Below the pieces are notes generated by a model. That model searched no databases and was not told where the DNA came from. It saw only the letters and a program-made list of their open reading frames with translations. The translations under genes and the position numbers were made by a program. A stretch of 32,876 bases of DNA from a virus. Its lineage: Duplodnaviria > Heunggongvirae > Uroviricota > Caudoviricetes. How positions within the stretch are numbered: the first letter of the stretch is position 1; every line of letters begins with the position of its first letter. The stretch lies in IMG/VR virus record IMGVR_UViG_3300047163_000032, positions 1 through 32,876 of that record; one strand, 5' to 3'. Positions 1 through 32,876 of this stretch are shown here, in pieces.

Positions 1-228
1 TCCGCCAGCGCGACAGGGTGGAGAGGAGCCGCCATAGTCACTGGAATCAATGGCAAGGTTCGCGCAGGAGAGTATGGCTGCATCGCTCTCGCATGGTGGA
101 ACGCCAAAGAACAACGCACCGAGATGCGGTGCGCTCTTGTCGGCAAGAACAAGACTTGCAAACCGGGAGTTTGGTACACGTTGAACAAGCAAGGAAAATT
201 CGTCAAGGCGGAGGTGGGCAATGAATAA
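1..228 (+). CDS. 3' end of a phage protein (Gly/Ala-rich 'ASATG' repeat family, DUF7666-like), truncated by the window edge
   Basis: Frame 1 reads SASATGWRGAAIVTG...CKPGVWYTLNKQGKFVKAEVGNE*. The K-P-x-x-WY-x-L...G-x-FV C-terminus is typical of this family. Not in the ORF track. Confidence 0.6.
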   Translation, partial: SASATGWRGAAIVTGINGKVRAGEYGCIALAWWNAKEQRTEMRCALVGKNKTCKPGVWYTLNKQGKFVKAEVGNE

Positions 229-400
229 TACCATCCACCAGAATCGCGCAGTGGTTTGCGTTCGAATCGCGTGTCGGCTCATCTACGAGCAGAACGAAAC
301 GCAGTGTTGCCCCGGCTGCGGGTATCAGGGAATCTTGTTCTCCGAGATCGAGCGGTACATCACGGAAACCCCTATTTCAACGTATGTGAGGAGTAGATAA
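221..400 (+). CDS. Small Cys-containing hypothetical protein (59 aa, possible Zn ribbon)
   Basis: GAGGTG RBS and ATG at 221. Reads MNNTIHQNRAVVCVRIACRLIYEQNETQCCPGCGYQG...; fills the gap before bet. Confidence 0.6.
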   Translation: MNNTIHQNRAVVCVRIACRLIYEQNETQCCPGCGYQGILFSEIERYITETPISTYVRSR

Positions 401-402
401 AT

Positions 403-1563
403 ATGGCAACGACCGCACTCGCAGTACAGCAACCGCCTCGCCGCAGTCTCTTGATGAAGATGGCAAACCACTACGAGATGGAGCCGGACGCTTTTAAGAA
501 CGTGCTGCTGAAGACGGTCTTTCCGCAGGACAAGCAGGTGACCAACGAGCAGTTGGCCGCGTTCTGCATCGTCGCCAACCAATACAACCTAAATCCGATC
601 ACGAAGGAAATCTACGCTTTCCCCGCCAAGGGCGGCGGAATCATTCCGGTTTTGTCCATCGACGGTTGGATCACCTTGATCCAGCGCCAGCCGAGTTACA
701 ACGGCCACAAGTTCGTATACGAGTGGAAGGACGGCAAGCCTGGCAGCGAGATCATTTCCTGCACTTGCGTGATCTACCGCAAGGGCTTCGAGTTTCCGCT
801 GGAGTTCACCGAGTATTTCGTCGAGTGCGTTCGATTAACGGACGTTTGGAAGTCTAAGCCGGTGCGGATGTTGACCCACAAAACCTATATCCAAGCGGCG
901 CGGTACGCTTTTGGTTTGAGTGGCATCTACGACGAGGACGAGGCGGAACGGATTCTGGAGTCGGAGAAAGCGACTCCGGTTCGGCCAGCGGTGCAGACCC
1001 CCCAGCGCGTCCAAACGGTTGAGGCGAAGCCAGTCCAACAATCGGACGTCCCGAAGGGAGAAATTCCGCAGAAGACGGTGGAAACGCCAAAGCAGACCAT
1101 TGAGGATCGCGTTGCCCAAGCATCCACCATTGGGTGGAACCAGCGGCAGGCCGAAGCGCAGCGGGTTGCCGAGGATGGTCACCCGGAAGAAGCAGAGGCA
1201 ATTCTTGCGGACGATGGTATTCCGGAAGGGGCCGAGGACGTTGCCGACCTCATTGACTCCGATGGACAGGTCAACAACCCTTTGTCTGAGATGGTGGAGT
1301 CCGGGACGCTGAAGAAGGCCAGCGAAATCGAATCCCCAAAGCCGGGCACCATCGGCAAGGGGTTGGCAAGGCGGCTGCATACTGCCTTGTCAATGAACGG
1401 AAAGAAGACGGGGTGGACCGAGGCCCGGTTCAGGAAAGAAATTCTTGAAGACAATCCGGCGTTGAAGCATATCGTTCACTTCTCGGATATTCCGAAAAAA
1501 GATTACGAGATGTATCGGATGTACGACATCGCAGTCGGGCAGTTCGACCCCAACGCGGAGTAA
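403..1563 (+). CDS. bet: Red-beta/RecT-family single-strand annealing recombinase
   Basis: IVANQYNLNPITKEIYAFP..GGGIIPVLSIDGW and W..KPVRML.HK..IQAARYAFGLSGIYDEDEAERI closely parallel lambda Bet motifs; long low-complexity C-terminal extension. Confidence 0.92.
   Translation: MATTALAVQQPPRRSLLMKMANHYEMEPDAFKNVLLKTVFPQDKQVTNEQLAAFCIVANQYNLNPITKEIYAFPAKGGGIIPVLSIDGWITLIQRQPSYNGHKFVYEWKDGKPGSEIISCTCVIYRKGFEFPLEFTEYFVECVRLTDVWKSKPVRMLTHKTYIQAARYAFGLSGIYDEDEAERILESEKATPVRPAVQTPQRVQTVEAKPVQQSDVPKGEIPQKTVETPKQTIEDRVAQASTIGWNQRQAEAQRVAEDGHPEEAEAILADDGIPEGAEDVADLIDSDGQVNNPLSEMVESGTLKKASEIESPKPGTIGKGLARRLHTALSMNGKKTGWTEARFRKEILEDNPALKHIVHFSDIPKKDYEMYRMYDIAVGQFDPNAE
1033..1047. repeat. 15-bp palindromic site, copy 1
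   Basis: GTCCAACAATCGGAC, inside the bet linker. Confidence 0.85.
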
Positions 1564-1673
1564 AAGCAAGGGCCAAAAAGCGCGGTAATGGGCGGGGAAG
1601 GCAACAAGGGCGCGAAAGATACCGAGCCGCCAGCCCTACAGTTTTCAGACCAATCGAGGAAAGGCGGTAAAAA

Positions 1674-2516
1674 ATGGCAGTTGTGTGGACGAAGGGAATA
1701 GAGGTAACCAGAGGGACGGTTTACAGTTTTGATCCCGTTGACATCAAGGTAATCGCAACGCTCAACGGTCGGCACGAGCTTCCCGATATTGAGTGGTTGA
1801 TCGAAGACATGCTCAAGCCCGCAGGAGAGGGCGGCATCAAAGGGCAAATCCAGCCGATCATTGTTCGCAGCGACGGCGGAGCACCTACGCTCATTGCGGG
1901 TCATTCCCGGTGGAGGGCGGTATTCGAGATCAACAAGCGCAAGCTGACTCCGTTTCCCCTGCGGATCAACGCGGTCTACGAGAAGTGCAACGAGGAGGAG
2001 GGATTTATTCTCGGCATTTCCGAAAACCGCTTTCGGAACGCGACAACCGAGTTGGACGACGCGCACAACATCCGCATTCTGGAGAAGTTCGGCAAGACCG
2101 AGGAGGAGATCGCGAGGATTTACTTTCCTCATGCGAAGGATGACAAGGCGCTGAAGAGTGCTATCCATTGGGTGAAGCAGCGGCAGTCTCTTCTTCAGTT
2201 GGCTCCAGAGGCCAAGAAAGCGGTCAAGGAGGGCCGGATCAAGACGACTGCGGCTGTAGCCATCTCCAAGCTGTCCGCAGAGGCGCAGAAGGCGATTGTG
2301 GCCCGTCCAGGGAGCATCAAGGGTTCGGACTTGAAACCTTACTCCGTGCCGAAACCAGCGAAGGAGTCGAAGCAGACATCGTTCGATCCCCAGTTTCTTT
2401 CGCTTCAGACCGCGCTGGAGGCGTTGTTCGCCGAGTGTGACCAACAGAAGGACGTGATGGTGTACGAGGTTCACCGCGACACGCTGAGGGCCGTTAGGGA
2501 GGCATTCGGCAAGTGA
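1674..2516 (+). CDS. ParB/Srx N-terminal domain protein
   Basis: GQIQPIIVR..LIAGHSRWRA motif, then ISENRFR and a helical/HTH-like region, as in ParB-like phage proteins. Confidence 0.8.
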   Translation: MAVVWTKGIEVTRGTVYSFDPVDIKVIATLNGRHELPDIEWLIEDMLKPAGEGGIKGQIQPIIVRSDGGAPTLIAGHSRWRAVFEINKRKLTPFPLRINAVYEKCNEEEGFILGISENRFRNATTELDDAHNIRILEKFGKTEEEIARIYFPHAKDDKALKSAIHWVKQRQSLLQLAPEAKKAVKEGRIKTTAAVAISKLSAEAQKAIVARPGSIKGSDLKPYSVPKPAKESKQTSFDPQFLSLQTALEALFAECDQQKDVMVYEVHRDTLRAVREAFGK

Positions 2517-2776
2517 AGGTATTGAAGGATAGAGAATGGGCTGCGGTTTACACGCAGTGGAAATTGGATAACCCGGAACTCGCCGTTCTCAGTCAACGTT
2601 TGTCCCTAGTCAGGGGCTGTGTCAGAAAGGTTCTGTATGACAACCGGGAAGAGGCAATGAAGGTTATAGAGTTCATGCCGGTTTTCCCCGGCAAGGTGCT
2701 GCACTGCTACCTTTGCGAGATTTGCGCTCACTGGCACATAGGCAATACCAAACTGTGGTGGTTGAGGAGGAAGTAA
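2513..2776 (+). CDS. Hypothetical protein with C-terminal YxCxxCxxWH metal-binding motif
   Basis: HCYLCEICAHWHIG; GTGA overlap with the upstream gene. Confidence 0.6.
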   Translation: MKVLKDREWAAVYTQWKLDNPELAVLSQRLSLVRGCVRKVLYDNREEAMKVIEFMPVFPGKVLHCYLCEICAHWHIGNTKLWWLRRK

Positions 2777-3429
2777 TGCCATTCAATAGCGAATTCAAGA
2801 AGGTAGGGGAACTATATCTTCCAGCGTTCTCCGGTACTCGCGTGATGATGCTCCCGGTTATGCTTGGCGATGACGAGTCGATACCAGAGTTCTTGCACCA
2901 CTACAAGAACGCGGTCAGCGGTCTATTCCAGATGGCGGACGAGGATCACATCGGCAAAGTGGGATACCTCACCATCGACGAAAAAGCCGTCAAGCCGAAG
3001 GCCACTCACCGTAGAGCAGGTCTGCACGTTGACGGCGTGTATCAAGGCGAGTCGGGTGCTTGGGGTGGAGGGAAGGGAACCGGTGGCGGATGGGGAGCGC
3101 GTGGGGCAGGGATGCTCACTGTAGCGTCTCATCCGGGATGCAGGGCGTGGAACCAAGACTTTACCGGATGGCCGGGGTGGGAAGGCGAGTGTGACCACCT
3201 TGCGGAAGAACTTCAAGGCTTAGGAACGCTGTTCGGGGCTAACGAGGTCTACTGGGTGGATGGGATGTGTGTCCATGAATCTGTCCCGCAGCCGGTCGAG
3301 GTCAACCGCCAGTTTGTTCGCCTTTCGATGCCGAGCGATGCACCGTGGTTTGAATGCTACACGGTGAACCCGTTGGGAGTGATGCCGACTGGCGAGATAC
3401 TGCCACGGCGCGAGTTTATGAATCAGTAG
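2776..3429 (+). CDS. Putative 2-oxoglutarate/Fe(II)-dependent dioxygenase
   Basis: GAGGAGG RBS and ATG at 2776. HRRAGLHVDG (HxD), distal VHES (His) and NRQFVRL (Arg) give the facial-triad layout. Confidence 0.6.
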   Translation: MPFNSEFKKVGELYLPAFSGTRVMMLPVMLGDDESIPEFLHHYKNAVSGLFQMADEDHIGKVGYLTIDEKAVKPKATHRRAGLHVDGVYQGESGAWGGGKGTGGGWGARGAGMLTVASHPGCRAWNQDFTGWPGWEGECDHLAEELQGLGTLFGANEVYWVDGMCVHESVPQPVEVNRQFVRLSMPSDAPWFECYTVNPLGVMPTGEILPRREFMNQ

Positions 3430-3456
3430 TAAGACCAGACCAAGGAGGAAACAAAA

Positions 3457-3774
3457 ATGAAAGTCATAGGAACAGCAGCCGGTGGGAGGCTGCTGATAGA
3501 GGCAACCCGAAACGAGGTAGCGCGGTTGAGGGGCTACGACGACGAGTATTCGCTCAAGGACAAAAATCGCGGTTACGGCACAGAACCCGGCGACCAAATC
3601 GACATCGACGGACTGTACAAGCACGTTGTCCACATGAAGGCGATTGAGAAGCGGTTGCTCGAAGCCAAGGCTCAGATTGACCGAGCTTCGGAAGGGCTGC
3701 TTTTGGCTCACGACAAAATCCACACGGCCATGACCCCTGAACCGCCAACCTCGACAGATAAGGAGATTCACTGA
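3457..3774 (+). CDS. Hypothetical protein
   Basis: AGACCAAGGAGGA RBS; TGATG coupling to the next gene. Confidence 0.65.
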   Translation: MKVIGTAAGGRLLIEATRNEVARLRGYDDEYSLKDKNRGYGTEPGDQIDIDGLYKHVVHMKAIEKRLLEAKAQIDRASEGLLLAHDKIHTAMTPEPPTSTDKEIH

Positions 3775-3992
3775 TGGCACAGCGCCAATTGCAATTACCG
3801 CAGAGCAGCATGATTTCCGGGGCGACTTACGACGACGAGACCGGAGAGTTGCTGGTTTCATTCACCAATTCGGGAGCGGTCTACGCTGTTTCCAGCGTCG
3901 ATCCCGGCACGGTTCTCAACTTCGAGGGGGACTCCAGTCCGGGTAGGTTCTGGAACAGCAACTTTCGCGGCAGCGCCACACGGGTGAGCTAA
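3774..3992 (+). CDS. KTSC domain protein
   Basis: SSMISGATYD...LLVSFTNSGAVY.V..V......SSPGRFWNSNFR matches the KTSC pattern. Confidence 0.75.
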   Translation: MAQRQLQLPQSSMISGATYDDETGELLVSFTNSGAVYAVSSVDPGTVLNFEGDSSPGRFWNSNFRGSATRVS

Positions 3993-4633
3993 TGACGCAG
4001 CTCGTAAAAATCCCCGGTGGCACCTTTGAGGAGCAAGGACACCGCTATTGCGACGAGACCGGACAGCGATTGCTCTCGGTCACGTCACTCTTTGAATCGC
4101 TGGGGATGATCGACTACGCCGGGGCCAGTGAAGCGGTACTTCAGTGGAAGTCGGAACTCGGTGTCGCCGTTCATTCCGGGATCGAATATCTGACCGAGGG
4201 GACGCTGGATTGGGACACGGTTGATGAGAACGCCATGCCCTACATCATGTCGTTCGAGGACTGGGCAAGAGAGAGCGGGTATGTATCAACCGGGCGAGAG
4301 CAGCAGGGCATTTTGACGATCCACGGAATGAAATGCGGCTACCGCTACGACAACATTGGCACCATGATCTACAAGGGTCGCAAGCGGTGGGTCATGCTGG
4401 AGTTAAAAAACACCGTTAAATCTTCGCCAACGTGGAAGATTCAGACGGCGGCTTATACGATCCCGGCCCCGAAACTGGAGAACGGGGAGCAGTATCTTCG
4501 ATGCGCGTTGCAGCTTAGGCCGGACGCGCCAGCAATCCCTCACTACTACGAGGATGCGGAGGATGCGAGGTCGTTCGCTCACTTTCTGTACTGCGGGATT
4601 TGGAAACTAAACAACGGGTTCAAACTGAAGTAG
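3992..4633 (+). CDS. PD-(D/E)XK (RecB/Cas4-like) phage exonuclease
   Basis: LSVTS, G.AVHSGIE, YRYDNIG, LELK and W.IQTAAY motifs; sits in the same module as bet. Confidence 0.75.
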   Translation: MTQLVKIPGGTFEEQGHRYCDETGQRLLSVTSLFESLGMIDYAGASEAVLQWKSELGVAVHSGIEYLTEGTLDWDTVDENAMPYIMSFEDWARESGYVSTGREQQGILTIHGMKCGYRYDNIGTMIYKGRKRWVMLELKNTVKSSPTWKIQTAAYTIPAPKLENGEQYLRCALQLRPDAPAIPHYYEDAEDARSFAHFLYCGIWKLNNGFKLK

Positions 4634-4649
4634 ACCAAGGAGGACGCAA

Positions 4650-5438
4650 ATGGCAACAGCAGTCACAGATATCGCAGTTCGTTTGAAGTCGGAGATTCTC
4701 GGCCCCGAGTCTCCGTTCGAGGTGGAGCGTATCGCTCTGCGGCAGGAGTACCATCAGATTCTCGCAGGCGCGGCGAAGGTTGTGGTTACCGACCACACTA
4801 CCAAATCAATCGCTGTCGAGCACGGTCGTCTGTTGCAAGCGGCTTCGATCAAGTCCACCGAGTTTTTCAAGCGGTACAAGAAACAAATCGATGAGGTGAA
4901 GGACGTTGTTCTGGCGGCTGAGAAGTCGGACGTTGGAGCGATCACTTCCGAGAAGAGCAGGCTGGCGAACTCAATCAGCAAGTTCGATGCTGAAGAGTTG
5001 GCGAGAAAGCGCGAGCAGGAACGCAAAGACCGCGAGGAAGCGGAAAGGCTTCTGAGGGAAGAGCAGATTCAGCGAGCTATCGAACTTGAGCAGTCGGGCA
5101 ACAATCAGGAAGCGGAGCGCGTGCTTGAAGAGGAACCGATGCCTCTTCCGGTGATCCAGCAGCGCAGCACAGCCGCTCCGGTATCCGGTTTTGTGGGCCG
5201 CACGACATGGAAGGGGCGGCTGATCGGGTCGAACGATCCCGATATCGACACAGCCGAAAGGAAGGCGCGGCAGAGCCTGTTTGCCTTGGTCAAAGCCATT
5301 GCCAACGGTCAGGCCCCGCTGGAACTCATCAAGCTGGACGAATCGTTTCTCAACAAACAGGCGGCATCGTTTCGGCAGGGTTTGAACTACGTCGGATGCG
5401 AGGCTTACGAGGTCAAGTCGAGCAACTTTAGGGCGTAA
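4650..5438 (+). CDS. Coiled-coil hypothetical protein of the recombination module
   Basis: AGACCAAGGAGGA RBS; long E/R/K-rich helix and a G-R-T-T-W-K C-terminal segment. Confidence 0.65.
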   Translation: MATAVTDIAVRLKSEILGPESPFEVERIALRQEYHQILAGAAKVVVTDHTTKSIAVEHGRLLQAASIKSTEFFKRYKKQIDEVKDVVLAAEKSDVGAITSEKSRLANSISKFDAEELARKREQERKDREEAERLLREEQIQRAIELEQSGNNQEAERVLEEEPMPLPVIQQRSTAAPVSGFVGRTTWKGRLIGSNDPDIDTAERKARQSLFALVKAIANGQAPLELIKLDESFLNKQAASFRQGLNYVGCEAYEVKSSNFRA

Positions 5439-5570
5439 ATTTTTACGGCAGATGTCTTGCCGCCAGCCACTAACTGACCTTCCACGAGCCTATAGATCAA
5501 GTCAACTGGTGATTGAGTGCAGTTCGTTTAACGAAGGCTTTAAGGTGGCTGGCGAGAAGGCATAGGAGGA

Positions 5571-6068
5571 ATGACGATGAAGATTGAGATTGATTTGAAC
5601 GACATACTTGGCGACGAATATGGAGCGGAGACGCTACAGGAAAGTGTGCGCCGCCAAGTTATCGACAGCGTTTCTGCAACAGTAAAAAAAGGCGTGGGAG
5701 ATCGGATCGACAAAGCCGTTTCCGAGACAATTTCACAGAACCTAAACATCTACTTGCAAAAGGAGCTTCCCGCCCTTTGCGCCTCAATCATGGAGGCTGA
5801 ATACACGCCTATCAGCGATTACGGAAGCAAGGGAGAACCGACAACGCTCAGGAAGTCGCTGCTAAAGACGATCACATCCTCGATGGTCTACAAGCCGACA
5901 ACGTACAGCAGCGACAAGAACGCTTTTACGAAGGCTGTGGATGCCGTGGTGGAATCGCAGTTAGCCATTTTCAAGGCTGATTTCAACAAGACCGTCGATG
6001 CCACCTTCACCGCCGCAGCAATGCAATACGCAACGCATACCTTGAAGAAAAAACTAGGCATTGAGTAG
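5571..6068 (+). CDS. Hypothetical protein
   Basis: AGGAGG RBS; 165 aa ORF. Confidence 0.65.
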   Translation: MTMKIEIDLNDILGDEYGAETLQESVRRQVIDSVSATVKKGVGDRIDKAVSETISQNLNIYLQKELPALCASIMEAEYTPISDYGSKGEPTTLRKSLLKTITSSMVYKPTTYSSDKNAFTKAVDAVVESQLAIFKADFNKTVDATFTAAAMQYATHTLKKKLGIE

Positions 6069-6093
6069 TAACGACATAAGGGAGGAGTCAAAA

Positions 6094-6423
6094 ATGGGAT
6101 ATACGCCGGGGCCTTGGGAAATCGAGCACAGCGATCAAGAGCCGGACAGCGACGGAAACTCGCACATCTGGATTCGTCCAAGCGAGTTTCGCTACGGTCG
6201 TGACTATCTTCGCGTTTCCGGATGGATGTCGGAAGAAAACGCCCGGATCATCTCAGCGGCTCCAGACTTGCTTGAGGCGCTGATTATGGTTCGGGACGCG
6301 GACGAGGATTGCAAACGCGACGGTTTGCCAACGATCCCGAACCCTGCCCGATGGAAAATCGACGCCGCAATCGCAAAGGCAGTCCAACAGTTGGACGGAG
6401 GCGACCATGCCGGACAGCATTAA
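6094..6423 (+). CDS. Phage 'TPGPW...AAPDLLEAL' family protein, copy 1
   Basis: GGAGGAG RBS and ATG at 6094; YTPGPW and NARIISAAPDLLEAL motifs. Confidence 0.75.
   Translation: MGYTPGPWEIEHSDQEPDSDGNSHIWIRPSEFRYGRDYLRVSGWMSEENARIISAAPDLLEALIMVRDADEDCKRDGLPTIPNPARWKIDAAIAKAVQQLDGGDHAGQH
6382..6396. repeat. 15-bp palindromic site, copy 2
   Basis: GTCCAACAGTTGGAC, abutting the RBS of the DGQHR/ParB-like gene. Confidence 0.9.
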
Positions 6424-7441
6424 GATGATAAACGCGGCACTTGACGAAGAAGGAAGTGAAATTATTCTTCGCGGGGTGATCGACCCGGTATCGCTTCAGA
6501 GTTTGCTTGTGGACGACTACCAGCGGGAGATTCTTCCTTCATCGCGCATCCGGGAACTCGTCAAAGGCTTTGACAGGGGCGGAGTTCCGGACATTGAACT
6601 TGGAATGCGCGGCGGTTCATTCATTGAGAGAGAGGGGAACTTCTATCTCCAGAACCAGGTCTATATCATCGACGGTTTGCAACGGAGAACTGCCGCTGTC
6701 GAATTCATGCGAACCGGAAAGATTCCCCGGCTCGGGGCCACCGTTCACTTCAACACGTCCGCAGCGTGGGAGCGGGAGCGTTTCCGAATGTTGAACGTTT
6801 CCCGCGCCAAGCTATCAGCAAATGTCCTGCTTCGCAACGAGAGAGCGGAGAATCCCGCAATTGAGATGCTCTTTACTCTATGTAAAGACTCAACGTTTGC
6901 GCTTCATAACCGCGTGTCTTGGCAGCAGAATATGCGCCGGGACCACCTGATCGGCGGGAATTTGTTGGCGAAATCCGCAATGGCGCTGCATCGGCGGTTT
7001 CATGCAAACTTGATGTCTACCGACTACCGGACTTCGGCTGAGGCGTTGAAAAAACTCATGGCGAAGGTCGGCAGGACGGTCGTCAGGGAGAACATCAAGA
7101 GGTATTGGGAGTGCTTGGACGCTTGCTTTGATGTTCGCGCCACGGCTTACGCTGTGTCGGCTCCGTATCTGCGCGGCGGGTTCCTGCAAACATTGGGTAG
7201 CGTGTTTTCCTACCATCGAGACTTTTGGGCCGACGCCAACCTAGACGTTCCGAGGGAGATTCAAAAGAAACTCGCAACTTTTCCTATTCGAGACCCGCAC
7301 ATTTCTTCCCTGTGCTCGGCTTCCGGCAAGAGCAGGGCCATTCTGTACGACCTGATCGTCAAGCACATCAACAGCGGCAAACGGTCGAAGAAGATCGCAA
7401 GATTCGATGCCGTGGACACCCCAGAGGGAGATGAGGAGTGA
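6407..7441 (+). CDS. ParB-superfamily protein of DGQHR/DndB-like type
   Basis: DYQRE followed by YIIDGLQRRTA, then FRMLNVSRAKLS; GGAGG RBS. Confidence 0.6.
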   Translation: MPDSIKMINAALDEEGSEIILRGVIDPVSLQSLLVDDYQREILPSSRIRELVKGFDRGGVPDIELGMRGGSFIEREGNFYLQNQVYIIDGLQRRTAAVEFMRTGKIPRLGATVHFNTSAAWERERFRMLNVSRAKLSANVLLRNERAENPAIEMLFTLCKDSTFALHNRVSWQQNMRRDHLIGGNLLAKSAMALHRRFHANLMSTDYRTSAEALKKLMAKVGRTVVRENIKRYWECLDACFDVRATAYAVSAPYLRGGFLQTLGSVFSYHRDFWADANLDVPREIQKKLATFPIRDPHISSLCSASGKSRAILYDLIVKHINSGKRSKKIARFDAVDTPEGDEE

Positions 7442-7632
7442 AGAAGATTATTCACTTTGTTTTTTCGATATTTGTCCTCAACGCGATGTCTCTTGAAATG
7501 TGGTGCGCGGTAGGGCGGATGCAGCAGGACAATCTCTTGGGCTCTTTAGAATGGGTGGCTGTGGGCATGGGCACATTCGTGGTCTGGGTGATTGTCGGAA
7601 GGTGGTTAATGAAGGAGGGCTATGCCAAGTAG
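7438..7632 (+). CDS. Small membrane protein
   Basis: Two hydrophobic segments; GTGA overlap. Confidence 0.55.
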   Translation: MKKIIHFVFSIFVLNAMSLEMWCAVGRMQQDNLLGSLEWVAVGMGTFVVWVIVGRWLMKEGYAK

Positions 7633-7885
7633 GAAAAAAGACCCGTTGGAACCGGGTTTGCCGATGATCCAAAGGCTGTGCAGGCTGTATCGCGTCAGCG
7701 CACGGAAACTGGCGAGGGAGGTTAACTTGGCTCCGTCCACAATGGCTGAGATCGTCTTCAGGGGCCGCGTACCGAGCGGAGACACGGCGATTCTCATATC
7801 GAGGTACTTCCGCAAGTTGGGAAGGATCAACGACGATCTGGGGGAGTACAGCGTGGAAGCAATCTGGGGAGAATCTATCAAATGA
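7622..7885 (+). CDS. XRE/Cro-like helix-turn-helix protein
   Basis: VSARKLAREVNLAPSTMAEIVFRGRVPSGDTAILISRYF fits an HTH_3-like pattern. Confidence 0.65.
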   Translation: MPSRKKDPLEPGLPMIQRLCRLYRVSARKLAREVNLAPSTMAEIVFRGRVPSGDTAILISRYFRKLGRINDDLGEYSVEAIWGESIK

Positions 7886-8367
7886 TGAAAGTTCAATTCA
7901 CGGTGTACGCCAAGCCGGTCCCCCAAGGGAGCATGAAAGGCTTCGTCTTGCCGGGAAAGAACGGCGCGAAGGCCCGAGCCATCATCACCAGCGACAACAC
8001 CAAACTGAAACCGTACCGAGGCGAAGTCACACGAGAGGCGATGATGGCGCTGGCAAACGCGAACTTACAAGAGCCGATGGCCGAAAAACATGTCCCGGTG
8101 TCGATGACGATGGACTTCTATCTGGCACGACCGGCAAGCATCCCAAAAAGCCGCAAAGGCATGGTGGTAAAACCGGACATAGACAAGCTGGCCAGAGGCA
8201 CTATTGATTCACTTACGGGCATATTGTTCTGTGACGACGCGCAGATCGTAGAGATGTACGTCAGAAAACTTTATGGCTCACCAGAGCGCGTGGTGGTCAG
8301 CGTAGCAGTTATGGACGACTCGTTGCCCTTGGACGGTCAAACGAAGGGACTGGAGAAATTATGGTGA
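7882..8367 (+). CDS. rusA: RusA-family Holliday junction resolvase
   Basis: KPVPQGS...KPDIDKLARGTIDSLTGILFCDDAQIV. Confidence 0.9.
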   Translation: MMKVQFTVYAKPVPQGSMKGFVLPGKNGAKARAIITSDNTKLKPYRGEVTREAMMALANANLQEPMAEKHVPVSMTMDFYLARPASIPKSRKGMVVKPDIDKLARGTIDSLTGILFCDDAQIVEMYVRKLYGSPERVVVSVAVMDDSLPLDGQTKGLEKLW

Positions 8368-8627
8368 TTCAAAATCTTGAAGAAGGATGGAACAAGAATT
8401 GGATTAGCGTTGGGATTGCACTTCCACCGTTCGACGAAGACGTTTTGGTTATTGATGCGGAAGCAGGTGAGACGGCAATTAAGATGGGGTTTAGACCGCG
8501 TAATGCTGGTGGGGATTGGTGCGTATACGAGCTTCATGGTGCAGAAGGGGAATATTGCGAGATAACGTTTTGGATGCCACTCCCAGAACCTCCAACGCCT
8601 TTAACTTTAAGCAAGTTTGAGGTCTAG
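8361..8627 (+). CDS. DUF551-like phage protein
   Basis: WISV...LP...VLV...ITFWMPLPEPP. Confidence 0.75.
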   Translation: MVIQNLEEGWNKNWISVGIALPPFDEDVLVIDAEAGETAIKMGFRPRNAGGDWCVYELHGAEGEYCEITFWMPLPEPPTPLTLSKFEV

Positions 8628-8644
8628 CGAGATAGCGGAGGCAC

Positions 8645-8854
8645 ATGATAAGATGGCTTTATCGTCTCCGCGACGGTGCTTGGGATTGGTCTCCCGAGAA
8701 GTGGCGGAAGCTGGTTATTTCCATCGGCCCCGATGGTTTCCTCCCGGCTTCCGCTGCGACATACTCACTCGAAACTAACCACTGTCAAAGCAACTCAATT
8801 GGTAGTAATATTCGGCCTATTCGCGTGGAGGCAATTGACCAATGGAAGACCTAG
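8645..8854 (+). CDS. Possible small hypothetical protein
   Basis: GGAGG RBS; no recognisable motif; overlaps a strong hairpin. Confidence 0.35.
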   Translation: MIRWLYRLRDGAWDWSPEKWRKLVISIGPDGFLPASAATYSLETNHCQSNSIGSNIRPIRVEAIDQWKT

Positions 8855-9339
8855 TGTTGACTGCGCCAGAACCTCAAGACCGGCGTGCGGCGTTTGTAGA
8901 AGACCTGAAGAGATACTGGGATTTCGTGAACCGCAACAATCCAACTGTCGGATTTCAGTACGGTGCAATTGATGGCCGAGCGGTCAGAACCTTCTTGAAG
9001 AACTGGCCAGACATGGATCAAGAGACATGGAGAAAATGTCTCAGTAACCGCGCCAAGAGCGTCATGAACCCAGCCGAGCAGTTCTGCTACTGGATACCCA
9101 AATTGCCCAGCTATCTTGCAGGCCCACTTGACCAATTTGGGAGACTCAAAGACCAAGGAGGAAATAAGCACAGTGACCACGAAAGCCTTGCAGAAAAAAA
9201 CCGCAGCAATCTCCAAGAGTTCGTCGGTGGAGGACGAAGAGAAGAAAGCGTTGCTGGCAGAGTTCCTGCGCCAAGTGTGCTTGGTGGCAAACAGGCCGGT
9301 CTCGAAAGAACTCGCGGAATGCTACTGGGCGCAGATTAA
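8842..9339 (+). CDS. Hypothetical protein, possibly replication-initiator-like
   Basis: GGAGG RBS. The function is suggested only by position upstream of a loader-like gene and dnaB. Confidence 0.5.
   Translation: MEDLVLTAPEPQDRRAAFVEDLKRYWDFVNRNNPTVGFQYGAIDGRAVRTFLKNWPDMDQETWRKCLSNRAKSVMNPAEQFCYWIPKLPSYLAGPLDQFGRLKDQGGNKHSDHESLAEKNRSNLQEFVGGGRREESVAGRVPAPSVLGGKQAGLERTRGMLLGAD
8939..8953. repeat. 15-bp palindromic site, copy 3
   Basis: ATCCAACTGTCGGAT, inside 8842-9339. Confidence 0.8.
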
Positions 9340-9448
9340 GAGTTTTCCTACTAGGCAAATAGCGAAGGGTTTGGATGAGTGTTTAGCAACGACAGATAAG
9401 TGGCCTTGGCCGTCTGAGGTCGCAAGTTATATCGAGGAGGCAATCTGA
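9173..9448 (+). CDS. Putative helicase loader/inhibitor-like small protein
   Basis: GTG at 9173 after AGACCAAGGAGGA; YWAQIKSF....IAKGLDECL...KWPWPSEV resembles G39P-like loader patterns. Confidence 0.5.
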   Translation: MTTKALQKKTAAISKSSSVEDEEKKALLAEFLRQVCLVANRPVSKELAECYWAQIKSFPTRQIAKGLDECLATTDKWPWPSEVASYIEEAI

Positions 9449-10203
9449 TGGGACAGGTAACGGGAATTAGTTGGACGGATCATACTTTCAATCCGTGGTG
9501 GGGCTGCACTAAAGTCTCTTCAGGATGCGACAACTGCTACGCCGATACATTTGACAAGCGGACAGGCGGAGCGCATTGGGGCAAAGGTGTACCCCGTAGA
9601 GAGTTTGGCGACAAGCATTGGAATGAGCCGTTGAAGTGGAATCGCGAAGCCGAGAAACAAGGCGTTAAGCATAAAGTATTCTGCGCTTCAATGGCAGACG
9701 TGATGGACGACGAGGCTCCGATTGGCACACGAGAGCGGCTGTGGGGATTAATCGACGATACTCCTTGGCTGACGTGGCAGTTGCTTACCAAAAGACCGCA
9801 TCGGTACGAGCGGTATCTACCAGCGAGGTTCAAGCACAACAACGTTTGGTTTGGCACGTCGGCGGAGAACCAAGAGTTCTATGATGTGCGTTGGCCAATA
9901 CTCGCCGCGATACGGATTCGTTACATGGCCCCCGCATGGATTAGTTACGAACCAGCGCTAGGGCCAATCACACTGCAACATAACGCGCATCGGCTTGACG
10001 TGGGAGTGCCGGACTGGATCATATTCGGTGGAGAATCCGGTGCGGGCCGTAGACCAATGGAGCAATCATGGGCCGATAATCTCAAGGCGGAGTGCGCCGA
10101 GGTTGGCACCAAGTTTTTCATGAAGCAGTTCGGCGCAAGAACTCCGACCGAGGGGAAAAAATTGGTGCCAATCCATCTTCAGGTACAGGAGTTTCCCGCG
10201 TGA
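9448..10203 (+). CDS. DUF5131 (phage Gp37/Gp68) radical-SAM-like protein
   Basis: TGISWTDHTFNPWWGCTKVSSGCDNCYA, VFCASMAD, LLTKRP, SYEPALG, DWIIFGGESG, FFMKQ. Confidence 0.9.
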   Translation: MGQVTGISWTDHTFNPWWGCTKVSSGCDNCYADTFDKRTGGAHWGKGVPRREFGDKHWNEPLKWNREAEKQGVKHKVFCASMADVMDDEAPIGTRERLWGLIDDTPWLTWQLLTKRPHRYERYLPARFKHNNVWFGTSAENQEFYDVRWPILAAIRIRYMAPAWISYEPALGPITLQHNAHRLDVGVPDWIIFGGESGAGRRPMEQSWADNLKAECAEVGTKFFMKQFGARTPTEGKKLVPIHLQVQEFPA

Positions 10204-10436
10204 GCATCCATATCACCAGCATCGTTCCCCCTGAGACCGGCTGGCCGATGGCATATCACTGCCGCTACTGTAAACAGACGGTCATCCTTCACAATCCGTG
10301 GGCTCTAAAACCGCAGGATGGCGACATGTTCATCGTGGAATCCTGCGCCGATGAAAACGAGACGCACCACGGGCTGCGCGAAGCGGTGACCAGACTCAAC
10401 AGGCGCAGATGGCTGGTGGATGACGAAACCGCATGA
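10200..10436 (+). CDS. Small hypothetical protein with a CxxC motif
   Basis: GTGA coupling; YHCRYC. Confidence 0.5.
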   Translation: MSIHITSIVPPETGWPMAYHCRYCKQTVILHNPWALKPQDGDMFIVESCADENETHHGLREAVTRLNRRRWLVDDETA

Positions 10437-11788
10437 ATAACTCGGAAATCTCATACGAGCAAGAACTACCCGCGTCTATCGCCATAGAGAAAGCACTTCT
10501 CGGCAGCATCCTTTTAGACGGCGACCTGCTGTGGCAGGCAGGGGAAGACCTAACAACCACCGACTACGTCTTAGACAGCCACCAGCGCATCTACAGCGCC
10601 ATGCTAAGGATTGCCGAAGATGGCAAGACGATAGACATCCTCACCCTATTGGAAGAGATTGGCCCAGCCGTGCAAAGCGTGGGAGGCGCTTCTTACATTT
10701 TTTCGTTGACGGAGGGGTTGCCAAGAAAGCTGAGTATTGCCGAGTGGGTAAAAATCGTCAAAGAGAAGAGCACGCTTCGCCAGATCATCAAGAAGTGCTC
10801 ACTATTGATGACGCAAGCCTACGATCAAGGCGATCCAATGGAGATACTCTCCCGGATGCAGGGAGACGCCATTGAAATTGCGGCCGAGGGGGGAGCTGAA
10901 TCGGCAGTACATGTGGCGGCGGTCACCCAAGAGGTCATAGACCGCATCGAGCGCCAAATGATCGAGACGACGCAGAATACCGCACTGGGGCTAACAACCG
11001 GGCTTGAACCTTTAGACGTTGCCACAAAAGGCTTGTTCCCTGCGGAGTACAGCATCATCGGAGGAGAATCGGGAGGAGGTAAAACCTCTTTGCTTACACA
11101 GATTCTTGTAGCCAACGCGCTCAAAAGGGTTCCGGTGGGGATGTTCTCAATCGAGATGAAGAAAGCTCAGGTGGTCTCGCGCATGTTTTCATCGGTTAAC
11201 GAGTCGTTTACCGCTTCTCAGATTCGCGATCCAAGGCTCATTAGCCTGTACGACAAGAAAAAGCTAAAATCGGTTCGATCAGCAATAGATTCACTGCCAA
11301 TTTGGATCGATGACACAGCAAGAATTTCCTTGGACAAACTCAAGGCGAGAGCGAGGGCGATGATTCGAAAGCACAACATCAAGTTGCTTGGGGTAGACTA
11401 TTTGCAGTTGATTCTCGCCGCTTTGGGCACTGGCAAGATTTCGCCGGATCAAGTTATCCAAGAGGCGACTTTCGGACTTCGAGACCTAGCCAAAGAGGAA
11501 AATATTCACATCGTCGCGTTATCGCAATACAGCCGCGACACCAGCATAGGTCGAGTAAAGAAGGGCGGTCGGCAGCGGTTGAAAGGGTCGAGCGCCATCG
11601 AGCAGTCCGCGCAAAACATCTTTCTCATTGAGGCGGACGATCCAAAGGACGGCGAAGAAGAGGTGGACGCGCAGATCACCATCGACAAGCAGCGGGAGGG
11701 CGGAAGGAAGAAGATTAAATGCCGTCTTTCTTTCAAGCACTTAACATTCAAACCGGAAGAGGTTGTTCCGCAGGAAGACGAGACATAG
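10433..11788 (+). CDS. dnaB: DnaB-like replicative helicase
   Basis: N-terminal EKALLGSILL...HQRIYSAM; Walker A GESGGGKT; FSIEM; VDYLQLI; ALSQYSR; LKGSSAIEQ; IDKQREG. Confidence 0.92.
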   Translation: MNNSEISYEQELPASIAIEKALLGSILLDGDLLWQAGEDLTTTDYVLDSHQRIYSAMLRIAEDGKTIDILTLLEEIGPAVQSVGGASYIFSLTEGLPRKLSIAEWVKIVKEKSTLRQIIKKCSLLMTQAYDQGDPMEILSRMQGDAIEIAAEGGAESAVHVAAVTQEVIDRIERQMIETTQNTALGLTTGLEPLDVATKGLFPAEYSIIGGESGGGKTSLLTQILVANALKRVPVGMFSIEMKKAQVVSRMFSSVNESFTASQIRDPRLISLYDKKKLKSVRSAIDSLPIWIDDTARISLDKLKARARAMIRKHNIKLLGVDYLQLILAALGTGKISPDQVIQEATFGLRDLAKEENIHIVALSQYSRDTSIGRVKKGGRQRLKGSSAIEQSAQNIFLIEADDPKDGEEEVDAQITIDKQREGGRKKIKCRLSFKHLTFKPEEVVPQEDET

Positions 11789-11798
11789 GATAGAGCCA

Positions 11799-12614
11799 AT
11801 GGAAACGAACATCGAGATACAGCAACAGGAAGAGCAGCCGTTAGTCCCCGATCTACTTGTCGAGGCCGACCGTGTTAAGGCCGAGGTGGTTTCGTGGGAT
11901 AAAGAGGTCATCGAGGGTCTCACAAGTATCAGCAAGGGGTCGATGCGGGCCGGGTGGTTCGGCCACAAGATTCAGGCGGCCAAGAAATTCGGATTGCTCG
12001 GATTCAACACCGAAGACGAATACTGGGAAGAGCGCGGTTTCCGGCGATCCACTTGGTATCGCAACACCAAAATCGCAAGCTGCTTTCAGAAACTTGATCT
12101 TGACGCTTTTTTGGGAATGACGCTCAAGAACGCGGAACTGTTGGTGGATCAGGTTCCAGAAGAGGAACGCCAGAAGACCTACTGGGTAAAGTTCGCCCAA
12201 ACCTTGAAGCACGAGAAATTGTTGGAGAAGGTCAACGCCAAGTACCCAGTCCAACAGTCGGACGACGAGGAAGAGGTCATCGAGACCGCCGAAGACAAGT
12301 TCGGCTACATCAAGATACCCTGCATCAAGGCGCGGCAGCAGGCGGTTCTGGACGGCTTGGAGCAGTTCAAAAACAAGCACAGCCTCAACACCATCGGGCA
12401 GGCTTTGGAGATGCTCATCACCGAGTACACCGATCGGGTGACATTTGTGGGATTTATCTCCGACCAGTTGCCGATCCTTCAGTTTGCACTCAAGAAGGAA
12501 GGCAGCGTGGAAGACGTTGCGGACGCGCTCAGGATGGCCCTACAGAGCCACGTTATCGGCCTGGCGGAGATACTCGCCAACAAAACAGGCAAAGAGCCTG
12601 TAGCGGCTTCCTAG
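11799..12614 (+). CDS. Hypothetical protein
   Basis: ATG at 11799 just after the dnaB stop; long coherent ORF. Confidence 0.65.
   Translation: METNIEIQQQEEQPLVPDLLVEADRVKAEVVSWDKEVIEGLTSISKGSMRAGWFGHKIQAAKKFGLLGFNTEDEYWEERGFRRSTWYRNTKIASCFQKLDLDAFLGMTLKNAELLVDQVPEEERQKTYWVKFAQTLKHEKLLEKVNAKYPVQQSDDEEEVIETAEDKFGYIKIPCIKARQQAVLDGLEQFKNKHSLNTIGQALEMLITEYTDRVTFVGFISDQLPILQFALKKEGSVEDVADALRMALQSHVIGLAEILANKTGKEPVAAS
12249..12263. repeat. 15-bp palindromic site, copy 4
   Basis: GTCCAACAGTCGGAC, inside 11799-12614. Confidence 0.9.
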
Positions 12615-12800
12615 TGCTATTTCCGAAGGGACACGGGCAGGTCTTCCCGGAAGGAACAGCGGAAGAAATCGCTGCGAAGTACGGGGTGACCGCTCGACAA
12701 ATCAAGAACTTTGGGTTGGTGTGTTTTGTCCATTTGAACGAGGATTGCAGGCAGATCGTCGTCAACGACTTCAAACGGTATACGGCTAAGAGGCTGAAAT

Positions 12801-13094
12801 ATGAAACCAGTGTCGCCAGTAGCGCCCGGAAGCGAAGCAGCTGAAGTAATTTTCGCAAAAGATCAGAAGGAATACATCCCGCTCCCTACCCTTCGCCTCA
12901 GCACACCGCAGGTTCCGGTTATCAGTCGGTGGGAGTTGACCAAAGACGAGCGGGCATCCATCGCTTCCGGGGCCGACGTGGTGCTCACTCTCTGGACGTT
13001 CGGCCAACCATTGCAGCCGGTCCTCTTGGAGGTCTGTCAAAAAGACGAGTACCCTCACATGGTTCGGTATCATCTGAGTCAAGAGGGGGAGTAG
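12801..13094 (+). CDS. Hypothetical phage protein
   Basis: FAKDQKEYIPLP...SRWELT..ER...LTLWTFGQPLQPV; coherent ORF. Confidence 0.65.
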   Translation: MKPVSPVAPGSEAAEVIFAKDQKEYIPLPTLRLSTPQVPVISRWELTKDERASIASGADVVLTLWTFGQPLQPVLLEVCQKDEYPHMVRYHLSQEGE

Positions 13095-13487
13095 ATGCTT
13101 CCCCATTTCCCCAAACCGAAGGATGTCAAGCGCCCGAAGGATTGGATCAAAATCTTTCTCGACGGCAGAGAAGTTCTCAACTGTAAGACCGCACAGGGCA
13201 GGGAAGAATACAAACGACGAAAAAGGGTGATGTACGAAAGACAGAACAAGCGGTGCTTTTTAGTCATTACCCCGCAATGCAAAGAAAAGAAAGGCCGATG
13301 GGCGTTCGACCTAATGCAATTCGATCACTGGTTTGGCCGGACAGCGGGAAAACAAGACGATAGAATCGAAAAAGCAGACGAGACCGGAACAATCAAGCCG
13401 ATCAACTGTCTACTGTGCCCGTGGTGCAACTCGTATAAAGGGAGTCGTCCGATTACCGATTTCCCTGTTGACGACTTCGTTCCATAA
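13095..13487 (+). CDS. HNH-type endonuclease-like protein
   Basis: RCF...QC...QFDHW...NCLLCPWCNSYKGS. Confidence 0.7.
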   Translation: MLPHFPKPKDVKRPKDWIKIFLDGREVLNCKTAQGREEYKRRKRVMYERQNKRCFLVITPQCKEKKGRWAFDLMQFDHWFGRTAGKQDDRIEKADETGTIKPINCLLCPWCNSYKGSRPITDFPVDDFVP

Positions 13488-13511
13488 ACTAAACTGAATA
13501 TGGAGGAAACC

Positions 13512-13898
13512 ATGAAATCCCTTGTTCTTGCCGTTCTGCTCTCTGTAACCGCAGTCGTTTCGGGGTGCAGGGCTGTTAATGCGCCTTTGCCAGCCGGAGC
13601 GCCAAATGCGGTAGACGCGACCGCCAACGAAACATTGCAAAGTGCTCACGCCTTCGCTGCGGACATCACGGCAGCGATCCAGTCTACAGACCCGAACGTT
13701 CACATCACCTTGACCCCGGCCCAGATCACAGCGGTCAACAATCTCAACAAGGCGTTGAACATCGCGGATGCCTTGCTCATCAGCTACCACCAATCGCAGT
13801 CCCCGACCGTGGCAACGCAGTTGAATGCGGCAGTCGGCAACGTCCAAACGTCATTGGCTTCGGCGCAGTCCCTAGTCCCAGCAGCAGGAGGTAAGTAA
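13512..13898 (+). CDS. Putative lipoprotein
   Basis: GGAGG RBS; signal MKSLVLAVLLSVTAVVSG-C (lipobox VSGC); Ala/Gln/Asn-rich helical body. Confidence 0.7.
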   Translation: MKSLVLAVLLSVTAVVSGCRAVNAPLPAGAPNAVDATANETLQSAHAFAADITAAIQSTDPNVHITLTPAQITAVNNLNKALNIADALLISYHQSQSPTVATQLNAAVGNVQTSLASAQSLVPAAGGK

Positions 13899-13899
13899 A

Positions 13900-14256
13900 T
13901 TGGGAATCCTTGCGATTGTTCAGTTGTTGCTCCCGGTTCTTACCGGCCTACTCAGTTCCGAGGGCGTAGTGGCTCCGGGGCTCGCCAACCTGATTACCCA
14001 ACTTGCCAGTGCCATCCCGACTCTCGTGGCATCACTTATCAGCGGGAAGGGTGTGACAAGCGATGTGATTGCGGTTTTGACGGCGATCCAGTCAGAGGTC
14101 ACCACGTTGAAGAACAGCACGACGGTCATGACAATTGCTCAGGCCAATCTGATTACCGCCTTTGACAAGGCCATCACCGATGCGTTGAATGCGTATCAAA
14201 ACTCAAAGGTCACGGATGATCCATCGAATTTGACCCCATTGCCAACCAACCTTTAA
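13900..14256 (+). CDS. Hydrophobic helical (membrane-associated) protein
   Basis: GGAGG RBS with TTG start; hydrophobic N-terminal half. Confidence 0.6.
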   Translation: MGILAIVQLLLPVLTGLLSSEGVVAPGLANLITQLASAIPTLVASLISGKGVTSDVIAVLTAIQSEVTTLKNSTTVMTIAQANLITAFDKAITDALNAYQNSKVTDDPSNLTPLPTNL

Positions 14257-14278
14257 GGCGGAAATGGAAAGTGCGGTT

Positions 14279-14315
14279 AGCCCTGAGACTTAAACAATCT
14301 CAGGGCTTTTTGTTT
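14279..14315 (+). terminator. Rho-independent terminator
   Basis: AGCCCTGAGA-9 nt loop-TCTCAGGGCT followed by TTTTGTTT. Confidence 0.85.
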
Positions 14316-14326
14316 GCATAATAGTC

Positions 14327-14356
14327 TTGACACAAGTGTTCGCATAATTAGACAAT
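14327..14356 (+). promoter_or_regulatory. Sigma70-type promoter
   Basis: TTGACA-18 nt-GACAAT directly after the terminator. Confidence 0.55.
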
Positions 14357-14432
14357 GGAAGGTAATGGTTGCAGCCAAAACCATGACCGAAACACGCAAA
14401 TCGCCGATTTAGGTCGAGGTGAAGCTGAAGAG

Positions 14433-14533
14433 ATTCTGCGGCGGCGTGGAAGGATACGCGGGGTGAAGGGCAGACCCCCATAATCAGCCCGAAATGTGAG
14501 ATGGTAGCCGGTTTCGATTCCGGCCCGCAGAAT
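14433..14533 (+). ncRNA. tRNA-like cloverleaf ncRNA (non-canonical)
   Basis: ATTCTGCGG/CCGCAGAAT closing stem, GCGT/ACGC D-like arm, GGGGT/ACCCC arm, GCCGG-TTTCGATT-CCGGC T-like arm. Confidence 0.55.
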
Positions 14534-14587
14534 TTTACGAATTGGACTGAATACCGGCAGTGGTTTGCCGCATAAGGGAAGGAAGAT

Positions 14588-14902
14588 ATGGGAAAAGCAC
14601 GATACACGCCGGGGCCGTGGAAAATAGGCGGAAAGTCAGCGATTTACAGCGCGGATGAAAGATTGTTGGCTTTCTCAATTTACCACAACCGCGAGGCCAA
14701 TCTTCGGCTGATTGCCGCCGCTCCCGACTTGCTTGAGGCGCTGAAATCGTTTCCGATGCTTATGGTTCCCACCAATAACGGGCGGGAACTTAGCTTTCAG
14801 GATTGGCGGGCGTGGATACGCAGCGTTGAGGAGTGGCGGGAGTCGGCACTGGCCGCACTCGCCAAAGCGGAAGGATTCAACCCGGACGAGGTGGGGAGAT
14901 GA
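14588..14902 (+). CDS. Phage 'TPGPW...AAPDLLEAL' family protein, copy 2
   Basis: YTPGPW and NLRLIAAAPDLLEAL. Confidence 0.75.
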   Translation: MGKARYTPGPWKIGGKSAIYSADERLLAFSIYHNREANLRLIAAAPDLLEALKSFPMLMVPTNNGRELSFQDWRAWIRSVEEWRESALAALAKAEGFNPDEVGR

Positions 14903-15567
14903 AAGAGAGGCCGATTCCGTTTACGTCGCCGATGGTTCGGGCGATTTTGGCGGGCGCGAAGACGCAGACGCGGCGGGTGGTGAAGGATCAACCTCCACCA
15001 AATTGCTCGTTTTTAACCCAAGCAAAGACAGGCCAGTACCCTGACAATCGTGCGCGGTGGGGATGGACTGACGGCGCAACCGTTGATTACTCATGGCATC
15101 CATGGATCGGCGATGAACCCGCTTGGCAGACTTGCCCCTACGGTCAGCCCGGAGACCGGCTCTGGGTGCGCGAAGCTGTAGAGCGCTACCCAATCCCAAA
15201 CCTCCTCACAGGCGAGCCGACCAACGATTATGGAGGACGGTATGTCGCAGATGGAGAACCTGTCCTTACCCAAAAGCCAGACATTCCTGGTTTTGATATT
15301 AGGTGGTGGTATTCGCGGAATACCTGCCCTCCAATACACATGCCACGCTGGGCCTCACGCATCACGCTGGAGATCACCGAGGTGCGTGTCCAGCGGTTGC
15401 AGGAGATCAGCGAAGAAGATGCCAAGGCTGAAGGATTTGGTCCTCGTTCAGCCCGCGCATTGTTTTGCGGCATGTGGGATACGATCCACGGCAACGGTGC
15501 GTGGCGTGCCAATCCTTGGATATGGGCGCTGAGTTTGCGCGTACTGGACGCGGCGGAGCGGCTGTGA
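14899..15567 (+). CDS. ASCH/PUA-like phage protein
   Basis: MKERPIPF...MVRAILAGAKTQTRR, CPYGQPGDRLWVRE, PIHMPRWASRITLEITEVRVQRLQEISEEDAKAEG, W.ANPWIW. Confidence 0.75.
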   Translation: MKERPIPFTSPMVRAILAGAKTQTRRVVKDQPPPNCSFLTQAKTGQYPDNRARWGWTDGATVDYSWHPWIGDEPAWQTCPYGQPGDRLWVREAVERYPIPNLLTGEPTNDYGGRYVADGEPVLTQKPDIPGFDIRWWYSRNTCPPIHMPRWASRITLEITEVRVQRLQEISEEDAKAEGFGPRSARALFCGMWDTIHGNGAWRANPWIWALSLRVLDAAERL

Positions 15568-15598
15568 GTCATTGGGCGCTGTACCACGAAGGGAAGCG

Positions 15599-16909
15599 AT
15601 GAACTACTACAACGAGCTCGACCCCGTAAAGGCCGAGACGATTCGGGAAGCGATCAAGGCGGGAGCGATTTCGCCGGGGAAAGTGGACGAGAGGAGCATT
15701 ACCGATGTCGAACCAGCCGACCTTGTGGGATATGCCCAGTGCCACTTCTTCGCCGGTGGAGGATTCTGGTCACTCGCACTCCGAAACGCCGGCTGGCCCG
15801 ATGATAGGCCAGTCTGGACTGGAAGCTGCCCCTGCCCCAGTTTCAGCGCGGCAGGCAAAGGGCGAGGGTTTGATGACCCTCGTCACCTCTGGCCGGATTG
15901 GTTTCGGCTCATCCGCGAGTGCCGACCTGCAACAGTCTTTGGTGAACAGGTTGATGCAGCGATTCGACATGGCTGGCTCGACCTTGTTTGTGGAGACCTG
16001 GAAGCGGAGGAGTACGCCGTTGCGGCGGCGGTACTGGGAGCACACAGCGCGGGCGCGCCGCACATCCGTCAAAGGCTGTACTTCTGTGCCGACACCGGAC
16101 ACGGGGATGAACGTGGTCGATGCGAACTGGGAGGTCCGTCGTCAGACGGCAAAGGAGAAGCACGGAAACAACGGCTTTGGAATGACGATTGTGATGGCAG
16201 CTTCGCTCGCGAGCGTTCCTTCTCCGAAAGCGAGCGACGACAATTCGAGCAGATATGCCGATCCACAGCGAGGCAGCGCGGTTCATTATGCGAGGCCGAA
16301 CCATTCGACCGATCTGGCTCACACAGTTCAACACTTGGCCTCAGTCCCAACCCCGATGGCAGGCTCCCCGGCAACGGAGACGTACAACGCGGCGGGCAAC
16401 TCGGATTACTCGCGGCGGATTGTGGAGCTGGCGACAGTGATAACCCCGACGCAAGAGGATCACAAGTCGGACGGGCCGAAGGCGATGGAGGAGTACGACG
16501 ACGCGATTCGCGAGGGGAGGCCTGTTCGCGAATCAGCACAGAGGCTCCGGAATCAAGCACGGCTAGCAGCGGTGACAACCCCATCATCCCGCGAATGGAA
16601 GGACACTTCGGGAATGTCAGAGAGTGGCGTGGACCCGGATGGCTCGACCCGCTCACGGCTCGATCAATTGCCGAGGCAGGCGCAACTCGCGGATTCTGGG
16701 GTGACTGCGACTGGTGGTTCGGACGCGACGGCCAGTACCGGCCAGCTGGACCCGGCATACAGCCGCTGGCTCATGGGAGTCAAGCCAGAGTGGGACGGCT
16801 TCGTATGTACGGCGACGCGATCTGTGTCCCAACGGCGCAAGCATTTATTGAAAGCTACATCGAAGCGCGGCTGACCGCCGTGGCAGGTAGGGAGGAGAAT
16901 GGGTTATGA
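15599..16909 (+). CDS. C5 cytosine DNA methyltransferase, catalytic ('alpha') polypeptide
   Basis: Motif I HFFAGGG, IV GSCPCPSFS, VI GEQV, VIII PHIRQRLYF, X RLRMYGDAICVP. No motif IX in this frame. Confidence 0.88.
   Translation: MNYYNELDPVKAETIREAIKAGAISPGKVDERSITDVEPADLVGYAQCHFFAGGGFWSLALRNAGWPDDRPVWTGSCPCPSFSAAGKGRGFDDPRHLWPDWFRLIRECRPATVFGEQVDAAIRHGWLDLVCGDLEAEEYAVAAAVLGAHSAGAPHIRQRLYFCADTGHGDERGRCELGGPSSDGKGEARKQRLWNDDCDGSFARERSFSESERRQFEQICRSTARQRGSLCEAEPFDRSGSHSSTLGLSPNPDGRLPGNGDVQRGGQLGLLAADCGAGDSDNPDARGSQVGRAEGDGGVRRRDSRGEACSRISTEAPESSTASSGDNPIIPRMEGHFGNVREWRGPGWLDPLTARSIAEAGATRGFWGDCDWWFGRDGQYRPAGPGIQPLAHGSQARVGRLRMYGDAICVPTAQAFIESYIEARLTAVAGREENGL
15705..16874 (+). CDS. Nested +1-frame methyltransferase partner ('beta') with five repeated modules and motif IX
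   Basis: Own RBS (GAGGAG 15691-15696, 8 nt before ATG 15705); 389 stop-free codons inside alpha; GQLDPAYSRWLMG is motif IX-like. Confidence 0.75.
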   Translation: MSNQPTLWDMPSATSSPVEDSGHSHSETPAGPMIGQSGLEAAPAPVSARQAKGEGLMTLVTSGRIGFGSSASADLQQSLVNRLMQRFDMAGSTLFVETWKRRSTPLRRRYWEHTARARRTSVKGCTSVPTPDTGMNVVDANWEVRRQTAKEKHGNNGFGMTIVMAASLASVPSPKASDDNSSRYADPQRGSAVHYARPNHSTDLAHTVQHLASVPTPMAGSPATETYNAAGNSDYSRRIVELATVITPTQEDHKSDGPKAMEEYDDAIREGRPVRESAQRLRNQARLAAVTTPSSREWKDTSGMSESGVDPDGSTRSRLDQLPRQAQLADSGVTATGGSDATASTGQLDPAYSRWLMGVKPEWDGFVCTATRSVSQRRKHLLKATSKRG

Positions 16910-17349
16910 AATGGTTCGATAGGCTTTTCAAATTGGAAGAGATCAATGGCGGCAACCGGTGCCCGACCTACTTGTACCGCTGGACGTTGCTCAAGGCGAA
17001 AGACTGGAGCGTATACCTTCTCCACTTCGTCGGCGATGACCCGTCGCTCGATCTTCACGACCACCCGAAGAGATTCATCAGCATTGGCCTCTGGGGAAAG
17101 TACAACGAGTGGCAGAGCGAAACGGACATACTGTTCGACTCCCCAGAAGTCTTTCGCGCCCCTTGGATTCGCACCTTTCCTGCGGAGCATCGTCACCGGC
17201 TGAGCATGATCGACGGCGGTACTTGCTGGACACTCGTCATTGTGCTCAAGGCTGTTCGCCCTTGGGGCTTCTGGCGTATGGGCAAATTCATTCCGTTCCG
17301 TGAGTACGTCAACGGCAAGATCGCAGATGCGCGTAAGGCTTGTCCATAA
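16906..17349 (+). CDS. Cupin-like phage protein
   Basis: YLLHF...DLHDHPKRFISIGLWGKYNE...HRHRL...WTLV...WGFW. Confidence 0.65.
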   Translation: MKWFDRLFKLEEINGGNRCPTYLYRWTLLKAKDWSVYLLHFVGDDPSLDLHDHPKRFISIGLWGKYNEWQSETDILFDSPEVFRAPWIRTFPAEHRHRLSMIDGGTCWTLVIVLKAVRPWGFWRMGKFIPFREYVNGKIADARKACP

Positions 17350-17394
17350 CCGGCTTACCGCCGTGGCTGAGGTTGAGTAAAGGATGGGGGAAAG

Positions 17395-17781
17395 ATGGAA
17401 AGGAAACCGTTGTCGGAAGCGAAGGTCGGGGATCGGGTGGGAATTTATTGGAGGGGTATATTGCTTCACGTCAGGCCTGTCTCCAAGGTAACCCCAAAGT
17501 TGGTTTACTGCGGCGAATCTGGCTACAGCAAAGAAGATGGTTTTCAGGAGAAGCCGCTGTCTTCAACTTACACGATGCATTTGCCCACAGAGCAGGAGTT
17601 GGCTACTTGGGATGCGAGGATTGCCGAAGAAGAACGAGTTGAAGCGGAGCGCAAAGCCTACCTTCAGAGGGAGGACGTGCAACTGGCCTCGCGGTTGGCT
17701 TCGACCGACAACGAATTGTGGCTGAAACTGGGCGTGGAGCGTCTTCGGGAGATCGTCAGGCAGTTGGAGACCCAATCATGA
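17395..17781 (+). CDS. Hypothetical protein
   Basis: Coherent ORF in a run of coupled genes. Confidence 0.55.
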   Translation: MERKPLSEAKVGDRVGIYWRGILLHVRPVSKVTPKLVYCGESGYSKEDGFQEKPLSSTYTMHLPTEQELATWDARIAEEERVEAERKAYLQREDVQLASRLASTDNELWLKLGVERLREIVRQLETQS

Positions 17782-18056
17782 GCAATTACCGGGACAAAGC
17801 GATTGTGGATGTGGCGCTGGCCGAGAGGCGCAATTCTGATGTTATCCGAACCTACGTGATTTATGAGCCACAGAGTCCAGAGGCTTACGCAGTCTCCCAG
17901 CGCGAGTTGGTTTACGAGCTGTCCGAGGCGTTGAGGGAAATCCTGTGCTGGCATTCCGGGAAACGGCCTGAGGATGCCGGGGCCAAGTGCGAAACGTCGG
18001 CGGAGGCGATCTCCTTGTGCGAGTCCGTTCTCGCCAAAGCCGGGGTGCCGCGATGA
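17778..18056 (+). CDS. Hypothetical protein
   Basis: ATGA overlaps at both ends. Confidence 0.55.
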   Translation: MSNYRDKAIVDVALAERRNSDVIRTYVIYEPQSPEAYAVSQRELVYELSEALREILCWHSGKRPEDAGAKCETSAEAISLCESVLAKAGVPR

Positions 18057-18472
18057 CACCGGTGATCTGCCAGTATTGCGGAAAATCGGCGGTTCTCGTA
18101 TCGGATACCGAGATTTACGGACGCACGTTCGGCAAGCAATTTTGGTTGTGCCGGAAATGCGACGCCTATGTTGGATGCCACCGTGGGAGTTCGTATCCGC
18201 TCGGGATTCTCGCCGATAAAGAGCTTCGCGGCCTAAAGGTTTTGGGCCATAGCCTGTTCGACTGCATATGGCGGGCGGCGATGAAACGAAAGAATTGGGG
18301 TAAGGGTCGATCCAGAAACGCCGCATACGTTTGGCTGTCGAAGATTACCGGGATTCCTCTGGAGGAGTGTCATTTCGGGATGATGACCAAGGAGAAATGT
18401 CTTGTGGCAATCCACGCCCTTGAGGCTTTCCATCTTCAACTGCAAGCCAAACGAAAAGGGAGTGAGCGATGA
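18053..18472 (+). CDS. DUF3268-like zinc-finger protein
   Basis: CQYCG...IYG...WLCRKCDAYVGCH...PLGILADKELR..K..GH..FD.IW. Confidence 0.8.
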   Translation: MTPVICQYCGKSAVLVSDTEIYGRTFGKQFWLCRKCDAYVGCHRGSSYPLGILADKELRGLKVLGHSLFDCIWRAAMKRKNWGKGRSRNAAYVWLSKITGIPLEECHFGMMTKEKCLVAIHALEAFHLQLQAKRKGSER

Positions 18473-19065
18473 AACCGTTGATGACGAGATTTGCGTTGAT
18501 GGCCTTTCTTTGCGGGGTCGCGGTAGGACAGAATTCAAATGCCAACCCGGCTACTCTGGAATTCCACTCGCCTACTCTGGAATTCCACTCGCCGCCTTTT
18601 GACGTTCACGAATGCGGTCACACTCAGCCTGGCGATGTGTTGTGCTTGCTTCCGAAGCCGCAGCCCATTCACATCCGCGAATGCGGCCAAGCATCGCCGG
18701 GAGATACGTGGTGCTGGGAACCGCCGCCGCTTCAAACTGATTCGTGGATAAGTTTGAATGGTCTGGCAATTGGGGTTGTTGGCGCCAGCAAGTTTACTTT
18801 TTGTTCGAGCTGGCCCAATTCTTTGGAGACCGAGCAACCGGATATCAATGTGTGGGTGGAGAGTGACCGCAGTTGCCACTGGTTTTTGTTTTCTTACGAC
18901 GATCATTCGTCTAGTTATAGCAAGCCTTTGGTTGAATGTGACATCGCCGACGACGATGGGCCTGCCAACTGCCGATTGGTGGGCAAGCACACGCTGGAAG
19001 AAGTTGTGCTCAGCGTAGTGTTCAAAGAAGCCCGTCAGCGGGAAGAGTTACGGAGGGTGAAGTAG
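18469..19065 (+). CDS. Putative secreted Cys-rich protein
   Basis: Signal-like MKPLMTRFALMAFLCGVAVG; internal repeats. Confidence 0.6.
   Translation: MKPLMTRFALMAFLCGVAVGQNSNANPATLEFHSPTLEFHSPPFDVHECGHTQPGDVLCLLPKPQPIHIRECGQASPGDTWCWEPPPLQTDSWISLNGLAIGVVGASKFTFCSSWPNSLETEQPDINVWVESDRSCHWFLFSYDDHSSSYSKPLVECDIADDDGPANCRLVGKHTLEEVVLSVVFKEARQREELRRVK
18551..18592 (+). repeat. Perfect 21-bp tandem duplication
   Basis: CTACTCTGGAATTCCACTCGC twice (TLEFHSP x2). Confidence 0.95.
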
Positions 19066-19212
19066 ATGGCATGGCTGATTGCGATGGCAGTGGTTTCAGT
19101 GTTCGCGGTGTTTTTTTCTGCGTTCGAGATAACTCATGAACTTAGTCGCATCGCAACCGCACTAGAGGCCAGCAACCAGGCGGAAAGGGAGCGGGAACGT
19201 GACATATTATGA
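19066..19212 (+). CDS. Small single-pass membrane protein (48 aa)
   Basis: MAWLIAMAVVSVFAVFFSAF...; not in the ORF track. Confidence 0.5.
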   Translation: MAWLIAMAVVSVFAVFFSAFEITHELSRIATALEASNQAERERERDIL

Positions 19213-19423
19213 AGCGGTACAGGAGGTTCGGCGCAGATGGGGGGACGCTGGTCGAGCGATGTCAAGGAACCTTGGAGGCAACCTTCGCAGTCGGAGAGTA
19301 GGTGAAAAGGTGGGTGGCATGATTTGGTACTTGGGCGAGGGCAGTACGTGGGAAGAAGCATTCGCGGACGCGGATCGTAGAGCTAACTTGCGAAGCGCCG
19401 CCCCTGAACCGGGCAAGCGGTAG
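19199..19423 (+). CDS. Small hypothetical protein
   Basis: Ends ...YLGEGSTWEEAFADA...; coupled to neighbours. Confidence 0.5.
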   Translation: MTYYEAVQEVRRRWGDAGRAMSRNLGGNLRSRRVGEKVGGMIWYLGEGSTWEEAFADADRRANLRSAAPEPGKR

Positions 19424-19433
19424 GGAGGGATAG

Positions 19434-19571
19434 ATGTCCTACGATGTGTGCGAAAAGAAGTGGAACGACGGCAAGGAGCATGTCTGTGTCGAGATGGAAG
19501 GCCACGGCGGTCTGTGTTGCTGTGTATGTGGAGCGCAAAAGCGCATCACTTACGAAATGCTCACCGCATGA
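19434..19571 (+). CDS. Small Cys-rich ORF whose tail resembles an IS1595 transposase C-terminus
   Basis: GGAGGG RBS; ends ...CCCVCGAQKRITYEMLTA*. Confidence 0.45.
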   Translation: MSYDVCEKKWNDGKEHVCVEMEGHGGLCCCVCGAQKRITYEMLTA

Positions 19572-19693
19572 AGAAAATCCCCGTTGAACTAGACCGGATA
19601 ACCGATGTGGTGCTTGCATACAGGCCGAAACCGAAGTCGAAAGCTGCGAAGAAACGGACCAGGAAAGCGAAGCGCGATGCGAAAAGTTCTTGA
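19568..19693 (+). CDS. Small basic protein (41 aa)
   Basis: MKKIPVELDRITDVVLAYRPKPKSKAAKKRTRKAKRDAKSS; ATGA overlap upstream. Confidence 0.5.
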   Translation: MKKIPVELDRITDVVLAYRPKPKSKAAKKRTRKAKRDAKSS

Positions 19694-20309
19694 CCTCTTT
19701 TGTGCGGGCGGCGGCGCTGGGATGGGGCTGCACCGGGCTTGGCCGGACGCGGAAATAACGGGGGTAGACATCAACCGTCAATCCAACTATCCCTTCAACT
19801 TCGTTCAAGGTGATGCTCTCACCTTTCCCCTGAATGGTTACGACTTCATTTGGGCAAGCCCGCCATGCCAGCTCTACACCCGAAAATCTGCGAACTGGGG
19901 GCGCAAGCGCAACCACTGGATAGAGCATCCAGACCTTATCGACCCGATACGTCAACGGCTGCTTGCCAGCGTAACGCCGTTCGTCATTGAGAACGTAGTC
20001 GGCGCTCCGATCCGTGTAGACCTCATGCTCTGTGGGAGTATGTTCGGCCTGAAAATACAAAAGCATCGCAACTTTGAATCTAGCTTTCCTCTCTCTGCGC
20101 TCTTGCCTCCCTGCAATCATTCTGACCTCTACAATCCCTGGCAGGGTAAGGGGCGAAGCGCAGATAAATTGCGCGCCGCTATGGGCATTGATTGGCTCCC
20201 TATATCTGGCGGTGCTTCCCGCAAGGCCGGATACACTGGCGACCTTTTCAATGCGATTCCGCCCGCATATAGCGAGTACATCGCACATCAATTCGGAAAG
20301 GTGGCGTGA
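19677..20309 (+). CDS. Compact C5 cytosine DNA methyltransferase
   Basis: VLDLFCAGGGAG (I), GVDI (II), ASPPCQ (IV), VIENV (VI), LCGSMFG...QKHRNFE (VIII), NAIPPAYSEYI (X). Confidence 0.88.
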   Translation: MRKVLDLFCAGGGAGMGLHRAWPDAEITGVDINRQSNYPFNFVQGDALTFPLNGYDFIWASPPCQLYTRKSANWGRKRNHWIEHPDLIDPIRQRLLASVTPFVIENVVGAPIRVDLMLCGSMFGLKIQKHRNFESSFPLSALLPPCNHSDLYNPWQGKGRSADKLRAAMGIDWLPISGGASRKAGYTGDLFNAIPPAYSEYIAHQFGKVA

Positions 20310-20397
20310 ATTATGGGGCATGGGAGTCAAGTATATAGTTCCCAATGGTTTCGTAAGTAGTCCCACGCAGTAGACACCGAACCACAGGAGATAAAAC

Positions 20398-20670
20398 ATG
20401 ACCTACAAAGACGCGGAGTTGAAAGCAAAATATGAGCAATGGCAGATGGGACAAGCACTGAACGCGGATGCGGCCTCCGCTGGTATTGGTCTCCCAATGG
20501 AAGGGTGTGCTCGCCTTGAAACTCCTCAAGAACAGGTGGAACGCCGCGCAGCAGGCCTACAGCGCGACCATGACCGTCTGGCGCGGTTCCACGAACTCCT
20601 GCTGAAGCATCCTGAGTTTCCCGAATTGCTTGAGTTAATCCGGATCAACGAACAACTCGGCATCATCTAA
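20398..20670 (+). CDS. Hypothetical protein
   Basis: AACCACAGGAG RBS. Confidence 0.6.
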   Translation: MTYKDAELKAKYEQWQMGQALNADAASAGIGLPMEGCARLETPQEQVERRAAGLQRDHDRLARFHELLLKHPEFPELLELIRINEQLGII

Positions 20671-20731
20671 CTCACGCGGGCGGTAACCACTCCGCCCCGC
20701 GCACCGCTCAACCACAGGAGAGGGTACTGGC

Positions 20732-21097
20732 ATGAGTAGACAAGTGTTCTGTTTGGCGGGGGCGCTGTTAGCCGAGTTTGCAGGTTGCATTTTGGCTTTT
20801 AACGGCTTTTTGGTAGCACCCGTGGTTCAACTTTTGATGGCCGCGCTTTTTCTGTTTATAGCGATAGACGATCCTATTGATGTGAAAACACTGAAAAAGG
20901 AAAAGGGTATGGTTGGTTGCTACGAAGTATACAGTCCTCCCGATGGCGACGCCATAGTGTTCAAGCACTCTCAGATGGATCAGCTTTTGTGCCACATCGA
21001 GTTGCTGGTGGATTATCTAGAGGACGGGGCGGAAGTCAAGATCGTCTACCGAAAGTACACCCAACAGGAGTTCGACGAGGTGGAGACGGACGAGTAG
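20732..21097 (+). CDS. Hypothetical protein with hydrophobic N-terminus
   Basis: Second AACCACAGGAG upstream; two hydrophobic segments. Confidence 0.5.
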   Translation: MSRQVFCLAGALLAEFAGCILAFNGFLVAPVVQLLMAALFLFIAIDDPIDVKTLKKEKGMVGCYEVYSPPDGDAIVFKHSQMDQLLCHIELLVDYLEDGAEVKIVYRKYTQQEFDEVETDE

Positions 21098-21285
21098 GTT
21101 CATATCGGGGGAGAGGAGAAAGCGGATGGATATTGATTTGATCCACGATTTTGTGTTGTGTGATCTAGCAGAATGTCCTGATGATCCTGCGCACTGCGGC
21201 TACGTCTGGTGTGGAGCGCCAAGAAATCACCCGCTGCATACGTGTTGGCATTTTAAGACTGAGGGCGCGGAGAAAGGAACGGACA

Positions 21286-21822
21286 ATGAGTGATGAACTA
21301 AGTTTTACCAAGCAGGACATTGAAATCGCTATTGCCGAGTTCGCCCGTATCACGGCGGAGCGGGATCAACTCAGAGAATTAAACCGAACGCTCAACCGCA
21401 CCAACCAAGCACTTACCAAAACTGTACACCAGCAGTCCGAGCGGGGAGCTTGGCAAAGGTACTACACCGCCGCCACCACTCTTTATCACCAGGAATGGGA
21501 CAAGCGGATAGCAGCGGAAGAGGAGCGGGATCGGCTCAAGGCCGCACTCGCAAGAGCAGAACACGCAGCCATGCAGTTGCTGACGGAGCGCGACGAAGCC
21601 GAAGAAGCGGCTGACCGTTTGGCATATACCTTATTCACCGTCGAACAGATTGGTGAACACTCCAACCTTAACAATCCGTGGGAACTGGCGGAAATTCTGA
21701 TGCTGGACATTAAGGCCGAACTGAAACTGGCCGAACGCCGGGGGATTGAGAGTGCGATGGAATTTGTTGAACTAGCGCATCGCGGTATCTGCGCCCTGCT
21801 ATGGAAGGAACCCAATGACTGA
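21286..21822 (+). CDS. Ead/Ea22-like coiled-coil phage protein
   Basis: AAGGA RBS and ATG at 21286; AEEAADRLA...IGEHSNLNNPW motif. Confidence 0.55.
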   Translation: MSDELSFTKQDIEIAIAEFARITAERDQLRELNRTLNRTNQALTKTVHQQSERGAWQRYYTAATTLYHQEWDKRIAAEEERDRLKAALARAEHAAMQLLTERDEAEEAADRLAYTLFTVEQIGEHSNLNNPWELAEILMLDIKAELKLAERRGIESAMEFVELAHRGICALLWKEPND

Positions 21823-22192
21823 TACACGAGAACTGCCGCCGATGGACAGGACTCCCTGCCCACACAACCCGAACGTTTGCGAGTGTGACCTAGTTGGCAT
21901 GGAAGATCAATGCACGATCCAGCCTACAAAGAAAGACTGGTTGGCCGAACACTCGTTTCTGGCACAGCGCGAACGCCAACTCTCCGAAGCCCTGCGGGAG
22001 CGGGACGCATGGCGCGAAGTTGCCGCCGAGAAGATTCTTGAGCGGGACAAAGCGCGGGAGGCGCTGAGAATGATATTTGCAGTATCAACTGGAGAGGAAC
22101 AGGTTGCCGACGACAATCTAGGCGGATTGATTTGGATATCCAACTACGCGCATAAGTTCCTCACCCCACCCATGAAGGGAAGGCCGGAATGA
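21815..22192 (+). CDS. Hypothetical protein
   Basis: Overlapping junction GGAAGGAACCCAATGACTGA. Confidence 0.55.
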   Translation: MTDTRELPPMDRTPCPHNPNVCECDLVGMEDQCTIQPTKKDWLAEHSFLAQRERQLSEALRERDAWREVAAEKILERDKAREALRMIFAVSTGEEQVADDNLGGLIWISNYAHKFLTPPMKGRPE

Positions 22193-22422
22193 GTTATAGC
22201 GAGACGAAGGGGGAATTTCCGGGAACCACCAAAATCGCCATAGCTTGCGATGCACGAAACGGCAAAGGCATCTGCAACAGTTCAGCCGAGATTACCGCCG
22301 AGCGAGAATTTGCTCTCGACTTGCTGTTCAAACTTGGATGGGGTTTACAGCGCGGGCATCAAGTCTGCGGGCAATGCTCCAAGAAAAACCACGTCGTATT
22401 TTCAAAGGAAGGAACCCAATGA
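22189..22422 (+). CDS. Small Cys-containing hypothetical protein
   Basis: ATGA coupling; C..C and CGQC motifs. Confidence 0.55.
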   Translation: MSYSETKGEFPGTTKIAIACDARNGKGICNSSAEITAEREFALDLLFKLGWGLQRGHQVCGQCSKKNHVVFSKEGTQ

Positions 22423-22622
22423 CTGACCACTGCTGGCACGAATACGAAAACATCAAAGACACTGCACGCCGCAACCTAAGGTATGTTTGTTGTCATTGCG
22501 GGTATGTTTATAGCCCTTTTCAGCGTATTCCCAAACCCGGTCATGGGCTGTATTCGCCGGACTTAATTACGACCGAGCGCCCAAAAGGCCCGTGCCCAAA
22601 AAGGAAACCCAATGCCGACTGA
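22419..22622 (+). CDS. Small Cys/His hypothetical protein
   Basis: MTDHCWH...VCCHCG...PCP; starts in the second copy of the 20-bp junction repeat. Confidence 0.55.
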   Translation: MTDHCWHEYENIKDTARRNLRYVCCHCGYVYSPFQRIPKPGHGLYSPDLITTERPKGPCPKRKPNAD

Positions 22623-22706
22623 CCTGATCCCCCACACCTACGACAACTCCGGCCCGGACGACCGCTGCTCCATGTATTCTTGAAAGTACAAGAAAGGGAG
22701 GTATTT

Positions 22707-23264
22707 ATGTCAGCTACCCAGTGTTTTCGATGCGAAGCAATCAATGGAGGTGCGGGGGATTTCCCGCTCAAACTCAATCCAGAAACGATGTGGTTTCAGT
22801 GCTCAAAAGGCCATCAAGTGACGGCTGACGAGGTAAGCGAAGCCATCCAAAACAAGCCGTTGGAGGAGGTAAAGAAGAAGAACGGCAGACCCAGGAACAC
22901 CCCCGATTTGGCGGATTTATCGGACAAAAAACAGGCAAAAACAGCCTCAGAAACCCCCGAAAACGGCGATTTTGAAGTCTCGTCGGAGATCGAAAAAGTG
23001 CAGCAAAACGATAACGGTTTAGGGGAGTTTATCGACGAGCACGGAACCAAGTGGTCAATCGGCGCAGACTTCTCGCTCAACGGGGACTTTCAGGTCGTTA
23101 TTTTCGCGGACGGTGATCAGCTTATCCCGGTTCGTGTGCCCCATTTGTACCTCGAATCCATCGGCCAAGAAGCCGAAAATGAGGACAAGACGGTTGTTGA
23201 GTGGCTGTCGGAGCGAATTTCTGAGTCGTTGGAGAACTATTTCGTTGCCGTAAAAACCGTTTAA
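22707..23264 (+). CDS. Hypothetical protein with N-terminal Zn ribbon
   Basis: GGGAGG RBS and ATG at 22707; CFRC...CSKGH. Confidence 0.6.
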   Translation: MSATQCFRCEAINGGAGDFPLKLNPETMWFQCSKGHQVTADEVSEAIQNKPLEEVKKKNGRPRNTPDLADLSDKKQAKTASETPENGDFEVSSEIEKVQQNDNGLGEFIDEHGTKWSIGADFSLNGDFQVVIFADGDQLIPVRVPHLYLESIGQEAENEDKTVVEWLSERISESLENYFVAVKTV

Positions 23265-23268
23265 GAAA

Positions 23269-23283
23269 ATCCGACAGTCGGAC
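23269..23283. repeat. 15-bp palindromic site, copy 5
   Basis: ATCCGACAGTCGGAC, intergenic. Confidence 0.9.
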
Positions 23284-23291
23284 GGTGAAGC

Positions 23292-23501
23292 ATGGGTGAA
23301 GTTGTCAGAGTGATGCGGTTCTGGGTGTGCGAACTTTGTGGGCATGAGATGCCCAAGAAGAGGCGCACCCGGCCCAACAAGTGCGGGCATTGCGCCAAAA
23401 GCTGGTGGTACACCGGCATTCCCATCGGCAAGGGCAACGCTGGCAAGATACCGGAAATGTACCCCCTTAAGCCGGAAGAGGTCGCCGGTTCGTGCGATTG
23501 A
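23292..23501 (+). CDS. Small Zn-ribbon protein
   Basis: CELCGH...PNKCGHCAKSWW. Confidence 0.55.
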   Translation: MGEVVRVMRFWVCELCGHEMPKKRRTRPNKCGHCAKSWWYTGIPIGKGNAGKIPEMYPLKPEEVAGSCD

Positions 23502-23522
23502 GTTAGAATCGAAACATAAAAA

Positions 23523-23867
23523 ATGGTGACAGACGCCAATATCGGACTGCTTTACAAGAACCCTGTAAAAGCTGGCGTAGCGCAGTGGACGCAGCCAATA
23601 CCTGGCGGTCCCGTTTATCCGCAACAGGCTTATCAAGAATCGGGATCGCGCCCCGGATGGATCGTCAACGAACAGGCGGCCTTGTTTGTTTTAGGTTGTG
23701 GACATTTTCAGAATTCATTCACTGTGTATTTCGATACCTACCAGCCGCCGACCGGATCAGCGGTTCCAGCAGCGCTCTTTTGCTGCGGACTGTGTTCGTA
23801 TTTGCAGCGCATCGTGACCCCGGTTTCCGCAATATACGCTGAAAATAACCCAATCCTACTGCCGTAA
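23523..23867 (+). CDS. Hypothetical protein
   Basis: LGCGH and CCGLC motifs; coherent ORF. Confidence 0.55.
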   Translation: MVTDANIGLLYKNPVKAGVAQWTQPIPGGPVYPQQAYQESGSRPGWIVNEQAALFVLGCGHFQNSFTVYFDTYQPPTGSAVPAALFCCGLCSYLQRIVTPVSAIYAENNPILLP

Positions 23868-23998
23868 AATTCGGTCGTGCGATTCAATTGACGTTCCAGC
23901 CCCGTCGCGCTTGCTCCCCTCGGTGACACAGTGAAGGGGAAGGCGCGACTCAGCCCGTCGCCCTAGCGCAGCCCCTTGCGCGTCAACGACATAGCCTA

Positions 23999-24028
23999 TT
24001 GACAACCGTACAAGCAAAGGCGCATATT
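23999..24028 (+). promoter_or_regulatory. Sigma70-type promoter
   Basis: TTGACA-18 nt-CATATT, followed by a GGAGG RBS and ATG at 24053. Confidence 0.55.
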
Positions 24029-24052
24029 TTCGCCAGTATCGCGGAGGGTTTT

Positions 24053-24283
24053 ATGTACTTTGACCAGAATTTCGAGTTTAGGGACGGCAAACCGGTAAAT
24101 GTTCGGCTCGCCGAGATGTGGGACAGCCAACCGCGTATCCACGTTGACGACGACCAAGATGCGCAAATGCGCTCCCGCATGAATGCCGTCGTGTGGATGC
24201 TTGCCTGTTTAGCCTTTGAGGTCTTAGGCGGAATTGTTGCAGCCGCCTATTACTTCGTTGTGCGTTATGGTGGCAAACCGTGA
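24053..24283 (+). CDS. Small membrane protein
   Basis: GGAGG RBS; C-terminal hydrophobic helix. Confidence 0.6.
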   Translation: MYFDQNFEFRDGKPVNVRLAEMWDSQPRIHVDDDQDAQMRSRMNAVVWMLACLAFEVLGGIVAAAYYFVVRYGGKP

Positions 24284-24507
24284 TTGACATTTTCGACGCT
24301 CACGACTTTGTACAGGCAAACTCTCACAAGCGCCTGAAGATCGAGCCGCACGGAGAACAGTTTGATTTGTTTACCAGCCAGACCGAGCAATGCTACAAAG
24401 TGACAGGCCCGCAGGGTAGTATCCTGCTAACCTACTCACAAGTAAAGCATTTAGGGTTACTTGGATTGATCGAGAGATCGAACCAAGCCAGTCTTTTTGA
24501 CTGTTAG
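24280..24507 (+). CDS. Hypothetical protein
   Basis: GTGA coupling. Confidence 0.45.
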   Translation: MIDIFDAHDFVQANSHKRLKIEPHGEQFDLFTSQTEQCYKVTGPQGSILLTYSQVKHLGLLGLIERSNQASLFDC

Positions 24508-24526
24508 CCCTAGACCGTGGTAGATT
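24497..24526 (+). promoter_or_regulatory. Sigma70-type promoter with extended -10
   Basis: TTGACT-18 nt-TAGATT with TG at the extended position (TGGTAGATT), upstream of DUF932. Confidence 0.65.
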
Positions 24527-24575
24527 CAAAACATCGCCAGACCAGCGATAATCACCAGAGAGGAAACAAAACACC

Positions 24576-25472
24576 ATGAACATGCACAACTTCACCCGTG
24601 GAGCAGCAGCCAATCCCGGCGTAACCGCACGTTTGAGCAATGGCCTTGACCTTGACGCTTTGCGCGTTCGCGTCCCGTCCGCGTTTGCCGTCGAACCCCA
24701 CCACAGCCGCTCAGCCCGGTACGCCTACATCCCGACCGTGGAAGTCATCACGGCGATGATGGAGGAAGGATTCAAGCCTTTTGAGGCAAAGCAGAGCAAG
24801 ACTCGCCTTGCCGACAAACAGGACTTTACCAAGCACATGATTCGGTTTCGCCACCCCGATGCCGCCCGCGAGATCAAGGTTGGCGACTCCATCCCCGAGA
24901 TCGTCCTTATCAACTCCCACGACGGCAGCAGCGCCTATAAGCTGATGGCCGGACTGTTTCGTTTGGTTTGCTCCAACGGTTTGATCGTAGCCGACGGCAC
25001 CATCAACGAGATCAACGTGCAGCACAAGGGCAACATTGCCCACAACGTGATCGAGGGCAGTTTCAAAATCGTTGAGGAAGCCCCGAAGGCGTTGGAGCAG
25101 GTCAACCGCTGGAGTGGCCTGCAACTCACAGACGGAAAGCGCCAAGCGTTCGGAGAAGCCGCCCGCGTCATCCGGTTTGGAGACTCCGAAGGCAACGTCA
25201 AGACGACCATCACCGCTCAGCAGTTGCTCGCGCCCCGCCGGTACGAGGACAAGGAACCCACGCTTTGGAAAACCACGAACGTCCTGCAAGAGAACATCAT
25301 GAAGGGCGGAATCACAGGCCGCCGCCAGTGGCAGACCAACGAGAAGACTGGACGCCGAGAACTGAGCCGCGCCAGCGGCATGAAGGCAGTGAACGGGATC
25401 GACGCTGATGCGAAACTTAATAAGGCCCTTTGGGCTTTGGCCGAGCGCATGGCCGAACTGAAGGCCGCTTAG
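24576..25472 (+). CDS. DUF932/DUF945 family protein
   Basis: SRSARYAYIPT.EVI..M.EEGF.PFEAKQS...FTKHMIRFR, EIVLINSHDGSSAYKLMAGLFRLVCSNGL, LWKTTNVLQEN, LNKALWALAE. Confidence 0.88.
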   Translation: MNMHNFTRGAAANPGVTARLSNGLDLDALRVRVPSAFAVEPHHSRSARYAYIPTVEVITAMMEEGFKPFEAKQSKTRLADKQDFTKHMIRFRHPDAAREIKVGDSIPEIVLINSHDGSSAYKLMAGLFRLVCSNGLIVADGTINEINVQHKGNIAHNVIEGSFKIVEEAPKALEQVNRWSGLQLTDGKRQAFGEAARVIRFGDSEGNVKTTITAQQLLAPRRYEDKEPTLWKTTNVLQENIMKGGITGRRQWQTNEKTGRRELSRASGMKAVNGIDADAKLNKALWALAERMAELKAA

Positions 25473-25588
25473 CAGAGCACACGCGGGAGAAGCCGCCCGC
25501 GTGGAATGCGGCAGGGAACGTTGCAAGCCCGATCCCAAATCGAACCGCATTCGGAAGGCCCGACCAGCCGACCGCACCGAGGAAGAGC

Positions 25589-25762
25589 ATGAAACCAACT
25601 TACAAAAACCAGCTTATCGAGGCTCGTCGATTGCTAGACGAGAAGGGAATTCAAGCCGTTTACAATCCCCACGCGATGATCGGCAAGACTTGCGGATGCG
25701 GAACATGCTTTTGCTGTGCCGCTCTGCAAGTTTACAGAGAGAACATCGGGACAACCCTCTAG
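25589..25762 (+). CDS. Small Cys-rich protein (57 aa)
   Basis: GAGGAA RBS; H...CGCGTCFCCAA. Confidence 0.6.
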   Translation: MKPTYKNQLIEARRLLDEKGIQAVYNPHAMIGKTCGCGTCFCCAALQVYRENIGTTL

Positions 25763-25765
25763 CCC

Positions 25766-25780
25766 GTCCGACTATCGGAC
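25766..25780. repeat. 15-bp palindromic site, copy 6
   Basis: GTCCGACTATCGGAC, intergenic. Confidence 0.85.
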
Positions 25781-25797
25781 AGAAAGCAGACCCAGCC

Positions 25798-26247
25798 ATG
25801 ACCGTGTGGATTGACATCCCAACCGCCGCCAGCATTGCCGATCCGCAAGCCGCTTGGATCAATGCCGGTAAGTTCGACAACCTAACAGACGCTTTGAGCT
25901 TCGCGCAGGAACACTTCGGAGCGGACGACCAAGGGAGAATCGGACTAATCAGTCCGAGTAGCGACGAGCTACCCAAACCCGAAAAGTTCACCGTCTGGAC
26001 ACTCGCCAGCGACGATGAACACGGCACCAGGGCAGCGGTTTTCACAACCGAGTACGAAGCATACGCAGCGATGTACTTCGCCGCATTCCAAGGCGAAGAC
26101 GAAAGCCTTGCAGATGCCTGCGCACTGCAAGCGTTGACCGAAGCCAAGAAAACCGGCGATTACAGCGAGTTTCTTGAGCAGGTCGAAAGATGGCTGCAAG
26201 GCAGCGGCGACACCTACAGCGTGGACTCTCACGAAATCACGCTGTAA
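25798..26247 (+). CDS. Acidic hypothetical protein
   Basis: ATG at 25798; D/E-rich. Confidence 0.6.
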   Translation: MTVWIDIPTAASIADPQAAWINAGKFDNLTDALSFAQEHFGADDQGRIGLISPSSDELPKPEKFTVWTLASDDEHGTRAAVFTTEYEAYAAMYFAAFQGEDESLADACALQALTEAKKTGDYSEFLEQVERWLQGSGDTYSVDSHEITL

Positions 26248-26416
26248 TGCCCCTAGAACCGTTTCAGGGTACTTGACCACCACCCAACCACCAAACAGCG
26301 CACACGGAGGCACCAGCAATGATTAAACTCAACCGTAGAGAAGACCCGAAGCGTAGCGCCGAGCGCAGAGTTCGCACCCTGACCCTGAGAGCCGCCCGGA
26401 GAGAGAAGGCGACCCG

Positions 26417-27130
26417 ATGACGTATACCGAGCACTCATACAACCTCAGCCGACTCCGCGCCCGTCTGGAGAACTACAAAAAGCAGACGTGGCACACACTC
26501 CGCGAAGCAGTTCACAGCCGTTACGCCGAGATCCACGGCGGAAGCTGGGAATCTATCGCCGACATGGCCAAGTACTCCAGCCCATCAGACCGAGCGTTTT
26601 ACGTTGACAACTTTGGCGGATTCCGCATAGTGGGAGACTCCGGAGAGGTGAATACGCGCCAAGGTCATAATGGATGGTATTGCGATATCTGGCAGGAGGA
26701 GACGGTTACTGGAGTAGTTTTGCAGATGCCCGCCAGGAACGGAGAACCGCGATATTTCCCCGCCGTCAAATGGAGCGACAGGGAAGGCGTTACCCTGTAC
26801 CCGCTGGACATCTACGACAACAAGGAAGACGCAGCCCGCGCCGCCGATCATATCGCCGAGCGCATCGGCGAAGAAGAACGAGAATATAGCCTCAAAGACA
26901 GAGCCGAGCAGGACATCGAAGACGCCCGCGAAGAGATCAAAGCCGCCAGGGAAGAACGCCGCGCCTTAGTGGCCGAGATGAAGCAGCAGGACAGAAACGC
27001 CGCCCGCCCTGCTATTTGCGCCGCATTGAGAAAGCAACTAGCAGACCTAAAGAGGCAGAGCCGGAAGGCATGGAAGCTAATTCAGGAGCGGACGGAGAAT
27101 CCTTACACCGCAGACCCGAGTTATCGATGA
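26417..27130 (+). CDS. Hypothetical protein with C-terminal coiled coil
   Basis: 237 aa coherent ORF. Confidence 0.7.
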   Translation: MTYTEHSYNLSRLRARLENYKKQTWHTLREAVHSRYAEIHGGSWESIADMAKYSSPSDRAFYVDNFGGFRIVGDSGEVNTRQGHNGWYCDIWQEETVTGVVLQMPARNGEPRYFPAVKWSDREGVTLYPLDIYDNKEDAARAADHIAERIGEEEREYSLKDRAEQDIEDAREEIKAAREERRALVAEMKQQDRNAARPAICAALRKQLADLKRQSRKAWKLIQERTENPYTADPSYR

Positions 27131-27222
27131 AAGGCCCGCTCCGCACCCGAATCGGAACCGCTGTATTTTGGGTAATCTATTTGCTACTGCAAGCAGTAGC
27201 CGGATTACTCCAGCACCGCTAA
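27127..27222 (+). CDS. Tiny membrane peptide
   Basis: ATGA overlap; IGTAVFWVIYLLLQAVAGLL. Confidence 0.4.
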   Translation: MKGPLRTRIGTAVFWVIYLLLQAVAGLLQHR

Positions 27223-27250
27223 CCCGCAACCGACCGAGGAAAACTACCCC

Positions 27251-27532
27251 ATGACAAGCACACTAGACCACCAGCCAATCACGGAAACGGTTATCCGATC
27301 CATTCGCCCGACGCGCACCGGAAACAGCATCTTTATCCCACTCCCCCCGGAATTGTGGCGGAAGTGCAATGGATGTGATTGTCCGACATGTAAGAGCGAT
27401 GGGACAGGAGGATATTGGGATACGCTCGCCGTCGAATCGAAGCCCGGCGCCGACCGATCAAAGGATATGACTTGGACAGTTCATCACCCAACGTTGCACC
27501 CAGCCGCCGACCGCCGCCGCATGAAGTATTAA
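27251..27532 (+). CDS. Small Cys-containing hypothetical protein
   Basis: CCGAGGAAA RBS; CNGCDCPTC. Confidence 0.65.
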   Translation: MTSTLDHQPITETVIRSIRPTRTGNSIFIPLPPELWRKCNGCDCPTCKSDGTGGYWDTLAVESKPGADRSKDMTWTVHHPTLHPAADRRRMKY

Positions 27533-27575
27533 ACCGCAGCCACACGCAAAACAGCCAAAGAGAGAGGGAACCCAA

Positions 27576-27773
27576 ATGCAACGCAAACAAGTACTAGCCA
27601 ACCGCCGCAAGTCAGAGAACAACAACAACACAGCCCCGGCACTCCGCCCCGAAATCGCCGCCCGCGTCGATGTGTACATGGAGACGACAACCCCGGACGG
27701 AAAAAAGCAGTGCCACAAGAGCGACACGCCCGGAATCATTCGCAACACCGGACGACGCGCCCCACTTCGATAG
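27576..27773 (+). CDS. Small hypothetical protein
   Basis: GAGAGGGAA RBS. Confidence 0.45.
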   Translation: MQRKQVLANRRKSENNNNTAPALRPEIAARVDVYMETTTPDGKKQCHKSDTPGIIRNTGRRAPLR

Positions 27774-27797
27774 CCCCGATCCACCCGCAGACCTCAG

Positions 27798-27827
27798 CCC
27801 GGAGCCTCACCGCTCCGGGTTTTTTAT
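27798..27827 (+). terminator. Rho-independent terminator
   Basis: CCCGGAGC-CTCACC-GCTCCGGG followed by TTTTTTAT. Confidence 0.85.
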
Positions 27828-27832
27828 GCCCC

Positions 27833-27872
27833 AAAATAAACGTTGACATCGTACGCAGATAGATGCTTAGAT
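27833..27872 (+). promoter_or_regulatory. Probable promoter
   Basis: A-rich tract then TTGACA at 27843-27848 right after the terminator; the -10 (TTAGAT at 18 nt) is weak. Confidence 0.4.
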
Positions 27873-27914
27873 GTTTCCAGCGCTTGACCAGCGCGGAGAG
27901 AGGAAACCTAAAAA

Positions 27915-28154
27915 GTGAACCAGACCAGACAAAAGAAGATCGACGCAATAGCCGCCAAACTCGACGAGCTACGCGCCGACGTGGAAGCCCTCAAAGACGA
28001 GGAAGAGGAGTATTACGACAACCTCAGCGAGAAGGCCCAGGAGAGCGAGAAAGGCGAAGCCAGTGACCAAGCCCGCTCTTATCTCGAAGACGCTGTAAAC
28101 GGTTTAGAGGAAGTGTTAGACAACCTCCAGAGCGCTTCGGGAACCCTTGATTAG
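27915..28154 (+). CDS. Small highly acidic helical protein
   Basis: AGAGGAAA RBS; ...LKDEEEEYYDNLSEKAQESEKGEASDQARSYLEDAVNGLEE.... Confidence 0.75.
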   Translation: MNQTRQKKIDAIAAKLDELRADVEALKDEEEEYYDNLSEKAQESEKGEASDQARSYLEDAVNGLEEVLDNLQSASGTLD

Positions 28155-28227
28155 TTCCAGACCAGTGGTAAAACCCCTAACCGCTCAGGCCCGACCAGCC
28201 GAGCAGAAAACCGAGGAAAACCCAATC

Positions 28228-28470
28228 ATGGCAGCAGCCCACGTAACACAGTTTCCGACCACCACCACCGCCAAGACCCGCAACCCGCACCGTATCAGCC
28301 TCAGCCAGCTAGCCGAGAATTTCGGCTACGATGACCGCATGGAATTCCTTGAGTCGGAATGCACCGATTCAATTGTTCCGGCTTGCTGTGAATTCGAGTG
28401 CGAAGTAGAGCCGGACGGACGTTGCGAGCACGGATGCCCTAGCGCCCTACTCGCCGCAGGACTCATCTAG
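28228..28470 (+). CDS. Small acidic Cys-rich phage protein
   Basis: CCGAGGAAAA RBS; DSIVPACCEFECEVEPDGRCEHGCPSALLAAGLI. Confidence 0.7.
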   Translation: MAAAHVTQFPTTTTAKTRNPHRISLSQLAENFGYDDRMEFLESECTDSIVPACCEFECEVEPDGRCEHGCPSALLAAGLI

Positions 28471-28485
28471 TTCCGACAGTTGGGA
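28471..28485. repeat. 15-bp palindromic site, degenerate copy
   Basis: TTCCGACAGTTGGGA directly after a stop codon; 3 mismatches. Confidence 0.5.
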
Positions 28486-28520
28486 CAGCAACTCACAAGA
28501 CCAAACCCGAGGAAAAGGCA

Positions 28521-28664
28521 ATGGAACAAGTTCACACCTGCAAAGCTCACGGCCACGCCCACCGCTACACTCGCCACAATTGCGGGCACCAGTATTGCCC
28601 GCTCTACTGGATTGCTTGCCCGCGCTGCTATGGTAGCGAAGAGAACAACCGCCACGCAGCATAA
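28521..28664 (+). CDS. Small His/Cys-rich protein (47 aa)
   Basis: CCGAGGAAAA RBS; HTCKAHGHAH...CGHQYC...CPRC. Not in the ORF track. Confidence 0.6.
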   Translation: MEQVHTCKAHGHAHRYTRHNCGHQYCPLYWIACPRCYGSEENNRHAA

Positions 28665-28720
28665 ACCGCCAGCCGGGAGCGATATCCCGGCACCATCCCA
28701 AGACCGAGAGGAAAAACACC

Positions 28721-29398
28721 ATGAACTGCAAACATTGCAAGCAGCCGATCCACGTAGTGAGCGAGGAAGAACGCAGATCACTAATCTTCGCTTCCCCCTT
28801 CGAGTACAAGCACAATAACAATTATTGGGGATGCGGAGAGTTTGGTCTATTTGCCGAACCGGAGAGTTTGGAGGACAGTCTGAAGAACCCCGAAACCGCC
28901 GAGGCAGTACGCAAGGCCCAACAGGAATGGGACAACGCCGCGCACGAGCTGGCGAACGTTGCCGCCCGATTCCTTGACCAGTACAACGGAATTGAACTTT
29001 GCGCCGGACTGGGACATATCCGGGAAGACTGGAGAGAACTTCGCGAGTTGGCAGCCGAAAACCGCCGCAAGCAAGAAGCATTCCTCCGAGCACTCGCCCC
29101 GCAGTCTGCCAAACCTCAGCGCGGCAACCCGGACAACAGGCCAGAAAACCCACGCGGCAGAGATCGGAGTGTTTACCAAAATCCAGATCGGCAAAATCCG
29201 CTAGTCGAAGCCGCAGCCGAGGCAATCGCTCTGCAAGAGCCGATTGCCGTTTCGGTCGTACCTCACCCCCACCCGACCGCCGCCGACGCCTCAGAACCGA
29301 CGCCAGCGCGGCAAAATGGCGACTTGGAGAGCCTCAAGAGCATCGCTCAAGCGGATGCAGTCTTCAGCCGCCTGCTAGGCGGAAAGGAAGGACTCTGA
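28721..29398 (+). CDS. Hypothetical protein (CxxC N-terminus, Pro-rich tail)
   Basis: GAGAGGAAAAA RBS; MNCKHCKQPI. Confidence 0.65.
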   Translation: MNCKHCKQPIHVVSEEERRSLIFASPFEYKHNNNYWGCGEFGLFAEPESLEDSLKNPETAEAVRKAQQEWDNAAHELANVAARFLDQYNGIELCAGLGHIREDWRELRELAAENRRKQEAFLRALAPQSAKPQRGNPDNRPENPRGRDRSVYQNPDRQNPLVEAAAEAIALQEPIAVSVVPHPHPTAADASEPTPARQNGDLESLKSIAQADAVFSRLLGGKEGL

Positions 29399-29399
29399 C

Positions 29400-29564
29400 A
29401 TGACACGCAAAGAATGGCTTGCCACCGAAGAAGGAAGGCATATTCCCACGCGCAACCCGTTCGTGATCCTCCGGCGTTGGATAAGCGAGGACCAAGCGGA
29501 CTTCTACCCTGAGCGAACCACCGAGCCAAAAGTCTGGGAGGAACCACAGTGGCCGGTTCTCTGA
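29400..29564 (+). CDS. Small hypothetical protein (54 aa)
   Basis: AAGGAAGG RBS; follows the upstream stop. Confidence 0.45.
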   Translation: MTRKEWLATEEGRHIPTRNPFVILRRWISEDQADFYPERTTEPKVWEEPQWPVL

Positions 29565-29667
29565 AGCAACTTAACGCCAAGTTTATCCTGCTTGGCATCG
29601 TCGCCCTAATCGCCTTAGTGTCAATATGTCTGGTATGGCAGGCCGTCAGCCCGGCAGATTTTCGATA

Positions 29668-29682
29668 GTCCAACAGTCGGAC
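29668..29682. repeat. 15-bp palindromic site, copy 7
   Basis: GTCCAACAGTCGGAC; shares 19 bp with copy 4. Confidence 0.9.
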
Positions 29683-29737
29683 GACTCAGCGCCCTGCTTA
29701 AACCGCAGGGCGCTTTGCTTTGGTAGACTGGTCACCC

Positions 29738-29890
29738 ATGCCCAGAACGCCCAGACCGCAAGGCAACCAGACCGCGCCAATACTCAGCTACAAGTGCAGG
29801 AACGCCAAGCACTCCGAATGCTACGCCCGCACCTGTCTTTGCTCTTGCCACGCCGCAGAACCGTCCAAACCGAGCCAAGAGACGCGCTAG
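29738..29890 (+). CDS. Small metal-binding protein (50 aa)
   Basis: CRNAKHSECYARTCLCSCH; preceded by an extended -10 TGGTAGACT (29721-29729), so possibly near-leaderless. Confidence 0.55.
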   Translation: MPRTPRPQGNQTAPILSYKCRNAKHSECYARTCLCSCHAAEPSKPSQETR

Positions 29891-30589
29891 GAGCCTCTAG
29901 GACGCGTCGCCAGAAACCGCAAGGCACTGAGATACCCCGGAATCGCCGGAGGCACCCGCAAACCGCAAGGCAGCGTCTCCCATAAGCAACGAAAAGAACC
30001 ACATCCCCAGTTGGCCGCAGGCCCAGCGGCAGATCAGAACTTCAGCCACACCATTCACAGCCAGACGACCGCCCCCACCCGCAACCAATCCGGTTCCCCA
30101 ACTCCGTCACCCAACACAGCCAGACCGCTACCACTCGCCAGATAACCACCAGACCGCCAGATAACGCACACATCCCTGACACCGCTTCCCCAGGCTACCG
30201 ATAACTTGCGTAGGACGAACTCCAAAAAACGGCCTAAAGAGGGATCAAGGGCGTTGGGAAAACGGAGTGCCGACAATGCGGGAGAATTGGCGTAAGTATA
30301 TGTTTCTAAAGGAGATGGACGCATCCGGTAGCAGGATGGTGGGCAGAGGAGCGCAGCGACGAACCACGAGCGCCCCGGCCCCGGCCCGATGCCTTGCTCG
30401 ACCCGTACCGCGACCTTGCCTACCCGCGTCTCGCCTGTGGCGACCTACCCATGCACCCGCGACTCGCCCCTGCTCTCCGCTCTCCGCGCCTACCCCCCTG
30501 AGCCAAGGGGTGGGCATGGGGGCTCGCGGAAAGACTTGGTCCCAGCGACAGAAATATTCGGTTTTCGTTTTCGAAAAATATGGCACTGA

Positions 30590-30638
30590 GTACACCAAAT
30601 TTAGGTGTACCGCGTACCAAAAGTGTGGTACTCTGTAC
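30590..30638. promoter_or_regulatory. Tandem inverted repeats (operator-like) overlapping an extended -10
   Basis: GTACACC-7 nt-GGTGTAC and GTACCA-6 nt-TGGTAC; TGGTACTCT at 30626-30634. Confidence 0.55.
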
Positions 30639-30640
30639 CT

Positions 30641-31039
30641 GTGAGTTATAAGACGGTAGAAGCGTGTGAATGTGACGAGTGCGGGTGGATTTGGTTGCCG
30701 CAGGTGGAGAGGCCTGAAAGGTGCCCGAAGAGGACGTGCAGGAGCAAGGGTTGGAATAGTGGAGCAAAGCCAGTGGGGGAAGTGGAGAAGATTCTGGCTG
30801 AGAGTGCAATTGAGAAAAAGCCGCAACGCGGCGAAGCGGCGGGGGTAGCGAAAAGCGCTGAGCGGTTTGCGAAGCCAATTTCTCGGCCGGAGTCTGGTTC
30901 GGTTGACAGCGCCAGCCGGACACCTGAAGTCGTGAAGGTTTGCTCGTCATGCGACGAACCTCTGGCGTCAGCAAGAGGGAAATGGGCTTGCCCAAATCAG
31001 TCGTGCGGGATGTACGGAGTTGAGGTCAAACCGAAATGA
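30641..31039 (+). CDS. Double Zn-ribbon protein
   Basis: CDECGWIWLP...PERCPKRTCRSKGWN and CSSC...CPNQSC. The start is uncertain (GTG 30641 or 30605). Confidence 0.6.
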   Translation: MSYKTVEACECDECGWIWLPQVERPERCPKRTCRSKGWNSGAKPVGEVEKILAESAIEKKPQRGEAAGVAKSAERFAKPISRPESGSVDSASRTPEVVKVCSSCDEPLASARGKWACPNQSCGMYGVEVKPK

Positions 31040-31230
31040 TCCACTGCCAAGTCTGCGAAGACGAAATGGAAGACATGGAAGATCCCTGTCGGGTTGGGCT
31101 GGTTTCGGATCGGCTACCGCAGTGGTGTCACTTCACCTACGTTTGCCAGCCATGCGAGGATGCGCTGGTTGGAGTATTCGTGGAAACGGTTGAAGCGATT
31201 CGGATAAGAAATCCGAGGAGGGCGGTTTGA
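31036..31230 (+). CDS. Small CxxC protein
   Basis: ATGA coupling; CQVC...CQPC. Confidence 0.5.
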   Translation: MIHCQVCEDEMEDMEDPCRVGLVSDRLPQWCHFTYVCQPCEDALVGVFVETVEAIRIRNPRRAV

Positions 31231-31454
31231 GGATAACATCGAGGGGGAAACGTGGGTAGAGATTACAGTGAACCGAAGTCGGCAAGCGGTATGGTCATCA
31301 ATTTAGAGAAGGAACTTGCTGCGGCATACGAGAGGGTTCGTCAGGCAGAAGCGCAGACAATAATTTTGAGGCAATACATCTGGGACCACAACCTTAAAAT
31401 TGGGTTCATGCCGAAAGACGACAAGTAGTAAAGTGCGAAAACTAGGAGGACGGT

Positions 31455-31682
31455 TTGATAAAGACGGTTGAGGTGTGGTGCTGCGGAACTGCGGCAGACC
31501 ACGAAGTGGGAAACACGGATGTCACAGTCTACGCCAGTGAAGAGGATTGTCTAGCGGCGAACGAGTGCAGCCGAGTGGCTCCCGAGCTTTGCGCTCCGAG
31601 AAAACTGACGGTCACGTTTGATACCCCTGTGAGGCGACATGACCGAATCAAAGGAGTCGTTTCATTGGAAAGGGTGCGATAA
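31455..31682 (+). CDS. Small hypothetical protein
   Basis: AGGAGG RBS with TTG start. Confidence 0.5.
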   Translation: MIKTVEVWCCGTAADHEVGNTDVTVYASEEDCLAANECSRVAPELCAPRKLTVTFDTPVRRHDRIKGVVSLERVR

Positions 31683-31726
31683 GCTATGACCGAATTGGCG
31701 AAAAACAGGGAGCAACTTGTCAGGTA

Positions 31727-31906
31727 ATGCAAGCGGATCGGAAACGGGAGTCCACTCAGCGTTCCCTGCGAAAGAGAAGGGAGCGGTTTCGTTTGGCTGA
31801 CAAGTGCGCGGACTGTGGAAGTCCAGCCAAAGGATTTTTTCGGTGCCGCGATTGTCGCATGGATCAATACGACAACAAAAAGAAAACCCGGAAGGATGCC
31901 AAGTGA
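31727..31906 (+). CDS. Small basic Zn-finger protein (59 aa)
   Basis: KCADCGSP...RCRDC; not in the ORF track. Confidence 0.5.
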   Translation: MQADRKRESTQRSLRKRRERFRLADKCADCGSPAKGFFRCRDCRMDQYDNKKKTRKDAK

Positions 31907-32112
31907 ACGAGAAAGAATTCCGTCAGCAGGTCAGGGCGCTCATCGAGGCGCTCGTCTATTTGATTTGTGCAATGTCGTGCTGGGTGGTGGCAATTTTCAT
32001 TCAAGACTTAAAGGGGTTTGCGCTCTGGGTGATTGACGGAATGGTTTTCTTTGTCTTGCTGAAATTGACAATGACGCGGTTTTCGAAAGGGGTTTGGCAT
32101 GGGATACCTTGA
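31903..32112 (+). CDS. Small two-helix membrane protein
   Basis: GTGA overlap; two hydrophobic segments. Confidence 0.45.
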   Translation: MNEKEFRQQVRALIEALVYLICAMSCWVVAIFIQDLKGFALWVIDGMVFFVLLKLTMTRFSKGVWHGIP

Positions 32113-32299
32113 CAACCTTCCGGTTTTGCATCTTCGGTGTTTGGGCTGCAACAAGTTGTTCGACTGGCAGATGAGCCACTTGGTGGCGAAGGGCATCAGA
32201 ACCCCACGGATGACATGTAAAACGAAGTGCATGGCGAAGCAGGTATCCAAGTCTATGCTCGAAAAGAACAAGAGAAAGAGGGAAAATGATAACCGGTGA
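32099..32299 (+). CDS. Small Zn-binding protein
   Basis: CLGC...TCKTKC. Confidence 0.5.
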   Translation: MGYLDNLPVLHLRCLGCNKLFDWQMSHLVAKGIRTPRMTCKTKCMAKQVSKSMLEKNKRKRENDNR

Positions 32300-32450
32300 T
32301 TCCTGCAAGAATTGCGGCGAGATCGTCATTCAGCGGCCCAACGATGGCGTTTGGGTTCACTACCCCAGCCTCCAACCAGCCTGCTATAGAATCCTCTACG
32401 CCGAACCGTACATATCGGCGTTCCGAACTTCCGTCCAACAGTCGGACTAG
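32286..32450 (+). CDS. Small CxxC protein ending in the palindromic site (VQQSD*)
   Basis: GAGGG RBS; CKNCG...WVH. Confidence 0.5.
   Translation: MITGDSCKNCGEIVIQRPNDGVWVHYPSLQPACYRILYAEPYISAFRTSVQQSD
32433..32447. repeat. 15-bp palindromic site, copy 8
   Basis: GTCCAACAGTCGGAC, forming the last codons of 32286-32450. Confidence 0.9.
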
Positions 32451-32535
32451 GTTTGCAGATTTATCTTGATTTCCCCTGCGTTCGTCGGTTAAAGTTTAGG
32501 TCGTGGTGAGCAAAAGGCCAAAAAAGGAGTAATCG

Positions 32536-32745
32536 TTGGCTCCAATTCACGGTTCCGAATACGAAAAGTTGGTCAACCAACTGCAGGACTTGGTTGACCA
32601 GATGAAGCGTGACGAATGGCTTCCGATAAGAGGTTTCATTTTGATAGCTCGGGATTCGGAGTCGGACATGGTTACCTACTGCCCAAAAGGTGACGTGACC
32701 GGGCTGCTCCAAGATGCGTGGAAGCACAAGAGGGGCGATGCTTGA
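32536..32745 (+). CDS. Small hypothetical protein
   Basis: AGGAG RBS with TTG start. Confidence 0.5.
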   Translation: MAPIHGSEYEKLVNQLQDLVDQMKRDEWLPIRGFILIARDSESDMVTYCPKGDVTGLLQDAWKHKRGDA

Positions 32746-32876
32746 TTTGGGTAAGCCGTGCCCCTTCTGCGGGGCCAAGCCGGGAGAAAAGTGCTTCGAC
32801 TACCGCAACGGCGTTCGGATTGAGTGGCCGACCAAGACACACAAGGCGCGGACTGCGGGAGTAGCCGCTGAAAGTT

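Follow-up and report, generated by a model that had tools for sequence, protein, structure and literature searches.

Nineteen copies of a 15-bp palindrome, most of them at gene junctions, are spread over the genome of this soil phage, and each relative has its own version, so they are most likely the docking sites of a phage-encoded two-part protein. The data support a genome-wide set of docking sites on duplex DNA that is kept as a system in relatives and placed at gene junctions. Protein-binding sites throughout the phage, mostly at gene junctions, had been anticipated by a first-pass annotation of the DNA, although the two ParB-fold proteins that it put forward as binders are not retained. 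About an even chance is given to the more specific reading that the palindromes are bound as duplex DNA by a symmetric phage protein, with the product of 11799-12614 as the best candidate reader, and that this controls read-through transcription at the junctions.

The window, that is the whole stretch of DNA analyzed, covers positions 1-32,876 of a virus record of 96,876 bp. Exact search with the consensus RTCCRACWRTYGGAY finds all eight copies previously listed in the window (1033, 6382, 8939, 12249, 23269, 25766, 29668, and 32433), compared with 0.00 expected from 100 dinucleotide-preserving shuffles. The three copies reported as identical (12249, 29668, and 32433) indeed all read GTCCAACAGTCGGAC. 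Seven further strict sites lie beyond the window at 36352, 44323, 48406, 66346, 71008, 79570, and 89546, giving 15 in the full 96.9-kb phage with 0 expected. A position-weight scan of the whole phage gains four near copies (34023, 64911, 79334, and 82321), and its scores are bimodal with a clean gap between the 19 sites, all with at least 19 bits, and the background, where the next best score is 12.5 bits. The scan finds no site from 12.3 to 23.2 kb, confirming a gap noted earlier. The supposed degenerate copy at 28471-28485 (TTCCGACAGTTGGGA) scores 7.3 bits, within background and with about 10 random positions scoring higher, so it is noise and not a member of the set.

The first window site (1033-1047, GTCCAACAATCGGAC, like the others listed without strand) belongs to the RecT gene (403-1563), where it occupies the variable linker that follows the RecT domain and is read in frame as VQQSD. 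The perfect palindrome GTCCAACAGTTGGAC at 6382-6396 abuts GGAGG with the ATG of 6407-7441 placed 10 nt on, and ATCCAACTGTCGGAT at 8939-8953 is near the 5′ end of 8842-9339, where ORF 8676-8972 overlaps. The copy of GTCCAACAGTCGGAC at 12249-12263 is inside 11799-12614, the gene of the candidate binder, where a low-confidence interdomain linker begins, encoding VQQSD as amino acids 151-155 with the low-pLDDT segment covering 154-171; the PVQQSD readings given earlier for the two coding copies are both correct. Site ATCCGACAGTCGGAC at 23269-23283 is 4 nt past the stop of a zinc-ribbon/ribbon-helix-helix (RHH) gene and 8 nt ahead of the ATG of a small Cys-rich ORF (23292-23501), and GTCCGACTATCGGAC at 25766-25780 is intergenic, past the stop at 25762 and with an ATG at 25798, 17 nt on. 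The remaining copies of GTCCAACAGTCGGAC are intergenic at 29668-29682, directly followed 5 nt downstream by a strong intrinsic terminator (hairpin 29688-29714, plus strand), and in the last codons of 32286-32450 at 32433-32447. The earlier junction assignments hold for 6382, 23269, 25766, and 32433. A second site-terminator pair is found outside the window at 89546/89573.

The phage under study is termed G000 and its relatives are numbered from G001 onward, with the compared relatives sharing 45-74% MCP identity. In G000, 11 of 19 sites are at boundaries or intergenic compared with 26.5% of positions (p = 0.004, using our own gene calls), and five genomes show significant enrichment (p = 4e-3 to 5e-5, with 0.046 for G007). 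The same late genes are repeatedly preceded by sites across relatives; despite differing spellings, a site precedes the tail gene family in 8 of 14 genomes (2.4 expected), and a site is present ahead of MCP in G000, G001, G002, and G003. For the many sites between a stop codon and the next start, the ATG follows after 7-17 nt (G000), 6-16 nt (G006), or 9-23 nt (G004). A promoter search of the window shows no sigma-70-like promoter overlapping any site, so classical operator-at-promoter control is not indicated.

The sites could instead act in RNA as short cistron-junction hairpins hiding the ribosome-binding site, coupling translation, or marking processing or termination, possibly with an RNA-binding protein as reader, and we regard this as very unlikely. 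Many sites do fall between a stop codon and the next start (G000, G006, and G004), all four G000 sites adjacent to a ribosome-binding site can form stems of 5-6 bp, two sites directly precede intrinsic terminators, and tRNA genes in G004 have flanking sites. In G006, GGAG is part of the right arm, TAG stops run into the left end, and the sites are asymmetric in line with the direction of transcription. However, any 15-mer inserted into a compact genome lands beside stops and ribosome-binding sites, and strict sequence identity of the arms is unnecessary for a stem. There is no covariation within genomes, with arm positions 5 and 11 varying independently and sense-strand A.C mismatches at chance frequency (7 observed and 5.2 expected among 19 sites). 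G.U is not favored over A.C, and positions 1 and 15 also vary independently within the genome, the outer pair being often mismatched. The commonest 15-mer is found in both orientations on a one-strand genome, the hybrid sites of G001 pair only 4 bp, and the RNA folds are weak (z-scores −0.1 to −2.1), with energies the same as those of shuffles. The independent variation of the arms and the weak folds fit a double-stranded site with a symmetric protein reader and not a hairpin.

Extending the motif search from the whole phage to its relatives shows that at least 14 related soil podophages have a dispersed palindrome of their own, and in about 10 of them the outer TCC...GGA (or TCT...AGA) is kept while the inner bases differ and the spacing varies between 14 and 15 bp. 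The palindrome is GTCCGATWATCGGAC in G001/G002, STCCAAAWTTTGGAS in G006 (17 copies), TCCAAGNCTTGGA in G013/G025, TCCAACNGTTGGA in G008, GTCCAKATMTGGAC in G004/G010, GTCCAAATTTGGAC in G011, STCCAGNNCTGGAS in G007 (19 copies), GTCYACRYGTAGAC in G003, and GTAAACCNGGTTTAC in G016/G022. One spelling is common to G000 (54% GC) and G008 (41% GC), whereas phages of similar GC differ, indicating that the spelling is independent of GC and is determined by the phage rather than the host. That a host protein (global regulator or nucleoid protein) reads the sites, or that they are elements of a selfish or recombinational kind, is an improbable alternative, with some room left for it by the phage readers all being candidates. 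The spelling follows neither base composition nor the presumed host, and its rapid change, together with that of the spacing, between close relatives is typical of a co-evolving phage pair. The unit is 15 bp only, with no flanking conservation or target duplications, and the exact 15-mer occurs elsewhere in IMG/VR at chance level (27 single hits).

The leading candidate for the phage-encoded reader is an unannotated protein of 271 amino acids (11799-12614, plus strand) located after DnaB, with a predicted ParB/Spo0J-type (DUF3102-like) HTH domain, lacking the ParB_N CTPase domain and not fused to a methylase. The best structural matches of its model are the ParB DNA-binding domains 1vz0_A (Z 7.5, rmsd 4.1 over 107 residues, a Z that, by the structure tool's own caveat, helical proteins can attain by chance) and 6s6h_B (Z 6.4), and AFDB clusters named DUF3102 and ParB/Spo0J HTH are also matched. 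Pfam and PHROGs searches of the protein give no hit, including none to Pfam DUF3102, and the suggested ParB-type identity rests on this moderate fold match. A symmetric homodimer model scores 0.77 compared with 0.00 for the best control; among proteins solved as pairs 20 of 30 come up to this mark, and among those solved as single chains 1 of 23. The runs share at least 71% of contacts, with pLDDT of at least 69.

The protein has homologues in 10 relatives, each of which shows a clear palindrome family, and six of the seven genomes at least 90% complete that carry one have a top palindrome count of 5.5-10 (shuffle maximum 2-3.5), these being raw co-occurrences with no phylogeny correction. The exceptions are G026, a complete genome that lacks a palindrome family although it encodes a relative with 27% identity to the protein, and G014, which has a palindrome family without a homologue and carries a canonical ParB_N protein. 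No homologue is found in the searched 85% of G007 (19 sites). A site lies inside the phage's own gene of this type in G000 and G008, and only two of the 10 orthologous genes carry one. G000 and G008 share a spelling, yet the predicted recognition helices of their proteins differ. Judged on its sequence distribution, 11799-12614 follows the palindromes across relatives better than the ParB-fold proteins named earlier, making it a better but unproven candidate reader.

KorB, which belongs to the same wider class as ParB-parS and Noc-NBS, offers a parallel: on the mobile genome of the IncP plasmid RK2, its ParB-type HTH dimer recognizes the OB operators, copies of a short palindrome that are dispersed and control many operons (PMC11790492). 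The likeness to KorB, ParB, and Noc lies in the top structural matches of 11799-12614 being ParB DNA-binding domains; the candidate differs in having no N-terminal ParB/Srx CTPase domain and would therefore not be expected to form a sliding clamp, and the element here is an apparently virulent phage, whereas that of KorB is a plasmid. The first-pass annotation had named two other plus-strand products as binders, the ParB_N-like protein 1674-2516 and the GmrSD_N/DUF262-like protein 6407-7441, and took the sites to be parS-like centromeres that serve partition or CTP-dependent spreading, a reading we consider highly improbable. Protein 1674-2516 matches ParB_N weakly (E 4e-4, under the Pfam cut-off) as well as ParB-like PHROGs, site 6382 abuts the ribosome-binding site of 6407-7441, and KorB is itself a ParB-family protein using dispersed palindromic operators (PMC11790492). 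However, 1674-2516 has no homologue in motif-bearing relatives and 6407-7441 none in relatives, including G001, G002, G006, and G013, which all keep the motif, and both are therefore rejected as the family-wide binder. A six-frame search for ParB_N is negative in eight of nine relatives (G001, G002, G003, G004, G006, G007, G013, and G022). The searches give nothing pointing to partition, there being no conserved CTPase-type ParB, no integrase, and no other sign of a plasmid or prophage lifestyle. The ParB-like reading survives in altered form through a third protein, the candidate 11799-12614.

An unlikely alternative reader is the zinc-ribbon family with a C-terminal RHH, comprising 22707-23264 (plus strand) and its core paralogue 39740-40363, located outside the window between terminase and portal, which would act as a dimer of dimers like the P22 Mnt repressor. 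All relatives except the incomplete G023 carry the family, several of them with two paralogues. The core paralogue is modelled with confidence (pLDDT 94.7), its residues 161-207 and 64-105 matching many RHH domains (Arc, AmrZ, NikR, TacA, and PutA), the PutA match (2rbf) having Z 5.7 and rmsd 2.5 over 43 of 44 residues, where about 5 is the ceiling of Z for a domain this small. Mnt combines an RHH with a coiled-coil tetramerization domain; the conserved protein of this phage family likewise has a long coiled coil separating its two RHH units, and the annotated Mnt operator GGTCCAC-G-GTGGACC has the same GTCCA arm and 7-1-7 layout as the sites. In contrast, Mnt has a single operator at one promoter with TCC one base nearer the center, the likeness of the family to Mnt is one of predicted fold, and the operator likeness is possibly coincidence. 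Site 23269 follows 22707-23264 by 4 nt, a site is present 16-18 nt before a family member in G004 and G006, and 5 of 12 genomes have a site in or near the core RHH gene (1.5 expected). The protein is fast-evolving: its identity is 23-33% where that of MCP is ∼60%. However, the family is also present in G019, a genome without a clear palindrome, and being nearly universal it does not discriminate the palindrome-bearing genomes. The same spelling occurs with very different RHH proteins (33% identity for G006 and G024) and with different predicted β-strand residues (G013 and G025), and several of the β-strands have acidic residues at DNA-facing positions.

It is also doubtful that the reader is a small early HTH regulator of the G000/G001/G006/G013 subclade serving as a global repressor in the manner of stoperator or phiC31-type systems, either the double HTH_17 (excisionase/MerR-like) protein (95089-95760, minus strand, outside the window) or the 87-amino acid CI/XRE-type HTH protein (7622-7885, plus strand). 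Cro/CI-type dimers typically bind palindromes of 14-17 bp. Lying beside RecT, the HTH_17 gene runs opposite to the early operon, a repressor-like position, and is present in all four 7-1-7 TCC lineages with near-whole sequence; a site is in or at the end of the gene in three of the four (0.5 expected), and the predicted recognition helices differ between lineages. Both proteins are restricted to one subclade, however, and are absent from the complete clear-palindrome genomes G015, G016, and G022 and from the searched sequence of G003, G004, G007, and G008. No site is in the divergent promoter region beside the HTH_17 gene in G001 or G006. The XRE protein, proposed earlier as a binder, stays a rival candidate but has homologues only in G001, G002, and G006 and none found in G013. 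G000 and G001 show no integrase, which makes a lysogenic repressor unexpected.

Stoperators occur in temperate phages that encode an immunity repressor; they are asymmetric 13-mers pointing in the direction of transcription. The sites resemble Cluster A stoperators (L5 gp71) in being many copies of a short site in short intra-operon intergenic gaps, so the placement fits the analogy drawn in the first-pass annotation, but they are palindromic with no required orientation and so lack the defining asymmetry and orientation, and no integrase is found. A bound protein blocking passing transcription is the idea discussed for stoperators (PMC4351075). The closest published case is the unexplained 17-bp dyad-symmetric repeat of Cluster O mycobacteriophages (Corndog and relatives), a short 7-3-7 palindrome with ∼34 copies over a ∼70-kb genome, about one-third clearly intergenic, one-third near gene starts, and one-third inside genes, with most copies away from predicted promoters in a phage without integrase or parAB; the prediction made for it is a dimeric protein that binds DNA, with the function left unexplained (PMC4351075). 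The present system differs in host phylum, sequence, and morphology (a podophage with an SU10-type adaptor compared with a prolate siphophage). It can be traced through a diverse family in which each lineage has its own spelling, the spacing switches by 1 bp, and site positions are syntenic, and candidate readers can be named.

In the preferred reading, a phage-encoded 2-fold symmetric protein would bind ∼19 sites per genome, each half reading one RTCCRAC arm. Being wedged in gene junctions or tolerant protein linkers, the sites would mark most gene blocks. Co-evolution of protein and sites would give the lineage-specific spelling and the 14- or 15-bp spacing in the soil podophage family. If 11799-12614 is the reader, it would be a plain site-bound dimer like the DNA-binding domain of KorB or Noc. 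The most likely effect would be control of transcription reading through the junctions, as a roadblock, insulation, or timing of gene blocks. We regard the palindromes as genome punctuation of a kind already known from phages.

The eight copies of the palindrome reported by the first-pass annotation all bear the RTCCRACWRTYGGAY pattern, for which no occurrence is expected in 100 dinucleotide-preserving shuffles. The whole virus record (G000; 96,876 bp, rated complete and almost wholly plus-strand transcribed) holds 15 strict sites, and a weight matrix derived from the sites sets 19 positions (19-25 bits) apart from everything else (≤12.5 bits), adding members at 34023, 64911, 79334 and 82321. 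The "degenerate" ninth copy at 28471 scores 7.3 bits on this matrix, which is background, and is dropped from the set. The sequence flanking the sites shows no conservation.

Eleven of the 19 sites are intergenic or lie ≤30 nt from a gene end compared with 26.5% of positions (p = 0.004, a statistic that rests on gene calls made in this analysis), and the remaining eight lie deep in coding sequence. A start codon occurs 7-17 nt downstream of four sites (6382, 23269, 25766 and 66346), and strong intrinsic terminators follow the sites at 29668 and 89546 after 5 and 12 nt, respectively. Nine of the 11 intragenic sites share a reading frame (V-Q-Q/R/K-S/L-D) and are located in linkers or at gene ends (1033, 6382, 12249 and 32433 in the window; 34023, 48406, 64911, 71008 and 82321 in the genome). 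Within 1-13000 and 22000-32876 all sites are free of sigma-70-like matches, as judged by a simple consensus that may not be that of the host. A small Cys-rich, zinc-binding-like open reading frame (23292-23501) begins 8 nt past the site at 23269 and is followed by a conserved Cys-rich protein of 114 amino acids (23523-23867), the orthologues of which in G004, G010 and G011 are likewise preceded by a site. The methyltransferase block at 12600-22700 of the window, bracketed by the sites at 12249 and 23269, contains no palindrome and has no homologues in any relative examined, resembling a recently acquired cargo region.

The genes of the window encode RecT, a weak ParB_N-like protein, a DUF262-like protein, a CI/XRE helix-turn-helix (HTH) protein, RusA, DUF5131, DnaB and DUF932, with the terminase, portal, major capsid protein, SU10-type adaptors and two giant proteins, one of them polyvalent with a ddrB-ParB domain and a helicase, in the rest of the genome. 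Relatives identified by the capsid protein lie on metagenome-assembled contigs labelled Acidobacteriota/Terriglobia, and matching DNA is present in two moss metagenome runs, probably its source, with no RNA run listed. A megablast search with 12 kb of the sequence found nothing among GenBank phages. The family is a large group of soil podophages, probably with Acidobacteriota hosts. The exact 15-mer occurs in 27 IMG/VR contigs with a single match in each, which is chance level and reveals no further multi-copy carrier. The capsid protein identified 161 related IMG/VR stretches, and 26 related records assembled in full (G001-G026) were compared.

At least 14 of these 26 relatives carry a dispersed palindrome of their own, and about 10 of them retain TCC...GGA (or TCT...AGA) as outer triplets. 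Palindromes were counted across genomes as one-mismatch 6-mer dyads set against shuffles, since perfect 5-mer dyads under-call degenerate motifs (G000 scores only four). A 15-bp layout of two 7-bp arms and one central base (7-1-7) is found in G001/G002 (GTCCGATWATCGGAC), G006 (STCCAAAWTTTGGAS, 17 copies), G013 and G025 (TCCAAGNCTTGGA) and G008 (TCCAACNGTTGGA, the same spelling as G000). The 14-bp layout lacking the central base (7-0-7) is found in G004/G010 (GTCCAKATMTGGAC, 15 copies), G011 (GTCCAAATTTGGAC), G007 (STCCAGNNCTGGAS, 19 copies), G009 (AGTCCGANNTCGGACT), G003 (GTCYACRYGTAGAC) and G015 (TCCRATATYGGA). Other arms are present in G016/G022 (GTAAACCNGGTTTAC) and G014 (GTACA-N6-TGTAC), and no dispersed palindrome family is seen in G019, G020 and G026. 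The arm GTCCAAA is common to G006 (stretches L144-L147; 15 bp with the central base) and G011 (L193-L195; 14 bp, one central base fewer), a one-base spacing switch at 62% capsid identity. G001/G002 additionally carry a second, hybrid site class, GTCCGAT-T-CCTGGAC (four identical sites), in which a GAT arm is joined to an AGG arm. Its copies lie at 9653, 23969, 51445 and 67399 in G001 (stretches L050-L053) and at 13210 and 51748 in G002, suggesting two specificities or a heterodimer. In G017 (L158-L163; 10882, 13978, 41965 and others) and G018, relatives without a TCC palindrome, an intergenic TTAA-N4-TTAA followed by ATTGAC resembles a different, promoter-associated type of motif.

The positions of the sites are in part syntenic, also between genomes that spell them differently. 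A site lies upstream of the tail gene family of 46564-47550 in eight of 14 genomes (2.4 expected), G014 included, and the capsid gene is preceded by a site in G000, G001, G002 and G003. The variable C-terminal linker of RecT holds a site in both G000 and G001/G002 at non-homologous positions. Boundary enrichment is seen in five genomes, being significant in G000, G004, G006 and G022 and weaker in G007. The sites in G006 overlap upstream TAG stops and furnish a GGAG 6-16 nt ahead of the next start, and those at 34544 and 39243 in G004 (L065) are placed amid tRNA genes or directly behind them, so that the tRNA array is punctuated too. Such nearness to stops and ribosome-binding sites is expected of any 15-bp insert in so compact a genome.

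Action of the sites at the RNA level, a minor rival to duplex recognition, would call for compensatory pairing and for folding better than that of shuffles, and neither is seen. On the sense strand of G000 the position 5/11 pair is A.C at seven sites (5.2 expected by independence), G.T at six, A.T at four and G.C at two, and the outer pair is mismatched at five sites. Independence of the arms is also seen in G004 and G001, and at most four bases pair in the G001 hybrid sites. The most frequent 15-mer is present in both orientations, three copies one way and two the other, though all genes are on the same strand. Folding energies of sites with their flanks are indistinguishable from those of shuffles (z -0.1 to -2.1), and an Rfam search of the window returned nothing. 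Because the arms vary independently, folding is shuffle-like and Rfam is blank, the selected unit is a duplex site with two equivalent arms, the signature of a 2-fold symmetric protein.

The presumed reader is unlikely to be a host factor, since spelling is independent of base composition and the inner bases and spacing change fast. One spelling is common to G000 (54% GC) and G008 (41% GC), whereas it differs among G000, G001, G004 and G006, which are of like composition. As judged from these sequences, the speed with which inner bases and spacing change among close relatives is the pattern expected of a co-evolving pair of phage protein and site. Primase (GTC), sigma-54/ECF promoter, Chi-like and nick sites were rejected by reasoning only, as were REP/MITE elements, restriction-modification sites and controller-protein boxes, because these elements are short, asymmetric, single-locus or longer and misfit a 15-bp palindrome whose inner bases are conserved at 19 junctions.

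The first-pass annotation had named two ParB-fold proteins (1674-2516 and 6407-7441) among the possible binders, a proposal that does not hold across the family as both are found in G000 only. BLAST, jackhmmer and six-frame ParB_N (PF02195) searches gave no homologues in the motif-keeping genomes G001, G002, G006, G013 and others, the six-frame search being negative in eight of the nine relatives searched. The predicted reader ranked first, tentatively, is instead the 271-amino acid product of 11799-12614, the gene of which lies directly after DnaB. It has no match in Pfam or PHROGs (nor do the products of 8842-9339 and 22707-23264), and profile searches against PDB sequences yielded no meaningful match for this family or for the rival zinc-ribbon/ribbon-helix-helix (RHH) family. 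Word-based homology searches recovered little beyond the query itself, or seven relatives. The protein contains a ParB-style HTH stretch, SRSTWYRxIRIAE, and the two best structural matches of the well-modelled part (residues 22-148) are ParB DNA-binding domains (1vz0_A, Z 7.5, rmsd 4.1 over 107 residues; 6s6h_B, Z 6.4), although in helical proteins a score of this size is only moderate. The model also matches AFDB clusters that bear the names DUF3102 and ParB/Spo0J HTH, and it has no ParB_N (CTPase) part. A two-copy model scores 0.77 compared with 0.00 for the best control, a mark that 20 of 30 proteins solved as pairs attain and one of 23 solved as single chains, and three homodimer runs show contact agreement of ≥71% with pLDDT ≥69. 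The modelling thus predicts a ParB/Spo0J-type (DUF3102-like) HTH protein forming a symmetric homodimer.

Homologues occur in G001, G003, G004, G006, G008, G013, G015, G016 and G022, each with a clear palindrome family, and protein and palindromes are found together in 10 of the 11 genomes having the protein. The exception is G026, added by a narrow alignment of the family, the wide alignment being too divergent for scanning; it has a relative of 27% identity and no palindrome family. Among genomes at least 90% complete, six of the seven with the protein have a top palindrome count of 5.5-10 compared with shuffle maxima of 2-3.5. The site at 12249 lies inside the inter-domain linker of the protein, and the G008 orthologue also holds a site. 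Two further genomes weigh against this reader: G014 has palindromes without the protein, but a canonical ParB_N protein is present, and in G007, which has 19 sites, the 85% of the genome examined contains no homologue. No residue-to-base code that holds was found in the recognition helix of 11799-12614 or in the RHH strands.

Less probable still, and each improbable in its own right, are the zinc-ribbon/RHH family and the HTH proteins confined to a subclade. The product of 22707-23264 comprises a zinc ribbon followed by an RHH unit and aligns over the C-terminal RHH with a core paralogue at 39740-40363 (L006:7740-8363), which lies between the terminase and portal genes and is absent only from the incomplete G023. 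The paralogue model is confident (pLDDT 94.7), and its residues 161-207 and 64-105 match PutA, Arc, AmrZ, NikR and TacA; whole-domain matches to more than 20 RHH domains score Z 4.3-5.7, and a long coiled coil separates the two units. These domains are shown only by an exhaustive aligner, Foldseek giving no match to the PDB at E ≤0.001 with the full-length model. An RHH-fold protein encoded by the phage, as in the Arc/Mnt type, thus appears from the models to be present here. The Mnt operator in the P22 record, GGTCCAC-G-GTGGACC within GGTCCACGGTGGACC (L184:3823-3845), is strikingly similar to the family palindromes in its GTCCA arm and 7-1-7 layout, which may be a coincidence or a hint at an RHH reader. 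Against this reader, phages of the same spelling carry very divergent copies, and the near-universal presence of the family makes it uninformative. The RHH core gene evolves much faster than the capsid protein (23-33% compared with ~60% identity), and its role within the packaging module is unexplained. The XRE protein (7622-7885) has homologues in G001, G002 and G006 only and the minus-strand double HTH_17 protein (95089-95760) in G001, G002, G006 and G013 only, a site lying within or at the end of the HTH_17 gene in three of four lineages. A search for HTH_17-related loci recovered genomes already in the set and one fragment only.

Among published systems the nearest is a 17-bp palindrome in Cluster O mycobacteriophages, which is spread genome-wide in intergenic and coding positions and has no known function (PMC4351075). 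The genome-wide spread and the mix of intergenic and coding sites are common to both systems, and the absence of a promoter link, of an integrase and probably of parAB adds to the likeness (PMC4351075). For a ParB-type reader the best mechanistic model is KorB/OB of RK2 (PMC11790492). ParB-parS and KorB-OB systems have short dispersed palindromes of 13-16 bp, as do the 19 copies of 15 bp described here; their site-associated protein has an N-terminal ParB/Srx (CTPase) domain, whereas the candidate reader does not. The analogy with stoperators drawn earlier survives for placement in short intergenic gaps within operons and fails for asymmetry and lifestyle. Cluster A stoperators are asymmetric and of fixed orientation and belong to temperate phages with an immunity repressor and integrase or partition functions, whereas the sites of G000 are palindromic and occur in both orientations, and no tyrosine integrase (PF00589) was found in G000 or G001.

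The most likely arrangement is that a phage-made dimer, or dimer of dimers, would occupy the approximately 19 junction sites and act on elongating transcription or on the boundaries of gene blocks as a roadblock, an insulator or a timing device. This would be the simplest effect because the sites are transcribed through, lie off recognizable promoters and twice precede terminators. The lineage-specific spelling may keep the system private to each phage. The sites could alternatively serve genome organization, replication or packaging. A more far-reaching idea, which we consider rather unlikely, is that a CTPase-less ParB/DUF3102-type protein would, together with its palindromes, make up an "address code" that evolves fast, with about 10-20 junctions marked per lineage in its own spelling and a 14-/15-bp spacing switch on the same arm, the marks insulating or timing gene blocks genome-wide or distinguishing the phage's own DNA from that of a co-infecting relative. 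If true, both an unannotated protein family and repeats of the Cluster O type would gain a function.

Dispersed gene-junction palindromes recur in phage genomes, with Cluster O repeats and stoperators as published cases and KorB operators on plasmids. To our knowledge most of them lack both an assigned reader protein and an assigned purpose. The kind of feature is thus already known and unexplained, and what this family adds is the family-wide series of variants with a short, testable list of readers. It is well suited to solving the reader question, offering four candidate readers and at least 14 natural site variants that differ in inner bases, by a one-base spacing switch or as hybrid sites, along with site-free lineages. 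Confirmed binding would give either an unannotated ParB-like family or a zinc-ribbon/RHH protein conserved in the packaging module a function, and would show how such phages punctuate long one-strand operons.

Follow-up and report, generated by a model that had tools for sequence, protein, structure and literature searches.

Two overlapping reading frames share 1.3 kb of phage DNA: one encodes the catalytic body of a cytosine DNA methylase (alpha), and the other a second protein (beta) with an exchangeable set of probable DNA-recognition cassettes. The locus lies within the window, the whole stretch of 32,876 nucleotides that was analysed, and all features described below are on its plus strand. 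Both frames are under purifying selection, from which a filler in the middle of alpha is exempt, and the nested layout is kept by selection in thousands of phages, where annotation has mostly missed it. The best reading, which we consider quite probable, is a nested heterodimer resembling M.EcoHK31I in which beta carries target recognition. We infer that the two chains form a heterodimer, and target recognition is the most likely role for beta.

Gene context places alpha as an orphan gene within the phage replication module, in a region of 58-61% G+C. Gene callers normally give just one frame at such loci; the window's own record has only a shortened beta, and databases label beta as ‘hypothetical protein’ or, wrongly, as ‘DNA methyltransferase’. 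A literature search found no paper presenting these phage methylases as nested subunits.

The alpha gene

The alpha gene (15599-16909; ATG at 15599, stop at 16907-16909, with an in-frame TTG at 15572) encodes a protein of 436 aa that comprises a C5-methyltransferase large domain, a filler linker and motif X, as judged from the open reading frame, profile matches and a structural model. It matched PF00145 with 57.9 bits (cut-off 22) over aa 73-164, which correspond to profile positions 65-160 only, and phrog_363 with an E-value of 4.8e-64. The initial annotation had described motifs I, IV, VI, VIII and X around an R/G/S/D-rich filler, and all coordinates that it gave hold. Motif I is FFAGGGF (aa 50-56, 15746-15766), motif IV SCPCPSFS (15824-15847), motif VI FGEQV (15938-15952), motif VIII IRQRLYF (16064-16084) and motif X YGDAICVP (16808-16831). 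Residues F51, G53, C77, P78, C79, E116, Q117, R157 and R159 are invariant in the alpha alignment. As a member of PF00145, alpha has the expected motifs I, IV, VI and VIII; it lacks a variable region and motif IX on the same chain as VIII and X.

The filler (aa 171-345, 16109-16633) is kept open without protein conservation, as its composition, model, fourfold sites and codon usage all indicate. R, G, S, D and E make up 58% of it, compared with 36% of aa 1-170, and its codon usage looks non-coding when read as alpha (-0.17) and coding when read as beta (+0.14). The structural model is confident for aa 1-170 and 410-433 and disordered (pLDDT <50) for aa 171-345; the best fold matches, M.HaeIII and M.HhaI, extend across only ∼170-190 columns. 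Downstream, alignment columns, fourfold sites and the modelled interface delimit a C-terminal conserved block (aa 346-403) which, together with motif X, occupies 16634-16831 and is dual-coded with the constant module and motif IX of beta. Conserved columns in this part include W367, P389, L390, L401, Y404, G405 and A407, and the block of aa 346-403 could itself contribute to recognition.

The beta gene

The beta gene (15705-16874, 389 aa) lies wholly within alpha in the +1 frame and is defined by its open reading frame, a match to phrog_1008 (E 1.6e-19) and its homologues. Both this nested 389-codon frame and its ribosome-binding site were reported in the initial annotation and are confirmed here. 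The site, GAGGAG (15691-15696), stands 8 nt before the ATG at 15705 and is formed by the alpha E-R-S codons; many related loci likewise have a GGAG 8-9 nt ahead of an ATG that is placed at the same D-V codons of alpha. Among the 150 beta representatives listed, most start at profile position 5 or 11, and some loci (L008, L036 and L039) have later starts. We collected 633 beta homologues, and the beta profile matches 15,333 cluster representatives. Family searches with beta found nothing in Pfam (E up to 1), NCBIfam or PDB sequences (E up to 10).

Beta opens with a leader (aa 1-66, 15705-15902) that is weakly constrained at fourfold sites and predicted to be disordered (pLDDT <50). It is followed by the N-core (aa 68-127, 15906-16085; pLDDT 80-88), a predicted helix (70-89) and beta-hairpin (95-117) encoded over alpha motifs VI-VIII, in which G91, S92, T93, L94, W99, T104 and P105 are invariant. 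At the other end of the protein, beyond the cassettes, a motif IX-like block and a C-terminal helix (aa 361-386) occupy 16740-16862 (pLDDT 85-87). The motif IX-like sequence, GQLDPAYSRWLMG at 16740-16778, had been noted earlier in the beta frame and is indeed there, with L348, S353, W355 and L356 invariant. Modelled alone, beta had a mean pLDDT of 58.6. Three beta variants (P0104, P0005 and P0038) carry inserted or extended domains, for which Pfam returned no family at E up to 0.01; to the eye only, these resemble HNH domains, with Cys pairs and an HH..N motif.

Selection on both frames

In the window, neither the alpha nor the beta frame contains a stop over the locus, and the +2 frame contains 15. 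Shuffles that preserve composition and protein sequence were used to gauge how far this departs from chance. With the alpha protein fixed, synonymous shuffles left the beta frame with 4.6 stops on average and only 0.2% were stop-free; with the beta protein fixed, the mean was 12.2 stops in the alpha frame and none of 1000 was stop-free. Stops in the beta frame of homologues had been named in the initial annotation as one of the observations that would overturn its reading. None occurs in 26 non-redundant related loci, where both frames are free of stops and shuffles predict 4-25 for alpha and 0.4-11 for beta.

About 40 related loci have a beta homologue one frame on from alpha (f+1 against f), with the +2 frame broken in all. 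Beta begins 55-125 nt past the alpha start and ends 5-40 nt short of the alpha stop in these loci, which include annotated Bordetella, Erwinia, Xanthomonas, Rhodobacter, Klebsiella, Burkholderia and Escherichia phages. Alpha stays open through beta inserts, reaching 657 codons in locus L043 and 581 in L044. Two homologues have a frameshift 5′ of motif IV, so some copies are not intact.

Fourfold-site identity shows that both frames are selected. For alpha it is 0.28 ahead of the beta ATG, which is saturated (0.26 expected from composition), and rises to 0.38-0.44 over the beta leader, 0.61 over the N-core and 0.57 over the beta C block. For beta it is 0.69-0.77 over the alpha N domain, 0.37 (near saturation) over the filler and 0.59 over the alpha C part.

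The cassette array

Between the N-core and the motif IX-like block, cassette typing resolved variable cassettes of types J (16086-16214), T (16215-16343), B (16344-16436) and N (16437-16571), followed by a terminal module of type A (16572-16739). The initial annotation had proposed five tandem specificity modules, with starts at 16086, 16215, 16344, 16437 and 16572. Those positions stand, as do the LA ends (..LAS, ..LAS, ..LAT, ..LAA and ..LAD, in order), but the modules do not repeat each other. Between their interiors, similarity does not exceed that of shuffled sequence (z -1.2 to 1.3), and a search for a tandem repeat at the DNA level found none; true tandem repeats were accordingly rejected. 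The fifth module is moreover constant, being present in 107 of the 118 homologues, always last, with columns 303-329 nearly invariant; the window copy thus has four variable cassettes and one constant module. The expectation that modules usually read WPTP also needs amendment: all five do begin with V, but V is the clade norm (393 of 524 modules), and W occupies this position in other clades, such as that of E. coli phage K1ind3.

The only features common to all cassettes are the junction motifs, a hydrophobic residue followed by x-T/S-P and, at the end, L-A-x. Types were therefore defined by 50% identity and 80% coverage, since looser single-linkage clustering merged everything via these motifs. 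The 118 beta homologues contain 524 cassettes, 1-9 per protein (some have just one or two), which fall into at least 28 recurrent types and 114 architectures with no fixed order. The cassettes that a protein carries depend hardly at all on core identity (Spearman 0.07). The window's cassette T, for example, has a 93% identical counterpart in a protein with an N-core of only 51% identity, and cassette B, found as near-identical copies in 60 of the 118 homologues, is 100% identical between proteins with N-cores 65-71% identical. The cassettes are thus exchanged between phages and behave as swappable units.

A multispecific enzyme is plausible. We put it slightly short of an even call that the cassettes are alternative TRDs and that the enzyme shields phage DNA from several host restriction systems. 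A shade more tentative is the broader possibility that the array is a horizontally shuffled DNA-target code, in which each cassette type acts as an independent TRD and recombination resets a multispecific 5mC pattern.

Modelled complex and proposed mechanism

Modelling of the alpha-beta complex, one of the checks listed in the initial annotation, gave an ipSAE of 0.90 in three runs, with 0.00 for the best control. This passed a mark that is reached by 58 of 80 solved complexes versus 2 of 110 mismatched pairs. The runs share at least 43% of their contacts and the partner pLDDT is at least 50. In the model, the beta N-core and motif IX lie on the motif VI-VIII and X regions of alpha: the N-core touches alpha 119-167, with its hairpin (110-113) on alpha 144-146, while beta 353-358 packs on alpha 404-411 (motif X) and beta 363-371 contacts the alpha helix 10-18. 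Interface residues in the alpha C part span 344-427. Complex modelling tends to pass the two halves of any fold that is already known, so the result may echo the model's memory of single-chain C5-methyltransferase folds; it is a likeness to a true complex, not proof of binding.

In single-chain C5 enzymes the TRD (variable region) lies between motifs VIII and IX. With the N-core and the motif IX end docked on alpha, the cassette array would fall at the place of that region. Because the cassettes were modelled with low confidence, their predicted position over the DNA comes from topology alone. As we envisage it, one mRNA would give two polypeptides in two frames that together make up an orphan phage DNA cytosine-5 methyltransferase. 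Alpha would supply the catalytic large domain, with the AdoMet pocket, the motif IV catalytic Cys and motifs VI, VIII and X, the last being reached only after ∼175 unconstrained filler codons. Beta would initiate from its own ribosome-binding site and ATG inside the alpha E-R-S-I-x-D-V codons and run from a loose leader through the helix-hairpin N-core, the cassette array and the constant module to the motif IX-like helix. Its N-core and motif IX end would dock onto alpha, leaving the array placed to read the DNA target.

Alternative explanations

Whether beta is a gene at all can be settled with near certainty. The G+C content of 58-61% does lengthen chance open reading frames, but shuffles preserving composition and protein still predict stops, the +2 frame has 15, synonymous sites in alpha are constrained only where the beta core lies, and thousands of cluster representatives match the beta profile. 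The shuffles, fourfold sites and profile matches refute a chance frame, the likelihood of which we regard as negligible. Hardly more credible is a single protein, made by a double ribosomal frameshift (alpha N to beta middle to alpha C) or obscured by a broken or mis-sequenced gene. A chain composed of alpha 1-170, beta 128-360 and alpha 400-436 would restore the order of motifs I-VIII, variable region, IX and X, and real frameshifts do exist in two homologues. The alpha filler and the first 127 beta codons would then be needlessly open, yet they are open in all 26 non-redundant loci (4-25 stops expected), and the frames persist even through 200-aa inserts. Since the beta N-core, encoded over the essential alpha motifs VI-VIII, is itself strongly selected, one chain cannot hold both. 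The frameshift or pseudogene reading was rejected on these open inserts, the N-core selection, the 26-locus shuffles and beta's own recurrent ribosome-binding site and ATG.

The remaining alternatives accept beta as a protein. Beta might act as a regulator or against host defences, or be an unrelated DNA-binding protein overprinted on the gene, leaving alpha alone as a TRD-less methylase of relaxed specificity; the lack of any Pfam, NCBIfam or PDB sequence match for beta would suit this, as would the fact that alpha keeps all catalytic motifs and the conserved block before motif X. We think it improbable nonetheless, given that beta ends in a motif IX-like block absent from alpha, that the complex model sets this block against motif X as in single-chain enzymes, that fold matches to alpha span the large domain only, and that the precedent, M.EcoHK31I, requires both chains. 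A weightier alternative, though still an unlikely one, retains the two-subunit enzyme and treats the array as one composite DNA-binding or scaffold domain with a single specificity, in which the cassettes tune affinity, site length or stability. The perfect identity of cassette B across diverged N-cores and its presence in half of the homologues (60 of 118) would fit a structural element, and the model gives each cassette a loop and a short helix at its C-terminal end, as a recurring structural unit would have. Neither does any cassette resemble the proven multispecific TRDs of SPbeta in sequence, and homologues with only one or two cassettes fit a structural role equally well. Against this, unrelated interiors, variable order, 114 architectures among 118 proteins and content uncoupled from the core point more to independent specificity units that can be swapped than to a single co-folding domain.

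Significance

To our knowledge, long gene pairs on one strand, with one gene lying entirely inside the other, are rare in DNA phages. Should the two-subunit reading be true, thousands of phage ‘Dcm-like’ genes are mis-annotated, with recognition residing in an unannotated protein, and the cassette array would offer an experimentally tractable system in which natural variants differ by single cassettes. It might shed light on DNA reading by C5 methylases, on phage escape from many restriction systems at the same time, and on the evolution of genes whose inserts must be readable in two frames. The pair would also supply methylase halves split by nature, such as targeted methylation tools employ (PMC2836561). 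Were the shuffled-code reading true as well, each new cassette must stay stop-free in the alpha frame, and the >15,000 sequence clusters would represent the main multispecific anti-restriction methylation in phages outside Bacillus, and among families of long overlapping phage genes on one strand none larger would be known.

Comparison with known systems

The closest precedent is M.EcoHK31I of E. coli HK31 (YGGCCR; Lee, Kam and Shaw 1995), a heterodimeric C5 methyltransferase. Its published descriptions bear out the initial annotation's account of an alternative-frame beta with motif IX: beta is wholly encoded inside alpha in another frame, methylation needs both chains, the N-terminal part of beta is important for association, and translation of beta can begin at internal Met codons (PMC2836561; PMC3404938). 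By that description the phage pair is alike in having beta (15705-16874) wholly inside alpha (15599-16909) in a different frame, and in carrying on beta a motif IX-like block modelled against alpha motif X. In M.EcoHK31I, however, the predicted TRD is placed on alpha and beta supplies only motif IX (PMC2836561; PMC3404938), whereas the variable region of the phage alpha is unconstrained filler and the phage beta is nearly as long as alpha, with the whole variable cassette array and an overprinted N-core. M.EcoHK31I is also part of a restriction-modification system, and the phage gene an orphan in a replication module. M.AquI (CYCGRG), another two-subunit C5 methyltransferase (PMC3404938), shares the natural split of a C5 methylase into two polypeptides at the variable region; it differs in that motif X stays on the phage alpha and the phage genes are nested in different frames.

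In the multispecific C5 methyltransferases that the Bacillus phages SPR, phi3T, rho11s, H2 and SPbeta encode (cited in PMC8936443 and PMC12707154), several short, unrelated and apparently exchangeable units likewise stand side by side, flanked by the constant parts of an orphan phage C5 methylase. Those enzymes are single chains with their TRDs in frame, whereas here the tandem cassettes are on a separate nested polypeptide; the SPbeta enzyme has one open frame of 453 aa, with 41 and 63 stops in its other two. Their junction motifs differ from those of the phage beta cassettes, searching the SPbeta genome with the beta profile at E up to 10 gave no hit, and the cassettes have no detectable homology to SPbeta TRDs. 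Multispecificity is proven for the Bacillus phage enzymes and is, for the window enzyme, a prediction by analogy.

The same nested pair occurs as an ‘Mte8-like protein’ and a second ‘DNA methyltransferase’ CDS in E. coli phage K1ind3 (ORF29/ORF30) and Xanthomonas phage PhiXhv-5, in whose records both CDSs are annotated, one within the other. In the papers searched, these names proved to be annotation labels only, and neither a function nor a part as a subunit turned up for them. A match to the beta profile was obtained for K1ind3 ORF29 with a probability of 99.9% (E 2.5e-36); its two cassettes read WPTP, whereas the window beta has five modules starting with V.

Two nested reading frames

The C5-methyltransferase gene, here called alpha, occupies 15572/15599-16909 on the plus strand and encodes 436 aa counted from the ATG in the ORF listing. 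Within it, on the same strand and offset by one base, lies a second ORF, beta (15705-16874, 389 aa). The initial annotation had read the pair as a split methylase, and its coordinates were all correct: the alpha motifs, a GAGGAG 8 nt before the ATG at 15705, a motif IX-like block at 16740-16778 and five module starts in beta at 16086, 16215, 16344, 16437 and 16572. The match of alpha to Pfam PF00145 (57.9 bits) is limited to motifs IV-VIII, while phrog_363 matches over its whole length, interrupted by a large insert; R, G, S, D and E make up 58% of a filler at residues 171-345. Beta matches phrog_1008 and phrog_31772, each labelled 'DNA methyltransferase', and has no match to any Pfam or NCBIfam family or PDB sequence. 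Motif IV (15824-15847) reads P-C-P here and in some close relatives (loci L044, L045 and L049), against P-C-Q in at least 90% of aligned alpha sequences.

The parent virus record is 96,876 bases long with a CheckV completeness of 100%, the window being its opening 32.9 kb. The pair sits in a phage early or replication module, with genes for a Bet/RecT-like annealing protein (403-1563), a ParB-like protein (1674-2516) and a DnaB-like helicase (10433-11788), along with several functionally uncharacterised PHROG families. Among the genes flanking the methylase in the window, none for a restriction endonuclease was seen. The upstream gene ends at 15567. Downstream, a gene at 16906-17349 (phrog_4786, labelled 'cysteine dioxygenase') begins with an ATG that shares bases with the alpha stop as ATGA (16906-16909), which suggests translational coupling.

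Evidence that both frames are coding

Layout conservation, stop avoidance, synonymous-site constraint and family size are four independent lines of evidence for a real second frame. They confirm the nesting noted in the initial annotation, and both frames are very probably real genes. Searches by tblastn with alpha and with beta gave matches at the same sites in many phages. At about 40 loci, drawn from IMG/VR, metagenomes and annotated phages of Bordetella, Erwinia, Xanthomonas, Rhodobacter, Klebsiella, Burkholderia and Escherichia, a beta homologue lies in the +1 frame of alpha, starting 55-125 nt past the alpha start and ending 5-40 nt short of its stop, and the +2 frame is broken in every one. 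A word-indexed search returned 633 beta homologues, and a beta profile built from 77 sequences matched 15,333 cluster representatives at E <= 0.001 and 6,915 at E <= 1e-30; a Pfam domain was absent from 119 of the 120 homologues listed. Two GenBank records, PhiXhv-5 and K1ind3 (ORF30/ORF29), annotate both nested coding sequences, and the beta profile recognises K1ind3 ORF29 with 99.9% probability. The pair in this E. coli phage (L053:601-1530) has been in GenBank since 2010 as a 'C-specific methylase' and an 'Mte8-like protein'; its beta has two cassettes, both opening WPTP.

Stop avoidance was assessed by synonymous shuffling with one protein held fixed and stops counted in the other frame. 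For the window, 4.6 stops were expected in the beta frame with alpha fixed (0.2% of shuffles stop-free) and 12.2 in the alpha frame with beta fixed (0/1000 stop-free); none was observed in either, and the +2 frame has 15. Across 26 non-redundant loci the corresponding expectations were 0.4-11 and 4-25 stops per locus, with none observed in any.

Synonymous constraint was measured as identity at fourfold sites among 26 diverged loci, using codons for the same residue, with 0.26 expected from composition only. At alpha sites this identity was 0.28 upstream of the beta ATG, 0.38-0.44 over the beta leader (residues 1-66), 0.61 over its N-core (residues 68-127) and 0.57 over its C-terminal block. 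At beta sites it was 0.69-0.77 over the alpha catalytic domain, 0.37 over the filler and 0.59 over the C-terminal part of alpha. Constraint in each frame therefore coincides exactly with the conserved parts of the protein encoded in the other, and the sole requirement on the alpha filler is to stay open. Codon-usage scores in the filler agree, the beta frame being coding-like (+0.14) and the alpha frame not (-0.17). A stretch of about 55 codons (16634-16800), comprising the alpha W-R-G-P-G-W...D-G-x-Y-R-P block and the beta constant module, encodes strongly conserved protein in both frames simultaneously, an unusually tight case of dual coding.

One polypeptide or two

A single product joined by a double frameshift would need neither the alpha filler nor the first 127 codons of beta, yet both are open everywhere. 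At L043, alpha is open for 657 codons across an insert of about 210 residues in beta, and at L044 for 581 codons across a C-terminal extension of beta, reaching motif X only afterwards. The N-core, itself under strong constraint, is encoded over the essential alpha motifs VI-VIII, and the two therefore cannot belong to one chain. At many loci the beta ATG lies within conserved D-V codons of alpha, with a GGAG from E-R-S codons 8-9 nt upstream; at some others it is placed 12 nt further on, and most of the 150 representatives listed begin at profile position 5 or 11. Overall, a nested heterodimer is well supported by this comparative evidence and is the probable arrangement.

Modelled alone, alpha is confident at residues 1-170 and 410-433 and disordered at 171-345, and a fold search with this model found M.HaeIII and M.HhaI best, aligning about 170-190 of the roughly 325 residues in each, corresponding to the large domain. 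Beta alone is confident only in the N-core (helix 70-89, hairpin 95-117) and C-terminal helices. The complex model passed with an ipSAE of 0.90 in three runs (best control 0.00; the mark is attained by 58/80 solved complexes and 2/110 mismatched pairs), with at least 43% contact agreement between runs and partner pLDDT of at least 50. It places beta 353-358 (S-R-W-L-M-G) on alpha 404-411 (motif X), the beta hairpin on alpha 144-146 and the last beta helix on the first alpha helix. Both ends of the cassette array would therefore be anchored to the large domain, like the ends of the variable region in single-chain enzymes. The pass may stem from single-chain C5-methylase structures memorised by the predictor, and it shows likeness, not binding.

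Cassette exchange

The five window modules have only their junctions in common, and no DNA-level tandem repeat was found in the module region. Splitting 118 homologues at the junctions gave 524 cassettes (median 40 residues, 1-9 per protein). Type A, which runs into motif IX, occurs in 107 of the 118 homologues, always in last place, and is therefore the constant part; the remainder comprise at least 28 recurrent types and many singletons. There are 114 distinct architectures without fixed order, that of the window being J-T-B-N-A. The sharing of cassettes hardly tracks N-core identity (Spearman 0.07): cassette T of the window has a 93% identical counterpart in a protein with only 51% N-core identity, and cassette B is 100% identical among proteins with N-core identities of 65-71%. 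Recombination therefore carries cassettes from gene to gene, as expected of exchangeable specificity units. The multispecificity raised in the initial annotation is plausible, if tentative.

Variant homologues

The L043 insert, in beta protein P0104 (3001-4869; alpha 2925-4895), is Cys-rich and HNH-like, lies between leader and N-core and has no Pfam family; its alpha carries another filler, located between motifs VI and VIII. At L044 (alpha 1074-2816, 581 aa; beta P0005, 1165-2685), an HNH-like Cys/His motif was seen, by eye only, in the C-terminal extension. The alpha of L033 (1489-2976, 496 aa) extends 653 nt past the beta stop, with a further insert, about 560 nt long, between the pre-X block and motif X. 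L045 (1501-2700; P0060) and L049 (1501-2600; P0090), two independent homologues, each carry a frameshift just 5' of motif IV, such that the called protein fuses the first ~75 alpha residues (motif I) to beta, with the remaining alpha in a third frame. Because P0060 is present on 15 contigs of one study, its frameshift is probably no assembly error; these forms could represent decay or a rewired variant.

Comparison with known systems

The tandem target-recognising domains (TRDs) of the Bacillus phage multispecific methylases resemble the beta cassettes by analogy only. Unlike the nested pair, the SPbeta enzyme is made as one chain, stops abound in the other two frames of its gene, and searching the SPbeta genome with the beta profile gave no match. 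The split of M.AquI differs from the nested one. A literature search found no paper describing the nested phage family. To our knowledge, M.EcoHK31I is the one characterised enzyme whose beta polypeptide is encoded entirely within alpha, in a different frame. Its alpha is described as holding motifs I-VIII and X together with the predicted TRD, and its beta as holding motif IX (PMC2836561, PMC3404938). M.EcoHK31I and the phage family have in common the nesting and the distribution of motifs IX and X between the chains; in the latter, target recognition appears to have moved to beta, an overprinted N-core has been added and beta is nearly as long as alpha.
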